This document shows, piece after piece, positions 1-64,000 of a stretch of DNA of 64,000 bases. A program made the position numbers and the translations under genes. The stretch is taken from contig JACPHO010000001.1 of assembly GCA_016188545.1 (NCBI GenBank), forward strand, positions 419,324 through 483,323, read 5' to 3'. This stretch comes from Candidatus Shapirobacteria bacterium (GTDB lineage: Bacteria > Patescibacteriota > Microgenomatia > UBA12405). The notes beneath the pieces were generated by a model. That model was not told the DNA's origin. It searched no databases and was given only the letters and a program-made list of their open reading frames with translations. The stretch's first letter is position 1; each line of letters opens with the position of its first letter.

Positions 1-2
1 GA

Positions 3-743
3 GATACGACATTGGCTAACAGCGTTACCACCCCAGAAAAACTACTTGTAGAAATTAGTCGAAATCTTGAAGCTGAAATCACCAAGATTTTTTCGATCAA
101 CGCCAACTTTGATACTGGACTTGCCGACTTTCAAAAAATATCACTTGAGTTATCAGAGATACTACCATTCACAGAATCAGATCGGGTTAAGCTGGTTACT
201 CAGCTAGAAAAAGAAAATAATCCATCTCAATACATGATCGAATTAGTTAAAACAAAATGGCAAGAACGATCAAATTACTTTGGTAAAGACCTAACCAACG
301 CTATCAGTAGTTACGCCATTATCAAGACAATCGATCCTCTCTGGGTAGAACATCTCACCGCACTTGATGACCTTCGTGATGGTGTCCGTCTCCGAGGTTA
401 TGCTCAAAAAGATCCTCTCGTCGAATACCGAAAGGAAGGCTACGAGATGTTTCAAAAACTCATGGGTCAATACCAATACAACTTGTGTCGAACAATTTTC
501 AGGCTAGAACCAGTCGCTGCTCCCACCATTGAACAACCCAAAAATATTATTGAAGGTAGGGGAAGCGATCTGACTGAAGATGATTCGTCATTGCGAGGAC
601 CCTCCGATTCGGAGGAGACGAAGCAATCTCGTTCGGAATCAAATCAGACCATAGTCAAATCAACATCAATCAATCGTAACGATCCTTGTTGGTGTGGCAG
701 TGGTAAAAAGTGGAAAAAATGCCATTATCCCAAAACAAATTGA
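3..743 (+). CDS. secA: Preprotein translocase SecA, C-terminal part (5' truncated by window edge)
   Basis: Motifs IDPLWVEHLTALDDLRDGVRLRGYAQKDPLVEYRKEGYEMF and SEC-C zinc motif RNDPCWCGSGKKWKKCH; frame is open to the window start. Confidence 0.97.
   Translation, partial: DTTLANSVTTPEKLLVEISRNLEAEITKIFSINANFDTGLADFQKISLELSEILPFTESDRVKLVTQLEKENNPSQYMIELVKTKWQERSNYFGKDLTNAISSYAIIKTIDPLWVEHLTALDDLRDGVRLRGYAQKDPLVEYRKEGYEMFQKLMGQYQYNLCRTIFRLEPVAAPTIEQPKNIIEGRGSDLTEDDSSLRGPSDSEETKQSRSESNQTIVKSTSINRNDPCWCGSGKKWKKCHYPKTN
587..630. repeat. RPE/REP-like palindromic element in frame within the secA linker
   Basis: GTCATTGCGAGG...GACGAAGCAATCTC with inner hairpin CCTCCG-ATT-CGGAGG (601-615); GC-rich relative to its context. 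Confidence 0.65.
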
Positions 744-782
744 CACCTTCTCATATCTTCCAATATCTTCTAACATTATCTA

Positions 783-1751
783 ATGTTTTCGTATCACTTT
801 AATAGTACGTTAGATATAAATAAGCATCTTATAGATATAGAGGCCATCAAAATAAGCTTTGAAAATTCCAAAATACTTCCCCAGCTAGAAGAAAAAATTC
901 TCCGTCAGTCAATATTACGCAGTTCAGTCTTTTCCGCCCGGATTGAAGGCAACCCTCTCAGTCTCCAAAATTATGATCGCTATAATGACGAACATATTCA
1001 TAAAATTGAAATAAATAATCTGTTAAAAACCTACCAAAAGCTAAATAATTCAGATACCGTTCCCATTTTAACAATTAAAAAAATAAAATCCCTACATGAA
1101 GAAGTTATGAACAATCTCTCACCAATGACCGGTAAGTTTCGTCAAGAACCCTGGGCTATTTTTGATCAAAGCGGTAACGTCATTCATCTGGCACCTACAT
1201 TTTTAAAACTACCTGAACTAATGGAGGAATATCTAACATATATCGACAGCATTCAAGATCATCCGGTTATCAAATCAGCTATCGCCCAATTTGTCTTTGA
1301 AAAAATTCATCCTTTTGCAGATGGTAATGGACGCACCGGTCGGCTTATCTCCATGTTAATTTTAAAGCAAGCCAATTATCACTTTCGTGGTATGCTTCCG
1401 TTTGAAGAATATACTGATACTCATCGCCAGGCTTATTACTATGCTCTCGAGCCAAGTACAGATATTACCGAATTTATAGAATATTTTTTAAAGTCATTAG
1501 TTGTTACTGGTAAACAGCTGTTGACAAAAATCAAAAACACTCTTGACTCATTGCCACAACTAAGTCCTCGACGTCAAGAAATATTATCTATTATCACCGA
1601 TCATCCCAATTGCTCTTTTAATTTTCTCCAACGACGATTTTCACAGGTTAATTCAAAAACTCTTCATTATGATCTCTTGCAGCTGATGAAAAAAGGTCTT
1701 GTCATCAAACTTGGAACTACCCGTGCTGTGGTGTATACTATTTCAAAATAA
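783..1751 (+). CDS. Fic-domain protein (class II, N-terminal inhibitory motif) with C-terminal winged HTH
   Basis: Fic motif HPFADGNGRTGR; inhibitory (S/T)xxxE(G/N) motif SARIEG; C-terminal DeoR-like region RRQEIL...KTLHYDLLQLMKKGLV. Confidence 0.92.
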   Translation: MFSYHFNSTLDINKHLIDIEAIKISFENSKILPQLEEKILRQSILRSSVFSARIEGNPLSLQNYDRYNDEHIHKIEINNLLKTYQKLNNSDTVPILTIKKIKSLHEEVMNNLSPMTGKFRQEPWAIFDQSGNVIHLAPTFLKLPELMEEYLTYIDSIQDHPVIKSAIAQFVFEKIHPFADGNGRTGRLISMLILKQANYHFRGMLPFEEYTDTHRQAYYYALEPSTDITEFIEYFLKSLVVTGKQLLTKIKNTLDSLPQLSPRRQEILSIITDHPNCSFNFLQRRFSQVNSKTLHYDLLQLMKKGLVIKLGTTRAVVYTISK

Positions 1752-1760
1752 GACTAAGTA

Positions 1761-1789
1761 TTGACATATTCATTACACATACCTATAAT
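1761..1789 (+). promoter_or_regulatory. Consensus sigma70 promoter
   Basis: TTGACA (1761-1766), 17-nt spacer, TATAAT (1784-1789), upstream of ATG 1804. Confidence 0.85.
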
Positions 1790-1803
1790 ACACCATTCAC
1801 ATT

Positions 1804-2118
1804 ATGGCTGCTAAAGACAAAAAAATAAAATTTCCAAACCTTTCTGAGAACGCTAGGACACTTTATAACAAAGTAATGGTGGGTATTCCTTCTTCAACTG
1901 AAGGTGAAAGTGACCCAATCACTCCAAGAGAACATGTTCCTGCTTATAACCTATCAGGTGAAGCTAAAAAGAAGTTGATGTTAGAAGTCATCCCCGATAC
2001 ATTAGCAATAAAATTAGGTATTTCCAGAGAAGAAGCACTACAAATACTCAACGGCAAAGATGTGAAACTACCTGATAATATACTCAAGAAGGACGCACTC
2101 CCACTGGGTAGAGAATAG
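1804..2118 (+). CDS. Hypothetical protein, 104 aa
   Basis: ATG-started ORF filling the gap behind a perfect promoter; no family recognised. Confidence 0.7.
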   Translation: MAAKDKKIKFPNLSENARTLYNKVMVGIPSSTEGESDPITPREHVPAYNLSGEAKKKLMLEVIPDTLAIKLGISREEALQILNGKDVKLPDNILKKDALPLGRE

Positions 2119-2170
2119 CAGAATTCTCTCGAACCTTTACGACTACAACAAGGATTGTGTACAATAGACC

Positions 2171-3184
2171 GTGATCGATAAGAAAATAACTAGCAAGATT
2201 TTGAAAGAAATCAAACTCTCCGAAAATATTCTGCTCCATCTTCATCCTAGCCCAGACCCTGATAGTATCGGAAGTGCACTGGCACTACAGGAATTTTTGC
2301 TATCACTCGATAAAAAAGTTACCATAATTGCAGGTGATTCAAAAGACAAGAACCATCTAGAGATATTTCCAAATGTCAAGTCAATTAAGGCAAAAAACAT
2401 ATTTGAAACTGACTTGTCGAAACTCGATCTGTTTATTATCCTCGATTCATCTGAACCCAGTCAAATATCAAAACTGGGCGATAGTCAAAAATATATTGCG
2501 AATATAAAAAAAATCGTCATCGATCATCACCCCACAAATAAAAACTTTGGTGATTTAAATTTAGTATTGCCCAAACACACCTCAACGGCCGAAATACTCT
2601 TTGATTTATTTAATCTATGGAAAGTAAAAATAACCACAAATATGGCAATCTGTCTATTTTTGGGAATATATTCAGACACCGGAGGATTTTCAAATCTCAA
2701 CACAACCCCACAATCAATATATAAATGTTCAATACTCGCAAAAAATATAAATAATCTTCCTAGAGTAATGTTTGAGTTTCGCAATAATTCTAGTGCCCAG
2801 GAATTAAAATTTATCAAGTTAGGGCTAGTAAATAATAATATACTTTTTAACAACAAAGTCGCTATTTCAGCCATCACCTTAAAAGATCTTAAAAAAAATA
2901 ACCTAGATGTTGAGTCAATTAACAAAGTTCAATTGTCGGAAACTCTACGTAAATGTAAGGACTGGCAAATTACCATAGCTATGGTAGAAACAAAATCAAA
3001 TTACAACACCCTCTCAATGAGATCTAGAAATGAAAAATATGATCTTACAAAAATTGCCAAAAGATTCTCAGGTGGTGGTCATAAGGTAGCCGCAGGAGCA
3101 TTAATAGAGGCTAGTCCAAAGGAAGCTCTAAAACAGTTAATAGCCGCCATTCATAAATGTTTTCCAGAACTTGGAGAACCATAA
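2171..3184 (+). CDS. DHH/DHHA1 phosphoesterase (NrnA-like nanoRNase/pAp phosphatase)
   Basis: HPSPDPDSIGS, IDHH, DTGGF, SMRS and GGGH motifs. Confidence 0.92.
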   Translation: MIDKKITSKILKEIKLSENILLHLHPSPDPDSIGSALALQEFLLSLDKKVTIIAGDSKDKNHLEIFPNVKSIKAKNIFETDLSKLDLFIILDSSEPSQISKLGDSQKYIANIKKIVIDHHPTNKNFGDLNLVLPKHTSTAEILFDLFNLWKVKITTNMAICLFLGIYSDTGGFSNLNTTPQSIYKCSILAKNINNLPRVMFEFRNNSSAQELKFIKLGLVNNNILFNNKVAISAITLKDLKKNNLDVESINKVQLSETLRKCKDWQITIAMVETKSNYNTLSMRSRNEKYDLTKIAKRFSGGGHKVAAGALIEASPKEALKQLIAAIHKCFPELGEP

Positions 3185-3201
3185 TCTGCTAACATTAGTT
3201 A

Positions 3202-3603
3202 ATGTCTGACTGTGTCTTTTGTAAAATTGCCGCCAAGGAGCTTCCTTCATATCAAGTCTATGAAGACGACGATTTCATGGCTTTTTTAGATATCCACCCA
3301 ATTGCCAATGGTCATGTCCAAATCATCCCCAAAAAACATTTTCGTTGGACATATGATGTCCCTCAGTTTGGGCGTTATTTTGAAGTCGCTCGTATTGTAG
3401 CTTTAGCCACCAAACGGGCTGTTAACTCCGATTATATATCTTTTGTTACTTTTGGAATTGAAGTTGAGCACGCTCATATCTGGATAGTTCCACGATTTAA
3501 GGGAGATATTCACGAGGGATCTGGGATAAATACTACCAACCGCATAGAATTTACCAAAGATGAGTACATAGCAATTCAGGATAAAGTAGTTCACAATATT
3601 TAA
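3202..3603 (+). CDS. HIT family nucleotide hydrolase
   Basis: DCVFCKI, AFLDIHP..GHVQIIPKKH; variant triad HAHIW. Confidence 0.92.
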   Translation: MSDCVFCKIAAKELPSYQVYEDDDFMAFLDIHPIANGHVQIIPKKHFRWTYDVPQFGRYFEVARIVALATKRAVNSDYISFVTFGIEVEHAHIWIVPRFKGDIHEGSGINTTNRIEFTKDEYIAIQDKVVHNI

Positions 3604-3604
3604 T

Positions 3605-3880
3605 ATGATCACCGAAAGCCAAATCCTCGCCGAACTCCAGAAAATTAACCAGCAGTTGAGTCGTCAAAACTCTTCCGTTCTCAAAAGTTTTTCATTCGGT
3701 TTTTTCCACTCTTTGGGGTATTTTTTTGGAACAGCAGTCATCTTCTTTGTCTTTATCTACCTAGCATCCCAGTTTGATTGGACCCGAGCCCTAAGCAAAT
3801 CACTCGAATCAATGATGTCTCAAGTCAACTGGAACAAGGTTATTCCCACGCCCACAATCGAAATCCCCACCGGTTATTAG
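3605..3880 (+). CDS. Small membrane hypothetical protein
   Basis: One hydrophobic segment GFFHSLGYFFGTAVIFFVFIYLA; starts 1 nt after the HIT stop. Confidence 0.7.
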   Translation: MITESQILAELQKINQQLSRQNSSVLKSFSFGFFHSLGYFFGTAVIFFVFIYLASQFDWTRALSKSLESMMSQVNWNKVIPTPTIEIPTGY

Positions 3881-3922
3881 TTTTATTCTAGTTACAAGTT
3901 ACTTATTTCTTGTTTCTATTTC

Positions 3923-5764
3923 TCACTTTCCTTTTCTTTCAGCTCGAACCCGGTCAACCTTAGTCAAATACTTTTTTCTCAATCTAATAGTTTTTGGAGT
4001 CACATCTATAAGCTCATCGCTTTCAATAAAATCAAGTGACTCTTCAATGCTATATTTGACCGCTGGAGCTAAAGTCAGCGCGTCGTCGTTTCCTGATGAA
4101 CGCATATTGGTCAATTGTTTACCCTTGCACACATTGATTTCCAAATCTCCCTCAACCGGTCGGTAGCCTACAACCTGTCCCTCATAAACCCCTTCAGTGG
4201 GGGACACAAAAGTAATTCCCCGTTTTTGTGCTAGATCAAGTCCAAAGCCAAGTGCTTTTCCGGACTCTGAAGCGATCATAACACCATTTCGTTCACGGAT
4301 AGTATCAACAGTCTTAGGTTCATATCCCATCGACAAATAGCTTAACGATACTGATCCCTTAGTTTCAGATACTAGTATACTTCGCAATCCTAGTGCATTC
4401 TTTTCACTAATCTTGTACATCATCTTAACTCCAGCTTTATCATCTGTACTCATATCAAGCATCTGGGCCCTTCTTTTTCCAAGTTCAGAAGTGATAGCGC
4501 CTACATATTCCTCAGGAGTTAATATTGTAAGTTCGGAGTAAGGTTCACACACCTTACTATCAATAGTTTTCAAAATAACCTCAGGTTTTCCCACTTCCAT
4601 GGCATACCCCTCACGTCGTAATTTTTCGATAAGGATTGCTAAATGGAGCTCTCCTCGTCCAGATACTAAAACTCGAATACTATCAGTCGGATCATCTTCT
4701 AATTTTAGTCCTAAGTTTGTTTCCACTTCTTCCTTTAGACGTTCTTTAAGTTCCCGACTAGTCAAAAATCTAGATTCATCACGAGCAAAAGGGGATGTGT
4801 TTGGACCAAAACTAGCTTTGAGTGTTGGCTCAGCTACTTGAATAGTAGGCATAGCTACTTGGAAGTTTGGGTCAGTTAATGTTTGTCCGATTTCAATCTG
4901 ATATATACCAGCAAGATAGGCTATTTCTCCACTTTCGATTTCTTCAGTTTCCACCTTATTCATCCCCTCATTTACATACATCCTTTCAATCTTAAAGTTG
5001 CCCACTGCAACTTGGTTGGGGTTCAGTTGAGTCACATATTGACCTTTCTTCACTTTTCCTTGATGTACTCTACCAACAGCCAGTCTTCCTAAATAGCCAT
5101 TTTTCTCAAACGCCGAAATTAACATTTGAAATGGTTTGTTTTCATCTTGTCGAGAACTGCTTAAGGTTTTTAAAATTGATTCAAATAGGGGAGTGGTATC
5201 AGCCGGTGCCGTCATATCCTCTGGCATCTTGTCCCACGTCTTACCTTCTCTACCGATTGCGTAAATTATTGGGAAATTCAAAAGTTCCGGATCAGAGGCT
5301 AGAGATAAAAACAAATTCTCAGCATCAGCGACGACTCTCTTAACATCAGCGTCTTTACGATCAATTTTATTGATAACCAAAATAACTTTAAGTCCGTAGT
5401 CCAGGGCTCTTTTAAGTACAAACTTTGTCTGTGATAGCGGACCCTCAGCCGCATCTACAATCAAAAGTACCCCATCTGCCATATTTAAAACTCTTTCAAC
5501 TTCACCACCAAAATCTGCATGACCGGGAGTATCAATGATATTAATTTTTATATCTTTGTAAAAAACTGAAGTGTTTTTAGATAAAATTGTGATTCCCTTT
5601 TCTCTTTCCAAATCGTTACTGTCCATTATTCGTTCTTCTAGCATCTCCGACTGGTTTTCTCGAAAAGTATGGGTTTGTTTTAACATTGCATCTACCAAGG
5701 TTGTTTTACCATGATCGACATGGGCGATGACCGCCACGTTACGGATATCTTTATAATTGGACAT
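3923..5764 (-). CDS. typA: Translational GTPase TypA/BipA
   Basis: AHVDHGKTT, DTPGHADFGGEVER, NKID, GRGELHL and C-terminal KQLTNMRSSG. Confidence 0.97.
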   Translation of the reverse strand: MSNYKDIRNVAVIAHVDHGKTTLVDAMLKQTHTFRENQSEMLEERIMDSNDLEREKGITILSKNTSVFYKDIKINIIDTPGHADFGGEVERVLNMADGVLLIVDAAEGPLSQTKFVLKRALDYGLKVILVINKIDRKDADVKRVVADAENLFLSLASDPELLNFPIIYAIGREGKTWDKMPEDMTAPADTTPLFESILKTLSSSRQDENKPFQMLISAFEKNGYLGRLAVGRVHQGKVKKGQYVTQLNPNQVAVGNFKIERMYVNEGMNKVETEEIESGEIAYLAGIYQIEIGQTLTDPNFQVAMPTIQVAEPTLKASFGPNTSPFARDESRFLTSRELKERLKEEVETNLGLKLEDDPTDSIRVLVSGRGELHLAILIEKLRREGYAMEVGKPEVILKTIDSKVCEPYSELTILTPEEYVGAITSELGKRRAQMLDMSTDDKAGVKMMYKISEKNALGLRSILVSETKGSVSLSYLSMGYEPKTVDTIRERNGVMIASESGKALGFGLDLAQKRGITFVSPTEGVYEGQVVGYRPVEGDLEINVCKGKQLTNMRSSGNDDALTLAPAVKYSIEESLDFIESDELIDVTPKTIRLRKKYLTKVDRVRAERKGK

Positions 5765-5801
5765 TCCTCCATTTTACCACTAAATAGGATAAAATATAAC
5801 T
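5765..5801. promoter_or_regulatory. Back-to-back leaderless-type -10 elements for typA and the C39 lipoprotein
   Basis: Minus strand TGgTAAAAT (5779-5771), 6 nt before ATG 5764; plus strand TAAAAT (5790-5795), 6 nt before ATG 5802. Confidence 0.6.
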
Positions 5802-6536
5802 ATGAAAAATATAGCTCTATTACTTATCACCACACTGTTTTTATCGAGTTGTACCCAAAAAATTTCACCTCATATTGAAAAAGCTAAAAGCCTTATCGAA
5901 AATGTCACCGAAACTATCGCACCAGTCCCAACAATAATTCTCGAGTCCGGATTACCAAACAAACACCTTATTAAAACGTCATTTATACCTCAAGCTCCCG
6001 AGAAGAATTGGCATCAACCCTGGCAAGACGCTTGCGAAGAGGCATCTCTTTTGACTTTAAAATATTATTACTCAGGCAAAACTCCGGATGTAGCCACTAT
6101 GGTGGCCGATTATCAGCTTTTATTCAGTTTCGAGAGCGACAATAAATTCAAACACGATATCAACATCGACAACATGAGCACCATATCATCCCAATACTTA
6201 GGACTAACCCCAAACATTTTAGAAAACCCTACAATTAAAGATATAAAAAAAGAACTCTCACTTGACCATCCGGTTATTATCACTGCCAATGGTAAAACTC
6301 TATATAAAGAAAACAAAAACTTTCGCTCCGGAGGTCCCTGGTATCACAGCTTAGTTGTTCTCGGTTATGACGATAACAGCCAAAAATTTATAGTTCACGA
6401 TGTCGGTACCCAGCACGGTGCCTATTTTAAATATTCTTATAATTTGCTACTCGACAGCGTTCATGATTTTCCTGTCTCAGGAAAGAAGGAAGAAATTGAC
6501 ACTGGAGCCAAACGAATCCTTGTTTTGTTAAAATAG
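5802..6536 (+). CDS. Lipoprotein with peptidase C39-like domain
   Basis: Lipobox FLSSC; QAP..W..PWQDACEEAS (Cys), YHSLVVLGYD (His), FIVHD (Asp). Confidence 0.8.
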   Translation: MKNIALLLITTLFLSSCTQKISPHIEKAKSLIENVTETIAPVPTIILESGLPNKHLIKTSFIPQAPEKNWHQPWQDACEEASLLTLKYYYSGKTPDVATMVADYQLLFSFESDNKFKHDINIDNMSTISSQYLGLTPNILENPTIKDIKKELSLDHPVIITANGKTLYKENKNFRSGGPWYHSLVVLGYDDNSQKFIVHDVGTQHGAYFKYSYNLLLDSVHDFPVSGKKEEIDTGAKRILVLLK

Positions 6537-6540
6537 ACTA

Positions 6541-7143
6541 ATGAAAAAAATAATTGTTACATCGGTTGCTACTCTTTTATTATCGTCCTGTACTCTTTTT
6601 CCCAAGAATACAGATCAAAATGTAAATTTATCAGTTTCACCTACTCAAAATATGGTTCCTCCTACCTCATCAGGATCACCAAGTCCGACCGTTACTACCC
6701 AAAAAGGCGATACAGTCGTTGCCCTCAAGACCACAGATGGTCAAATAGTTATTAAACTATTTTCCAAGGAAACCCCCGAAACTGTCAAAACATTTATGGG
6801 TAAAGTCAACAGTGGATTTTATAATGGTCTCACTTTTCATCGGGTGATAGAAGGTTTTATGGCTCAAGGCGGAGATCCCACTGGTACCGGTACAGGTGGT
6901 GGTAGTCAAAAGTCAGAAATCAATTCTATACCTTTCGTCCGTGGCTCCCTCGGACTCGCTCGAACCCCAGTCAGCAAAGATATTAGTAACGACTCTCAAT
7001 TCTTCATCTGCTTTACCACTGAAGGTTGTCAGCACTTAACCGGAGACTATGTCAATTTTGGTCAAGTCATTAGTGGCTTAGATATACTCGACAAAATTCA
7101 ACAGGGCGACAAAATATTAGAAATTACTGCCAGTACCAAATGA
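6541..7143 (+). CDS. Cyclophilin-type peptidyl-prolyl isomerase lipoprotein
   Basis: Lipobox LLSSC; FYNGLTFHRVIEGFMAQGGDPTGTGTGG, SQFFIC, YVNFGQV. Confidence 0.93.
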   Translation: MKKIIVTSVATLLLSSCTLFPKNTDQNVNLSVSPTQNMVPPTSSGSPSPTVTTQKGDTVVALKTTDGQIVIKLFSKETPETVKTFMGKVNSGFYNGLTFHRVIEGFMAQGGDPTGTGTGGGSQKSEINSIPFVRGSLGLARTPVSKDISNDSQFFICFTTEGCQHLTGDYVNFGQVISGLDILDKIQQGDKILEITASTK

Positions 7144-7517
7144 AAAAAATATTAATTGCCATTGTAGTCATCCTCGTAATAGTCTTCACATTCAAAACCC
7201 TCTCAACTCCACCAAAAACAAAAGGCGTTTCTCAGGAAGAGGCTGAACTCATCCTATTTTGGGGAGATGGCTGTCCCCATTGTAAAATTGTCGATGAGTA
7301 TATAACTAGTAATAAAACAGATGAAAAAGTTAAGATTTCCTACAAGGAAGTCTATTACAACAAGACTAATCAAAACCTGCTCCAAGAAACTGTCAAAAAA
7401 TGTCCTTCCATCGACTCAACCCAGGGAATTGGGGTTCCCCTTGCTTTCGTCAAATCCGATAACACTTGTCTCTATGGAGACACACCTATCATCGATTGGC
7501 TCAAAACCCATCTCTAA
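7140..7517 (+). CDS. Membrane-anchored glutaredoxin/thioredoxin-like protein
   Basis: N-terminal TM; CPHC active site; cis-Pro motif GVP. Confidence 0.8.
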   Translation: MKKILIAIVVILVIVFTFKTLSTPPKTKGVSQEEAELILFWGDGCPHCKIVDEYITSNKTDEKVKISYKEVYYNKTNQNLLQETVKKCPSIDSTQGIGVPLAFVKSDNTCLYGDTPIIDWLKTHL

Positions 7518-7663
7518 CCTTCTTTCGTTACGAAAGATTAATATTCCCAAGTGAAAAATATGAATTACGACGAAGTTGTAGTTGGACTACAATAAGGAGT
7601 AATGAATATTTTGCAACAGGAATAGTAATCTTGCAGTAGAATGCAGGTTTAGATATGGGTTTT
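7503..7663. repeat. 161-nt imperfect long inverted repeat (MITE-like element or structured RNA)
   Basis: Ends AAAACCCATCTCTAACCT / AGGTTTAGATATGGGTTTT; inner pairings AAGATTA-TAATCTT, TATTCC-GGAATA, AAAATAT-ATATTTT; apex TTGTAGT-TGG-ACTACAA. Confidence 0.75.
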
Positions 7664-7687
7664 AAAACTAAAATGCTAAAATAAATC

Positions 7688-8032
7688 GTGACAAAACGTT
7701 CAAAAGGCCAGGAGTTTCACTTTAGTCCTGCGGTACTCCTACGCTTTATAATTTTTGTAATTGTGGTCTATCTTTCAATTAGTTATTTTAGTGCTTCCGA
7801 AGTAACAGTTAATTTACCACTTCCAAACCTTGTTCAATACTTACCTCCCCGTTCACAGCAAGTGTTGGGAGAAACTTCAGAGTATATCAACTCATCTCAA
7901 CTTTCAGACAAATTTACTGAGTTTTCATCCTATGTTCAAGAGTTTCCCCAAAAACATCTAAAACAACTAAAAATTGATATTATCAACCGATTGGCAAAAG
8001 AATTAATAAATCGCATCGACAGTCAGAAATGA
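7688..8032 (+). CDS. Hypothetical membrane-anchored protein
   Basis: GTG start, single TM ([18 protein letters not shown]); overlaps prfB start by 4 nt. Confidence 0.7.
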
Positions 8033-9102
8033 TCGAACTAAACAAATTAAAACTAAACCTGGAAAGTATTAAGTTAAAACTTAATTATGCACAGTTAGTC
8101 AGTGAGGCTGAAGAACTTAGAGGCAAGTCTGAAAACCCTGATATTTGGAATGACCCAGCAAAGGCCAGCGAGACAATGCAAAGCCTTAGTTCGAGGGACA
8201 AAACTATTCAAAATATTAAAGACGTAGAAAACAAACTAATTGAAGTTACTGAACTTGTTGATGTGTTTGGCCAGTCAAAGGATGAAAACTTTCAAATAGA
8301 GATAGAAAAATCTCATTCTGACATTCAAAAGCGGATTGAAGAACTAGAGCTAGAGACTTACCTCTGTGGTAAGTACGATAAGAACCAGGCTTTTCTCTCA
8401 GTTCACGCCGGGCAAGGCGGCACTGAGGCCATGGATTGGGCGTCCATGCTTCAAAGAATGTATATGCGTTATTTCGAGCGCAAAGAGTGGAAATACGAAA
8501 TGCTTGATATGAATCCGGGAGATGAAGCAGGGATAAAATCAGCCTATTTTAAAATCACTGTCCCAAATTCCTATGGTTATCTTCGAAACGAAAACGGAGC
8601 TCATCGCTTAGTCAGACTTTCCCCATTCAATGCCGATCAGTTGCGTCAAACATCTTTTGCAAAGGTTGAAGTTACCCCAGTAATCAACAATGCGACCGAA
8701 ATTGATATTCGACCCGAAGACATCGAATTTTCAGCCTTTAGAGCCGGCGGACATGGCGGACAGAATGTCAACAAAGTAAGCACTGCAGTTCGACTTACTC
8801 ACACCCCATCTGGACTAACTGTTTCTTGCCAATCACAGCGTTCACAAGATCAAAATAGGCTAGTAGCTATGGAGATGTTATCTTCTAAGCTCTGGGCAAT
8901 GGAACAAGAAAAACAGTCAAAAGAAAATCAATCAATAAAAGGAGACAATATTATCGCCGGGTGGGGACACCAAATCAGGTCTTATGTTCTTCATCCATAC
9001 AAGATGGTCAAAGACCTAAGAACAAAGCACGAAACCTCCGACACAGTTGGTGTTTTAGACGGAGATCTTGATGAATTTATCAAATCCGAGCTAAAATTGT
9101 AA
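8029..9102 (+). CDS. prfB: Peptide chain release factor 2 (no programmed frameshift)
   Basis: SPF anticodon motif RLSPF, GGQ motif [22 protein letters not shown]. Confidence 0.97.
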
Positions 9103-10124
9103 TGAAAAAAAACATTTTAATTTTAGTTATATTCGTCTTATCGTTTTTACTTTTTATTTTTTACTTTTTATTTTACAAGATATCGTCGTATACACATACC
9201 CGCATTTCTCATTTTCCCACAACATTAATAAAGTCATACCAGCACCCCACTTTAGCTCCTGGTTTTAACTTTGTTATGCTCGGAGTTGATCCCAGAGACG
9301 ACCAGCTTGAGAAAACCCAAGTTTCAGATAGTATTATTGTCGGCCGCCTCACCTCATCTCGGCAAGTCAAACTTATTTCAATACCTCGTGATTTATGGGT
9401 TTATTCACTTGAAACAAAAGTAAACCAAATTTACCCGCTCTCACAAGATAAGGTTAGTCCAGTTCAGAGCTATCAATATATCGAAGACGAATTCACCAAG
9501 TTAACAGGTCAAAAAATAAGCCGAACTTTGATACTAACTACTGACAACCTTATAGAGCTCACAAAAATAATCGGTGGAGTCGATGTTGTTCAGGAGTCGA
9601 CTTACACGGACTTGTTTTATCCAAATCCTGAATATGTTAAAAATCCCTCGCCCAAAATCCCCATCTACAAAACAGTTATCTTTCCCAAGGGTTTACTCCA
9701 CTTAGACGAGTCCAATATTACTGAGTATGTTCGGTCCCGCAAAGGCCAAAATGAAGAAGGAAGTGGTAGTAGCGACCAGGGAAGAATCCAGCGCCAGCAA
9801 CTATTATTGGAAGCTCTGATATCAAAACTAAAATCTCCTGCGTTTATATCAAGTCCAACCAATGTTCTTACTTTATATAATTTTTGGCATCAGAGTATCC
9901 GCACAAATATTAGTGATAGTGATTTATTTAGCCTTCTACTTTCCGGCAAAAAACAGATACTCGGGCTTACCCTAACCAAAACCAATGTTCCGGTAGGAGA
10001 AAACCCCAAGAAAGATATTCTTTATCACCCTCGGTCATTCATCAACAGGCAGTGGGTTTATATCCCAGTCGACAAAGAATATAAAGGTCTTCAGGAGTAT
10101 ATTTCCGGTTTTCTTAACCAATAA
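9102..10124 (+). CDS. LCP (LytR-CpsA-Psr) family glycopolymer transferase
   Basis: N-terminal TM; LGVD, SDSII, ISIPRDLWV, YVRSRK, SDQGRIQRQQ. Confidence 0.9.
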   Translation: MKKNILILVIFVLSFLLFIFYFLFYKISSYTHTRISHFPTTLIKSYQHPTLAPGFNFVMLGVDPRDDQLEKTQVSDSIIVGRLTSSRQVKLISIPRDLWVYSLETKVNQIYPLSQDKVSPVQSYQYIEDEFTKLTGQKISRTLILTTDNLIELTKIIGGVDVVQESTYTDLFYPNPEYVKNPSPKIPIYKTVIFPKGLLHLDESNITEYVRSRKGQNEEGSGSSDQGRIQRQQLLLEALISKLKSPAFISSPTNVLTLYNFWHQSIRTNISDSDLFSLLLSGKKQILGLTLTKTNVPVGENPKKDILYHPRSFINRQWVYIPVDKEYKGLQEYISGFLNQ

Positions 10125-10160
10125 TTTGCTATACTGGATTATTAGCATTTATTGATTCAC

Positions 10161-10646
10161 ATGGACATACCCAATCTCTCTACTGATAAGCCAAAAACCC
10201 CACCTGCAGATATAAATTTTTCACTCATGCCTATTGTTATTGTATTAGTTTTGGCGCTTGTTTCCGGATTTTGGATCTCAAGATTTTTCCCAATTAATAA
10301 AACCGTAGCAGACAAAGCTACAACTACCACCACCGAGGGTCAGACCGTAATTTCCACCGATAAAATCAGCAGTGCTGACGAAATTAAAGCTGGCAAGGTA
10401 TATGGCAATGCCGAAAAAAGCTTTAAAGACTCAGCTACTGGCGTCGTTGAGAAGGGATCAATCAATGGTGAGGGTACCCACATACTCAACCGAGAGGGTG
10501 GACTTAGTCAGCGAGCCTCACTAATTTCTTCTACGGTAGACCTAGATTTATTTGTTGGTAAAAAAGTCGAGATCAAAGGTGAAACTAATGCCTCAAATAA
10601 AACATCTTGGCTTTTGGACGTTGGTAGTCTTAAGGTACTTGAATAA
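10161..10646 (+). CDS. Hypothetical membrane-anchored protein
   Basis: ATG 10161 preferred over the upstream TTG; single TM followed by a Thr-rich linker and a beta-rich domain. Confidence 0.75.
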   Translation: MDIPNLSTDKPKTPPADINFSLMPIVIVLVLALVSGFWISRFFPINKTVADKATTTTTEGQTVISTDKISSADEIKAGKVYGNAEKSFKDSATGVVEKGSINGEGTHILNREGGLSQRASLISSTVDLDLFVGKKVEIKGETNASNKTSWLLDVGSLKVLE

Positions 10647-10648
10647 AA

Positions 10649-11356
10649 ATGAATGTATTATTTAAAGATGTCAGTAAGCACTTTGGTTCTATCAAAGCGC
10701 TCGAAAACCTTAACTTTGAAGTAAAGACAGGTGACTTTGTCTTTATAGTCGGTTCTTCTGGTGCCGGCAAATCTACCTTACTCAAGATGATCTTAAGTCA
10801 GTACCGACCTAGTACCGGCGAAATCTACATAGATGGCCATCTACTTAACTTTAAAAACAAACATCTAATCGACAAACTCCGCCAAAATATCGGCGTAATC
10901 TTTCAAGATTATCAGCTTATAGCTGATAAAACAGTCGAAGAAAATATCGCCCTCGCTTTAGATATCAACGGCTTTCCAAGTAGGGAGATCCCGCAGCGTG
11001 TTGATAAGGCCATAGATCAGGTATTTCTTCAAAGCCGTCGCCACCTTTTCCCGGCTCAGTTATCAGGTGGTGAACTTCAGCGAGCAGCTCTAGCCAGAGC
11101 CCTGGCTATTGATCCAAAGCTTATTCTAGCCGACGAACCCACCGGTAACCTTGATCCTGAAAACTCTTGGAATCTAATTAAGCTTCTAAAGGAAATTAAT
11201 GAGTCAAGGGGAACTACTATTATTATGACTACACACAACTTTGACATTGTTGAGTCACTCAATAAGCGTAAAATTACTATGAAAAATGGAACCATTGTCA
11301 ATGACACAATTAAAAAAGTCGTCAAAAAATTAAAGAAGAAAAAAATCAAAAAATGA
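10649..11356 (+). CDS. ftsE: Cell division ABC ATPase FtsE
   Basis: Walker A GSSGAGKS, IGVIFQDYQL, LSGGE, ADEPTGNLD; adjacent to ftsX. Confidence 0.92.
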   Translation: MNVLFKDVSKHFGSIKALENLNFEVKTGDFVFIVGSSGAGKSTLLKMILSQYRPSTGEIYIDGHLLNFKNKHLIDKLRQNIGVIFQDYQLIADKTVEENIALALDINGFPSREIPQRVDKAIDQVFLQSRRHLFPAQLSGGELQRAALARALAIDPKLILADEPTGNLDPENSWNLIKLLKEINESRGTTIIMTTHNFDIVESLNKRKITMKNGTIVNDTIKKVVKKLKKKKIKK

Positions 11357-12225
11357 ACATCTATCGCAACACTTGGCATCACATCCGTCGTTCTCCATTC
11401 CAAAGTATTACGGCGATAGTTACCATGACTCTAAGCTTTTTCGCCTTAAGTACTTTTGCCATAGTCAGTAATGGCATGAATTCTCTACTAAACTATTTCG
11501 AGACCAAGCCCGAAATAACCATCTTTCTTAAAGATGGCCTTGATAAATCCACCATTGAGAACCTCCAGACCGAGATCAGTAATTACACATCGATCAAAGA
11601 AATAAAATTCATCTCAAAAGAAAAAGCCTTGACTATATATAAAGAACAAAATAAAAACAGTCCACTCCTTACCGAGATGGTCACTGCCAGTATCCTTCCC
11701 GCTTCGTTTGAGGTTTCAGTATCTGACGTCAAGGTCCTAGAACAAATCTCTCAAAATTTCTCTGCAAAAAAAGATCAAGTAGACGAGATTATTTATCAAA
11801 AAGATATTATTACCTCCATACTATCCTGGACTAATATTATCCGACAGATTGGTATTGTTACCGTTACTATTTTTAGCGGTTTGACGTTCTTAGTTGTTCT
11901 GGTCATTATCGGTATGAAGATCACCAACCGTAAAGAAGAGATCAATATTAGCCGTCTTTTAGGCGCGTCAAAGGATTATGTTAAAGCCCCGTTTTTAATT
12001 GAAGGAACTATCTATGGTCTAGTAGGTGGATTTCTAGGCCCACTGGTCAGTTTAACGCTCATTAGTATTTATAAGTCACAAATCAATCAGTTCTTCGACC
12101 CAGTATTATTTATTTCGACCGATCTTCAATTCATTCTGGTTATTTGGCTAATCTGCGAAGCAGCCGGGGTCACCATTGGCTATCTTAGTAGCTGGATTGG
12201 CTCAAATAGGTATATAAAATTCTAA
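11353..12225 (+). CDS. ftsX: Cell division permease FtsX
   Basis: FtsX layout: TM1, extracellular domain (EITIFLK, ISKEKAL, LPASFEV), RKEEI..SRLLGA, PFLIEG. Confidence 0.92.
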   Translation: MNIYRNTWHHIRRSPFQSITAIVTMTLSFFALSTFAIVSNGMNSLLNYFETKPEITIFLKDGLDKSTIENLQTEISNYTSIKEIKFISKEKALTIYKEQNKNSPLLTEMVTASILPASFEVSVSDVKVLEQISQNFSAKKDQVDEIIYQKDIITSILSWTNIIRQIGIVTVTIFSGLTFLVVLVIIGMKITNRKEEINISRLLGASKDYVKAPFLIEGTIYGLVGGFLGPLVSLTLISIYKSQINQFFDPVLFISTDLQFILVIWLICEAAGVTIGYLSSWIGSNRYIKF

Positions 12226-12229
12226 TCAA

Positions 12230-13339
12230 ATGAAACGAACATTACTATGTTTGTTCCTATGTTTCAGTCTATTTTTACCACAAGTTGTAAGGGCAGAAGA
12301 AACAATCGACGAACTAAAAAATACCATTGCCGAACTTGATAAGAAAATATTAGAACTTGGAAAGGCAAAGGATACCTTAGCCAATCAGATAACTCTTCTC
12401 AATTCTCAAGTTTCCCTTACACTTCTAAAAGTCTCACAAACCGAATCTTCAATCAAAATAACTGAGACAGAAATCATTGACCTTGGGGGTAAAATTAGTG
12501 TCCTCGATACTTCCCTGAATCAGCTTTCATCGAAATTTATTGCCGAAATTATTGAGAACTACAAGTTATCAAAAAAATATTCTGGTCTAAGTATCTTTGT
12601 TTCACATAATTTCAACGAATTCTGGCAACAGTACAAATATATCAGCCTGATTCAAAAAAACAGCCAAGACTCACTTATGAACATGGAAACTGTCAGGTTA
12701 AATTACGACACTCAAAAACAACAAAAGCAGAAGAAACAACAAGAATTAGAAGCCTTAAAAGTCAGGCTCGCCGATCAGAAAAATAGTCTTACTAAGCAAA
12801 AACTTACCAAAGCCAACCTTCTTGAAGTAACGAAAAACAACGAAGCAACATATCAAAAACTCAAAGCAGAAGCACAATCTGAACTTGAAGCCCTTCAAAC
12901 CGCAGTCTTTGACGGCAAACGAACCGTTAAAAAAGGCGATCAACTTGGAATCATGGGTAACACAGGCTTTTCATATGGTGCTCACTTGCACTTTGGTTTA
13001 TACAATCTAACTGAAGGCGGACTATCATCATTCTCATACCCAAATGACATCGACGCTTCAGGATTTTTAAATGCTCACAGTTGGCCAATGAAAGATTACA
13101 TTATTACCCAGGGAAGAGGTCACACTAAATACTCCAGTATGTACAGTGATGGTTTTCACCATGGCATAGATATGGCCTCAAACACCAACAAGACACTGTA
13201 TGCAGTTGAAGACGGCGTTGCTTATTTCTTTAGAGATAAATATCCCGGGAGAAGAGTAGGTAACGGTAATCACGTCAAGCTATTTCACGCCGATGGCAAA
13301 ATGACGCTTTATCTACACTTGGATAAGTTCTACAAGTAA
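12230..13339 (+). CDS. Secreted coiled-coil M23 peptidase (EnvC/RipC-like position) with circularly permuted M23 domain
   Basis: Signal peptide, about 200 aa of coiled coil, then GNTGFSYGAHLHF placed before HHGID...GNHVKLFH...TLYLHL. Confidence 0.88.
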   Translation: MKRTLLCLFLCFSLFLPQVVRAEETIDELKNTIAELDKKILELGKAKDTLANQITLLNSQVSLTLLKVSQTESSIKITETEIIDLGGKISVLDTSLNQLSSKFIAEIIENYKLSKKYSGLSIFVSHNFNEFWQQYKYISLIQKNSQDSLMNMETVRLNYDTQKQQKQKKQQELEALKVRLADQKNSLTKQKLTKANLLEVTKNNEATYQKLKAEAQSELEALQTAVFDGKRTVKKGDQLGIMGNTGFSYGAHLHFGLYNLTEGGLSSFSYPNDIDASGFLNAHSWPMKDYIITQGRGHTKYSSMYSDGFHHGIDMASNTNKTLYAVEDGVAYFFRDKYPGRRVGNGNHVKLFHADGKMTLYLHLDKFYK

Positions 13340-13342
13340 CTT

Positions 13343-13957
13343 TTAGTACCCTCTAATCAATTTTCGGAGCACTAGGGCTCCAGAAGTTAGTGACAAGATA
13401 AAGGCACTATTTAGTATCAAACCTGCAGAGCTACCAGTTACTGGCATTGAAGGTTTCTCCACAAAATAGCTAGCATCATCACAATCGCTGACAGTTACGT
13501 TTTTAGCACAAACGTTGTTGGTCAATTTCATTAATTGAGAATAACTAGTTTTTGGTAAGTCCCTAACTATTGCAATTATGTAGTAATTCTTTTTTTCGCC
13601 AGGTTTTAGTACTGGAATAACTGTCTCGATATTTGTTTTATCTGAAGTTACCTTTCCAAAAAAGTATTGTAGTTTCAAATAAGCAGGTAATCTATCTACG
13701 ACATTCAAATCATAAATAGTGCTTGATCCACGATTATCGATAACTATAGAAAACTCGATTTGATCACCCTCTTTAAAGACGTAGTCTGACTTGGAAACAT
13801 TGTCCAACAGGATGTCTTTGTTAGGCAACTTAATTTTTTTATCTACTACGATAATTGGGGCACTAGAATCATTACCATAATATTGCGCCATGACATTAGA
13901 TGGTGTGTAAAATACACCGATGGCTAAGAGTAAAGCGATAATTGTTTTTGTTTTCAT
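13343..13957 (-). CDS. Secreted DUF11 (Ig-like) protein with LPxTG-like sorting signal
   Basis: Signal peptide; DUF11-type GDQIEFSIVIDNRG...VVDRLPAYL; C-terminal MPVTG, hydrophobic helix and basic tail RKLIRGY. Confidence 0.8.
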   Translation of the reverse strand: MKTKTIIALLLAIGVFYTPSNVMAQYYGNDSSAPIIVVDKKIKLPNKDILLDNVSKSDYVFKEGDQIEFSIVIDNRGSSTIYDLNVVDRLPAYLKLQYFFGKVTSDKTNIETVIPVLKPGEKKNYYIIAIVRDLPKTSYSQLMKLTNNVCAKNVTVSDCDDASYFVEKPSMPVTGSSAGLILNSAFILSLTSGALVLRKLIRGY

Positions 13958-13996
13958 AATCTGCTCGCAAATGTGTATAGCAAATAATTACAGGAT

Positions 13997-14024
13997 ATTA
14001 TATCAAGCTAAATCCATTTGTCAA
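13997..14024 (-). promoter_or_regulatory. Consensus sigma70 promoter for the DUF11 gene
   Basis: Minus strand TTGACA (14024-14019), 16-nt spacer, TGa-TATAAT (14002-13997). Confidence 0.75.
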
Positions 14025-14064
14025 GTCACTTCTATATATTTCTTTTTGCTATACTCAAAAATAT

Positions 14065-14793
14065 ATGTCAGATTACATTCTCGAAAGTCTTTCTGTATTT
14101 TTTCCTTGTTACAACGAAGAAAAAAATATTGAATCAACTTTCAACAAAGCCCTGCCAATATTACAAAAAGTAGCTAAAAACTGGGAAATAATTCTAGTTA
14201 ATGATGGTTCAAAAGATAATACCCTCAAGATCCTTCAAAAACTTAAAAAAGCCCATCCCCAGCAAGTTACGATCGTCAACCATACCCAAAACAGGGGATA
14301 CGGAGCTGCCTTCAAATCAGGTGTCTATACCGCTAAATATCCCTGGATTACCTTTACTGACGCTGATGGCCAGTTTGACTTTAATGAAATACATAAACTA
14401 GTTGCCACTCAGAAAAAAACCAATGCTGACCTGGTCATTGGTTTTTATAACGTCAGACAAGTCCCTGCATTCCGTATTTGGGGTTCAGCAGCCTGGCAAC
14501 TAGCCGTATTTATTCTATTTGGCCTAAGAGTCAAAGATATTGACTGTGGATTTAAGCTTTTTCGCAAAGAAGTCATCGACACCATTCCTCATCTGGAAGC
14601 TGAAAGGGGACCATTTATTTCTTCTGAATTCCTTCTAAAAGCCAAAAAGAAGAAATTTAAAATTGTCGAAATAGGTGTCACTCACTTTAGTCGCCAAGCC
14701 GGTAATGGTACTGGAGCCAACTTTGATGTAGTTTTAGCCGGACTAGTAGATCTTCTTCGTCTTTGGTTCAAAGTCAACTTCACCAAATCATAA
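14065..14793 (+). CDS. GT2, DPM1-like polyprenol-phosphate glycosyltransferase
   Basis: PCYNEE, VNDGSKD, NRGYGAA, TDADGQF, DIDCGFKLF. Confidence 0.88.
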   Translation: MSDYILESLSVFFPCYNEEKNIESTFNKALPILQKVAKNWEIILVNDGSKDNTLKILQKLKKAHPQQVTIVNHTQNRGYGAAFKSGVYTAKYPWITFTDADGQFDFNEIHKLVATQKKTNADLVIGFYNVRQVPAFRIWGSAAWQLAVFILFGLRVKDIDCGFKLFRKEVIDTIPHLEAERGPFISSEFLLKAKKKKFKIVEIGVTHFSRQAGNGTGANFDVVLAGLVDLLRLWFKVNFTKS

Positions 14794-14794
14794 A

Positions 14795-16234
14795 ATGATA
14801 TTTTTACGTAAAAATTGGCAAATAATCTTAATTATTCTAATAGCCAGTTTTGTTAGATTTTTCCATCTTTACGATTACGCTGAGTTCCTGGGTGACCAAG
14901 GCCGAGACGTAGTCATTGTTAGAGAGTTTCTCAGACACGGTAATCTTTTCTTTATCGGCCCTCAAACTAGTATTGGCAATATGTATTTGGGACCATTTTA
15001 TTACTATTTGTTTGTCGCCCCCGGACTTATTCTTAGCTGGTTCAATCCAATTGGACCTGCCATTGTAGTGGCTATTCTCGGGGTACTTACTGTCTATCTT
15101 GTCTATACTTACTCCTTAGAATGGTTTGACCATAAAACAGCCATGATCGCCAGTCTTATCTTTGCCCTATCGCCAGTAGTAATTAAATATTCCACATTTT
15201 CGTGGAATCCCAATGTCATGCCTCTGTTTTCGCTATTATTCATCCATTATCTTCTAAAATCTCGATATATTTTAGCCACCATCGCCTTCATAATTTGTCT
15301 CAATGCCCACTTTTTAGCGCTTCTACTTCTACCAGTAGGTTTTATCATTGTTGTTTTCAAAAAACCATTTCCTTACCGTGCCCTAATACTGCCATTTGTC
15401 ATTCTTTTGGCTTCGTTTATACCGCAGTTACTTTTTGATTTTAAACACCAAGGTCAAAATATTAATGCTTTTGTTTCCTTTTTTACCAAAAGAGAAACTA
15501 CTATTAACCTAAAACCATATAAAGCCATACCGCTAATGGTGCCTCTTTTTAATCAAGTTACCACTAGGCTAGTTGCCGGAAAAGACGTAATTGTCGGCTA
15601 CTTTATCAGCACTATCTTTGGCTCAACTTTGATATTTATTCTATACCAGCAGTTTAAAAAACGTAAATTCGACCCTCATTTTCTAATGCTTTCCTCCTGG
15701 CTATTGATTGGTCTAGTAGGATTAGCGTTGTACAAACAGCACATCTATGATCATTACTTTGGCTTTTTGTATCCCGCTATCATTATTCTTTTCGCCTACC
15801 TAATCACACGTTTGCCAAAGTTTTTATCAACTATCATCACCATCTTTGTAGTCATTATATCTTTAGTTCAAAACCCGTTACGCTGGTCACCACCGCGTCA
15901 ATTATGGACAACTCAAGAAATTACTAAGCAAATAGTTGCTTCTTCAGAAAATAAACCATTCAACTTCTCCCTATTAGCAAAAATGAACTATGATCCTGGT
16001 TACCGCTATTTCTTTTCCGAATCAAATGCACCAGTCAGATTACTTCAAGATGAAATAACCGAACAACTCTTTGTCGCTTGTGAGCCTTTTCAAATGGACT
16101 GTAACCCCATCAATAACCCTGAGTGGGGGATAGCTGCCTTTGGCTGGGCTAAAATTGACAAAGAGTGGGAAGTGAATGGAATAAAAATATTCCGTTTAGT
16201 CCACAACCAAACAGGTGAAAAAGTAATAAATTAG
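14795..16234 (+). CDS. GT-C (ArnT/PMT-like) membrane glycosyltransferase
   Basis: TM1-R..loop GDQGRD, GPQTSIG..YLGPFYYY, WNPN, many TMs. Confidence 0.82.
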   Translation: MIFLRKNWQIILIILIASFVRFFHLYDYAEFLGDQGRDVVIVREFLRHGNLFFIGPQTSIGNMYLGPFYYYLFVAPGLILSWFNPIGPAIVVAILGVLTVYLVYTYSLEWFDHKTAMIASLIFALSPVVIKYSTFSWNPNVMPLFSLLFIHYLLKSRYILATIAFIICLNAHFLALLLLPVGFIIVVFKKPFPYRALILPFVILLASFIPQLLFDFKHQGQNINAFVSFFTKRETTINLKPYKAIPLMVPLFNQVTTRLVAGKDVIVGYFISTIFGSTLIFILYQQFKKRKFDPHFLMLSSWLLIGLVGLALYKQHIYDHYFGFLYPAIIILFAYLITRLPKFLSTIITIFVVIISLVQNPLRWSPPRQLWTTQEITKQIVASSENKPFNFSLLAKMNYDPGYRYFFSESNAPVRLLQDEITEQLFVACEPFQMDCNPINNPEWGIAAFGWAKIDKEWEVNGIKIFRLVHNQTGEKVIN

Positions 16235-16248
16235 TCTTTCTCGACTAG

Positions 16249-17721
16249 TTACTCAGTGTATCCAAGCAATGGATCAAGCTGAGCAGAAGTATTTTTACAG
16301 TCCGCTTCGGTTGCCTTATAGTCACCCGCCACTGGCTTCAAAACTCCAAATCTGCCAAAACTCACCGGCTTTTCATAACGACTAAGTTGCCAAGGAATAG
16401 GAATGTTATATACTGGTACACCCGGTGAACCGGGCTTTACAATATCTACCCCGTAGTACCAAAAGAGATATCTAAACCCAACTCCAACCCCAGGATCCGC
16501 AATGAAGTTAACCGCGATACAGTTATAGTTGTTTTTTTCCTTATCTGCTTTTATATATTCAACTACCTGTCTTCTGTATAAATACGATTGATCTTCATCA
16601 GTTTTAGTAACCAGCCAATAGCTATTAATTACCAGATACAGAAATATCACTAGTATCGCTGCGTTTTTTGTAATAACTTTAGCCAAAAATATTGCCATTA
16701 CCGCAATCACTATTGGTACTGTGTTAGTAAAATAATACTCTGAAACTACTCTTTTTGACACAAACTGTGCGACCATTATAAGTCCAATCCATCCCCACAT
16801 TAAGCCAACTTCCTGCCATTTGATATGTTTTTTCCAAGTTAGGTAACCACAAATTGCGATAAACATCAGCCAGTAAACATAGTTGTTACTGTATTTAAGA
16901 TCAAAAACAATTCGTTGTTGGATCTCCCTACCCGAGGCTTCGATCACCTTTATTAACTTCATTTTACCAGTCGGTGCTCCTATATCCTTTTGAGTTGAGG
17001 CAGCCATGCTCCTAACTTGTGACCAATTATGTTTTAGTTCAAATACAAAGAAAGGAGAAATCGTTATCAAAAATATCAAGATACCTCCCCACACATAACG
17101 ACTAATATTTTTATCAAACAAACTTGAAAATTTATTCTTTCCGACAAAAAATGCCAGAATTGGTAAAGGAACAATCGGCAGCAAAGCTATGTGCAACTGC
17201 CAAATGAACCCAACTAAAAATCCATATATTGGAAGCCATTTCAAATTACCTTTTCCTAATTCCATAATTACTCCCCAAAACCAGATCGACCAGGTTAGGG
17301 TGGGCAGTGTTGGTACTGACCATCTATCAAACCTCGCTATTCCAAACGAAAATGCGTATATTGCTGCAGCTATTAGTCCCGCTCTCATACCCCAATTTCT
17401 TTTAATCACCCAGTAGATACTAACTATATTAAAAATAGAAATTAGTGTTATTGGCACAATAGCCGATAGGGGATTCATCCCAAAAAGTCGATAAAATATC
17501 GCCATGACATAGTAATAAAAACTACCTATAAAAACCCCATCCACACTTGTAATTTGCCCAACTAATCTTTGATGACCGTTAACGATAATGTCTTTAGCAA
17601 TCCACGAATATAGATCCTGATCATGAGCAAAAAAGAAAGATCTTTCAAAAAAAAGCCACCTCATTAATAACCCGGCCCCCAACAAGACTACCCAAATTGG
17701 TACTCTGAACCTAGCTTCCAT
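16249..17721 (-). CDS. GT-C (ArnT/PMT-like) membrane glycosyltransferase
   Basis: HDQDLY, GQITSVDGVFIGSFYYY; paralog of 14795. Confidence 0.8.
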   Translation of the reverse strand: MEARFRVPIWVVLLGAGLLMRWLFFERSFFFAHDQDLYSWIAKDIIVNGHQRLVGQITSVDGVFIGSFYYYVMAIFYRLFGMNPLSAIVPITLISIFNIVSIYWVIKRNWGMRAGLIAAAIYAFSFGIARFDRWSVPTLPTLTWSIWFWGVIMELGKGNLKWLPIYGFLVGFIWQLHIALLPIVPLPILAFFVGKNKFSSLFDKNISRYVWGGILIFLITISPFFVFELKHNWSQVRSMAASTQKDIGAPTGKMKLIKVIEASGREIQQRIVFDLKYSNNYVYWLMFIAICGYLTWKKHIKWQEVGLMWGWIGLIMVAQFVSKRVVSEYYFTNTVPIVIAVMAIFLAKVITKNAAILVIFLYLVINSYWLVTKTDEDQSYLYRRQVVEYIKADKEKNNYNCIAVNFIADPGVGVGFRYLFWYYGVDIVKPGSPGVPVYNIPIPWQLSRYEKPVSFGRFGVLKPVAGDYKATEADCKNTSAQLDPLLGYTE

Positions 17722-17751
17722 AAAACGATAATACCACGTATAATCACTCTT
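17722..17751. promoter_or_regulatory. Divergent leaderless-type -10 pair
   Basis: Minus strand TGgTATTAT, 6 nt before ATG 17721; plus strand TATAAT (17739-17744), 7 nt before ATG 17752. Confidence 0.6.
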
Positions 17752-18513
17752 ATGACTTCAATCAGTATTGTAATGTCCTGTTACAACGAAGAAAATAATC
17801 TCAAGAGAGGTGTTCTTTCCGAATTAAACGATTACATTTCTAGGTCAAATCTAAACTGGGAAGTTGTTATAACTAATGATCTCTCTACTGACAAAAGCTA
17901 CGAATTATTACTTAGTTTTGCCAAAAAAAACAAAAGCTTTCGAATTTTAAACCTTGAAAAAAAAGGCGGCAAACCAGGTGGTATCTGGAATAGCATCCAA
18001 GCCGCCAAATATCCCTACGTTCTCATGACTGATATTGATCAGTCCACCCCAATTAGTGAATTCGATAAGTTTCTTCCATTTATCAAAGACAGCGATATCG
18101 TCATCGGATCTCGAGGACTTCATCGTAATGGCAATTCGTTTTTAAGGAAAATTGGAGGCCCTGTTTTTCTTACACTACGGCGACTAGTCATTCTTCCCAA
18201 CATTATCGATACCCAGTGCGGCTTTAAACTCCTCAAAACCGAAGTAGCCAAAGAACTGTTTCCCCACCTGCAATTTTTTCAGAAAGAAAAAAACCCGACT
18301 GGTTGGAGAGTTTCTGCATTCGACGTTGAGCTATTATTTATGGCTCGCAAATGGGGTCATCCAATCAAAGAAGTTGAAGTTGACTGGCGTAACGAAGATA
18401 CCAGTAATACCAAGGGAGACGATACTTCCCGCTACAAGAAAGAGTCAGTCCAAATGATTAGGGAAATCATTAGGGTCAAGCGTAACGACATCTTGGGCAA
18501 ATATGAAAAATAA
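17752..18513 (+). CDS. GT2, dolichyl/polyprenyl-phosphate glucosyltransferase-like (Alg5/AglJ-like)
   Basis: CYNEE, TDIDQSTP, IGSRG, DTQCGFKL, FDVELLF. Confidence 0.87.
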   Translation: MTSISIVMSCYNEENNLKRGVLSELNDYISRSNLNWEVVITNDLSTDKSYELLLSFAKKNKSFRILNLEKKGGKPGGIWNSIQAAKYPYVLMTDIDQSTPISEFDKFLPFIKDSDIVIGSRGLHRNGNSFLRKIGGPVFLTLRRLVILPNIIDTQCGFKLLKTEVAKELFPHLQFFQKEKNPTGWRVSAFDVELLFMARKWGHPIKEVEVDWRNEDTSNTKGDDTSRYKKESVQMIREIIRVKRNDILGKYEK

Positions 18514-19966
18514 ACTAATACCTGAACTGGGGATAGTTCTATTAATCTCCACTCTCTATTTATTCACACGGGTTCAGTCTCTAACCATTTTACCTGTTTT
18601 TGGCGACGAAGCCATCTATCTTCGCTGGTCACAAATTATCAAAAGCGTCGATACCTTACGTTTTGTTCCCGTAACTGACGGCAAACAACCACTTTTCATG
18701 TGGATCACCGTGGCTTTCTTTAAAATATTTTCTGACCCGTTATTCTCAGGACGCTTATTATCTGTTTTTTCCGGACTATTAAACTTACTCAGTCTTTATT
18801 TTATTGGCCGGTTTTTTATATCTCGAAAAGTAGCCATTATCTCTTCGATTGTTTACCTCATATTACCTTTTACATTTTTTTTCGACAGACTTTCTCTTCC
18901 CGACAGCCTTTTGTCGGCCCTGGGTTCACTGTCCTTATTATTTAGTATTTTACTAGCCAAGTATCCTCGGCTTGATCTAGCCATGATCTTAGGAATAATT
19001 CTTGGTTTATCTTGGCTGACTAAGTCACCGGCGATATATTTTATAACTTTGTCAGCCTTCACTTTTATTCTCTACAATCCTAAAAACATTAAAAAAATCT
19101 ACCTACCAGCTGTTTCAGTCGTGTTCTCATTTGTAATCTACAACATTCTCCGACTTGGTCCTCAGTTTTCGCAGATTAATATTAGAAACCGTGACTATGT
19201 TTGGGGAATTTCTGATATAATCTCGCACCCACTCGATCCTTTTATTCCCCACCTTCGAGACTTATTTGTTTTGTATTCACAATATATTTCTATTCCTTTA
19301 TTAATTGTTTCACTACTGGGAATTTTAATTTATCGCCAAAAACTAAATCACAAAATATTTTTCATTCTTTTATCCTGGTGGGTTCTCCCACTTGTAGCCA
19401 ACATGATGTTTGCCAAAGTTTTCACTGGTAGGTACATTCTTTTCACCGTTCCACCTCTAATCATTCTCATGTCCATCGGACTAAGTCAGTTTAAATTGTC
19501 ACTAAAATATACACTCGTCGTTCTTACAGTACTATGTACTCCCGGACTTATGTTTATTTGGAACATGTCAACCAACCCATTCATAGTCAAGCTCTATAGC
19601 ACTGAAAGTGGTTATGTCTCAAGCTGGACATCGGGCTGGGGGATTCAGGAAGCTTCCACTTATCTTATTAGTCGTTCACACAGTGCCAACGTCATTGTTG
19701 GTACCGAAGGCTATTTTGGCACTCTCCCCGACGGACTTCAAATCTACACAAACCAAATACCTCAGCTTACTGTCTTCGGTGTGGGACTAGATCTAACTTC
19801 AGTTCCTGAAAAACTTATTGATGCTCGTAATCACGGAGACGAAGTCTATATGTTATTTAACCGTTCCCGACTAAAACTCACCCCAAGTGATTCATCTCTG
19901 CTCACAAAAGTATCCTCCTATTCCAAGCCGGATGGAGATGAACTACTATTATTAAAGCTAAACTAA
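18503..19966 (+). CDS. GT-C (ArnT/PMT-like) membrane glycosyltransferase
   Basis: PVFGDEAIYLRW, DGKQPLF, FDRLSLPD, LTKS, RY. Confidence 0.82.
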   Translation: MKNKLIPELGIVLLISTLYLFTRVQSLTILPVFGDEAIYLRWSQIIKSVDTLRFVPVTDGKQPLFMWITVAFFKIFSDPLFSGRLLSVFSGLLNLLSLYFIGRFFISRKVAIISSIVYLILPFTFFFDRLSLPDSLLSALGSLSLLFSILLAKYPRLDLAMILGIILGLSWLTKSPAIYFITLSAFTFILYNPKNIKKIYLPAVSVVFSFVIYNILRLGPQFSQINIRNRDYVWGISDIISHPLDPFIPHLRDLFVLYSQYISIPLLIVSLLGILIYRQKLNHKIFFILLSWWVLPLVANMMFAKVFTGRYILFTVPPLIILMSIGLSQFKLSLKYTLVVLTVLCTPGLMFIWNMSTNPFIVKLYSTESGYVSSWTSGWGIQEASTYLISRSHSANVIVGTEGYFGTLPDGLQIYTNQIPQLTVFGVGLDLTSVPEKLIDARNHGDEVYMLFNRSRLKLTPSDSSLLTKVSSYSKPDGDELLLLKLN

Positions 19967-19967
19967 T

Positions 19968-21659
19968 ATGTTCACCCGCCTCAAGCCACTAATAATCCTG
20001 CTAGTTCTAATAATCCCCAGTATATCTTTCTTTTTTAAACCAGGCGTTTATTGGAACATGCACGATGATATGCAGCTTATTCGACAGTTAGAAATGGAAA
20101 AATGCATCCTCGACGGACAAATTCCTTGTCGTTGGACACCTGACCTTGGCTACGGTTACGGATACCCCTTGTTCAACTTCTACCCACCACTCCCATATTT
20201 TGTTGGTGAGGTGTTTCGAGTATTAGGTTTTTCATTTATATCCACTATCAAACTAACCGCCGCTCTCCAATTCATTGTCGCCGCCTTAGGAATGTATTTA
20301 CTTGTCACTTCTATTTTTGGACCCATCTCCGGACTCGTAGCTTCGCTTCTATACAATTACGCACCGTATCACTCTGTAAACGTTTATATAAGAGGAGCAA
20401 TGAACGAAGCCTGGGCAGCAACATTTTTCCCTTTTATCTTCTACTTTGGACGCCTTGCAATCATCAAAAAAAATCTTTTCTCCCACCTTCTCCTAACCCT
20501 TTCCTATAGTCTATTACTCCTATCTCACAACCCTATGGCGCTTACATTCAGTCCGTTTTTGGGTATCTGGCTACTTTACTGGCTTATCAGCAGTTATGGC
20601 TTTACCAAAGAAACTTTTCTTAGGACTTTTACACTCGGCATATCACTTATTTTTTCAGTTTTAATTTCCGGATTCTTCACCTTCCCAGTCCTATTTGAAT
20701 CTAAAATGGTGCAAATAGAATCCATGTTTCAAAACTACTACCACTTCTCAGTCCATTTTGTCTCTTTTTATCAATTATTTATTAGCAATTTTTGGGGCGA
20801 TGGGCCATCGGTTTGGGGGACTACCGATGGAATGTCATTTTCAGTTGGGTACCTCCATTGGGGTATTGCTCTAATTTCCTTACTTCTAGTATTTTTTAAT
20901 TATCTAAAAACTCGTCGCATCACCTGGCTACCAATCATATTATTTATCGCCTCCTTTTTTAGCATATTCTTAGTCCATGAGCGATCCACACCTATTTGGA
21001 GCGTTATAGGTATCATCCAAAAAGTCCAGTTCCCATGGCGTTTTCTAAACATCTCAGCATTTCTACTGTCCCTACTTGCCGGCACTGTCATTTCACTACT
21101 CCCTCAAAAACCACACATTCGACTTTTTAGTTTATTCACCATCACTCTGCTCATATTTGCTTTATATCAGCCATTATTTACACCTGTCACTTCCGGGCCT
21201 ATAAACGATGACCAGAAATTCGCAGGTAAAGCCTGGGTAAATCAAGTTACCGGAGGTATCTACGATTATCTACCCAAAACTGCTCTTACAGCAGCTAAAG
21301 CACCAGCAAAAGAATATGTTGATGAAATCAACCTCCTTCCAGATGAATATACGTTATCTGGTCAAAAGAAAGGTACTGACTGGATGTTTTTTAATACTAG
21401 CCTAAAAAAACCAGCTAAAGTTACCTTACCTGTTCTTTACTTTCCAAACTTTGTTTTACTCGTTGACAACATCACTACAAGCATCAGCCCTGAATCATCC
21501 CTCGGAAGAATTACTTTTGAATTAACTCCCGGAGATCATCAAGTATATCTAAAACTTCATGACACTCCTGTTAGAACTACCTCTAATATTTTATCCTTAT
21601 TTTCCATACTTCTTTTTTCAAGTCTACTGTTCACCACCCTATGGAAATCCAAGAAGTAG
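19968..21659 (+). CDS. PTPS-related/YfhO-like GT-C membrane protein
   Basis: HDDMQ, GQIPCRW..DLGYGYGYPLFNFYPPL, RGAMNE, QFPWRFL, C-terminal beta domain. Confidence 0.8.
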   Translation: MFTRLKPLIILLVLIIPSISFFFKPGVYWNMHDDMQLIRQLEMEKCILDGQIPCRWTPDLGYGYGYPLFNFYPPLPYFVGEVFRVLGFSFISTIKLTAALQFIVAALGMYLLVTSIFGPISGLVASLLYNYAPYHSVNVYIRGAMNEAWAATFFPFIFYFGRLAIIKKNLFSHLLLTLSYSLLLLSHNPMALTFSPFLGIWLLYWLISSYGFTKETFLRTFTLGISLIFSVLISGFFTFPVLFESKMVQIESMFQNYYHFSVHFVSFYQLFISNFWGDGPSVWGTTDGMSFSVGYLHWGIALISLLLVFFNYLKTRRITWLPIILFIASFFSIFLVHERSTPIWSVIGIIQKVQFPWRFLNISAFLLSLLAGTVISLLPQKPHIRLFSLFTITLLIFALYQPLFTPVTSGPINDDQKFAGKAWVNQVTGGIYDYLPKTALTAAKAPAKEYVDEINLLPDEYTLSGQKKGTDWMFFNTSLKKPAKVTLPVLYFPNFVLLVDNITTSISPESSLGRITFELTPGDHQVYLKLHDTPVRTTSNILSLFSILLFSSLLFTTLWKSKK

Positions 21660-23098
21660 AAAATATAAAAATCAAGACGACCATCAGTATCATTTTTTTA
21701 ACTATAAGGAACTTTGGGATCCAGGCAGTTTCCATGCTTGGTTTTTTTATTCTCACCATTCTACTCGGAACTGGAGAAATTGGGTTATTTGCCATAGTCG
21801 CCGAATCAGTTAGTATTCTTGGATATTTTTCCGATGTTGGTTTAGCACCTACTCTAATCCAACAAAAACACCTACCCACCATAAAGCAACTTCGCACCTC
21901 CTTTTTCATCCAGCAGGTCTTGGTCATAATAGCCTTAATAGTTGTTGCGATCATCTACCCTAAAATAAGTCTTTCGCGTTCCTACGGATCAAAAGAAATG
22001 TGGATCACCATATCACTCTGTTTTTCTTTTTTAGCCGCTTCGCTTAAGACAGTCCCCTCAATTCTTCTAGAAAGGGAATTAAACTTTAAATTACTATCAA
22101 CCATCGACATAATTGAAAATCTTGTTTTCTATATTGTCGCAGTCACCTTTGCCTTTATGGGGTTTGGAGGCTATTCATACGCAATAGCAACTTTTTGTCG
22201 GAGTATCTTAGGTTTGATAATTATTTATTACCGTGCCCCTTGGAGTATTGGCATTTATTTTTCTCTCGATACAGCCAAAGAATTATTTAAGTACGGCATA
22301 CCTTTCCAGCTGAACTCCTTTATTGCCATGGCCAAAGACAGGCTTTCAAACCTACTTGTAGCTGGCATTATTGGTCGTGATTCTTTTGGCCTACTAGCCT
22401 GGTCTCAAAAAGGTCCCCGAATTCCTCTTAACTTTATGGATGCTATTATGAAAGTTACCTTCCCCACCTTTGCTAGAATTCAAGACGAGCCAGAACTTCT
22501 TAAAAAATCCCTGTCTCGAAGTATATTCTTTATTGCAGTAGTTGTATTCCCCGCTCTGGCAGGCATATCGGTAATTGCCCCCGATCTAATTAGCATAATT
22601 CCCAAGTATTCCAAATGGGCACCAGCAATTCTTCCTATGTACTTATTTGCCATCAATGCGGCAATTGCGGCCGTTACTACTCCACTTACCAATGCCTTCA
22701 ACGCGGTAGGTAAAATAACAATTACCACTCGACTGATGATAATGTGGACAGTTTTGACTTGGATATTTTTCCCAATTCTTAGTAAACAGTATGGATATAT
22801 TGGTACTGCCACAGCCAACCTAATTGTTGGGTTGAGTTCTTTTATCGTCTGGCTTATCGCCAGAGATATATTTGGTATAAATGTCCTCAAAACAATTATT
22901 CACCCCCTAATTGCCACTCTCCTGATAGTTATCTCGGCGCTAGCTATAGATATGTTAGAAGTTTCTCACTTGAATAGTATATTTATAAAAATATTCATCG
23001 GGACATTTATTTACATCAGCTACCAATATCGATTTACATTTAACGAGATCACTTGGTTTTATAAACAGCTAAAATGGCTAAAAGTCAAAAAATCATAA
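21641..23098 (+). CDS. Wzx/MOP-family oligosaccharide flippase
   Basis: About 12-14 TMs; DVGLAPTLIQ, LERELNF, FPTFARIQ (WzxC-like). Confidence 0.88.
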   Translation: MEIQEVENIKIKTTISIIFLTIRNFGIQAVSMLGFFILTILLGTGEIGLFAIVAESVSILGYFSDVGLAPTLIQQKHLPTIKQLRTSFFIQQVLVIIALIVVAIIYPKISLSRSYGSKEMWITISLCFSFLAASLKTVPSILLERELNFKLLSTIDIIENLVFYIVAVTFAFMGFGGYSYAIATFCRSILGLIIIYYRAPWSIGIYFSLDTAKELFKYGIPFQLNSFIAMAKDRLSNLLVAGIIGRDSFGLLAWSQKGPRIPLNFMDAIMKVTFPTFARIQDEPELLKKSLSRSIFFIAVVVFPALAGISVIAPDLISIIPKYSKWAPAILPMYLFAINAAIAAVTTPLTNAFNAVGKITITTRLMIMWTVLTWIFFPILSKQYGYIGTATANLIVGLSSFIVWLIARDIFGINVLKTIIHPLIATLLIVISALAIDMLEVSHLNSIFIKIFIGTFIYISYQYRFTFNEITWFYKQLKWLKVKKS

Positions 23099-24759
23099 CT
23101 ATTGTACTATTTATTATCTGCGTTATTATCCAGATAATTCCTCTAATTAAAAGTGGACTAACCTACAGTTATGGTATTGGATATTGGGGAGCCATGGGAC
23201 ATGATGGAGTTTGGCACCAAAGTCTAAGCTCACAAATAACTAATCCATTAAACCTTACCTTACCTATGTACCATTCCACTCCTCTTCAGGGATACCATCC
23301 TTTTTATAACATTTTAGTAAACACACTCCATCGCCTTACGTTTCTGCCTATAAGTCTTATAATATTTCAGGTTATTCCAATATTAACTGCAATTACCTTT
23401 TGTATATTAAGCTATAAAATTGGCGTCCTTTTGACTAAAGAAAAACTTGGTGGATATACGTTACTGATACTTAACACCACTGCCAATTCTTTTGGCTGGA
23501 TAGTCTCTGTCCTGAGAAATGGGACTCTTTCTGGAGAAAGTATGTTTTGGGCTATGCAAGCTCCATCCAATCAAATTAACCCACCATATCAACTTTCTCT
23601 AGTCTTAATACTAGCTCTTATCTACATTCTTCTCCGGGCTCTAAAACTGAAAAGACTAACCCTTCCTTCGTCCCTGACGATAGTTCTAATACTGGTCCTC
23701 CTGCCTATTACTAAAGTTTATTCAGCACCTCTCGGATTTGGACTGTTTTTCTTCTACGCCTTTTATAACATTTACCTATTTAAAAATTTCCGACCTCTAG
23801 TCATCCTGATAGTTTCTTTAATTTTTTCAGCGGCACTTTTCTTTAACTACAACCGAACCAGTTTATCTCTACTAGAGTTTCATCCTTTCTGGTTTATCAA
23901 CAGTATGATTGAGTCACCAGATAGACTATACATTCCTCGTCTGGCAAATATGCGCTATACATTAGAGTCATCTGGAAATATCGGACCCAGATTTCTTGCA
24001 CTCCAATCTCTCACTTTTATTATATTTATCATCGGCAATTTCGGCTGGCGTGTCTTAGGGTTTATTCCCCAAAAGAAGACGAGATACCTTAATTGGGTAC
24101 TTAATATTCTCATTCTACTTACCATCCTAATTCCTACATTTTTTATCCAAAAGGGGACTAGTTGGAACACCATTCAATTTATGTATTATGGTCTTTTTCT
24201 AGGTAACATCGGCCTAACTATATTTATACTTTCTCAAAAGAAACCGATTCGCCATACCCTACTTATAGGCATCATCATTTCATCAGCCCTACCATTAATT
24301 GGTTCTCTCCCTCAATATTTGGGTTCTCTGCCACCATCAGCTCTACCAGCTAACGAAGTAAACGCCCTTACATTTTTGTCATCACAGCCAAAAGGTATAG
24401 TTCTAACAGTCCCCTTCGATTCTTTTCAAAAATATAATTTCGATACTACTCCTATACCACTCTATGCTTATGAAACCACCAGCTATGTCTCAGCCTATTC
24501 AAAACATCCAACATTTCTAGAGGATGAAATGAACTTAGGCAATTCCGGAATTGTATATAAACCGTTGTTAGATGCCTCAACTAAATTTTTTGAACAAAAA
24601 AATGTCTTTCAAGATAGGGGATTCCTAGTAAATAATCAAATAGACTATATCTATCTCACCGGCTTGCAAGTAGCTAAATTCCCCTTAAATAGTCAAGAAC
24701 TTTCGATCAAGGAGATCTATCATCAAGGCGATACACTTATCTACAGAGTCCTTAGATGA
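23074..24759 (+). CDS. Polytopic GT-C-like membrane protein
   Basis: GHDGVWH in the first loop, YHPFY, many TMs, soluble C-terminal domain ending IDYIY...IYRV. Confidence 0.7.
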   Translation: MAKSQKIITIVLFIICVIIQIIPLIKSGLTYSYGIGYWGAMGHDGVWHQSLSSQITNPLNLTLPMYHSTPLQGYHPFYNILVNTLHRLTFLPISLIIFQVIPILTAITFCILSYKIGVLLTKEKLGGYTLLILNTTANSFGWIVSVLRNGTLSGESMFWAMQAPSNQINPPYQLSLVLILALIYILLRALKLKRLTLPSSLTIVLILVLLPITKVYSAPLGFGLFFFYAFYNIYLFKNFRPLVILIVSLIFSAALFFNYNRTSLSLLEFHPFWFINSMIESPDRLYIPRLANMRYTLESSGNIGPRFLALQSLTFIIFIIGNFGWRVLGFIPQKKTRYLNWVLNILILLTILIPTFFIQKGTSWNTIQFMYYGLFLGNIGLTIFILSQKKPIRHTLLIGIIISSALPLIGSLPQYLGSLPPSALPANEVNALTFLSSQPKGIVLTVPFDSFQKYNFDTTPIPLYAYETTSYVSAYSKHPTFLEDEMNLGNSGIVYKPLLDASTKFFEQKNVFQDRGFLVNNQIDYIYLTGLQVAKFPLNSQELSIKEIYHQGDTLIYRVLR

Positions 24760-25712
24760 TAAAATATACACACCTTATGAAACAAAAACCGCTGATTAGC
24801 GCCGTAATAAATGTCCGAAACGAAGGAGAAAATCTTAAAAAATGTCTTAAAACACTAAAAGGGTTTGCCGATGAGGTTATCGTTACCAACATGCATTCCA
24901 CCGATAATAGTCGTGAAATAGCTGTAAACGCCGGAGCCAAGGTGTATGACTATAGATGGCTAAAGCACGTCGAACCTGCCCGTAATTACGGTCTTAGCAA
25001 AGCCTCCGGTAAGTGGATAGTACTTCTCGACCCAGATGAATATCTAAATAAAACGCTCAAAGCTGAACTGCTCAAGATTACCAAACGCTCCGATGTCGAC
25101 TGGGTCCGTATTCCCCGAAAAAACATTATATTCGACAAGTGGATTCGTCACTCGCGTTGTTGGCCTGACTATCTTATTCGTTTTTTCAAAAAAAATCATG
25201 TCACTTGGAAGAATGAAATTCATTCGCAACCTCATACTACAGGTAATGGCTTAACTATTCTCGACAGTGAAAAATTAGCTCTACGTCATATAAATTATTC
25301 CACCATTACTCAATACCTCAACCAAACTATCCGCTATAGCCATATCCAAGCAGACGAGCTCAAAGCTGCGGGTTATAAGCTAAAGATCTCCGACCTTATC
25401 CTCAAACCGATGCAGGAATTCAATAGTCGCTTTTATTTCGCTGAAGGATTCAAAGACGGTATGCACGGACTGGTTTTTTGTCTACTTCAAAGCTTTGCTA
25501 TCGGGTTCATTTACATTCGACTTTGGGAAAAGTACGGTTTTACTGACAAAGTATTATCAAAAGAGTCTTTTGTCTCAGCTACCCAGGAAGGACTTTTTGA
25601 ACATAGTTTCTGGTTTACTAAGTTTTATTTTCAGGAATACTCTCACAATCCCGTCACCAATTTAATTATTCGCATTCGACACTTTTTTTGTCGGCTTACC
25701 AAAAATCTATAA
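24756..25712 (+). CDS. GT2 glycosyltransferase (WaaE/KdtX-like)
   Basis: ARNYG, LDPDE, PRKN, WPDY..RFF, IHSQP. Start may instead be ATG 24777. Confidence 0.88.
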   Translation: MIKYTHLMKQKPLISAVINVRNEGENLKKCLKTLKGFADEVIVTNMHSTDNSREIAVNAGAKVYDYRWLKHVEPARNYGLSKASGKWIVLLDPDEYLNKTLKAELLKITKRSDVDWVRIPRKNIIFDKWIRHSRCWPDYLIRFFKKNHVTWKNEIHSQPHTTGNGLTILDSEKLALRHINYSTITQYLNQTIRYSHIQADELKAAGYKLKISDLILKPMQEFNSRFYFAEGFKDGMHGLVFCLLQSFAIGFIYIRLWEKYGFTDKVLSKESFVSATQEGLFEHSFWFTKFYFQEYSHNPVTNLIIRIRHFFCRLTKNL

Positions 25713-26632
25713 TGGATTACATCAGCATAATTGTCTTAAACTGGAGAACACCTGTCCTAACCATAGATACTGTTTACTCACTACTCAAGATTGAACATAC
25801 GGACTTCAAATACAAAATATTTATTATCGATAATGGCTCAGGTGACGGATCTGTCGATCAATTCAAAAAAGAGTTTTCCAATAACCGGTTAGTTTCCATT
25901 CACGACACCGGATCTAACCTTGGTTATGTCGATGGTAACAATTATGGAATTAATATTGCCATTAAAGAAAAACCTAACTATATACTTGTTATAAATAGCG
26001 ATGTTATCGCCAAAAAAGACTTTCTTTCAGTGCTTCACAGCTTCCTGGTAAAAAACAAAAATTATGGTATGGTTGGACCAAAAATTTACTTCGCACCTGG
26101 TTATGAGTTTCATAAAGAACGATACACCGAAAAGGAAAAAGGCAAAGTATTCTGGAGTGTCGGTGGCAAGATTGATTGGCAAAATGTTTATGGCTCAAAC
26201 CTAGGAATTGACGAGGTCGACCACGGACAGTACGACTCCAACAATCCTTCCATAGACTATCTAAGTGGCTGCTGTCTTCTGATCAGAACCTCGGTCATCA
26301 AAGAAATCGGACCATTTGATAGTCGTTATTTTATGTATTCCGAAGATGCAGATTATTCTAGAAAAATTCTTAAACACGACCACAAGATAGCTTATATTTG
26401 GAAATCAGTTTTATGGCATGTAAACTCTGGTTCATCTGGTAGGGGACCTATTCATGACTATTTTCTGACACGCAACCGACTCCTTTTTGGATTTCGCTAC
26501 TGTTCATTTCGTACCAAGTTTGCCCTTTTCCGAGATTCAATTAAAATCATCCTGTCTTCACCATATCCATGGCAGCGGATTGGAGTTCGTGACTTTTATA
26601 TCAATCGACTCAACAAGGGAAGTTGGAAATGA
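25712..26632 (+). CDS. GT2 glycosyltransferase (WbbL/rhamnosyltransferase-like)
   Basis: LNW, IDNGSGD, NLGY..GNN.G, INSD, SGCCLL, YSEDAD, RNRL. Confidence 0.88.
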   Translation: MDYISIIVLNWRTPVLTIDTVYSLLKIEHTDFKYKIFIIDNGSGDGSVDQFKKEFSNNRLVSIHDTGSNLGYVDGNNYGINIAIKEKPNYILVINSDVIAKKDFLSVLHSFLVKNKNYGMVGPKIYFAPGYEFHKERYTEKEKGKVFWSVGGKIDWQNVYGSNLGIDEVDHGQYDSNNPSIDYLSGCCLLIRTSVIKEIGPFDSRYFMYSEDADYSRKILKHDHKIAYIWKSVLWHVNSGSSGRGPIHDYFLTRNRLLFGFRYCSFRTKFALFRDSIKIILSSPYPWQRIGVRDFYINRLNKGSWK

Positions 26633-27408
26633 AACAGGACTTATCAATAGTCATCATCTCAGGCAACGCCCAAAATAATATTAAAAGATGTCTCGAATCC
26701 TGTACATTTGCCAAAGAAATCATTTTAGTCGCCGCCAATTCTACCGACAACACGGTAAAAATAGCCAAATCAGTTGTTCCAAATGTAAAAATTACCCATT
26801 CTACAGATGGTTACAATCGCAACTTTAGTAAGTGGAGAAATTTGGGATGGAAAATGACTACCAAAAGGTGGATCCTTTATGTAGATACTGATGAGGTCAT
26901 AACCTCAGAACTCCAAGAAGAAATCATCAAGACTATAAATTCAAATAACCAACCCCATTCATACTATGTAATTCCTCGAAAAAACCATTTTTTGGGACAT
27001 CCTGTTAGTCACGGTGGAACATATCCCGATTACGTCAAGCGACTTTTCCACTCTCCCGACTTTCAAGGCTTCAAAGGAATTCTCCACGAAGAACCGGTCG
27101 TCACTGGTAGTTTTGGCTACTTCACGTCAGCATTTCTTCATTTCACACACCAAGACCTCAATTCTATGCTTAAAAAAAGCATTGTCTGGACAGACATGGA
27201 GGCACAAGCACTCTATCACGACAACCACCCACCAGTAGTCTGGTGGCGTTTCCCCCGGATGATGCTTACTAAGTTTTGGGAAAGACTTATTATCCAAAAC
27301 ATGTGGCGTGATGGTATAGTAGGATGGACATCAGTAATTTTTGAAATTTTTGATACATATATGATATATGCCAGATTATTCGAACTACAAAGGAATAACC
27401 ATGCTTAA
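26629..27408 (+). CDS. GT2 glycosyltransferase (WaaE/KdtX-like)
   Basis: FSKWRN, VDTDE, PRKN, YPDY..RLF, LHEEP. Confidence 0.87.
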   Translation: MKQDLSIVIISGNAQNNIKRCLESCTFAKEIILVAANSTDNTVKIAKSVVPNVKITHSTDGYNRNFSKWRNLGWKMTTKRWILYVDTDEVITSELQEEIIKTINSNNQPHSYYVIPRKNHFLGHPVSHGGTYPDYVKRLFHSPDFQGFKGILHEEPVVTGSFGYFTSAFLHFTHQDLNSMLKKSIVWTDMEAQALYHDNHPPVVWWRFPRMMLTKFWERLIIQNMWRDGIVGWTSVIFEIFDTYMIYARLFELQRNNHA

Positions 27409-28579
27409 AGCAGGTATCTATGACCCCTATTTAGATACTTTAGGAGGCGGTGAGCGCTATTGTCTAAGTGTCGTCGAAGTACTTCTAAAAAACAATTACA
27501 ACGTTGATATATTTTGGTCAGGCGACCAGGAAATTCTCCCAAAAGCCGAGAGGCGTTTCGGACTAGAGCTTTCCGGGGCGAACCTTGTTCCTGACATATT
27601 TCAAGAACATCCTCATCAAATAGAGAGTGTCGAAAACCAAGAAATCCTAAGTAGTATTGCCAGTCGTCGTTTTACTACTGACGACAGGATTACAAAAATA
27701 AAGAAAATTGTAAACAAAATAAAAATCACTCAACAATATGATGTTTTCTTCTATATAAGCGATTGGAGTATTCCCTTTCTTTTTTCCCGCAACAATCTAC
27801 TCCACATTCAACTTCCACTTGCCAAATCCATTCCTCTTCCCCAAAAAATAATCAACAAAATTAAACTATACAACTACAATAAAATTCTCTGCAACTCAGA
27901 ATTCACTATGAATGTCGCAGCACCTCGACTCGGATCAAAATGTACAGTCCTCTACCCACCTGTCGACACAAAACAGTTTAATCCCAATGGAACAAAGGAG
28001 AATATCATCCTTTCTGTGGGACGTTTTGACACACTCTTCAACTCGAAAAGACAAGAAGTCTTGATTGAGGCATTTAAAAAAATGTATGATCAAAAAAACA
28101 TTTTAGGCTGGAAACTAGTTTTAGCCGGCGGTGTTCTAAATCACATGGAAGAAAATAGTTTTCTAATCCGGTTAAAAGAAATGGGCAGCGGCTATCCAAT
28201 CGAGTTTCAAATAAATCCAGATTTTACTATTCTTAAAAGTATCTACGAGTCATCCAAAATCTATTGGCACGCTACTGGCTACAACGTTGACCAAGAATTA
28301 CATCCAGAAAATACTGAACATTTTGGTATTGCTCCAGTCGAAGCTATGGCCTCTGGTGCTGTTCCAATCTTAGTCGATAAAGGGGGACTTGGGGAAATTG
28401 TTACTGACGGTATCTCAGGATACCTCTGGAATACAACTGAAGAGCTTGTGGCAAAAACTCAATTACTAATAGGTTCCCCACAAACCATGTTGCAGATATC
28501 TCAAAAATCAATCGAGATAGCCTCGAAATACTCAAAAGAATCATTTGAAACTAACTTTAAAAGTATCTTAAACATATGA
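27401..28579 (+). CDS. GT4 glycosyltransferase
   Basis: GGGERY, NSEFT, YPPVD, VGRF, EX7E motif EHFGIAPVE. Confidence 0.9.
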   Translation: MLKAGIYDPYLDTLGGGERYCLSVVEVLLKNNYNVDIFWSGDQEILPKAERRFGLELSGANLVPDIFQEHPHQIESVENQEILSSIASRRFTTDDRITKIKKIVNKIKITQQYDVFFYISDWSIPFLFSRNNLLHIQLPLAKSIPLPQKIINKIKLYNYNKILCNSEFTMNVAAPRLGSKCTVLYPPVDTKQFNPNGTKENIILSVGRFDTLFNSKRQEVLIEAFKKMYDQKNILGWKLVLAGGVLNHMEENSFLIRLKEMGSGYPIEFQINPDFTILKSIYESSKIYWHATGYNVDQELHPENTEHFGIAPVEAMASGAVPILVDKGGLGEIVTDGISGYLWNTTEELVAKTQLLIGSPQTMLQISQKSIEIASKYSKESFETNFKSILNI

Positions 28580-29451
28580 AAAAAATTTCAGTCATAGTCA
28601 CCAATTGGAACACCATCAATTTACTTCAGATGTACTTTATTCATGTTGTCGAAAACTCACCAGAGGCTGATGAAATTATATTTGCAGACGACGCCTCACT
28701 AGACGAAAGTGTCGCCTACATACACACCCTTCAAAAAAAAAACCCAAAAATACGCATTATCACCCACAAGGATAATGTCGGGTTTGGCAAAAACTCAAAC
28801 AATGCTGTAAAAGCAGCCAAAGGTGAATACGTTGTCCTTTTAAACAGCGATATTCTTCCACATAAAGGCTATATCACTTCCGCCTATAAACATATGAGTG
28901 ATCCAAAAGTTTTTGGAGTCGGATTTTGTGAGCTTGGTAACGAAAACTGGTCTCGTATATTTTGGAAAGATGGCTATCTCCAATACAATCGCGGCCAGCC
29001 AGTCAACAAATTACATATCAGCGGCTGGATCTCCGGTGGAGGTGCCATTATAGACAAGGAAAAATTCTTAAAACTAGGCGGCTTTGATAATGTCTATGCA
29101 CCCTTCTATTCTGAGGATGTTGACCTAGGTTACCGCGCCTGGAAATCAGGATACACCCTCCTGTGGGATCCTCAAAGTATTATCGAACATAAGCACAAAT
29201 CAACTATGTCCAAGTTTCCCAAGCGCCATCTAGACTATGTCAAAGAACGTAACCGACTTCTAACTGTTTGGCGCAACATAACTGACCCAAAACTCCTCAG
29301 AGAAAATAATATTACCCAATTTTTCCGAGTAGCCTTTGGACCAAACTACATTAAGATAATCATGGCTGCTAAACGTCAAATAAAATCCAATCCGCCTCCA
29401 ATTGTTTTTCCCGTCAGAACGGACCAGGAAATTTTTGACATGTTCAAATGA
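28576..29451 (+). CDS. GT2 glycosyltransferase
   Basis: TNWN, DDAS, NVGFG, LLNSD, EDVDLGYRAW. Confidence 0.88.
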   Translation: MKKISVIVTNWNTINLLQMYFIHVVENSPEADEIIFADDASLDESVAYIHTLQKKNPKIRIITHKDNVGFGKNSNNAVKAAKGEYVVLLNSDILPHKGYITSAYKHMSDPKVFGVGFCELGNENWSRIFWKDGYLQYNRGQPVNKLHISGWISGGGAIIDKEKFLKLGGFDNVYAPFYSEDVDLGYRAWKSGYTLLWDPQSIIEHKHKSTMSKFPKRHLDYVKERNRLLTVWRNITDPKLLRENNITQFFRVAFGPNYIKIIMAAKRQIKSNPPPIVFPVRTDQEIFDMFK

Positions 29452-30920
29452 CATCCACTGGGCTTCACTACTTCTTATTCTTCGTTGTCCTTGTAACAGC
29501 TTTCTTTTGTTTCACCTTTAAGCTCCTCCAGATTCCACCTGGCTTGGAAACCGATGAGGGCTCTATAGCCTATAATTCCATTCTCATTTCTCAAAATCTT
29601 CGAGATCAAAATAAGCGATTTTTACCTTTTTTTATTCTATCTAGTGACCGCGTTGACTGGAAACAACCAGTATTAATCTATTCATCTGCTATTTTTTTAA
29701 AAATCTTTGGTGCTAGTCTCACTGGATTTAAACTAGTTAATGTGCTGTATTCTATCGGAGCAACTTTGCTAATTTATTTAATTGCTAGATTACTGATCAA
29801 GGAAAAAAACTACGCACTTTTTGCTATGGCTCTATATGCCATCTCACCGATAGTTATTTCCACTACCCGTATTGGGAATGAAAGTATTCTTCCGGCATTT
29901 TTCGGTTCACTTTGGTTACTATTAATCACTTTGTATTATAAAAAAAATCAAAATAGCTACTTATTTCTAGGAGCTTTAGCCCTTGGAATCGGTTTCTACA
30001 GTTTCAAGGGAATGCGGATTATAATTCCCGTTTGGTCAATTTTGACAATTTTCTTAATCGCGATAAAAAATAGTTTTTCCAAAACCTCTCTCAAGCCTAT
30101 TCTCATCTTCGGATTAACCATGGCTCCTTTTGCTCTTATAATTCCACTTTTAGAATCTAAGTATCCCGGAGCTATCTTTGATAGAAGCTCCATTCCCATT
30201 GAAGGATATCGTTACTACCTTCATTATTGGCTCGCCAATATCAACCTATATGCCTTATTTTCCGAGGCTGATATCGGCAAGATTTATGAAATGAAATATT
30301 TTGGGGCCATGCTGATAAGTACCATGCCCTTACTAATTCTTGGTATCTATGCCCTGGCAATTAAAACCACTTTACACCGATTCATACTGGCTGTCTTTTT
30401 TCTTACCCCAATACTCTTTGGAATTGCCAAATCCACCGAATACGGTCACCGCTTAGTTTCACTAGTTCCCCTCTACTCTCTAATCAGCACTTTTGGGATT
30501 CGCCATATAATTGTTTCCAAACACTTTAAATACAAACAACTATCCTTAATACTTTTAACATTATTTATCGCCTTCAATTCCCTAGATTTTTTCAACTATT
30601 ACTTTTTTGTATATCCAAAACAAATAACCACCCAAAAAGCCTTTTCCAATAACTATTATCCTTTATTCTTAGACCTTTCAAAAGAGTCCCAAGCCAGAAA
30701 CCTTGAACCATATATTCAGTCCGACTTATATTTTGGTCACAATGATGCCAACTTATTTTACGAACAAGCCTATTTTAAAAAACCCATCAACATCTGGAAA
30801 TTAGGTGATCCTATGCCACCAAGGTCAATTCTACTCACCCAGCTAAACCATCTTGATAACGCCACGACCTTAAGAAACGTTTCCACTTTCCCCGATTCAT
30901 ATCTATTAATCACACCATAA
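29448..30920 (+). CDS. GT-C (ArnT/PMT-like) membrane glycosyltransferase
   Basis: PPGLETDEGSIAYNS...DWKQP; multi-TM. Confidence 0.82.
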   Translation: MTSTGLHYFLFFVVLVTAFFCFTFKLLQIPPGLETDEGSIAYNSILISQNLRDQNKRFLPFFILSSDRVDWKQPVLIYSSAIFLKIFGASLTGFKLVNVLYSIGATLLIYLIARLLIKEKNYALFAMALYAISPIVISTTRIGNESILPAFFGSLWLLLITLYYKKNQNSYLFLGALALGIGFYSFKGMRIIIPVWSILTIFLIAIKNSFSKTSLKPILIFGLTMAPFALIIPLLESKYPGAIFDRSSIPIEGYRYYLHYWLANINLYALFSEADIGKIYEMKYFGAMLISTMPLLILGIYALAIKTTLHRFILAVFFLTPILFGIAKSTEYGHRLVSLVPLYSLISTFGIRHIIVSKHFKYKQLSLILLTLFIAFNSLDFFNYYFFVYPKQITTQKAFSNNYYPLFLDLSKESQARNLEPYIQSDLYFGHNDANLFYEQAYFKKPINIWKLGDPMPPRSILLTQLNHLDNATTLRNVSTFPDSYLLITP

Positions 30921-33076
30921 TGTGGTTTTTAGTTTTAGTTTGGAGTGTCTTTTTTTCGCCCTGGATATTTAATCACCTCCATCCTATTCCAAGTGATATT
31001 ATCGCCGGCATGTATTACCCATTTATCGAACAAAAACTAGGACCAGCCGCCGGGATACCAGTCAAAAACCCATTGCTAACTGATACAGTGTCTCAATTTT
31101 GGATCTGGCGAAACTGGGCCATTAACACCCTTAAAGCTGGTGATATAGCGATTTGGAATCCATATTCACTGTCAGGCCAACCAATGTCACCATGGTTTCA
31201 TACCATTCTTTTTTCTCCTCTGAACGTTTTTTATTTTATTTTCAACACTATCAATGCCATGTCAGCGATTGTGGCAGCGCAACTGCTAATCTCACTTATT
31301 TTTTCGTATCTATTTCTCAAAAAAATTACCGCCTCTTCTACAGCGTCAGTTTTTGGCAGTATCTCATTTTCATTTTCCTCGTACTTTATCGGCTGGTTAA
31401 CTTGGGGGACTATCTCAGCCACCTTAGCATTCATCCCCCTTTCTCTTTATGCAGTTCTAAAAACAAAAGAATCTAATCACTTCGGATACAAACTTTTATT
31501 ATTTATTAGCCATCTTTTTGCGTTACTCTCTGGTCATCCTCAAACTTATCTTTACTATTTAATTATTGTCACATCATTTATTTTTTCTCAAAAATTACTT
31601 AAAAAAACTATTCCGAATCTCATTTTATCGCTGGCGGCGAGTTCTTTTGTTCTTTTGCCTAGCACCAATATCTTAAGCCATTCGATCCGCTCACTTGATC
31701 AGTTTATAAAAAGCAATAATTATGGATTTATCCATCCATTCGAAATTATCTGTTCTCTGATAACTCCCGGTTTTTTTGGAACTCCAGCCACTTATAATTA
31801 CTGGGGCATTTATTCAAACTTTCAAGAAAAATTAGTTTGGTTTGGGATAGTTCCTTTTACATTTTGCATTAGCTGGATTATTGATAAGTTTAAGAATAAG
31901 AAATTCGAAGCTGTCGATAAGTGGTTAGCCTTCCTCTTTATTGCCGGGATCTTACTATCCACCAAGTATCCAGTCGGGTTCCTGGTCTACAAACTAAATA
32001 TTCCCTTATTATCAACCTCACCCGCCGGAAGGGGAATCATATTAACCATATTTAGTGGTGTCGTTATGGCAACCAAGCACCTTTCCTCTGGAAAAAAGGT
32101 AAACTTTGTTCTTCCGTTCACAGTAATAGCTTCGCTGTTTTTATCAATATTTATTTACAAATATTCTGGGCTAGTAGAACCTCAAAACTATTCCGTATCC
32201 ATTCGTAATCTGAGTCTTTCTACCGGAATACTTTTTCTATTGTTTGTCCTAGGTATTTTCAAAGGCAAGTTATTTCATGTGGCCGTAATCTGCTTAACCG
32301 TAATTGACTTACTATATTTTTCAATAAAATATACTCCTTTTGCACCTAAGTCATATTTTTTCCCAAAAAATGATTTACTTGATAGCATCCGACCCACAGA
32401 CGACTATTATCGAATTGAAAGAGAAAAGTCAGAACTGCTACCTCCAAATATGTGGCAAGCCTACAATCTCAGCTCTTCCCAAGGCTATGATCCAACACTT
32501 AGCTATTCTTATCTGAAATATCTCCAACTAGAAAAACTTGTCATTGACCCCACTCGTTTTATTGAGTGGAAAACTGATGAAATACCCCTACTTAGTGAAC
32601 TTGGTGTCAAATACGCCTTGGTACTCAAAAAAGATCAGGATAATCACATCAGCCCTAATGGATTGCCACCTCAAACACTTTTAGATGATGGTTGGAAACT
32701 ATATAAGGAGTCCGGTTCGGTTGCTGTGATGACCAATCCCAACTACAAACCCCTTTATCATTTGACACACCCCGGTTCACTAAAGCTAATAAACAAAACC
32801 GATAGTACTTGGGAATTTAAAATATCTACCTCAACAAAAAATAGTTTAGTAATTTTTGAAAACAATGACCCATCAAACTGGTTAGCCAATATCGGTACCA
32901 AAGATATCGTAGTAACAAATTACAAAGGAGCATTTAAATCTGTTGATTTACCTTCTGGAGAATATAACCTCATTCTAAGATATATAAACCGACCATTCTT
33001 ATATGGTATTTACATTTCGTTTCTATCTGTCATAGCCTTTATAATATATTTATACATAATCAGAAAAAAACCATGA
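30920..33076 (+). CDS. YfhO-like GT-C membrane protein
   Basis: DTVSQFW.WR, WNPYSLSGQP, GHPQ, GYD; C-terminal YfhO-type beta domain and terminal TM. Confidence 0.82.
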   Translation: MWFLVLVWSVFFSPWIFNHLHPIPSDIIAGMYYPFIEQKLGPAAGIPVKNPLLTDTVSQFWIWRNWAINTLKAGDIAIWNPYSLSGQPMSPWFHTILFSPLNVFYFIFNTINAMSAIVAAQLLISLIFSYLFLKKITASSTASVFGSISFSFSSYFIGWLTWGTISATLAFIPLSLYAVLKTKESNHFGYKLLLFISHLFALLSGHPQTYLYYLIIVTSFIFSQKLLKKTIPNLILSLAASSFVLLPSTNILSHSIRSLDQFIKSNNYGFIHPFEIICSLITPGFFGTPATYNYWGIYSNFQEKLVWFGIVPFTFCISWIIDKFKNKKFEAVDKWLAFLFIAGILLSTKYPVGFLVYKLNIPLLSTSPAGRGIILTIFSGVVMATKHLSSGKKVNFVLPFTVIASLFLSIFIYKYSGLVEPQNYSVSIRNLSLSTGILFLLFVLGIFKGKLFHVAVICLTVIDLLYFSIKYTPFAPKSYFFPKNDLLDSIRPTDDYYRIEREKSELLPPNMWQAYNLSSSQGYDPTLSYSYLKYLQLEKLVIDPTRFIEWKTDEIPLLSELGVKYALVLKKDQDNHISPNGLPPQTLLDDGWKLYKESGSVAVMTNPNYKPLYHLTHPGSLKLINKTDSTWEFKISTSTKNSLVIFENNDPSNWLANIGTKDIVVTNYKGAFKSVDLPSGEYNLILRYINRPFLYGIYISFLSVIAFIIYLYIIRKKP

Positions 33077-33882
33077 AACCAAAACTTAGCATAATTATCC
33101 CCACCTGGAATACCGCCGATATTACCCTAAAGTGTATCGACACTCTTCTCAAACACACTCCAAAATGTTTTCTCCAAATAATTATAGTTGATAACGGCTC
33201 TACTGATGATACTCAACAAAAGATAGGTAAGTTAAAAGACATAACCTATGTCCGTAATGATTCTAATCTCGGTTTTAGTAAAGGTAATAACGTTGGTGCT
33301 AAAAAAGCAACTGCTGATACCTTGTTTTTTCTTAATTCCGATATGGAACTAATCGATAGCACCATTGTCGACATGGTGGAATATTTTCTTATCAATCCCA
33401 CTATTGGTTTACTTAGTCCCCGTTTTTTGAATCCCGATCTGACCCCACAAGGCTCGGTAATGCCACCTCAAAACGCCGTAAATGCATTTAAAGAGTATTG
33501 GCTGGGTCAAGAGAGCTCGTATACAAAATACACTCCGAAAACTACTTTGCCAGTACCAGTATGGGCAGTATCTGGCGGGGCAGTCATGATAAGTCTCAGC
33601 GACTACAAAAATGTTGGTGGGTGGGATGAAAAATATTTTTTTTATTACGAAGATTTAGAGCTTTGTCGTCAAATCCGCAATCTCGGAAAACAAGTCATCT
33701 ATTACCCCCAGTGCCAAGTAATTCATCGTCACGGTGCCTCTGGTACAGCGGTAGCCACTGCTCAAAACCAGTGGCGCAGACTTATTCCTAGCAGTATAAA
33801 ATATCATGGCTATTTCACCCACTATTTGATCAATGGAGTTATCTGGCTAAGTCAAAAGCTTCACTTACCCTTAACTAAGTAA
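33073..33882 (+). CDS. GT2 glycosyltransferase (WbbL-like)
   Basis: VDNGSTD, NLGFSKGNN.G, FLNSD, YYEDLELC. Confidence 0.88.
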   Translation: MKPKLSIIIPTWNTADITLKCIDTLLKHTPKCFLQIIIVDNGSTDDTQQKIGKLKDITYVRNDSNLGFSKGNNVGAKKATADTLFFLNSDMELIDSTIVDMVEYFLINPTIGLLSPRFLNPDLTPQGSVMPPQNAVNAFKEYWLGQESSYTKYTPKTTLPVPVWAVSGGAVMISLSDYKNVGGWDEKYFFYYEDLELCRQIRNLGKQVIYYPQCQVIHRHGASGTAVATAQNQWRRLIPSSIKYHGYFTHYLINGVIWLSQKLHLPLTK

Positions 33883-35438
33883 AACACACTGTTCCCATAA
33901 AAATTCCGGACTGTTTTAAGCACCTCAGCATTTTCAGGAGGCTCTTTCTCCAAGTCTCTCAAACCACCGATGTTCTTTTCCTGAGAAAGTAAGTAAAGAG
34001 TCTTATCGTCCAAGTGATTGATGTCAAGATTGTTACTAAAATCCATAAAACACACCTTATCAACACAATAGTTACCCTTATCTTCTAGATCCATAATTAC
34101 TGCTGGGTCAACTCTATTCCAAAACAAATATCGAATTAGTGCCGGTTCATAAGTATTATCAATTAGTACGTGCTCATATGTATCCTTATTTTCATATACA
34201 TAACTCATCGCCGCTTTATACCCAGTATGCCACCATCGCCAAGATTCAGTCCTATAAAAACCCCAATAATAATATTGAAAAAATACAAATTCAAAAACCA
34301 ACACCAACCCCACCAGAATACGCCAATTTTTACCAATCTCTCCAATCCCTTTTGCCGCCAAATAACATAACGGAAATACCAACAAGAACAGCCTGGAACC
34401 ATGGTTATAACCATCAAAAGTCAAACTAGAAGGTATCGGCGCAATCAATAGCCATAACACCATAACTTTATTTGCACTCATTAATCCAATGATGATCAGT
34501 GGCAACATAATCCAATAGAAATAACCTACTTGATGCAGTGAATGTCTAAAGGTCACATCACCAGTTCTAAACAAGAAATCACCAGAAAATGCGTTCGAGT
34601 AATTGAACAATACTCTACGAAATGAAACGTTGTACTTGTTAAAAAAAATCTTTGAGACAAATGAAGAATTATCAGCATTACGATAATCATTGATCTGGGC
34701 GATAATCTCTTTGTTATTGGTAATAGAGACCTTTGAAAACCTCTCAGCAGCATGCCCAAAAAATATTTGGAGTATTAAAGGTAAACATATTAGTATCCCC
34801 GAAACTACCAAAATGGCAGTTTGCTTAAAACTAGCTTTATATATAAGCAATATAACAACACAGAATAATGGTACGTAAATGTTTGCTGTATTGTAGGTAT
34901 ATATTGCAACTGATAAAAGTAATGCAGCTAAAATAATTTGAGTATTTTTCTTCTCAGCTATTCCTATATGCAGAAATGTAATCCCCAATATTAAAACAGC
35001 AGCTAATAATGTCAGCTCAAATGCCGACCGGCTATATTGTATATGCCATGGAGATATTGCTAAAAACAAGACCGACAATAGAGCCACACTTTTTTTTGCT
35101 TTTAATCGAATTAACAACCAGTAAAAACCTATGATAGACAACATTCCAAAAAATACCGGACCAGTCCGTACCCCCCACTCATTTAATCCAAATAACTTTA
35201 TAAAAGGCACCATCGCATACATCATCCCCGGAGCTCTCCATTCCGAAAAGCTTTCCATGTAAGGTGGTAACAGGTTTCCTCTATAATCCCGACCATGTAA
35301 TAGTATCGAGTAGCTCTGATATCCAGCATCTACCTCGTCACCAAAAAGCTCGAGATAATCCAGTTGATACAACCGCAGTCCCATTGCCAATAGCAATATC
35401 AACACTAACCAAATATTTTTTTTGATGATACTCACCAT
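33861..35438 (-). CDS. GT-C (ArnT/PMT-like) membrane glycosyltransferase
   Basis: FGDEVDAGYQSYS..HGRDYRG..P..ESFSEWR, SPWHIQYSR.AFE. Confidence 0.85.
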   Translation of the reverse strand: MVSIIKKNIWLVLILLLAMGLRLYQLDYLELFGDEVDAGYQSYSILLHGRDYRGNLLPPYMESFSEWRAPGMMYAMVPFIKLFGLNEWGVRTGPVFFGMLSIIGFYWLLIRLKAKKSVALLSVLFLAISPWHIQYSRSAFELTLLAAVLILGITFLHIGIAEKKNTQIILAALLLSVAIYTYNTANIYVPLFCVVILLIYKASFKQTAILVVSGILICLPLILQIFFGHAAERFSKVSITNNKEIIAQINDYRNADNSSFVSKIFFNKYNVSFRRVLFNYSNAFSGDFLFRTGDVTFRHSLHQVGYFYWIMLPLIIIGLMSANKVMVLWLLIAPIPSSLTFDGYNHGSRLFLLVFPLCYLAAKGIGEIGKNWRILVGLVLVFEFVFFQYYYWGFYRTESWRWWHTGYKAAMSYVYENKDTYEHVLIDNTYEPALIRYLFWNRVDPAVIMDLEDKGNYCVDKVCFMDFSNNLDINHLDDKTLYLLSQEKNIGGLRDLEKEPPENAEVLKTVRNFYGNSVFYLVKGK

Positions 35439-36016
35439 ACTGCCAACACCGAAACCGCTAATGGCAACAATAAAACAATTGGCTGGGACATAACCTTAGA
35501 CATAATGTCTACAAGGCGGGTCATGACGGCACTCACACTGTTCGAATCATAATACTGAATAATATTCACAACTTCATTTTTAGTACCAACCATCAGCTTT
35601 CCGTCAACGTATTTCGTCATTACTACTTCTACTACTAAGTTTTCACCATATACTACTCCTTTTGGCAAATCTACTCTCGCATGTGATGTATCACCTAAGT
35701 TAAAACCCGAGAAATCTTTTTGAACGACTTCAGTCCCGTCAGTCTTTAATATTCTTATCTTCAGCTCATCTCTACTTTCCAAATTAGGGTTTTTAAAAAG
35801 TACATCAATCCGCTCGAGTTCACTATAGCTAGTTCGAAAACTTGTCCTAAGTAAGCGTTTTTCAGACAAGTTATCAAAATAGGTCGGATAATTCTTTGAC
35901 TCTTCAACCGACAACTTTGATGGAATAATCGCTGCCACCATAAACAATCCACCGAGTATTAGTAAGCTACCAATCAACACCGTCAGAATTCTAGAGGTTC
36001 TATCTGTTTTTTTCAC
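35432..36016 (-). CDS. Hypothetical protein with two terminal TMs and a central extracytoplasmic beta domain
   Basis: Hydrophobic N- and C-termini; overlaps both neighbours. Confidence 0.7.
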   Translation of the reverse strand: MKKTDRTSRILTVLIGSLLILGGLFMVAAIIPSKLSVEESKNYPTYFDNLSEKRLLRTSFRTSYSELERIDVLFKNPNLESRDELKIRILKTDGTEVVQKDFSGFNLGDTSHARVDLPKGVVYGENLVVEVVMTKYVDGKLMVGTKNEVVNIIQYYDSNSVSAVMTRLVDIMSKVMSQPIVLLLPLAVSVLAVW

Positions 36017-37220
36017 TTAAAACTTTCCAAAACCAATAACCACTAAGAGCTGCTGCCAAACTATGGAGTAAGTTGGAAAGTAACACCACATCCACCCCAC
36101 GTCCGATCAAAACATCACGAATTAAAGGAAGATTTAAAAGTCCATTATTCAGAGGACTCAATATTCCCCAGTACAAAAATTTATCATCAAATAATAGCAC
36201 CACTCCAAACATCACCCCCACAATCATCAATAGACTTAAAAAATCCTTGCGTCTATGTGCCAGATAGATAGACATAAACGGCAAAACCCATATAAACCAC
36301 TGGGGATGAAAATGTATGAATCCCAAAATTATTAGATTAACTGCAACCAATAACTTAACAATATCTGTTAGAGATTTTCCCACTTTTCTTCTAATAGCCA
36401 CCAGTAATAATATCCCCAGCAGTAACGGTACTATCAATACCCGATCGCCTAGTCCTATATCGATTCCTGCTTCAAACATTCGTGTCGAGAGCCCTGAATA
36501 CAGTACTTCATTTCTAAAATATTCAAATTTTAAAAACGGCGCCATTGTCAGAAAATAAACCACAACACTCGTCACCGCCAACAGGACTCTTTTCCAAACC
36601 GGAAACCTGATATATGTCATCGCCAAATATATTGCCCAAATTAGTGGATATGTTTTAATCCCTCCAGCTATTCCAAAAATGACAAAGGCCACCCAAGGGT
36701 GAGCCGCCAGTAAATACCATCCCAACATAAATGGAGTGATAGCCAGCATATCGTTCTGACCCATTAGAACAGCACTGTATAAAGTGACTGGGTTAAATAA
36801 CCAAATAGTAGCTGCCAGTCTTGATTTATATTTGTCATATCCCTGCTGCAAACAAATTTTATATATTGTCCATCCAGTCAACAGCACCATCACTAATAAT
36901 GGAATTTTTGTAGCTAAGTTATAAAGGAATATGTTTGAGTCATCAAAAGCTTCATTGGCTCCCCGCCGCAACCAGCTATCAAGACCCTCCCCGCCAAACA
37001 TTCTTACAATTGGGTATTCCGCTTTTACCACCCAGTAGTGCACCGGAGGATAGTGAAACTTTGGTGCTGCATCATAGTTTGTATTCAAATAACTATATAT
37101 ATCCCATACTTTCCCGTTTCCTAGTGTCGCGTAATATAAAACCAGTTTATTATCAGGATGATAAGTAAACGGAGCAATAAGTAGATACAGTGTCGCCGCA
37201 AATAACAATATTTTTCTCAT
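36000..37220 (-). CDS. GT-C membrane glycosyltransferase (GT87/PIG-M/Alg3-like)
   Basis: HPD, YPP, WLFNP, GQND, IK.YP, HPQW. Confidence 0.78.
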   Translation of the reverse strand: MRKILLFAATLYLLIAPFTYHPDNKLVLYYATLGNGKVWDIYSYLNTNYDAAPKFHYPPVHYWVVKAEYPIVRMFGGEGLDSWLRRGANEAFDDSNIFLYNLATKIPLLVMVLLTGWTIYKICLQQGYDKYKSRLAATIWLFNPVTLYSAVLMGQNDMLAITPFMLGWYLLAAHPWVAFVIFGIAGGIKTYPLIWAIYLAMTYIRFPVWKRVLLAVTSVVVYFLTMAPFLKFEYFRNEVLYSGLSTRMFEAGIDIGLGDRVLIVPLLLGILLLVAIRRKVGKSLTDIVKLLVAVNLIILGFIHFHPQWFIWVLPFMSIYLAHRRKDFLSLLMIVGVMFGVVLLFDDKFLYWGILSPLNNGLLNLPLIRDVLIGRGVDVVLLSNLLHSLAAALSGYWFWKVLSEKNR

Positions 37221-37221
37221 C

Positions 37222-38874
37222 TTATTCGATGGTTATTATTCTGGCAGTATCGTATAAAGCATTCGGTACTACCATACGTAGTTTAGCACCTGGAATTGAC
37301 TCGATCTCTTCTTTGCTCATAGTATCGTCAGTCCAAACGATTGTATTCTTCAAGAGTCTATCTTTTGGCCAGTCGATTGGTCTAAATACAAACTTTTCAA
37401 AGTTAAAGTTGAGATTTCCCTCAATACCCGGTTTTGGCCGAATATCAGCATACTTATGAACAATATTCGGATCAATTTGTTGATAAAACAATACAAATAT
37501 AAAGCTCTGGGCATGAGGAGAATCAATAATCACCTGATCATAATCTTTTGACAATTCCTTAAGTTCCATCATTCCTTCTCTAAAACCTCCAGGCTGGTAT
37601 TCCCCATGATTTTCGTAAGCACTATAAAGAAGTTCGTTATTAATTGTATAAACCACAGTTACAAACATAACTGCTGCGATGACTCCATACCAAAGTTTGT
37701 TTTTGACTAGTCTTATTATCTCCACTGCACCTAATGCCACAATTATTTCAATTGCCGGGAAAATATTTAATGATCGAAGTGGGTGATACCAAGTCCAAGT
37801 AACTGCGGCTGGAGCAATTCCAGATATCATCCAATATATAAGGTAGCGGTGGAGAAATGATTTCCTTAGGTTTTTTATAACAACTATTAATCCAAACACA
37901 AATACAATTCCCTCTATCCACCCCAACATTCCCATACCAGGAATAAATTGTGGCGACATCTTAACCCAAGCGTAGATTCGGGAGTTCAAATTTATCGGAG
38001 AAAAATATGACATTATATGTCCACTCATAATTCCGCCAAAGTAATACAAAGCATTTGAATTGATAGACAAAAAGGGATTGTTTCCTTCTACTAACTCTTT
38101 AGGTGCGTAAGGATAAAATCGTTTGAAAACATTCTCTTGGTTAAACCGTGTCAATACCAAGCTGCTGTTTGCCATAAACACCGGTATAACCATTGCAACA
38201 AATAGCGCCACCATCCACCACATTTTTTTAATCCCTTTCAAAGTGGAAGTAATCACCTCAGAAACATTTTTCGTCCAAAACCATCTTAGAGGATCGATAC
38301 CCCACAGGATAATTAGAGCCGGTACACTAAGTCTGGCTGAGTGATAACTGTATGCTGACAGTCCGAAAAATAACAAACTCCAAAATATTTTTTTATTTTT
38401 AATCAGGTAGTACGCCCCCATCATAAAAAACGCTGATGACAGGTGAGTCTCAAATGCATTTCTAGAAAAATGCAATCTCCAAGGTTCGAATGATAACCAT
38501 AAAAATATCAGACTACAAACCAATTTGTCCTTAATAAAAACCGACAATAGTTTGTACAAAAACCACAACGAGACTATTCCCGCTAATGCAGATACCATTC
38601 GAACAGCTGACTCATTCAGCCCAAAAAGTTTTATAAAAGGAACAGTTAGATAGCCATACAGTGCTGGCTTAAAATCATTAAAAGAACGTAAAGATATTGG
38701 CAAAAAATTACCATACTCATCTTTCCCAGTCAGTAATAGTGAATAGGCGTTATAACCAAGTGCCGCTTCATCAAACCCCAGTGAAGGAGGGGACTTGTCC
38801 AAACCAGTAAAACGAAGCGCGACTCCTACCACCATAGTCACCACCACAATAATCATGGCTATTTTTTTTCTCAT
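37222..38874 (-). CDS. GT-C (ArnT/PMT-like) membrane glycosyltransferase
   Basis: FDEAALGYNAYSLLLTGKDEYG..LP..RSFNDFKP, HFSR.AFE, YSYHSAR. Confidence 0.87.
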   Translation of the reverse strand: MRKKIAMIIVVVTMVVGVALRFTGLDKSPPSLGFDEAALGYNAYSLLLTGKDEYGNFLPISLRSFNDFKPALYGYLTVPFIKLFGLNESAVRMVSALAGIVSLWFLYKLLSVFIKDKLVCSLIFLWLSFEPWRLHFSRNAFETHLSSAFFMMGAYYLIKNKKIFWSLLFFGLSAYSYHSARLSVPALIILWGIDPLRWFWTKNVSEVITSTLKGIKKMWWMVALFVAMVIPVFMANSSLVLTRFNQENVFKRFYPYAPKELVEGNNPFLSINSNALYYFGGIMSGHIMSYFSPINLNSRIYAWVKMSPQFIPGMGMLGWIEGIVFVFGLIVVIKNLRKSFLHRYLIYWMISGIAPAAVTWTWYHPLRSLNIFPAIEIIVALGAVEIIRLVKNKLWYGVIAAVMFVTVVYTINNELLYSAYENHGEYQPGGFREGMMELKELSKDYDQVIIDSPHAQSFIFVLFYQQIDPNIVHKYADIRPKPGIEGNLNFNFEKFVFRPIDWPKDRLLKNTIVWTDDTMSKEEIESIPGAKLRMVVPNALYDTARIITIE

Positions 38875-40151
38875 TTCTTTATGACTAAACCAATATCATT
38901 ACCGTATTTATAAGCTACAGTATCACGAATATTTTCTTTAGAAATCAAAGTCAGGTCTTTTGCTGGAAGCTGTGAATCCCAGTCTGAACTGAAATCGTTT
39001 TTAAACTTAGGTCCGACAAACTCACCTGCAAAACCTGCATATAGACCGTTATCGATATTACCTGTAGATAGATTGAAACTATTAAAAACAAACTTATCAG
39101 TTTTACATATATCTCCCAAATAAAACCAACAATAATTCTGGCTACTACCAATTAGCGTAGAGACATATATTTTTTCAAAATTTTCTACCCCCAGTGGTTT
39201 TATGCCCGTATACCAGTACTGATAAACTAGTGGCCGATTATCAAGCCAGAAATCAGCCCTCTTAGAAATGTCATAACTATTTACATAAGTTGCATAAAGC
39301 AATACCACCCCCACAACTGCTCCAACATACCTATTGGCAACTAATATTTTTTCAACCCCATATGCCATCAATAGTGACAAGGGTATCAGCAACAATATAA
39401 ATCTCTGATACAAAACAGTGTTTGAAAATAAAAAATCAATAAACGAAATCACCAACAAAACAACCAAAATATTGTTGGAATCATTTTTTAATTTTGAAGT
39501 AACCCAAAAATATATTCCAAATATCAAAATAAATATTTCCGGCCAATAAAATAAAACAACTGATTTTTGTTCCATTGGATGAACCTCCTGGAAATAAAGA
39601 GTTTCCAAATCAAAAAAAGGTAACAACTCAGCCAAAACCTGACGATAAGTTATAAAAAGTTTGTTATATCCAATTCTTCTCCACATAAGTGGCAATTCCA
39701 TTTTGATACGGAGCGTATCCTCAGACATAAATCTGTTATTTACTTCATTTCTAGCGTCGGACATAGTAATTTTCGACAAAATCGCCGGATTTTGTTTCAG
39801 AAAACTCACGTTATAAAAACCCAATCCCACCAATACTAGTAAAATAATCCACCACTTAGTTTTTAGGAATGTTACTACACATAGTACTAGTACCAACTTA
39901 ACTACCATCAGTGGATACGACCACCCGATCCCCCATACCGCCGGGGACATTACTAACAAAATGATCGAAATTACTGAACTTTTTACTGACGCAACTGTCC
40001 TTAACTTATTAAACCAAAACCAAAAAACAATTCCCATTAATAATATTGTCAGTATCCTCAACCACAAAAGACCAATTTCACTACCCGTTCCCGTCTTCAT
40101 CAAAATCCAAATTTGTTCTTCAGTTGGTGGATAATTAAACAGACTAATCAT
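38871..40151 (-). CDS. Divergent GT-C-family membrane protein lacking the N-terminal DE loop motif
   Basis: Shares the C-terminal pattern of the paralogs (NK, LYF, terminal soluble domain); no DExxxGY motif seen. Confidence 0.6.
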   Translation of the reverse strand: MISLFNYPPTEEQIWILMKTGTGSEIGLLWLRILTILLMGIVFWFWFNKLRTVASVKSSVISIILLVMSPAVWGIGWSYPLMVVKLVLVLCVVTFLKTKWWIILLVLVGLGFYNVSFLKQNPAILSKITMSDARNEVNNRFMSEDTLRIKMELPLMWRRIGYNKLFITYRQVLAELLPFFDLETLYFQEVHPMEQKSVVLFYWPEIFILIFGIYFWVTSKLKNDSNNILVVLLVISFIDFLFSNTVLYQRFILLLIPLSLLMAYGVEKILVANRYVGAVVGVVLLYATYVNSYDISKRADFWLDNRPLVYQYWYTGIKPLGVENFEKIYVSTLIGSSQNYCWFYLGDICKTDKFVFNSFNLSTGNIDNGLYAGFAGEFVGPKFKNDFSSDWDSQLPAKDLTLISKENIRDTVAYKYGNDIGLVIKK

Positions 40152-40182
40152 ATAAAGGATGGTATAAAATGAATATTATCAC

Positions 40183-41775
40183 ATGATCAGGCGATTATTA
40201 ACCATCGTTATTTTTGTCACCCTAGCCGTCTTGGCTGTCTATCCACGGATAAGTAATATTACCTCTCTTCCACCATCACTGTTTTCTGACGAAGTCGACG
40301 CTGGCTACCAGGCCAAAACTTTCAACCAAAACCATACTGACTACTTTGGCAATAAATTTCCGGTTCATTTTCAATCTTTTTCCGACTGGCGGACTTCTCT
40401 ATATATATACTCAGTGGCTGCAGTTCAGAATTTTATCTCTTCCCCAGAGTTAAGCGTCAGGCTTCCTTCAGCTATCTTTGGAATATCATCTATTGCGGTA
40501 TTTTTTCTACTAACTAAGTCCATTCCCGCGGCTTTTCTTTTAGCCATTTCTCCCTGGGCTATTCACTATAGTCGCACCGGATTTGAGGTACCCGGAATGC
40601 TATTGAGTCTCTTAACAGGAATATATTTTTGGGAAAAGCATCATCAGAAGCGCAACACAATCCTACTTATAATTTCTATGATTGCCTTTTCACTTTCGGC
40701 CTACTTTTATAGCACCGCCAAACTTTTTATTATTTTTCTGATACCACTTTGCTATCATATTTGGAAACCAAAAACAAAATCACTGATGATCTCCCTTATG
40801 GTGGTTCTTGTAGCGCTTTCTCCACTGGCTATCGACACTATTAAGGGACGGTCTGGCTATCGCTTTTCTTACATCAGTATCTTTACGCTGCCTCATCGCG
40901 AACAGATAACCAACACTCAAAGATATCAAGACATTCTCCTAGAACATCCCAACGAAGTTGGCGTTCCCACCCCACCCCTGTCTTACATCTTTCACAACAA
41001 ATACCAACTAGTGCTCGAACGATTTATCAAAAATTATCTTATATCTTTCTCTCCCGAATTTTTATTTATAGAAGGGGACAAAAACATCCGCCAAGGCTTT
41101 GGCCAACATGGCATGCTCTACGTACTCGACTTTTTTATAATACTCTATGGTCTTTATCTTCACTTTCATAAACCTACTTCTCTGGGCAAGCTTTTTTTTT
41201 GGATGCTCGTCTTGGGACCAATTCCTTTTGCCTTAACTCGTGATTCACTTGGACCTCACGCCACCCGCCTCATTATTATTCTTCCTTCCCTAGTTTACTT
41301 CTCTTCTCTTACCCTTCACAAAATTCCTCTTATTACCCCCATATATTTATTACTCTTTATAAATTTTTGGCATTACTATCAAAACCATTATCCCCAGCTA
41401 TCCGCTAGAACATGGCATACCAATCTAAAAGAAACTGTTTTAGCTACCAATAATTATCCTAAACACCAAATATATTTCTCTGACACAGCCGAACCATTTA
41501 TGCCTTTTTTCCTATATTACTATCCATATCTCCCCACTGATTCCCTCACTTCTCATCTCACCGAAGTGAAATCACCTTATTTTTCCGGTAAGTGTATCGA
41601 CAGTAAGTATTGTTTTGGGCAGATAGACCCGTCTTTCTTTCCACTAACAGCACCACCCTCTCTACTAGTTGTCCCTCAATCACAACAATTTATTCCACCT
41701 ACTGGGTTTACACTTATTAATACTATTCCAAAAAAGTATCAGGAAAGTGAAATATTCTATATCTACTCAAATTAA
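40183..41775 (+). CDS. GT-C (ArnT/PMT-like) membrane glycosyltransferase
   Basis: FSDEVDAGYQA..DYFG..FP..FQSFSDWR, SPWAIHYSR.GFE. Confidence 0.85.
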   Translation: MIRRLLTIVIFVTLAVLAVYPRISNITSLPPSLFSDEVDAGYQAKTFNQNHTDYFGNKFPVHFQSFSDWRTSLYIYSVAAVQNFISSPELSVRLPSAIFGISSIAVFFLLTKSIPAAFLLAISPWAIHYSRTGFEVPGMLLSLLTGIYFWEKHHQKRNTILLIISMIAFSLSAYFYSTAKLFIIFLIPLCYHIWKPKTKSLMISLMVVLVALSPLAIDTIKGRSGYRFSYISIFTLPHREQITNTQRYQDILLEHPNEVGVPTPPLSYIFHNKYQLVLERFIKNYLISFSPEFLFIEGDKNIRQGFGQHGMLYVLDFFIILYGLYLHFHKPTSLGKLFFWMLVLGPIPFALTRDSLGPHATRLIIILPSLVYFSSLTLHKIPLITPIYLLLFINFWHYYQNHYPQLSARTWHTNLKETVLATNNYPKHQIYFSDTAEPFMPFFLYYYPYLPTDSLTSHLTEVKSPYFSGKCIDSKYCFGQIDPSFFPLTAPPSLLVVPQSQQFIPPTGFTLINTIPKKYQESEIFYIYSN

Positions 41776-41776
41776 A

Positions 41777-43360
41777 ATGTTCAAAAAATTTAATCTTGTA
41801 CTACTAATCCCACTACTTTTCGCACTTCTGGCATCACATCGTTTATGGCGTCCCGGTTATTTTAGTATGCAGGATGATATGCACGTCTTCAGGCTCTCTC
41901 AATTTCACCAATGTCTCCTTGACCGCCAAATACCTTGTCGACTGATTTCCGATGGGGGACTGGGCTACTCTTATCCTCTGTTCAATTTCTATTCTCCACT
42001 ACCTTATGCAGTGGCTGAAAGTTTTCATCTAGTCGGTTTTTCGCTTATCGATAGTCTAAAGATATCTTTTATCATTCCGTTTTTTGTTGGTTCAGTCGGA
42101 ATGTATCTACTCTCTTTTACATTTTTTGGTCCAGTCGGTGGGCTTATTAGTAGTGTCCTTTATACCTTCGCTCCCTACCATGCTCTCGACAGTTTTGTCC
42201 GAGGTGCTCTAGCAGAACACTGGGCTATAAACCTCCTCCCGCTAATTCTCTATTCACTTTATCGCAAAAAATCAAATCTTTTTATATTGTCACTCACAGC
42301 CCTTCTACTAAGTCACAACCTAACCCTGGTCTATTTCCTTCCGGTATTGTTTGTCTTTTCCTTAATCCACAAAAACATTTTATATCTCATCAAAAATTCG
42401 TTGTACTCATTTTTAATGGCATCCTTTTTTATTCTTCCCGCTTTTCTTGAGAAAAACTTAACTACCGTGAGCACTATGACTCAAGGCTATTTTAATTACA
42501 TCATTCACTTTGCCACTCTTTACCAACTGTTTGTTTCCCGGTTCTGGGGTTATGGCGCTTCGCTTTGGGGTCCGATTGATGATCTCTCGCTTCAGGTAGG
42601 ATATCTTCATTGGATACTCCCACTCATTGCTCTAATTTTTGCTATACGTTCTCCTAGCAAAAAAACTATCTTTACTTTTTTTAGTATCGGACTATTCTCA
42701 CTTTTTCTGACACACAACCGTTCCACTTTCATCTGGCAAATGTTTTATTTTATGCCTTATTACCAGTTTCCTTGGCGTTTCTTGGGCTTAGCCATATTCT
42801 GTTTCTCGTTCATTTCTGGGATAGTTACCAAAAGCAAATTTCTTCTCGTCATAATTATTGCCCTAACCGTAGGACTAAATATCAATTACTTCAAAGAAGA
42901 TATTTGGTATCCCAACCTGACGGATAGTCAAAAACTTACCACTGAGGAAGTTTATCGTCAAAGTGGCGCAGGTTTAAAAGACTACTGGCCCAAATATTCC
43001 ACAGAGTTTCCCACTACCATGGCACCTTCACAGCCACAAGTTCTCAACGGTGAAATTTATGCCAGTGACTTCTTCAAGAATTCAAATATTGCCAGCGGTT
43101 CTATTAATATCACTTCCGAAAAAGCCACCATCAATCTCCCTATCGTTTATTTTCCAACCTGGCAGCTAACTGTTAACGGCTATCCATCAGAATACCAAGT
43201 CAACCCATCCACTGGCCAAATGCAACTAACTCTGCCTCAAGGCAGTCACCAGTATAAACTCGAATTCTTAAATACCCCCATCCGCACTTTTGCCAACGTC
43301 CTTAGCCTTATTGGTCTGCTCTTGTTTATAATCAAACTATATCGTGAAGCCAAATCATAA
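41777..43360 (+). CDS. PTPS-related/YfhO-like GT-C membrane protein (paralog of 19968)
   Basis: ATG 41777; QDDMH, QIPCR..DGGLGYSYPLFNFYSPL, RGALAE, QFPWRFL. Confidence 0.82.
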   Translation: MFKKFNLVLLIPLLFALLASHRLWRPGYFSMQDDMHVFRLSQFHQCLLDRQIPCRLISDGGLGYSYPLFNFYSPLPYAVAESFHLVGFSLIDSLKISFIIPFFVGSVGMYLLSFTFFGPVGGLISSVLYTFAPYHALDSFVRGALAEHWAINLLPLILYSLYRKKSNLFILSLTALLLSHNLTLVYFLPVLFVFSLIHKNILYLIKNSLYSFLMASFFILPAFLEKNLTTVSTMTQGYFNYIIHFATLYQLFVSRFWGYGASLWGPIDDLSLQVGYLHWILPLIALIFAIRSPSKKTIFTFFSIGLFSLFLTHNRSTFIWQMFYFMPYYQFPWRFLGLAIFCFSFISGIVTKSKFLLVIIIALTVGLNINYFKEDIWYPNLTDSQKLTTEEVYRQSGAGLKDYWPKYSTEFPTTMAPSQPQVLNGEIYASDFFKNSNIASGSINITSEKATINLPIVYFPTWQLTVNGYPSEYQVNPSTGQMQLTLPQGSHQYKLEFLNTPIRTFANVLSLIGLLLFIIKLYREAKS

Positions 43361-44921
43361 ACTGCTCTTCTGGACAATTCTATTACTGGCCGCTTTTTTC
43401 CGCTTATGGAAATTAGATACCATGCCATCAGGATTAAATTGGGATGAAATTTCTCATGGATACAACGCTTATTCAGTCCTAGAGACAGGACGTGATCAGT
43501 GGGGGACTTCGCTTCCTATTTTTAACTTTAGAGCCTATGGCGATTATCCCACCACCCTAAATCTATACCTCACCATTCCTTTCATTAAGTTACTCGGCCT
43601 AAACGCACTTTCGATCCGTATACCGACTGTTATTTTCTCGTTGTTATTCGTAATCTATACCTATCGCTTTGCACAGTTATTATTCAAAAAGATCCCACCC
43701 TCACTCATCGCCATGTCTTTAGCCGCTTTCCTACCTTGGGCATTTTTCCCTTCTCGTGGTGTTTTTCAGTCCACTTTTTCCCAAACGCTACTTCTGATGG
43801 GTATTTATCACTTTCTAATCGATAAAAACCGGTCCAAGCATTTACTCCTCTCAAGTATTTTTTTTGGACTTTCGATGTATGCCTATCATAACGCCAGGAT
43901 AATTGTTCCTTTACTACTTCCAACTCTATATTTTTTTCACCCAATTAAATTATCTAAAAAAATATTACCCGCAATTATTGTTCTGTTAATACTAGTCATT
44001 CCCAACGTTATTAATCTAATTTCACCTTCCTCCTTTGCTCGCAATCGCTGGGTCGGTATTATCAATCCCAACGCAGTTAATCTAATCAATCTTAAGCGAA
44101 ACTCATTTACCGGCCCGCAAATTATAAATCGACTAATCAACAACCGACCGGTTTATTTTGTTCAAACTCTGTCACTAAACTATCTCAATCAACTTAATCC
44201 TTTTCCTTTATTTTTAAATGGCACCGAAAACCAACAACTATCCGTGCCTCAGACTGGTATTTTATTTCTAATTCTTATGCCATTTTTATATGCCGGACTT
44301 ATTTTCTCACTAAACGACGGACGCTATTTCTATCTACTCCCACTATTATTTATAACCCTACTTCCTGCGGCACTCACCGTCGGTGACTTTCCAGTCCTCA
44401 GATCTAGCACAGCCCTAATTTTTTATATTCTATTCATAACCATAGGGATATCCCTTCTTAAAATTGATTATCGGATAACCATACTAACTATTTTCGTATT
44501 TTTCATATTTTATTGGACAAAATACACAAATTACAGTCAAAAATATTCTTACGCCTGGCAATACGGCTATAGTCAAGCTGTTGAAATTGCCAAAGAAAAT
44601 TATTCGAAATACGACCATATTGTTATAACTAAAAAGTATGGTGAACCGCACGAGTTTTTCCTGTTTTACTGGCCATGGCCTCCGCAGAAGTATCAAAAAG
44701 ACCCCTTACTCTCAACTAATTTTCATTCAGATTGGTACTGGGTAGATGCCTATGATAAGTTTGAATTCAAAAATGACTGGGAAATTAAAGAACTAAATTT
44801 TTCTCCCAAAACTCTACTAATCACCAGCCCAAAAAACTATCCCTCTAATGGAGCCAAACAGTTAAAAACCATTGACTTCCTCGATAGTTCGCCAGCGTTT
44901 GATATCATCAGCTATGACTAG
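43344..44921 (+). CDS. GT-C (ArnT/PMT-like) membrane glycosyltransferase
   Basis: WDEISHGYNAYSVLETGRDQWG..LP..FRAYGDYP, YAYHNAR. Confidence 0.86.
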   Translation: MKPNHKLLFWTILLLAAFFRLWKLDTMPSGLNWDEISHGYNAYSVLETGRDQWGTSLPIFNFRAYGDYPTTLNLYLTIPFIKLLGLNALSIRIPTVIFSLLFVIYTYRFAQLLFKKIPPSLIAMSLAAFLPWAFFPSRGVFQSTFSQTLLLMGIYHFLIDKNRSKHLLLSSIFFGLSMYAYHNARIIVPLLLPTLYFFHPIKLSKKILPAIIVLLILVIPNVINLISPSSFARNRWVGIINPNAVNLINLKRNSFTGPQIINRLINNRPVYFVQTLSLNYLNQLNPFPLFLNGTENQQLSVPQTGILFLILMPFLYAGLIFSLNDGRYFYLLPLLFITLLPAALTVGDFPVLRSSTALIFYILFITIGISLLKIDYRITILTIFVFFIFYWTKYTNYSQKYSYAWQYGYSQAVEIAKENYSKYDHIVITKKYGEPHEFFLFYWPWPPQKYQKDPLLSTNFHSDWYWVDAYDKFEFKNDWEIKELNFSPKTLLITSPKNYPSNGAKQLKTIDFLDSSPAFDIISYD

Positions 44922-46503
44922 GTTTGCAATTATTATCATTACAGTTCTAGCCCTAGCAGTTCGACTCTATAGCTCAAACTACCCCCCATTACTTTGGGAC
45001 GAAGCTTCTATCGGCTACAATGCTTACTCCATCCTTAAAACAGGCAAAGACGAATACGGCACTACTCTACCTCTAGTTTTCAAATCATTTGGTGATTACA
45101 AACCAGGATTATATGTCTATCTCACTGTTCCTTTTGTCGCCTTATTTGGTCTAAACTCCTTGTCGGTTAGACTACCATCGATCATCCTCGGATCACTACT
45201 TCCCCTAATTGCCTACCTACTTGTTCTAAAACTTAGTCCAAAATCAAAAACTATCGCACTACTAACCGCCATTCTTTTAGCCTTCAACCCTTGGAATATT
45301 CACTTTAGTCGGGGAGCGTGGGAGACCAATATCCTTTTATTTGAACTGACCCTAGCTTCACTACTATTTATCAATCAAAAAATAGTCTGGTCCTCCATTA
45401 TGTTTGGTCTTACTTTTTACACCTACCAAGGAGGGAAGATCATGACCCCTCTTTTATTGTCAATTCTTTTCTTTACCCATCTATCTCTTTTCAAATCTTT
45501 CAAAAACATCTTTAAACTCGCCCTTCCTCTGATATTACTAGCTGTTCCCATCCTCTACGGACTTGTAACTCAAAACGATTCCAATCGTCTTAGCGTGTTT
45601 GCACTCTGGAACTACCACCGTCCCGCAAATGACATTAGTCAGATCGTCGGTGAAGGCAATGATCTTAACTTCTCGTTATTTCACAACGAAGCTATCTTTT
45701 TTACTCAAAATTTTTTAACTCGTTACTTCAACCATTTCTCACCAAAGTTTTTATTGTTTGAGGGCGACTGGCAAATCCAACGCCACTCTGCCCCGTATAT
45801 CGGAGTAATTCTCTATCCATCAATTATCTTTATTCTTCTAGGGATATTCTCTACTCTGTCTACATCGCTCAAAAAACCTGGCTTAATATTCTTTCTTTGG
45901 CTTCTCATTAGCCCACTTCCCGGAGCCTTAACGCGGGACATTATTCAACCCGTCAGAACTCTTTCCTTATCTATTCCCCTAATGTATTTTGCCGCCAAAG
46001 GCATTGTCTTTACCCTTAGTAAAATTCCTCAAAAACTATATCATTTTTTTTACTTTTTACTTTTTACTTTTTACTTTTTTTCTTTTGTCTATTACTCCGA
46101 CCTATATTACAATCACCTGACCAAAATCACCCCCTCACATTTACTTTACGGTTATAGCCAAGCAGCCCAGTATGTGATTGATCGTGGTAAAGACAAGCAA
46201 GTCACCTTTACAGATTTTTATGGTCAGCCATATATCTATTATCTTTTTTACTCCAAGTATCCACCTAAAAACTATCAGTCTCAGGCCAATCTTTCAGTCT
46301 CAGGCCAAGATACTGGAAAAATATTAAAGATAGACAATATTAAGTTTGAAGTCCCCAGTTTCAGCTACCAAAAAACACTACCAGGCCAAGTATTAATCCT
46401 TTCCTATGATGACGCCATTAGGCAGGGGATTGATCTAAAAACCCTTACTCCACTAAGTCCCATCAACAATACCTCAACATTTTACGCATATGAAACAAAC
46501 TAA
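44914..46503 (+). CDS. GT-C (ArnT/PMT-like) membrane glycosyltransferase
   Basis: ATG 44914; WDEASIGYNAYSILKTGKDEYG..LP..FKSFGDYKP, HFSRGAWE. Confidence 0.87.
   Translation: MTRFAIIIITVLALAVRLYSSNYPPLLWDEASIGYNAYSILKTGKDEYGTTLPLVFKSFGDYKPGLYVYLTVPFVALFGLNSLSVRLPSIILGSLLPLIAYLLVLKLSPKSKTIALLTAILLAFNPWNIHFSRGAWETNILLFELTLASLLFINQKIVWSSIMFGLTFYTYQGGKIMTPLLLSILFFTHLSLFKSFKNIFKLALPLILLAVPILYGLVTQNDSNRLSVFALWNYHRPANDISQIVGEGNDLNFSLFHNEAIFFTQNFLTRYFNHFSPKFLLFEGDWQIQRHSAPYIGVILYPSIIFILLGIFSTLSTSLKKPGLIFFLWLLISPLPGALTRDIIQPVRTLSLSIPLMYFAAKGIVFTLSKIPQKLYHFFYFLLFTFYFFSFVYYSDLYYNHLTKITPSHLLYGYSQAAQYVIDRGKDKQVTFTDFYGQPYIYYLFYSKYPPKNYQSQANLSVSGQDTGKILKIDNIKFEVPSFSYQKTLPGQVLILSYDDAIRQGIDLKTLTPLSPINNTSTFYAYETN
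46047..46074 (+). repeat. (TTTTTAC)x4 heptamer tandem repeat inside a CDS
   Basis: Four exact units, encoding FYFLLFTFY. Confidence 0.85.
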
Positions 46504-48094
46504 AATATTTTTACTACTAATACTACTTTTAGCTGCTGTCCTTCGCATATATCGTATCGACACCCTACCTCAACTAAATCCTGATGAAGCAGCGCTTGGT
46601 TACAACGCCTATTCTTTGCTGAAGACCGGTAAAGACGAGCATGGTATCAGCTACCCTCTCCATTTCCGCTCTTTTGGTGACTACAAACCGGGAGGCTACG
46701 TATATCTAGCCATGCCTTTTATAAAGATTTTAGGGCTTACTCCACTGGCCGTCCGTCTACCCAATTTAATTTTCTCTGTTTTAACTATATTTGTTATTTA
46801 TAAACTTGTTTTTCTTTTAACTTTTAACTTTCAACTTTCAACTTTGACCGCCTTTATTTTAGCGGTCAGCCCTTGGCACATCCACTTTAGTCGTGGCGCC
46901 TGGGAGTCTTCAACTGCCCTGTTTTTTGTAATCCTTGGTATCTATTTGTTCTATTCATACATCATAAATCATAAGTCAAGATTCTTTTTCTTCTCATGCC
47001 TCTCTTTTGTCGCCTCACTCTACGTCTATCACTCGGCTCGTATCGTCGCTCCGTTTATTTGTCTTTTTCTACTGGTCACTAATTTTCAATTTTTACTAAG
47101 TCATTTCAAAAAGATTATTCTCCCCACACTTTTTGCTGCAGCAGTCGCTGTTCCAGTACTTGTCTCATTTCTGAACAGTGGTGGCGCTGCCAGATTTGGT
47201 GGGGTAGGATTAACCGCTGACTATGGACCAGTCGCACGCTCAGAAGAATTACTAAATCACCACGGCAACACACTTTTATCCAACCGGATAACTCACAATC
47301 GACGGGTTTTATATCTAATGTCTTGGGCTCAAAAATATGTTTCTCATTTTGATCTTAATTTTCTTTTTCTCAAAGGTGATGAAGTCCCTAGGTCAAAGTC
47401 GCCCGACATTGGCCAGCTCCACTTAATTGAGCTACCTTTATTAATTATCGGTATTGTTTTTCTCCTCAAAGACAAAAATACCAAACGACTTTCCCATCTT
47501 TCGCTGGCACTACTCTTTATATCTCCGCTGGCATCGTCGCTCACTTTTCAAGCCCCATCAGCTCTTCGAGCCTTACCCATGGTCTTACCATTAGCAATTT
47601 TTACAGGTGCCGGTCTTTATAGTCTTATTGAAACCACAAAATCATTTAAGCCACACAACTTATTCGTCATCACCGTTCTCTACATTTATTCCATTTTCTA
47701 CTTTGCCGACGCTTACTTTGTTCATGCTCCCCAACGCTATCCATATGCCTGGAACACTGGCTTCTCTAGCCTGATGCCTTTTATTGATAGTCAAAAGACA
47801 AAATATGACAATATCTACTTCACCTCCACATATGATCAACCTTATATTTTGTATTTATTTTTTACCCGCTATCCGCCTCAAAAAATACAATCTCAAATCC
47901 AGCTAACCCCACCCGATAAATACGGTTTTTCAACAGTAACCATGATAGATAATCTCCATTTTGGTAAAATCAACTGGGATTCCATTCCTCCCAAGAGTTT
48001 AGTAATCGCCGGCGATGAAGAAATAAAAGCTGTACCAATGGCATCTTTAGTTCTTCCCGGAGGAACTATCGGATTCAGAGTTTATGAAAAATAA
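46490..48094 (+). CDS. GT-C (ArnT/PMT-like) membrane glycosyltransferase
   Basis: PDEAALGYNAYSLLKTGKDEHG..YP..FRSFGDYKP, HFSRGAWE, YVYHSAR. Confidence 0.87.
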   Translation: MKQTKIFLLLILLLAAVLRIYRIDTLPQLNPDEAALGYNAYSLLKTGKDEHGISYPLHFRSFGDYKPGGYVYLAMPFIKILGLTPLAVRLPNLIFSVLTIFVIYKLVFLLTFNFQLSTLTAFILAVSPWHIHFSRGAWESSTALFFVILGIYLFYSYIINHKSRFFFFSCLSFVASLYVYHSARIVAPFICLFLLVTNFQFLLSHFKKIILPTLFAAAVAVPVLVSFLNSGGAARFGGVGLTADYGPVARSEELLNHHGNTLLSNRITHNRRVLYLMSWAQKYVSHFDLNFLFLKGDEVPRSKSPDIGQLHLIELPLLIIGIVFLLKDKNTKRLSHLSLALLFISPLASSLTFQAPSALRALPMVLPLAIFTGAGLYSLIETTKSFKPHNLFVITVLYIYSIFYFADAYFVHAPQRYPYAWNTGFSSLMPFIDSQKTKYDNIYFTSTYDQPYILYLFFTRYPPQKIQSQIQLTPPDKYGFSTVTMIDNLHFGKINWDSIPPKSLVIAGDEEIKAVPMASLVLPGGTIGFRVYEK

Positions 48095-49001
48095 CACCCC
48101 ACTTTCCATTGCCATTGCCACATATAATGAATCAGCCAATATCGGTCGTTGTCTAAAAAGCATCGAGGGGCTGGCAAGTGAAATCATAATTGTTGATGGA
48201 CAATCTACCGACGACACTGTGGCTATTGCCAAAAAATACCCGTCTATTAAGGTCATATCGACGACCAACAAACCAAACTTTCACATCAATAAACAGATGG
48301 CCATTGATGAGTGTAAAAACGATTGGGTACTTCTACTCGACGCTGACGAAGCAGTCTCAAAAGAACTTTTTGCAGAAATAAAAAAACTTCTAACCCTCAG
48401 TACCGAAAAAATTGTAGAAGAGTCTAATGCTGTTTTACAATCCCATCCTTTATTTTTACGACATCAACAAATACTTCAGGACAGAGACGGTGAATATGGC
48501 TCTAAGTCAAACGAATACACGGCATTTTTTGTTCCTCGACTAAACTATTTTCTAGGAAGGTTTATCCGCTACGGAGGTGTCTATCCCGATGGCCAAATCC
48601 GACTTTTTAGAAAAAGTGTTAGTCATCAACCAGCTAAGGACGTCCATGAACAAATTCATACTGACGGTCGTGTCGGTTGGTTAAGTTCTGACCTACTCCA
48701 TTTTGCCGACCCCACCTTTTCTAGGTATCTTTTAAGAAATAGTCGCTATACCTCAAATATAGCCACTGAGTTACAAGAAAAGAAACTCCCCATCTCTTTT
48801 ATTTCGTTTTTAAATTATTTTATGGTTAAACCAATTTGGTGGTTTGTACTTACCTACTTTCGACACAAAGGGATCCTTGATGGTTTTTCCGGTTTTGTCT
48901 TCTCCTGGTATTCATCACTCCGTTTCCCGATTGCCTATATAAAATATTTTGAACTCACATCCACCAACCAAAAAATAACTGTTGGCAAGGACTGGGATTA
49001 A
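48084..49001 (+). CDS. GT2 glycosyltransferase (WaaE/KdtX-like)
   Basis: TYNE, VDGQSTD, LDADE, PRLNYF, YPD..IRLF, VHEQ. Confidence 0.88.
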   Translation: MKNNTPLSIAIATYNESANIGRCLKSIEGLASEIIIVDGQSTDDTVAIAKKYPSIKVISTTNKPNFHINKQMAIDECKNDWVLLLDADEAVSKELFAEIKKLLTLSTEKIVEESNAVLQSHPLFLRHQQILQDRDGEYGSKSNEYTAFFVPRLNYFLGRFIRYGGVYPDGQIRLFRKSVSHQPAKDVHEQIHTDGRVGWLSSDLLHFADPTFSRYLLRNSRYTSNIATELQEKKLPISFISFLNYFMVKPIWWFVLTYFRHKGILDGFSGFVFSWYSSLRFPIAYIKYFELTSTNQKITVGKDWD

Positions 49002-49002
49002 C

Positions 49003-50157
49003 ATGAGTAAAATTTTTAGGATCGCTATCGATGTTTCACCTTTAAATGACGGCAACTCCAAAAGGGGGGTGGGTTTTTATACTCGCAACCTGGTTAGCTC
49101 TCTCAAAGAAGAAATTAAATTAAACCCCTTATATAAAAACTTCGAAATTGTTCTAATTGAAAATTGTAAATTCCTGCCTGCCGGCAGGCAGGGTAAAATT
49201 AAAAATTATGACCTGGTTCATTATCCCTATTTTGATCCGTTCTATCTCACTCTCCCCACCAAAAAAGATATCCCTCAAATAATCACCATTCATGACCTAA
49301 TACCCATCCAATTCAAGCAACATTTTCCCTCCGGCATAAGAGGGTTCCTTAAGTGGCAAATTCAAAAACATAAAGCTAAGCAGTCAGATTACATCATTAC
49401 AGTTTCAAATTATTCCAAATATGTCATCGCTGAAAGTCTAGGATTTGCTGCAGATAAAATATACGTGACTTACGAGGGAGCCACCCCTGATTTTAAGAAG
49501 ATCATAGATCACAAAAAGTTATCTCAAATCAAAAAAAAATATAAATTACCTGAAGAGTTTGTTTTTTACACTGGCGATATAAATTGGAATAAAAACATTC
49601 CCTCATTAGTTAAAGCATGCATCGACCTAAACTACCCATTGGTTATCGCCGGTAAACAGGCAATCGATATCGACAATCTCAAACTTGAAAAACCAAGTAT
49701 AGCTAGACCCATGGACTTATTTAGACACTTGTTAGATATTCCCAGTCCTCAGTTAAAACATTTAACAACCCTAAAAAAAATATTTCATAGTCCGCTGGTT
49801 TATAGATTAGGGTTTGTTGATAGTGAAGATTTACCTTTTCTATATAACTTAGCTACAATTTACTGCCAACCTTCATATGCAGAAGGCTTTGGACTTTGCC
49901 CACTGGAAGCTATGCAGTCCGGCACTCCAGTTGTTTACAGTTCTGATACCAGTCTCCCTGAGATCATGGGTGAAGCTGGTATATCATTTAATCCGTATAG
50001 TACTGATGGTCTGATCAGTTCACTCAAAAAACTCTGGATTGACAAAACCTTACAAGACCAACAAATTAAAATGGGTATTAATCGCTCCAAGTTTTTCTCC
50101 TGGAAACAAACAGCCAAGCAAACCTTAGCAGTTTATGACTTAGCTCTCAGTCGATGA
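49003..50157 (+). CDS. GT4 glycosyltransferase (mannosyltransferase-like)
   Basis: RGVGFY, TIHDLIP, TVSNYS, KNI, EGFGLCPLE. Confidence 0.9.
   Translation: MSKIFRIAIDVSPLNDGNSKRGVGFYTRNLVSSLKEEIKLNPLYKNFEIVLIENCKFLPAGRQGKIKNYDLVHYPYFDPFYLTLPTKKDIPQIITIHDLIPIQFKQHFPSGIRGFLKWQIQKHKAKQSDYIITVSNYSKYVIAESLGFAADKIYVTYEGATPDFKKIIDHKKLSQIKKKYKLPEEFVFYTGDINWNKNIPSLVKACIDLNYPLVIAGKQAIDIDNLKLEKPSIARPMDLFRHLLDIPSPQLKHLTTLKKIFHSPLVYRLGFVDSEDLPFLYNLATIYCQPSYAEGFGLCPLEAMQSGTPVVYSSDTSLPEIMGEAGISFNPYSTDGLISSLKKLWIDKTLQDQQIKMGINRSKFFSWKQTAKQTLAVYDLALSR
49173..49192. repeat. Perfect 20-bp palindrome CCTGCCTGCCGGCAGGCAGG in frame in the GT4 gene
   Basis: Self-complementary and GC-rich, inside an AAATT heptamer tract; encodes LPAGRQG. 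Confidence 0.88.
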
Positions 50158-50966
50158 AAAGCCAACTGCATTTTTTATCAGTAATTGTTCCGGTTTATAA
50201 ACAAGAAACTACCATCAGGAAAGACCTAACCACTATTCTCCGGACACTAGAACAGATTCGCTATCCTTTTGAGCTTATCGCTGTTATTGATGGCAAAAGT
50301 ATCGACAACTCATTCAAGATTGCCAGTTCTATCCATCACCCCAACCTAAAAGTCACCGGCTACAACCAGAACCACGGCAAAGGCTATGCTATCCGATATG
50401 GTTGGGCTCATACACACGGAGACTATGTCGCCTTTATCGACTCCGGTATGGAGATCGATCCAAACGGAATTTCTATGCTTCTTGAACACATGGAGTGGTA
50501 TGAAGCAGATATTGTAGTCGGCAGTAAATTTCATCCCGCCTCCCAAATAGCGTATCCATTCCATCGACGAATTATTAGTTTTGGTGCCCACCTAATCTCG
50601 CTTTTTCTTCTCCGCATCAACCTCCACGACACCCAGGCTGGAATCAAAATCTTCAAACAACAAGTGCTCAACAAAATACTCCCCAGGCTTTTAATCAAAA
50701 CTTTTGCCTTCGACCTGGAAGTGTTAGCTGTTTCTAAACATCTGGGTTTTACCCGAATCTACGAAGCACCTATCAAACTAAACTATGATTTTTCCGGAAC
50801 CCATCTTGATGGTTCTTTCCTAAAAACAGTCATGCTTTGTCTCAAAGATGCCCTAGCAGTCTTCTATCGACTATACATTATTCACTACTATGATGACAAA
50901 AACAGACGAAAGTGGGTTTACGACAAAGACTTAGAAATGAGAATCAACACCGGTGAATATGAATAA
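50154..50966 (+). CDS. GT2, polyprenol-phosphate glycosyltransferase-like
   Basis: NHGKGYA, IDSG, VGSK.HP.S, DTQAGIKIF, FAFDLE. Confidence 0.85.
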   Translation: MKSQLHFLSVIVPVYKQETTIRKDLTTILRTLEQIRYPFELIAVIDGKSIDNSFKIASSIHHPNLKVTGYNQNHGKGYAIRYGWAHTHGDYVAFIDSGMEIDPNGISMLLEHMEWYEADIVVGSKFHPASQIAYPFHRRIISFGAHLISLFLLRINLHDTQAGIKIFKQQVLNKILPRLLIKTFAFDLEVLAVSKHLGFTRIYEAPIKLNYDFSGTHLDGSFLKTVMLCLKDALAVFYRLYIIHYYDDKNRRKWVYDKDLEMRINTGEYE

Positions 50967-51930
50967 ATCACCATTTTTTTCTATTATTATTCCAATACGA
51001 GTAGTTACCCCATATCTTCGGGAAACTATTGCCGCTCTCGAGCACCAAACTTTCAAGAATTTCGAATTGATTATTGTTGATGACAAAATGTCTGGAGTTG
51101 TCTCACCCGCAATCAAAAGGAATCTCGGCACCAAAAAGTCCCAAGGTTCTTACCTTGCTTTTATTGACGATGACTCCTATCCCGACCCAAATTGGTTAAA
51201 AAACATCCACCAGCAAATAAAAATCCATCCTGCCTACGCTGCTTACTGTGGTCCATGTCTAACCCCACCTGAAGATGATGTCTACCAAAAAGCATCTGGT
51301 TTAGTTTGGGCATCCTTTTTGGGCAGTGGGGGAGCCGGTGTCTATCGCAATACAATTAGTAAATCACAAGAAGTCGACGATTTTCCTTCAGTCAATCTAA
51401 TTGTCAAAAAAGCCGACTTCAACTTAGTCCACGGGTTCAATACTCACCACTGGCCAGGAGAAGATACTATTCTTTGCTTAGATCTAACCAAAAAATTACA
51501 TAAGGTCATCTACTATCACCCCTCAATCATTGTTTATCACCATCGTCGGCAAGTCATTATTCCACACCTCCAACAAATAACCAGATATGCCCTCCATCGT
51601 GGTAATTTTGCCCGAATCTACCCTGAGACAAGTTTTCGATTAGGGTATCTTACACCTAGTTTTTTTGCCGTCTATTGCCTACTAATCCCACTTTTCATAA
51701 ACAAACTATTCTACTTTACCTGGCCACTATATCTATATCTGGCTCTACTTTTCGTTACATTAGTAAAGTTCATTGCACAAAGAAACAATATCTACTCGTC
51801 AGCTTTAGCCGCCATCACCATTCCCATCACTCATCTCTATTATGGTTTATTATTTATTTGGGGTTTCTTTTCAGTAAAGTTATTATTCAAACCCCACCGT
51901 CTTTCTCAAGATCAATACCACGGAGGTTGA
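50959..51930 (+). CDS. GT2 glycosyltransferase with C-terminal TMs
   Basis: SIIIP, PAIKRNLG, FIDDD, PGED, VYHHRR. Confidence 0.87.
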   Translation: MNKSPFFSIIIPIRVVTPYLRETIAALEHQTFKNFELIIVDDKMSGVVSPAIKRNLGTKKSQGSYLAFIDDDSYPDPNWLKNIHQQIKIHPAYAAYCGPCLTPPEDDVYQKASGLVWASFLGSGGAGVYRNTISKSQEVDDFPSVNLIVKKADFNLVHGFNTHHWPGEDTILCLDLTKKLHKVIYYHPSIIVYHHRRQVIIPHLQQITRYALHRGNFARIYPETSFRLGYLTPSFFAVYCLLIPLFINKLFYFTWPLYLYLALLFVTLVKFIAQRNNIYSSALAAITIPITHLYYGLLFIWGFFSVKLLFKPHRLSQDQYHGG

Positions 51931-51961
51931 TTTTATACTCCTATAAATATAGTATTAGTTT

Positions 51962-53476
51962 ATGAAACATCCTTTCTCCATCGCCATTTCTTACCCACCA
52001 CTGGAGAGTTCAAAAGGAATTCCATTTTTAGCTCAAAACAGACAATTTCAGTGGACAAATACGGGCAATGTAATCCTGCCGGTTATCCCCGCATACGGAG
52101 CCTCCGCCTTACATCAATTAGGTTACAAAGTCTATTGGGACGACGCCATTGCTGAAAAAATTTCTTATCAAAAATGGTTAAGCCGCATTATCAAGTGGCG
52201 CCCGTCTCTAGTAGCCATCGAATCAAAAACTCCCACAATTAAGCGTCATTGGGCTATTATCAAAGATCTAAAATCTGCCGCTGCTAAGGACAAAAAGTGG
52301 AAACTAAAAGTAGTTCTTTTTGGTGATCACGTCACTGCTATGCCTGAAGAATCACTCAAAAACTCTCCCGTCGACTATGTCATTACTGGTGGCGACTATG
52401 ACTTCATGTTACTCAACCTAGTTGATCACTTAGTCAACAGCACCAAACTTGAACCCGGCTTCTACTATCGCTCTAACGCTCTAAAGTTCAAAAGTACTAT
52501 TATAAATACTGGTAAATTTGCCCTAAAACATCACAACCTAGATACACTTCCACCAATCAACCGGGAACTAACCAATTGGAAACTATACGGTAACGACAAC
52601 ACCAATTTTAAATATCATCCCGGCGCCTATCTCATGACCGGACGCGACTGTTGGTGGGGAAAATGCACTTTTTGTTCTTGGATCAGCATCTTCCCTGGCA
52701 ACAACTTTCGAAACTTCTCGGTCAAACACACGGTCGACGAAATCGAGTACATGGCTTCTCTTGGTATTCGTGAAATTTTTGATGACGCCGGCACACTCCC
52801 CATTGGCCCCTGGCTTCGAGACTTTTGCAACGAGATGATTAAAAGAGGACTCCACAAAAAGGTTGTTATAGGTTGTAATATGCGCTTTGGTGCCCTCAAC
52901 CAAGAACAATATGATCTGATGGGTAAAGCCGGATTCCGGTTTATCCTCTACGGTCTAGAATCCAGCAACCAAAAGACCCTCGATATGATTGTCAAAAATA
53001 CCAAAGTTGAAGACTCTCGCAAAACCCTAATCATGGCCAAAAAAGCTGGACTAGAACCCCACCTAACAATTATGATTGGCTACCCTTGGGAAACCAAAGA
53101 AGATGCCCAAAACACTCTAGAGGAAGCCCGTAGCTTATTCCGTGATGGTTTAGCCGACAGTATGCAGGCAACTATCGTTGTCCCATATCCTGGCACCCCT
53201 TTGTTCAAACAGTGTCAAGAAAACAATTGGCTAAAAACCGAAGATTGGGACGCCTACGACATGCGTCATCCTATTATGAAGTCACCCCTATCAGACAGTG
53301 AACAGCTTGAGCTTGTCCAGAGTCTCTTCCATGGTATTCTCACCCCACGTTTTCTAATTCGAAAAGTCCTCTCCATCCGCTCGCTTGACGACATTAAACA
53401 TCTTTTTACCTATGCCATCAAATACCTCAAAAAACTCCGCGATTTCCCCATCGCTTCCAAGCCAGCTACTCACTAA
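51962..53476 (+). CDS. B12-binding-domain radical SAM protein
   Basis: N-terminal Rossmann-like domain (FGDHVT, GGDYD); CWWGKCTFC (CX4CX2C); GLES; MIGYPWET; PYPGTPLF. Confidence 0.88.
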   Translation: MKHPFSIAISYPPLESSKGIPFLAQNRQFQWTNTGNVILPVIPAYGASALHQLGYKVYWDDAIAEKISYQKWLSRIIKWRPSLVAIESKTPTIKRHWAIIKDLKSAAAKDKKWKLKVVLFGDHVTAMPEESLKNSPVDYVITGGDYDFMLLNLVDHLVNSTKLEPGFYYRSNALKFKSTIINTGKFALKHHNLDTLPPINRELTNWKLYGNDNTNFKYHPGAYLMTGRDCWWGKCTFCSWISIFPGNNFRNFSVKHTVDEIEYMASLGIREIFDDAGTLPIGPWLRDFCNEMIKRGLHKKVVIGCNMRFGALNQEQYDLMGKAGFRFILYGLESSNQKTLDMIVKNTKVEDSRKTLIMAKKAGLEPHLTIMIGYPWETKEDAQNTLEEARSLFRDGLADSMQATIVVPYPGTPLFKQCQENNWLKTEDWDAYDMRHPIMKSPLSDSEQLELVQSLFHGILTPRFLIRKVLSIRSLDDIKHLFTYAIKYLKKLRDFPIASKPATH

Positions 53477-54182
53477 ATATCGCATCTACGGGTTTTACTG
53501 GACAATCAAATTAACCTTTCAGTTTTTGTATCGTAAACTATTTTTCGAACTACTTCGCCAATCTCACTCTCAATATGGCGAAGACTTGATTATCAGCGAA
53601 ATATTGAAAACCAAAGATATTTTTTATGTTGATATCGGAGCCAACCATCCTAAGAAATTCAACAATACCTATTTTTTCTATCGACACGGTAGTCATGGCA
53701 TAAACATTGAACCAAATCCATATTTGTTGCAACAATATTCAACCGTTCGCTCAGGCGACACCAATCTAAACATAGGCATATCTTCAAAACCAAGTGTCAT
53801 GAAATTCTATCAAATGTACCCCGATGTCAACTCCACTTTTTCAAAAAGTAAATATCTCCACAATCTTCAACACAATTCTTTGCTTGTTGATACGCCCAGT
53901 ATAGAAGTAACAACTCTATCACTGTTATTCGACAGTTATCTACCGCAAAGACAAACCATCGACTTATTATCAATCGATACCGAAGGCCACGATCTAACCG
54001 TTCTCAAAAGTAACAACTGGCAAAAATATTGTCCTAGACTAATTTGTGTTGAGACTCAGTCAGACCACTCATTACATAGTTATCTGCTAAAATTAGGCTA
54101 CAAACAAGTCCACAAGACCCCAATTAATAGCCTATATGTCCAAAAAAGTTATTCTCTTTTTTCCCTCCCCACTTCCCTATGA
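53412..54182 (+). CDS. FkbM family methyltransferase (start uncertain)
   Basis: SQYGED, YVDIGANHP, NIEP, LSIDTEGHD, PRLICVE. Confidence 0.85.
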   Translation: MPSNTSKNSAISPSLPSQLLTKYRIYGFYWTIKLTFQFLYRKLFFELLRQSHSQYGEDLIISEILKTKDIFYVDIGANHPKKFNNTYFFYRHGSHGINIEPNPYLLQQYSTVRSGDTNLNIGISSKPSVMKFYQMYPDVNSTFSKSKYLHNLQHNSLLVDTPSIEVTTLSLLFDSYLPQRQTIDLLSIDTEGHDLTVLKSNNWQKYCPRLICVETQSDHSLHSYLLKLGYKQVHKTPINSLYVQKSYSLFSLPTSL

Positions 54183-55671
54183 AAGAAACTGGCACGGTGT
54201 ACCGCTTGCGCTGTTGGCCATATCCCGCTATCTAGTCAACGAAAATTACGATATTAAGATTTACACCCGTTACCTTCAAAAAAACTACGAACGGAAGCTC
54301 CTAAAATCTGGCAAAAATGCTATTTGTTTGGGAATTAGTGCCATGACTGGACATCAAATATACGACGGGTTGAGACTCGCCAAAAAATTTAAAAAAAAAT
54401 ACCCCAAAGTACCAATTGTTTGGGGTGGCTGGCACCCTTCAATTTTACCCCTTGAGACAATCAAAGACCATCGGGTCGATATTGTAGTCAAAGGACAGGG
54501 TGATATTACCTTCACCGAACTTGTACATGCTCTGGAATCCAAATCAGATCTAAAAAATGTAAAAGGAATTGTCTTCAAGAAAGGTAAAAAAATAATTGCC
54601 ACTCCAGACCGGAGACCAGTCGACCTTACCACGGTGCCGCCCCTTCCCTATCATCTTGTCGATGTTTCCCAGTGCACCATCCCGACTGAGTACGGTCTGC
54701 GAACCGCCCCCTACATTAGCAGTTATGGATGTCCTCATCGTTGTGCGTTTTGTGTCGAAGAGATCGTCAACAAACGTAGCTGGAAAGCCGTTCCTGCCGA
54801 AAAAGTCCTGAATGAATGGGAAGGTTTGTATCGCAATTATGGTGCCGATTCTATTGCTGTCTATGACAGCAACTTTTTTGTAGATGAAAACCGAGTCCGA
54901 GAGATTTGCGAAGGACTAATCCACCGCAATTTACCAATAAAATTTGGTAATGCCAACGGTCGGGCTGGTCAACTAAGTCGCTACAAACCAGAGACTTGGG
55001 AGCTCATGGAAAAGGCCGGGTGCACTATGATTCTCACTGGAGCTGAGTCAGGTGATCAAAAATCTCTCGACTTTATTAGTAAAGACATGAATGTAGAAGA
55101 GATCGTCAAGTTCACAGAACTATGTCACAAGCACAATATTAAAATCCTCTATTCATTTTTGGTTGGACTTCCTTGGTCAAAAGATCCCCAAGAAAATGAT
55201 GAGTTTGTGGCCACAGAGTACCGATCCACTCTTTCCCTTATCGACAGGTTGTTAAAAATATGTAATCGTAACCGGTATACTTATTACGTGTTTTTACCCT
55301 ATCCTGGCGCTGCTTTATACAACCGTGCCGTCGGTCTTGGACTAGAGGCTCCTAAAAGTTTTGAAGATTGGACCAACTACCTTATGTCCCCCGAAAATGC
55401 CTTCAAAGAAACCATTCGTCAACAGTGGATTAGTCCCCATGATGCAAGACTAACCGCAATGTTAACCCAATATATTTTTGGAATAATGGATCGTGACACC
55501 TACACCATGCTATACCCTAGACTTAAAAATCCTATTTCAAGAGCAGCCTTCACATCCGGATATTATATTGCTCTTGCCATGGTGACAGTTCGCTGGAAAC
55601 TCAAGTTTTTTGACTTCCCGTTAGATTATTGGCTGTTTTCTCTTGTACATCGCTATGGCGGCATCCTCTAA
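54136..55671 (+). CDS. B12-binding-domain radical SAM protein
   Basis: PLALL, WGGWHPS, GQGD, GCPHRCAFC, GAESG, PYPG. Confidence 0.9.
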   Translation: MSKKVILFFPSPLPYERNWHGVPLALLAISRYLVNENYDIKIYTRYLQKNYERKLLKSGKNAICLGISAMTGHQIYDGLRLAKKFKKKYPKVPIVWGGWHPSILPLETIKDHRVDIVVKGQGDITFTELVHALESKSDLKNVKGIVFKKGKKIIATPDRRPVDLTTVPPLPYHLVDVSQCTIPTEYGLRTAPYISSYGCPHRCAFCVEEIVNKRSWKAVPAEKVLNEWEGLYRNYGADSIAVYDSNFFVDENRVREICEGLIHRNLPIKFGNANGRAGQLSRYKPETWELMEKAGCTMILTGAESGDQKSLDFISKDMNVEEIVKFTELCHKHNIKILYSFLVGLPWSKDPQENDEFVATEYRSTLSLIDRLLKICNRNRYTYYVFLPYPGAALYNRAVGLGLEAPKSFEDWTNYLMSPENAFKETIRQQWISPHDARLTAMLTQYIFGIMDRDTYTMLYPRLKNPISRAAFTSGYYIALAMVTVRWKLKFFDFPLDYWLFSLVHRYGGIL

Positions 55672-56686
55672 AACACCTTCTATTTCTTTCATCATTCCCA
55701 CCCTAAATTCTGGTGCAGTTTTGATTGATTGTCTTCAGTCAATTGTCGATCAAAAATATCCAAAAGATAAAATAACTATTTTAATAGTTGACGGCGGCTC
55801 ATCTGATTCCACACTTAAGATTGCCAAATTATATCGTACAATAATCATCAATAACCATCTAAAAACAGCGGAATCAGCCAAGTCATTAGGCATCAAGAAA
55901 TCAACAACAGACTTCATCGCCTTAATCGACTCGGATAATATTCTTCCCACCCCAACTTGGCTTGAATCAATGCTCTTACCCCTAACAACAGACCCCGCCA
56001 TTATTGGCTCAGAACCATGGAGCTACACTTATCGACCGGAAGGTGGATTTATAGAGCGATACAGTGCCCTTACTGGGGTCAACGACCCCTACACTTTAGT
56101 CGTCGGAAACTATGATCGTCAAAATGTCCTCACCGGCAAGTGGACCGGACTAAAACTAAATATCGTCGATCATCAATATTACCAAGCAATCCGGTTTAAA
56201 AGTAACTCATCACTTCCCACTATTGGTGCCAACGGCACTATTTACAAAACCATCATCGCTCAACAATATCTAAGCGGTGATTACTTTTTTGATATCGATT
56301 TCTTGTCCACAATTCTATCCAAAAAAAAATCACTTGAGTTTGCCAAGGTCAAGGTTGGAATTATCCACACCTACTGTGAGTCATCAATATCCAAATTTTA
56401 CAAAAAACAGTTACGTCGGGCAGTCGACTTGTATACCCACCAAAACGATCGAACCTACCCCCTAACCAAAAACAATTTCCTCCCCACAGTCATTTTCTGT
56501 CTTTACGTGGTTACCTTGCTTCCCATGACCATCGATACACTCAGAGGCTTTGTAATCAAGCCCGACATTGCTTGGTTCTTTCACCCACTGGCATGTGTTA
56601 TAACTCTATTCACTTACGGCACAACTACCATAAAGTATAAACTTGGTTCACTCAAGCCTCTTGATCGTAAACAATGGCATCAATAA
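55655..56686 (+). CDS. GT2 glycosyltransferase with C-terminal TMs
   Basis: PTLNS, VDGGSSD, IDSDN, TIGANG. Confidence 0.85.
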   Translation: MAASSKTPSISFIIPTLNSGAVLIDCLQSIVDQKYPKDKITILIVDGGSSDSTLKIAKLYRTIIINNHLKTAESAKSLGIKKSTTDFIALIDSDNILPTPTWLESMLLPLTTDPAIIGSEPWSYTYRPEGGFIERYSALTGVNDPYTLVVGNYDRQNVLTGKWTGLKLNIVDHQYYQAIRFKSNSSLPTIGANGTIYKTIIAQQYLSGDYFFDIDFLSTILSKKKSLEFAKVKVGIIHTYCESSISKFYKKQLRRAVDLYTHQNDRTYPLTKNNFLPTVIFCLYVVTLLPMTIDTLRGFVIKPDIAWFFHPLACVITLFTYGTTTIKYKLGSLKPLDRKQWHQ

Positions 56687-57792
56687 AAACTATCCTCCAC
56701 ATCACTCCATTTTTCCACCCCAATATTGGAGGGGTCGAAACTCATCTAGACGACCTTACCTATGAACTACACAAAAGGGGATACAAACAGATTGTTCTTA
56801 CTTATTCACCACTATCAACCATTGTTCCCTATCAAAAATCAGAGTTGTCGACCAACTTACTCATTCATCGTTTTTACCTACCTGGTCACAATTTATTTCA
56901 TTCTCTCGAAAAATTTCCTCTATTAAATTTTTTATACATCACCCCTTGTTTACTTTTTCACTCCCTTATTTGGCTTTTGGTCAATCACCCTCACATCGAC
57001 ACCATCCATTCTCACGGTCTAAACTCCGCTCTAATCGGCAATATTATAAAAAAATTCCTGAGAATTCCCAAACATATCACCTCTATCTACTCTACCTATG
57101 ACAATGTTCCCTTAAATTCAACTACTACAAAATTATTTGTCCACATTCTCAACAATACCGACAAAGTTCTTACTCAGTCAGACCAATCAGTTATACAACT
57201 CAGAAATTTAGGAGTTATCAAAAATAAAATCGCCAGATATTATCATTGGATTGATATTACACGCTTTAAACCAATTCCAAAAAAATCATCCAAATTTTCT
57301 GTATTATTTATCGGTCGTCTAATTCCTCAAAAAAACTCCATAACTCTTGCCACATTAGCCCCAGAATTTACTCAGATAAGATTTGATTTTATCGGTACCG
57401 GTCCTGAATTAGAAAATCTCAAAACTTTAGCCAAAAAATATTCCAATATAAATTTAATTGGCGATGTTCCTTATAAAAACTTGCCACAGTTTTATCAACA
57501 AGCAACTGTTTTTTGTATGCCCTCTACCTATCACGAAGGCTGGGGTAGGGTACTTGCCGAATCAGTTGCCTGTGGCACCCCCGTGATTTGTTCAAACTTA
57601 GGCGGCACCACTGAAGCCGTCGACAGTTCTGTAGCAATTATAGTACCTCCCACTTCAGATCATTTCAAAAAATCCATCAAAAAACTATTTGAAAATCCGT
57701 CCCAACTCCGAAAACTTAGATACAATTGCCATACATACGCCAAAAAACACTATTCCTCAGATAATGTTACTTACATCACCCGACACTATTAA
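56674..57792 (+). CDS. GT4 glycosyltransferase
   Basis: GGVETH, HSHG, FIGRLIPQK, EGWGRVLAE. Confidence 0.9.
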   Translation: MASIKTILHITPFFHPNIGGVETHLDDLTYELHKRGYKQIVLTYSPLSTIVPYQKSELSTNLLIHRFYLPGHNLFHSLEKFPLLNFLYITPCLLFHSLIWLLVNHPHIDTIHSHGLNSALIGNIIKKFLRIPKHITSIYSTYDNVPLNSTTTKLFVHILNNTDKVLTQSDQSVIQLRNLGVIKNKIARYYHWIDITRFKPIPKKSSKFSVLFIGRLIPQKNSITLATLAPEFTQIRFDFIGTGPELENLKTLAKKYSNINLIGDVPYKNLPQFYQQATVFCMPSTYHEGWGRVLAESVACGTPVICSNLGGTTEAVDSSVAIIVPPTSDHFKKSIKKLFENPSQLRKLRYNCHTYAKKHYSSDNVTYITRHY

Positions 57793-58412
57793 ACTTTGCT
57801 TGCCTCAATATACAAACCCAGCTCTTGGTGAATCGGTAAGTCAAGAATATCAACATCCTTCATCGAGCTTTTTCTGTATGCCGAATTTTTTATTTTAGTA
57901 AACCCAACTTTATTAATCAGTCGACTAAGGTTTTCAAAATCATACATCCATTGGTGACCTCTGATTGCCGATTTACCAAGACCCATGTTTTTGTCTTTAT
58001 CAAATCCATAAAACTCTCTACAAAAAACATCCGCGTCACCATTTTTTAAGTATTTATCCATTATCTTTTTTAGGTCTGGGACAACCAAACGAATTTTTCC
58101 ATTTTGTTTCAGTACCCGCAAACACTCTTTTAAGAGTTCCTCGGCTTCATATTTTTCAAGATGCTCTAAAAAATTTGAACTATAAATCCAATCAACACTA
58201 TTTGCCATTAAAGGAATTCCTTTTCGAAGATCATGTAATACTACTTCCCTCCAATCTCTTTGATAACTCTTGTCAAGAATACCCAACGACACCAATAATC
58301 TTCGTAATAGTGGAATCTTAGCCAAAAATGGCAACCATCCCCAGTCATAGTTAATCCACCCCTGTACCCCGTCTGGCCCCGAACCCAAGTTAATTCTCAC
58401 TTCCCCTTTCAT
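57789..58412 (-). CDS. Class I SAM-dependent methyltransferase (Methyltransf_11-like)
   Basis: NLGSG, HDLRKGIP, SSNFLEHL, RVLK.NG.IRLVVPD. Confidence 0.85.
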   Translation of the reverse strand: MKGEVRINLGSGPDGVQGWINYDWGWLPFLAKIPLLRRLLVSLGILDKSYQRDWREVVLHDLRKGIPLMANSVDWIYSSNFLEHLEKYEAEELLKECLRVLKQNGKIRLVVPDLKKIMDKYLKNGDADVFCREFYGFDKDKNMGLGKSAIRGHQWMYDFENLSRLINKVGFTKIKNSAYRKSSMKDVDILDLPIHQELGLYIEASKV

Positions 58413-58431
58413 AGCTATATAATATCAGAGT
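58413..58431. promoter_or_regulatory. Overlapping bidirectional -10 elements in a 19-nt intergenic gap
   Basis: Minus strand TGaTATTAT, 6 nt before ATG 58412; plus strand TATAAT (58418-58423), 8 nt before ATG 58432. Confidence 0.6.
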
Positions 58432-59625
58432 ATGTCTCTTCCCAAGCTTCTCGTAGTCTGCCACACCAATTTGGGTACCAGCCTCAGCGGAGGAGACAGG
58501 ATTTTTCTAAAACTTATCAAATATTGGCAAAAGTATTTTGAAATAACCGCCCTAGCATCCCCAGAAGCCAAAAAACTTATTCAAAGAAATAAGTTGAATA
58601 TACATATCATCAGTACTACCCATGTCCCAACAATCACTAATTTATCGACTTTCCACTTAGTCCTACACCATACCATTAGATTCCTGACCGCGATTACTTT
58701 CTGTCTTACTCACCCTCCTCTTTTCCAAAAACACACCCACGTCTACACATCTTCTGATTTTTACGGTGACTTTACTTTCGGATTCTTATCCAAATTATTT
58801 AATGGCAAAATTACTTGGTATTGTGGTTACTATCTTTTAGCCCCATTTCCAACAGATACCAATTCTCCTTACCTCACCAACCACCATCCAATTCGTGGAC
58901 TTATCTACTACTTAGCCCAAAGACCAACCATTCTACTTGCTCGACTATTAGCAGATTATGTATTTGTCACTTCCAAACCAGATATTGTCCCATTTAAAAA
59001 TAACCGGTTACCTTCATCAAAAATTATTATCGTCCAGGGCGGTGTCTACATCCCTACCAGCAAAACTATCAAAACACTTCTACCCATTACCAAGAGGGCA
59101 TATGACGGATTTTACCTTGGTCGTCTCCACAACCAGAAAGGTGTTATGGAAATGATCGATATCTGGTCTTTAGTTACCAAAAAAATACCCGCAGCTCGTT
59201 TAGTCATCGTCGGTGACGGAGAGTTAATGTCCCAAATGACCCAGAAAATTGATGCATTAAAACTTCAAAAAAATATTAATGTCATCGGTTTTTTGGTTGG
59301 TCCCAAAAAATTTGCTCTCATCAAAAATAGTAAAATAGTTCTTCACCCTGCCACCTATGACAGTGGGGGAATGGCCGCAGCAGAAGCCATGGCATGGGGA
59401 CTTCCTGGTGTCTCTTTTGACCTCCCATCGCTAAAGACATACTATCCCAAAGGCATGGTCAAAGTACCACTTTCAGATCTAAACAAGTTTGCCAACTTAG
59501 TCGTCAAACTTTTGACAAATAAAGAGTTCTACAAAAAACATTCCCACGACGCCCGGGATCTAACTATTGAAAATTGGAACTGGAAAACCCGGTTTGACAA
59601 TATCTACAAAAAAATCTCAGTGTAA
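58432..59625 (+). CDS. GT4 glycosyltransferase
   Basis: SGGDR, LGRLHNQKG, IVGDG, DSGGMAAAEAMAWGLP. Confidence 0.88.
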   Translation: MSLPKLLVVCHTNLGTSLSGGDRIFLKLIKYWQKYFEITALASPEAKKLIQRNKLNIHIISTTHVPTITNLSTFHLVLHHTIRFLTAITFCLTHPPLFQKHTHVYTSSDFYGDFTFGFLSKLFNGKITWYCGYYLLAPFPTDTNSPYLTNHHPIRGLIYYLAQRPTILLARLLADYVFVTSKPDIVPFKNNRLPSSKIIIVQGGVYIPTSKTIKTLLPITKRAYDGFYLGRLHNQKGVMEMIDIWSLVTKKIPAARLVIVGDGELMSQMTQKIDALKLQKNINVIGFLVGPKKFALIKNSKIVLHPATYDSGGMAAAEAMAWGLPGVSFDLPSLKTYYPKGMVKVPLSDLNKFANLVVKLLTNKEFYKKHSHDARDLTIENWNWKTRFDNIYKKISV

Positions 59626-59710
59626 ATACACAGACTTAAAGATTATTTATCTAAAACGCTTATCTCTTACGCTCTAACGTTCTAATGATCTAAAGTTCTA
59701 TCTCGTTCTA

Positions 59711-61159
59711 CTATGCTGTCATCGCCCGATAATACGCTTTCCCAAATGCAATTAGCTTTACCCCAAACGAGTTCCAACCATCTCGCCGAACAATCTCCAT
59801 AACCGTCTCTGCCACCCCCCTTCTTCTGACTCTAGTCTTTAAATAAAGCCAAGCAGCTTTTGGCAAGTTACTCTCAATATCTCGTTTCTTGTAGTCAGGG
59901 TATTCATAGACAGCTGTATTCCCATTGTATTTTCTCCAATCATCGGTCAACAGATTTCCCCGACTCTTCAATAAGTTATAAAAAGGTGTCCCTGGCTGAG
60001 GTGTGCACACCGATGCCTGAAAATCCCACAGCAGCCCTTCTTTTGTTAATTTCTCTATCAAATCCAATGTCTTCCCATCCTCTGTCAGGTTCGAATCAGG
60101 AGAACCAAATGTAAATGTTGCATACATTCTCATCCCCACTTTCTTAGCCATCTTAAGAACTTCAATAATTCGGTCAACATTCACATTTTTTACCATTCCT
60201 AGGGCCGTCTTTACCGATGCTGTCTCAATCCCAATTCTAATTTTGTAATAACCAGCCTTTCTCATCATGGTCAGCATTTCCTCATCGAAAGTCCAATACC
60301 CACACATGGCATCATACTTTAGATCCTGCAATCCATTATCAATTATGGCTTGACACAGTTCCATGACAAACTTTTTGTTCGAATTATGATTTTCTTCATC
60401 AAAGAAAATCCCATCCATTTCCGGATATTTATTCTTAAGATATTTAATTTCATCGATTACATTTTGAACTTCTCGGACTCTAAAATTTGGTTTGCCATAA
60501 TAAGTTTGTCGAGCTACACAAAAGTTACAATTCATCGGACACCCACGGGTTGCAAAGAACTCAATTTCCTTATAGTCACAACCGCCAATTCGGGTATAGT
60601 TCATCCGACTGATATCATCGTCCTCAGGAAAGGGGAGTGTGTGTACATCTAAAAGTTCCTTTACTGGGTTAGGATAAATTCCGTCAATTGTTTTCGGCTT
60701 TTCACCACTAACCAGCTTGACTACAGCCGGTTCGTATTCCCCAGTTGCCACGTAGTCGACACCATCAGCCAACACTTCTTTTGGAAAAGCAGTCGGATGT
60801 TGACCACAAAAAATAATTTTTGTACCGTACTTTTCCTTAAACTTAAGAGCAAATCTAAGATCGTATTTATAGACAACCGATGATGTTTCAACCACCAGAT
60901 AATCAGGCATAAACTTTTTATACTTCTCAAAATATTCCTCGGCTGTTAGTTCTTCATAATTCCCATCTACCATTTTCACTTCCAAGTCTTTGTTTTGCTT
61001 TAACATCGATGACAGATATCCTAGCTCGTATGGATAAAAGTTAAACGATTTGGTTTTTCCAACACAAGTCGACCATCGAGAAGGAAATAAAATGTAATGA
61101 TTTCCATCATCATCTTTACCTACAGAGTTCGCTATCAACACTTTTGTCCTGGATTTCAT
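59711..61159 (-). CDS. B12-binding-domain radical SAM protein (HpnJ-like N-terminus)
   Basis: PSRWS...FYPYELGYL, CGQHPT, GEYE, RGCPMNCNFC, GIET, TPQPGTPFY. Confidence 0.9.
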   Translation of the reverse strand: MKSRTKVLIANSVGKDDDGNHYILFPSRWSTCVGKTKSFNFYPYELGYLSSMLKQNKDLEVKMVDGNYEELTAEEYFEKYKKFMPDYLVVETSSVVYKYDLRFALKFKEKYGTKIIFCGQHPTAFPKEVLADGVDYVATGEYEPAVVKLVSGEKPKTIDGIYPNPVKELLDVHTLPFPEDDDISRMNYTRIGGCDYKEIEFFATRGCPMNCNFCVARQTYYGKPNFRVREVQNVIDEIKYLKNKYPEMDGIFFDEENHNSNKKFVMELCQAIIDNGLQDLKYDAMCGYWTFDEEMLTMMRKAGYYKIRIGIETASVKTALGMVKNVNVDRIIEVLKMAKKVGMRMYATFTFGSPDSNLTEDGKTLDLIEKLTKEGLLWDFQASVCTPQPGTPFYNLLKSRGNLLTDDWRKYNGNTAVYEYPDYKKRDIESNLPKAAWLYLKTRVRRRGVAETVMEIVRRDGWNSFGVKLIAFGKAYYRAMTA

Positions 61160-61161
61160 TG

Positions 61162-62004
61162 TTAAATCTTACCACTTTTTCCCTCAACCTCAACTACTCC
61201 ATGTTGAGCCACTAAGACCGAAAAGATCCAAAGTATTGGGATAGTTATAGTTTGAAATACAATCATTGTTGGAATAGTTAGTTTAAACCCAAACTTCGAC
61301 AATATTGAGTAGCCCATCACCTGACGATATTCACCAAAATAATTTCTGCTCTTAATATCTTTAAAACCTACATCTTCAAACATCTTGAGTAGACCCGCTT
61401 CACTAAACAAAGTCTGATGATTCGGATAATCCAAATGGTACCAATTAGCACCCGCCAATTTTGCCTCCCACGACTCAACATTTGGCACCCTGACAACTAG
61501 TCTACCCGTAGGTGATAATATCCCTAAAATTTTTCTAATATATTCTGCTGGTTTTTCGATATGTTCCAAAACATGATACATCACCACCAACTCAAACTTT
61601 TCTTTAACTTTATCAATATCGTCAAACAGATGATCTTTTCCTAAGACGTTTTCTATTTGCCTCCTGGCATACTTTGACTTTTCTACACCAAAGACCCGAT
61701 ATCCCATAGATTTAAGAGCTTTTAAAAATTTACCTTCACCAAAACCAATTTCTAAAACCTTATCATTTTTTGACAAACTAAGAGTTTGATATCTATCCCA
61801 AAATGCGAATTTGTCAACAATATTCATTAGCCATCCACTTTTACTCCTACCATAATATTCCTTATCATAGACACTTTTCACCACACCGCTCATCGACACA
61901 CTTCTACACTGTAAGCACTCCACAAAACTTGAATCTATCTTCCACTGACGAGTATTATCTGACTCACATACCAGACATTTTCTTTGCTTCTTTTGTGTAG
62001 CCAT
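61162..62004 (-). CDS. Class I SAM methyltransferase with N-terminal zinc ribbon
   Basis: CLVC...CLQC, VLEIGFGEG, YHVLEH, VRVPN, PNH..LFS. Confidence 0.85.
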   Translation of the reverse strand: MATQKKQRKCLVCESDNTRQWKIDSSFVECLQCRSVSMSGVVKSVYDKEYYGRSKSGWLMNIVDKFAFWDRYQTLSLSKNDKVLEIGFGEGKFLKALKSMGYRVFGVEKSKYARRQIENVLGKDHLFDDIDKVKEKFELVVMYHVLEHIEKPAEYIRKILGILSPTGRLVVRVPNVESWEAKLAGANWYHLDYPNHQTLFSEAGLLKMFEDVGFKDIKSRNYFGEYRQVMGYSILSKFGFKLTIPTMIVFQTITIPILWIFSVLVAQHGVVEVEGKSGKI

Positions 62005-62845
62005 CTGATTTCCACTTAACAACTAACCACTGCATAATTATGTTCGGATAATTGTCAGTTGTTTTAACTATCCACTCCATTATATTTCGAATACGATTCA
62101 TTATTCGCCATTCCAATATCAAGATAATAAATCTACCCAATTTATTTTTAATTAAAAAAGGTAAAAAATTCACCGGCAATTTAGATTTTAAATAATATAA
62201 ACCACGTCCGTGACTAATAAATCTGTTTTTAATATCCTCAAATTTTAATTGATGGAAATGCCAAACTTTAGCGTTGCTATCAAAATATAATTTTAGACCA
62301 TTTATTTTGGCACGATAGGCAAACTCAATATCTTCCCACGCTGCTGTCGGAAATTCTTCACAAAACCACAATTCATTTTTTATTACAAAATTTCTCTTCA
62401 TTGAAAAGTTGCACGTCCACAAATAATACCAAGGTATTCTTCGAATTTTATCGGTATATTTAAATCGATAATTAAAATGTAGCCCACTTTGTCCCACCAA
62501 CCATTTCATCGCATTTATTTTGATTGTCTCAGGGTGATTTTCTGTCAATCCTACCATCCCCGCCGATTCTGATTTATGCCTACTATGAAAATCTAAGTGG
62601 GATTTTATAAACCCAATTTCTATAAAACTATCATCATTTAAAAACAGTAAATATTTTCCCCTTGACCTTTTTATCGCTTCATTTCTAGCCTTTGCGGGTC
62701 CATTATTACCAATTACTATTACGATTTCGTCACGATCTTTGTCAATCTGTGCTTCTAAAAGTGCCAGGGCCTCTTTTAATATCTCTTGTCGCTTAAGTGT
62801 CGGGATAATAATACTAAACCTTACTCTCCTCTGGCTACTTTCCAT
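61964..62845 (-). CDS. GT2 glycosyltransferase
   Basis: SIIIPT, GPAKARN, FLNDD, TCNFS, WEDIEFAYR. Confidence 0.87.
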   Translation of the reverse strand: MESSQRRVRFSIIIPTLKRQEILKEALALLEAQIDKDRDEIVIVIGNNGPAKARNEAIKRSRGKYLLFLNDDSFIEIGFIKSHLDFHSRHKSESAGMVGLTENHPETIKINAMKWLVGQSGLHFNYRFKYTDKIRRIPWYYLWTCNFSMKRNFVIKNELWFCEEFPTAAWEDIEFAYRAKINGLKLYFDSNAKVWHFHQLKFEDIKNRFISHGRGLYYLKSKLPVNFLPFLIKNKLGRFIILILEWRIMNRIRNIMEWIVKTTDNYPNIIMQWLVVKWKSDGYTKEAKKMSGM

Positions 62846-63999
62846 ATCTTTAGAATTATTTTTATGACTATCACTACCGGTGCCGAAATAATCGGTGATT
62901 GCTTCATTATAAACGCCGTGCCCAGTAACATTTTTCGAAGTACTATCATGTCAAAAGAGGATAGATACTTAGTCCTCATGTTACTAATATTTCCATTAAA
63001 TTTATTCCAATCAAAATCTTGAATTAGTCCCGACTTCATGGCATCAGCAAACATTTCCGTCCCAGGGTATGGAGTAATTGTGCTGAACCCTACCGATTCT
63101 GGGTTGAGTCTAACCAAATAATCAAATGTGTTTGACATTGTCTTCAAATTATCATCAGGCAACCCGATTATCATCAAAAAGTGAAGTTTCACTCCAACTT
63201 TTTTGGCAACTTCTCGAATATTTTGAATCGATTCCAAAGTCACTCCCGGCTTACCTTGGTAGATAATCAATTCTTGGTCAAGAGTCTCTATCCCCACATT
63301 AATCCCCAAACACCCAGCCTTTTTCATTATTTTTAAAAGCTCTGGAGTTAATACATTTATCCGTGTCTCACACCACCACCTAATCTTCAGTTTATTTTTT
63401 ATTATCAAGTTACAGAGTTCCTCAGTTCTTTTATTATCCAGAGTAAAAGTTGCATCACGAAATAGCACACTTTTAATTCCCAGTTTACTAATTACTTTTA
63501 ACTCTTTAATTACCCGTTCATTACTCATAGCTCTCCAAGTCTTTCCCTGGACTAGGGGATAAGGACAGTAAAATCCACATGGGTAGGGGCAGCCTCGACT
63601 TGTCTGCATAGTCGTCACCACCCCAGGAAGTAGTACATAGCGATACCGGTCAATTTTGGTTTCCTCTCGAGCTGATAGTGGCAGATCATCGAGATTTTTA
63701 ATCCTATCCTCCACAGTCATTGGCGACAGCCCAACTTTTTCATTATTCCAGTAGACACAGCCCGTTCTTCTTTTTCCACTCAAAAATTCTTCGATGGTTA
63801 AGTCACATTCACCAAAAATTATTAACTCAGCCCCAGAATCCTTAAGCACCCTTTCCAATATTTGTTTATAGTTTATCCCGGTCTTAAAAATTACCCGAAG
63901 ACCTGGGATATTTTCCATCAACTTTCTAGCAAATTCTGTATCTTCCGACACGGTTGGTAATGCCAAACCTGAGATTACAACTTCAATCTTTTTGTTTTT
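62821..63999 (-). CDS. B12-binding-domain radical SAM protein (5' end beyond the window)
   Basis: Frame is open to the window end; GE motif, TSRGCPYPCGFYC, GIET, IIGLP, TPYPGT. Confidence 0.88.
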   Translation of the reverse strand, partial: KNKKIEVVISGLALPTVSEDTEFARKLMENIPGLRVIFKTGINYKQILERVLKDSGAELIIFGECDLTIEEFLSGKRRTGCVYWNNEKVGLSPMTVEDRIKNLDDLPLSAREETKIDRYRYVLLPGVVTTMQTSRGCPYPCGFYCPYPLVQGKTWRAMSNERVIKELKVISKLGIKSVLFRDATFTLDNKRTEELCNLIIKNKLKIRWWCETRINVLTPELLKIMKKAGCLGINVGIETLDQELIIYQGKPGVTLESIQNIREVAKKVGVKLHFLMIIGLPDDNLKTMSNTFDYLVRLNPESVGFSTITPYPGTEMFADAMKSGLIQDFDWNKFNGNISNMRTKYLSSFDMIVLRKMLLGTAFIMKQSPIISAPVVIVIKIILKIWKVARGE

Positions 64000-64000
64000 T

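Follow-up and report, generated by a model that had tools for sequence, protein, structure and literature searches.

The window analysed here, 64,000 nucleotides of a metagenome bin placed closest to Ca. Shapirobacteria (G000; 92.6% complete, 4.4% contamination, genome ~1 Mb), carries from position 14,065 onwards a glycan locus that crosses the window edge and ends at ~110,850 (Table 1). The locus spans 97 kb, or 9.9% of the assembly; this ultra-small bacterium devotes about a tenth of its assembled genome to one surface-glycan cluster. A first-pass annotation of the window had proposed a locus of at least 50 kb in a Microgenomates-type host, which agrees with the placement and understates the extent. 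Its tally of 12 GT2, 4 GT4, 1 Wzx, 3 methyltransferase and 4 radical SAM genes was reproduced exactly with Pfam. As it had also stated, essentially every gene from 14,065 to the window end is glycan-related, and the only one without a family, 35432, is an outer domain split from GT-C 36000: it aligns at 29% identity (E 3e-10) with the C-terminal end of a 594-aa orthologue in G015 in which the two are fused. All 41 ORFs in this part are present and intact, and packing is tight (maximum gap 85 nt; 37/40 gaps ≤30 nt). Beyond the right edge, the locus contributes seven GT2 and seven GT4 genes, together with Wzm/Wzt, ManC, a phosphoglycosyl transferase for initiation, a protein with Wzy_C and genes for O-acetylation. 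Because its 19 GT2 and 11 GT4 genes in total equal or exceed the ~20 GT-C genes, nucleotide sugars are as much a basis of the locus as lipid-linked sugars are; its initial description as built on lipid-linked donors fits the accompanying polyprenol-phosphate-sugar synthases and leaves out this other half.

Table 1 Genes of the locus and its left flank (positions >64,000 are extended window coordinates, loci L001-L003)
Feature	Position	Strand	Evidence or remark
LCP (LytR-CpsA-Psr) glycopolymer transferase	9102..10124	+	PF03816 E 1e-17; five genes upstream of locus
GT2, predicted polyprenol-phosphate-sugar synthase, DPM1/ArnC-like	14065..14793	+	orthologue in G004, G015, G033
GT-C, conserved first gene behind synthase	14795..16234	+	profile matches, paralogy
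GT-C, PMT_2 domain, paralogue of 14795	16249..17721	-	PF13231 E 4e-10
GT2, predicted polyprenol-phosphate-sugar synthase	17752..18513	+	Pfam, NCBIfam below cut-off, GT2 tree
GT-C, PMT_2 domain	18503..19966	+	PF13231 E 1e-14
GT-C, PF10131 type	19968..21659	+	E 7e-8
Wzx-type flippase	21641..23098	+	PF13440 E 3e-45
GT-C without Pfam/NCBIfam model, GHD motif	23074..24759	+	AF2, Foldseek
Soluble nucleotide-sugar transferases: GT2 24756, 25688, 26623, 28576; GT4 27368	24756..29451	+	Pfam; collinear in G004, G015, G033
GT-C, ArnT-like clade	29448..30920	+	PF13231 E 4e-12
GT-C, YfhO family, 718 aa	30920..33076	+	homologues with PF09586
GT2	33073..33882	+	Pfam
GT-C, ArnT-like clade	33861..35438	-	Pfam, NCBIfam
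Membrane-anchored protein, 194 aa, split-off outer domain of GT87-like enzyme	35432..36016	-	fused orthologue in G015
GT-C, GT87/PIG-M/PIG-U-like	36000..37220	-	Atlas score 0.99
GT-C, ArnT-like clade	37222..38874	-	PF13231 E 2.6e-4 (below cut-off); paralogy
GT-C-fold protein, TM1 missing, first external loop shortened	38871..40151	-	AF2, fold search
Five tandem GT-C: 40183, 43344, 44914, 46490 ArnT-like; 41777 PF10131 type	40183..48094	+	Pfam
GT2 48084; GT4 48982; synthase-like GT2 50154; GT2 50953, membrane helices at C-terminus	48084..51930	+
Tailoring block: radical SAM, methyltransferases, GT2, GT4	51962..64000	.	Pfam; complete in G004, partial in G015 and G033
B12-type radical SAM (n=4), tailoring block	51962, 54136, 59711, 62821
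Methyltransferases (n=3), tailoring block	53385, 57789, 61162
GT2 and GT4, tailoring block	GT2 55643, 61964; GT4 56674, 58432
GT-C with TPR tail	64215		orthologues match PF13231
Wzm/Wzt	66959, 69613
MBOAT and AlgX	78323, 79639
Two further synthase-like GT2	83191, 88618
Three further GT-C	80917, 89369, 101201
LPG_synthase_TM	91948
Wzy_C	99822
ManC	107053
Initiating phosphoglycosyl transferase, WbaP/WcaJ-type	108137
DUF4012	108852		locus end 110,852

Gene order is mostly shared with three other genomes: of the 41 locus genes in the window, 36 have a reciprocal best match in G004, 31 in G015 and 20 in G033. Misassembly, which the first pass had named as a hazard, is therefore very unlikely. The right arm beyond the window is collinear in G004 and G033, with Wzm/Wzt inside a variable middle. 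No long near-identical repeats were found (the longest is 40 nt at 70%), and the GT-C paralogues of the locus share 20-36% identity and group with orthologues of other genomes in a quick tree. The four tandem ArnT-like copies are mutually 25-34% identical, and each tandem GT-C clusters with its own orthologue in G004 and G015. An artefact, whether contigs that were collapsed or joined as chimeras, tandem copies of recent origin, or membrane ORFs that are transporters or Wzy polymerases, would draw on the contamination of the bin, on the 5/16 membrane ORFs in the window without a Pfam match and on two beyond it (76581 and 84183) without assignment. Synteny in two single-contig genomes largely refutes this explanation, to which we give almost no credence.

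All 16 membrane ORFs in the window belong to a GT-C family or fold, 14 on profile, homologue or language-model evidence and two on AlphaFold models with fold search. Nine match PF13231/PF02366 (16249, 18503, 29448, 33861, 37222, 40183, 43344, 44914 and 46490; two score under the curated cut-off in the Pfam search), and a profile built from 14 paralogues has a single PDB match, ArnT (E 2e-9). ORF 14795, with 80 relatives kept in its homologue set, matches TIGR03663 (E 7.6e-5) and PF13231 (E 0.0037) and is a paralogue of 89369 as well as 16249. PF10131, which we take to be a GT-C family, is matched by 19968 and 41777 (the latter under cut-off), and this type is present in 68/81 class genomes. 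There was no direct Pfam match for 30920, which joins the YfhO family through homologues (PF09586 in most of 63 matches); 36000 carries 229/256 features of the GT87/PIG-M/PIG-U-like assignment. For the two folded ORFs, 23074 and 38871, the top structure matches are exclusively GT-C, so the non-GT-C folds foreseen as a refutation did not appear. The 38871 model (pLDDT 87; Z 14.0 to ALG12, 11.5 to ArnT) has no TM1 and only a minor part of the catalytic first external loop, and the protein is possibly a pseudo-enzyme or an altered enzyme. The predicted set of about 16 GT-C enzymes thus stands as to family or fold, with 15/16 looking like standard enzymes.

Members of the 23074 family have a GHD motif, and their outer domain resembles that of STT3/DPY19. 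Its model (pLDDT 93) matches DPY19 (Foldseek E 5e-8) and reaches Z 15-18 to Pmt4, STT3, AftA and ArnT. The family occurs in 68/121 class genomes and directly behind Wzx in 17/18 fetched loci, as well as in G000, G004, G015 and G033. In 18/68 genomes it lies within a frame of at least 1000 aa; all 18 fetched carry a long N-terminal extension, and a profile of 17 such sequences matches DUF3863/PDB 3lm3 (E 4e-5), a putative glycoside hydrolase or deacetylase, which points to a glycan substrate. In G000 itself no DUF3863-like domain was found.

The three proposed polyprenol-phosphate-sugar synthases (14065, 17752 and 50154) do group with DPM/GtrB-like enzymes in a small tree built from the GT2s of G000 and match the corresponding NCBIfam models under cut-off; 83191 is GtrB/PgfS-like (234.6 bits versus a cut-off of 500). 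Elsewhere G000 encodes one GT2-GtrA fusion (the sole GtrA domain found), a prenyltransferase scoring above the curated cut-off of the decaprenyl-phosphate phosphoribosyltransferase model (221.9 versus 207 bits), a WecA/TagO-like gene distinct from MraY (below cut-off) and a TagA-like gene. LCP is found in 81/81 and TagA/WecG in 74/81 class genomes, tallies that take in G000 and the unpublished G282; the LCP upstream of the locus, identically placed in G004 and G015, is a candidate for anchoring a glycopolymer to peptidoglycan. GDP-mannose is the only donor whose synthase is in the locus, and ManC is the single PF00483 nucleotidyltransferase found in this 92.6% complete genome. Relatives show the same expansion, with 7-21 PMT_2 matches per genome in 30/30 class members and a median of 3 outside the class. 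The giant GT-C-rich locus is an inherited Microgenomatia class-wide trait, not particular to G000, and no published description of one was found in the literature searched.

We favour, at somewhat better than even confidence, a monoderm-type wall polysaccharide pathway enlarged with many lipid-donor decorating GT-Cs, a subset of which perhaps O-glycosylates Pro/Thr-rich proteins. The product is likely a peptidoglycan-anchored polysaccharide with a backbone made inside the cell, then decorated or extended outside by the ~20 GT-Cs. The genes present, the assignment to GT-C by family or fold, the conservation of gene order and the expansion across the class were observed; the steps that follow are inferred. 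Undecaprenyl phosphate would be primed by 108137 or by the TagO/TagA pair, and soluble GT2 and GT4 enzymes would extend the primed carrier from nucleotide sugars, with radical SAM enzymes, methyltransferases and acetyltransferases modifying the sugars. Export would proceed by Wzx or Wzm/Wzt; Wzy_C may polymerise or ligate, and LCP may attach the polymer to peptidoglycan. Single sugars would be loaded onto polyprenol phosphate by five in-locus synthase-like GT2s, and by the GT2-GtrA fusion and the decaprenyl-phosphoribose synthase elsewhere, for use by three to four GT-Cs per donor at different positions or acceptors. A minority of GT-Cs (YfhO-type, PF10131-type and TPR-tailed) may instead O-glycosylate Pro/Thr-rich membrane proteins.

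The in-locus initiator, Wzx, Wzm/Wzt, Wzy_C and ManC, and LCP upstream in G000, G004 and G015, support the wall polysaccharide, as do near-universal LCP/TagA, the separate TagO-like gene, ArnT as sole PDB match, STT3 not being found in G000, the 23074 family behind Wzx with its DUF3863-like extension, and the decaprenyl-phosphate phosphoribosyltransferase. The contrast that the first-pass annotation drew with O-antigen and capsule clusters is not supported, given the genes beyond the window (initiator, Wzm/Wzt, Wzy_C, ManC), the upstream LCP, the TagO-/TagA-like genes and the search in which no STT3 was found. Against the wall polysaccharide, a GT-C fold is no guide to the acceptor that is used; the enzymes structurally closest to 23074 (Pmt4, STT3, DPY19) glycosylate proteins; the single PF00483 nucleotidyltransferase found does not account for non-mannose donors; twenty GT-Cs are many for one polymer's side chains; LCP, TagO and TagA lie outside the locus, Wzm/Wzt in its variable middle; and G000 has no DUF3863-like domain and is rich in Pro/Thr/Ser-rich proteins, a type of region that streptococcal YfhO-family enzymes glycosylate, going by the available part of PMC12041528.

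These proteins (27 versus 4-9 in shuffles; 24/27 with one or two membrane helices, odds ratio 21 for membrane-anchored) would be the targets if the locus served mainly protein O-glycosylation, the glycoprotein reading of the first-pass annotation, which we consider rather unlikely. A few GT-Cs would prime Ser/Thr of Pro/Thr-rich surface proteins or pilins and others extend stepwise, ER-like; as a variant, the Wzy_C protein would transfer a flipped oligosaccharide. A Pro-Thr triple repeat pattern gives 4-19 matches in each of 10/10 same-class genomes, but across 200 Patescibacteria its number of matches correlates only weakly with that of PMT_2 (rho 0.30, or 0.24 outside the class, related genomes not being independent), and outside the class 5/19 GT-C-rich genomes have no repeat match whereas 12/94 GT-C-poor ones have at least 10. 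Nor was a protein with full Pmt architecture seen; STT3 matches are partial and weak in 25/81 class genomes (best E 3.5e-11, positions 82-250 of 405), and LCP and TagA are near-universal. YfhO-type 30920 and GtrB/PgfS-like 83191 parallel the streptococcal GtrB-PgtC2 and Pgf systems as given in that part of PMC12041528, and 64215 shares its GT-C plus TPR layout with the TMTC O-mannosyltransferases, for which the accessible part of PMC7801869 notes prokaryotic homologues.

Improbable in our view is a membrane-anchored lipoglycan, like mycobacterial lipomannan/lipoarabinomannan, in which one lipid donor feeds many ordered GT-Cs on a glycolipid. The ~20 GT-Cs per 5-7 donor synthases, the GT87/PimE/PIG-M-like 36000, which in one other genome has a PIG-V-like relative close by, ManC as only PF00483 enzyme and the true decaprenyl-phosphoribose synthase are consistent with it; Wzx, Wzm/Wzt, Wzy_C and LCP better fit a carrier-linked wall polymer, and no DprE1-like gene was seen in G000, whose single FAD_binding_4 protein reads, in our judgement of its sequence, as MurB-like. 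CPR bacteria in general are not known to synthesise fatty acids, which also counts against a lipoglycan.

Among known systems, eukaryotic ER and archaeal N-glycosylation (STT3/AglB, ALG GT-Cs) share with 23074 the GT-C fold and the outer domain layout of STT3, AglB and DPY19, but a search of G000 found no gene of the STT3 family, and the 81 class genomes gave no more than partial cross-matches. Mycobacterial and corynebacterial arabinogalactan and lipoarabinomannan synthesis (Ppm1, UbiA/DprE, Emb, Aft, PimE, Mpt) likewise uses many GT-Cs on few lipid donors (Mycobacterium tuberculosis has ~17 GT-C genes), with a decaprenyl-phosphoribose synthase, a GT87-like enzyme and LCP anchoring. Unlike there, no Emb/Aft orthologues were identified here (fold likeness only, ~10% identity), DprE1 was not seen, and a single locus brings the genes together, in a genome roughly one quarter as large. 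Among sequence relatives of the main clade, which keeps the acidic motif behind TM1, only ArnT (GT83) has a solved structure, but scores of 19.6 versus 567 bits (ArnT equivalog cut-off) set the clade apart from lipid A aminoarabinose modification by ArnC/ArnT, and lipid A genes are absent from four candidate-phyla genomes in the part of PMC3812714 available. The streptococcal GtrB-PgtC2/Pgf systems, as far as that portion of PMC12041528 describes them, resemble the locus in a YfhO-family GT-C, a GtrB/PgfS-like synthase and membrane proteins with low-complexity linkers; they have one or two GT-Cs and one sugar type and their linkers are Thr/Ser-rich, whereas here most GT-Cs are ArnT-like and the Pro/Thr-rich linkers are candidate targets only. 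Gram-positive wall-polymer glycosylation (CsbB/GtcA/YfhO, GtsABC, CsdA-F, GacI/J/K/L; PMC8035078) matches in its GT2 synthase, flippase (GtrA or Wzx) and PMT_2-/YfhO-type GT-C, alongside TagO/TagA, ABC or Wzx/Wzy export, and LCP. For Firmicutes, one to three such GT-A/GT-C systems are tabulated per species (PMC8035078 Table 1), which bears out the early impression of a GT-C number far above the typical; here models are lacking for several of the families, a single GtrA domain was found, and ~20 GT-Cs draw on five in-locus synthases, all within one cluster of 97 kb in a genome of 1 Mb.

The glycosylation locus, for which the first-pass annotation had claimed at least 50 kb, extends past the window edge to a DUF4012 gene and totals 96.8 kb, or 9.9% of the assembly of the genome under study (G000; 981 kb, 8 contigs, 92.6% complete, 4.4% contaminated), with 83 ORFs of at least 140 aa. 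From position 14065 to the window end, 41 ORFs are intact and almost gapless, and Pfam reproduces the original tally of 12 GT2, 4 GT4, one Wzx, 3 methyltransferases and 4 radical SAM genes; the 16 membrane ORFs occupy 75% of 14795-48094. The sole gene of this stretch without a family, 35432, is a detached outer domain of 36000, and with the other genes placed in families, every gene of the stretch is thus tied to glycan synthesis. Locus totals are ~20 GT-C, 19 GT2 and 11 GT4; 80917 entered the GT-C count on a single weak BLAST match (E 8e-5), and two membrane ORFs, 76581 and 84183, were not counted. The profile-search total of 22 is no tally of GT-Cs, as self-seeded profiles match 76581, 80917 and 84183 trivially. 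A profile comparison of A3, the alignment of ArnT-like/PMT_2 GT-C paralogues, with A4 was set aside as circular because A3 contains two A4-family members.

Coordinates of the locus and of features beside it or elsewhere (values up to 64000 are window positions, larger plain values are extended coordinates beyond the window, L001 is the stretch past the window edge and C8 is the G000 contig, on which the window spans 419324-483323)
Feature	Coordinates	Remark
DUF11 protein	13343-13957	directly before the locus
Putative polyprenol-phosphate-sugar synthases (GT2)	14065, 17752, 50154, 83191, 88618	
Wzx	21641	flippase candidate
Three radical SAM proteins	51962-61159	B12-binding domains
Radical SAM gene	62821-64000	best NCBIfam match AprD4 diol dehydratase, 253 bits against a cut-off of 500
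TPR-tailed GT-C and NAD-dependent reductase/epimerase	L001:821-4913	beside the preceding gene; trio kept in G004
GT-C with TPR tail	64215	beyond window; orthologues match PMT_2
GT-C genes	89369, 101201, weakly 80917	beyond window
Wzm/Wzt; MBOAT and AlgX; two acetyltransferases; Wzy_C protein; ManC		beyond window
Small initiating phosphoglycosyl transferase		beyond window
7 GT2 and 7 GT4		beyond window
Variable middle	~66-92 kb	
RhuM/Fic gene and 119-aa ORF	L001:6090-7620 (68090-69620)	split the Wzm/Wzt pair
LPG_synthase_TM	91948	flippase candidate
Right arm	95488-108852	14 genes
DUF4012 gene	finishing at 110,852	locus end
927-aa polytopic membrane protein	L084:3758-6541	other G000 region
Operon-like group	L085:957-5415 (C8 ~29.5-33.9 kb)	other G000 region
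Second small glycan locus	L088:3017-15542 (C8 ~229-241.5 kb)	other G000 region
rmlC- and rmlD-like genes	C8 298866-300298	
1023-aa and 831-aa proteins	G033, L102-L103, 391762 and 405008	the former matches two GT-C profiles

All 16 membrane ORFs that had been named GT-C are GT-C by family or fold, on the basis of profiles, homologues, the Atlas and, for 2 of the 16, predicted structure. Nine match PF13231/PF02366 (PMT_2/PMT), and 14795, a paralogue of 16249, matches PMT_2 and TIGR03663 weakly. ORFs 19968 and 41777 match PF10131, 30920 belongs to the YfhO family via homologues, and 36000 is GT87/PIG-M-like in the Atlas. The two hardest cases, 23074 and 38871, were modelled and are GT-C by predicted fold. 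In the first external loop, TM1 is followed by an acidic motif of the DE/DQ/DM type in 11 of the 12 A3 rows from G000, 38871 left aside; the row of 101201 aligns poorly at this motif. ORFs 19968 and 41777 have DD, as read from the sequence. The best score against the ArnT equivalog (GT83) is 19.6 bits, below the cut-off of 567.

The 23074 model (104-row alignment, pLDDT 93) matches DPY19, STT3, AglB, PglB, AftA and ArnT (Foldseek E 5e-8 to 8e-4) and aligns with Pmt4 at Z 18.2 (rmsd 3.8 over 328 residues); a PDB sequence search with the family profile gave no match. H43-D44, the first-loop motif, is invariant in all 104 rows. The family is present in 68 of 121 genomes of the class (Microgenomatia) and lies directly after Wzx in 17 of 18 fetched loci, picked for frames of at least 1000 aa, the remaining one stopping at a contig edge. 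Forms of 1000-1160 aa were considered as Wzx-GT-C fusions and rejected, Wzx being a separate upstream gene. In their N-terminal extension, a helix (signal or anchor) is accompanied by a domain that matches DUF3863/PDB 3lm3 (E 4e-5), which suggests that these long forms may act on a glycan substrate; the extension is absent from G000, and Pfam at E 1 on the whole fusion proteins gave no useful family.

For the 38871 model (68 rows, pLDDT 87), the 20 best of 48,161 chains all have the GT-C fold, PIG-U among them, and ALG12 aligns at Z 14.0 (rmsd 4.5 over 331 residues). TM1 is missing in G000, as is most of the first external loop, which the family consensus (68 rows) reduces to a short PPxEEQ stretch. 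The protein is a possible pseudo-enzyme or, given the invariance of residues elsewhere, may have an altered active site. A further GT-C candidate is a 927-aa polytopic membrane protein elsewhere in G000, which has no Pfam match and whose gene has a GT2 and a polysaccharide deacetylase nearby.

Comparison across relatives, as the first-pass annotation had proposed, shows the locus to be real. Reciprocal best matches for the 41 window genes number 36 in G004 (same genus, single contig), 31 in G015 (same family) and 20 in G033 (same class, single contig), with order mostly kept. The right arm is kept at 14/14 genes in G004 and 13/14 in G033, and the locus middle varies between genomes. Among named relatives, those closest to ORF 14795 come from Ca. 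Shapirobacteria (~50-84% identity), followed by Woesebacteria and further Microgenomates (~37-46%), several rows bearing other depositor labels; G000 is accordingly taken to be a Shapirobacteria-like bacterium within Microgenomatia (Patescibacteria). Recent tandem duplication was rejected: paralogues are only 20-36% identical, there are no long repeats, and copies group with orthologues. In a quick tree with several long branches, 10 of 12 G000 copies pair with the orthologue of another genome. Uniqueness to G000 was likewise rejected, as PMT_2 matches number 7-21 in each of the 30 relatives from the order (median 15; G000 15). Ten genomes of the same class have at least 10-17 each, with up to 17 candidates scored per genome, and the median in 190 genomes of other classes is 3, with 19 of the 190 reaching at least 10. 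When all candidates were scored, two complete genomes of the class, G033 and G062, had 32 and 24 matches, mostly within one ~125-kb region. G033 also encodes, besides the 1023-aa protein, an 831-aa protein with a GT2-like start and a PF10131-type GT-C match; by their domain matches, both are apparent gene fusions inside the same locus. A RhuM/Fic gene and a small ORF divide the Wzm/Wzt pair in G000, and this site differs in G004 and G015. On the + strand, window positions 1-64000 show a GC skew below zero throughout (-0.06 to -0.32), regardless of gene strand, which may bias amino-acid composition.

Five locus GT2 cluster with a GT2-GtrA fusion that is encoded at another place on the contig, and match ArnC, PgfS, AglJ and PpgS models, all under equivalog cut-offs; they are synthase-like and predicted to make polyprenol-phosphate sugars. 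Judging from family and from these neighbours, the GT-Cs would use such sugars as donors. The flippase candidates include, beyond the two in the locus, one GtrA domain outside it. Also outside are at least four further PMT_2-like proteins, a decaprenyl-phosphoribose synthase (above its curated cut-off) that adjoins two such proteins, a WecA/TagO-like gene, TagA and a second LCP. ManC is the only PF00483 nucleotidyltransferase found in G000, which leaves most donor sugars without explanation; rmlC- and rmlD-like genes were recognized by sequence reading, and rmlA was not detected. The radical SAM gene at the window end and the adjacent reductase/epimerase are a possible sugar-deoxygenation pair, presumably by AprD3/AprD4 chemistry. 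Cobalamin synthesis is not expected in such small genomes, although three other radical SAM proteins carry B12-binding domains. In the second small glycan locus, the decaprenyl-phosphoribose synthase has as neighbours an Ig-domain protein and a Pro/Thr-rich one; FkbM, GT4, two GT-C-like genes, a PAP2 phosphatase and a membrane protein of the DUF2298/Chlor_Arch_YYY type are there as well. The operon-like group comprises an unassigned protein of 515 aa, a membrane protein of 505 aa whose first helices are followed by a DE motif, and the WecA/TagO-like gene.

On balance, we favour a wall-anchored polysaccharide, with many sugars added outside, as the product: the gene set fits Gram-positive wall-polymer pathways, LCP and TagA occur in the class, and STT3 was not found in G000. 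In the available part of one account (PMC8035078), such polymers are started by TagO/TagA or a different initiator, extended by cytoplasmic transferases, exported through an ABC or Wzx/Wzy system and attached by LCP, with outside decoration by a GT2 synthase, a flippase and a PMT_2- or YfhO-type GT-C. The pathway gene types (initiator, cytoplasmic glycosyltransferases, Wzx/Wzy or ABC export, LCP) are all in or near the locus. LCP is present in 81/81 and TagA in 74/81 class genomes (tallies counting G000 and the unpublished G282). The STT3 family has no match at E 0.1 in G000 (92.6% complete), and no full-length STT3 was found among 81 class genomes, 25 of which have partial weak matches only. 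That proteins are the acceptors is a real but weaker possibility, to which 27 Pro/Thr/Ser-rich G000 proteins (4-9 in shuffles), of which 24 are predicted to have one or two membrane helices, lend weight; so do streptococcal YfhO-family enzymes that glycosylate similar regions (PMC12041528, accessible text) and the TMTC-like layout of 64215, a GT-C domain followed by TPR repeats (PMC7801869, accessible text), although DUF1736 is not among the matches listed for it. Against this, Pro-Thr repeats and PMT_2 matches correlate only weakly across genomes, with clear exceptions, and the correlation was rejected as proof; its counts omit G199 (1 match), set five unlisted no-match genomes to 0 and score at most 17 PMT_2 candidates per genome. 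A lipoglycan product is possible but unlikely. Protein-, lipid- and glycan-acting GT-Cs lie within a few Z units of one another, so structural neighbours do not decide the acceptor. A DUF11 protein with hydrophobic N- and C-terminal segments, kept in G004 and G015, precedes the locus and has a PxTG end, which we take to be a sortase-like motif.

A bolder scheme, which we regard as doubtful, would be an ER-like outside assembly line: ~20 ancient, non-redundant GT-Cs would act in fixed order on a Wzx-flipped precursor, with the uncatalogued, Wzx-coupled 23074 family performing the transfer or ligation step, the conserved but loop-less 38871 serving as a non-catalytic subunit and the product coating both the wall and Pro/Thr-rich surface proteins. 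If true, this would be an undescribed bacterial envelope type, common to the whole class.

No account of this locus was found in searches of the open-access literature. The available parts of PMC3812714 and PMC12153355 describe candidate-phyla genomes as rich in glycosyltransferases, and that of PMC7143001, whose subject is strand disparity, reports 29 glycosyl transferase genes in one Microgenomates genome. The available main text of PMC6744442 does not contain 'glycosyl', and its supplementary table of 35 Microgenomates-enriched families could include these genes; the accessible portions of PMC11623550 and PMC12419801 hold nothing on such a locus. The locus is a real, under-described, class-wide feature that deploys known enzyme classes at unusual scale, and two of its GT-C families are uncatalogued. 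Genomes of ~1 Mb with sparse metabolism still give about one-tenth to one glycan cluster. The general remark that these genomes are 'glycosyltransferase-rich' is thereby resolved into testable parts, namely named donor synthases, a conserved core whose variable middle resembles a serotype region, the two GT-C families that are uncatalogued, and candidates for protein acceptors. Laboratory hosts can express these genes with no need to culture the organism; the genes would inform the envelope composition of Patescibacteria and could yield new lipid-donor glycosyltransferases.

Among known systems, the locus is likened by its genes (synthase, flippase, GT-C) to a transmembrane glycosylation system of the multi-component type, greatly enlarged and joined to a wall-polysaccharide pathway; described Gram-positive systems have fewer GT-C. 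Its GT-Cs are not ArnT equivalogs. Of what streptococcal O-glycosylation of disordered regions requires, G000 has the enzyme type, a YfhO-family GT-C, and candidate Pro/Thr/Ser-rich acceptors; the cross-genome link is weak. Mycobacterial arabinan synthesis calls for a DPPR synthase and a DprE1/DprE2 epimerase: the synthase passes its cut-off, and the only FAD_binding_4 match in this incomplete genome looks MurB-like. As to the likeness to eukaryotic ER, archaeal or mycobacterial glycan elaboration drawn in the first-pass annotation, the locus is not the OST pathway of N-glycosylation (STT3/PglB/AglB), no STT3 having been found in G000; its enzyme-to-donor ratio is similar to that of mycobacterial envelope synthesis, which employs ~17 GT-C.
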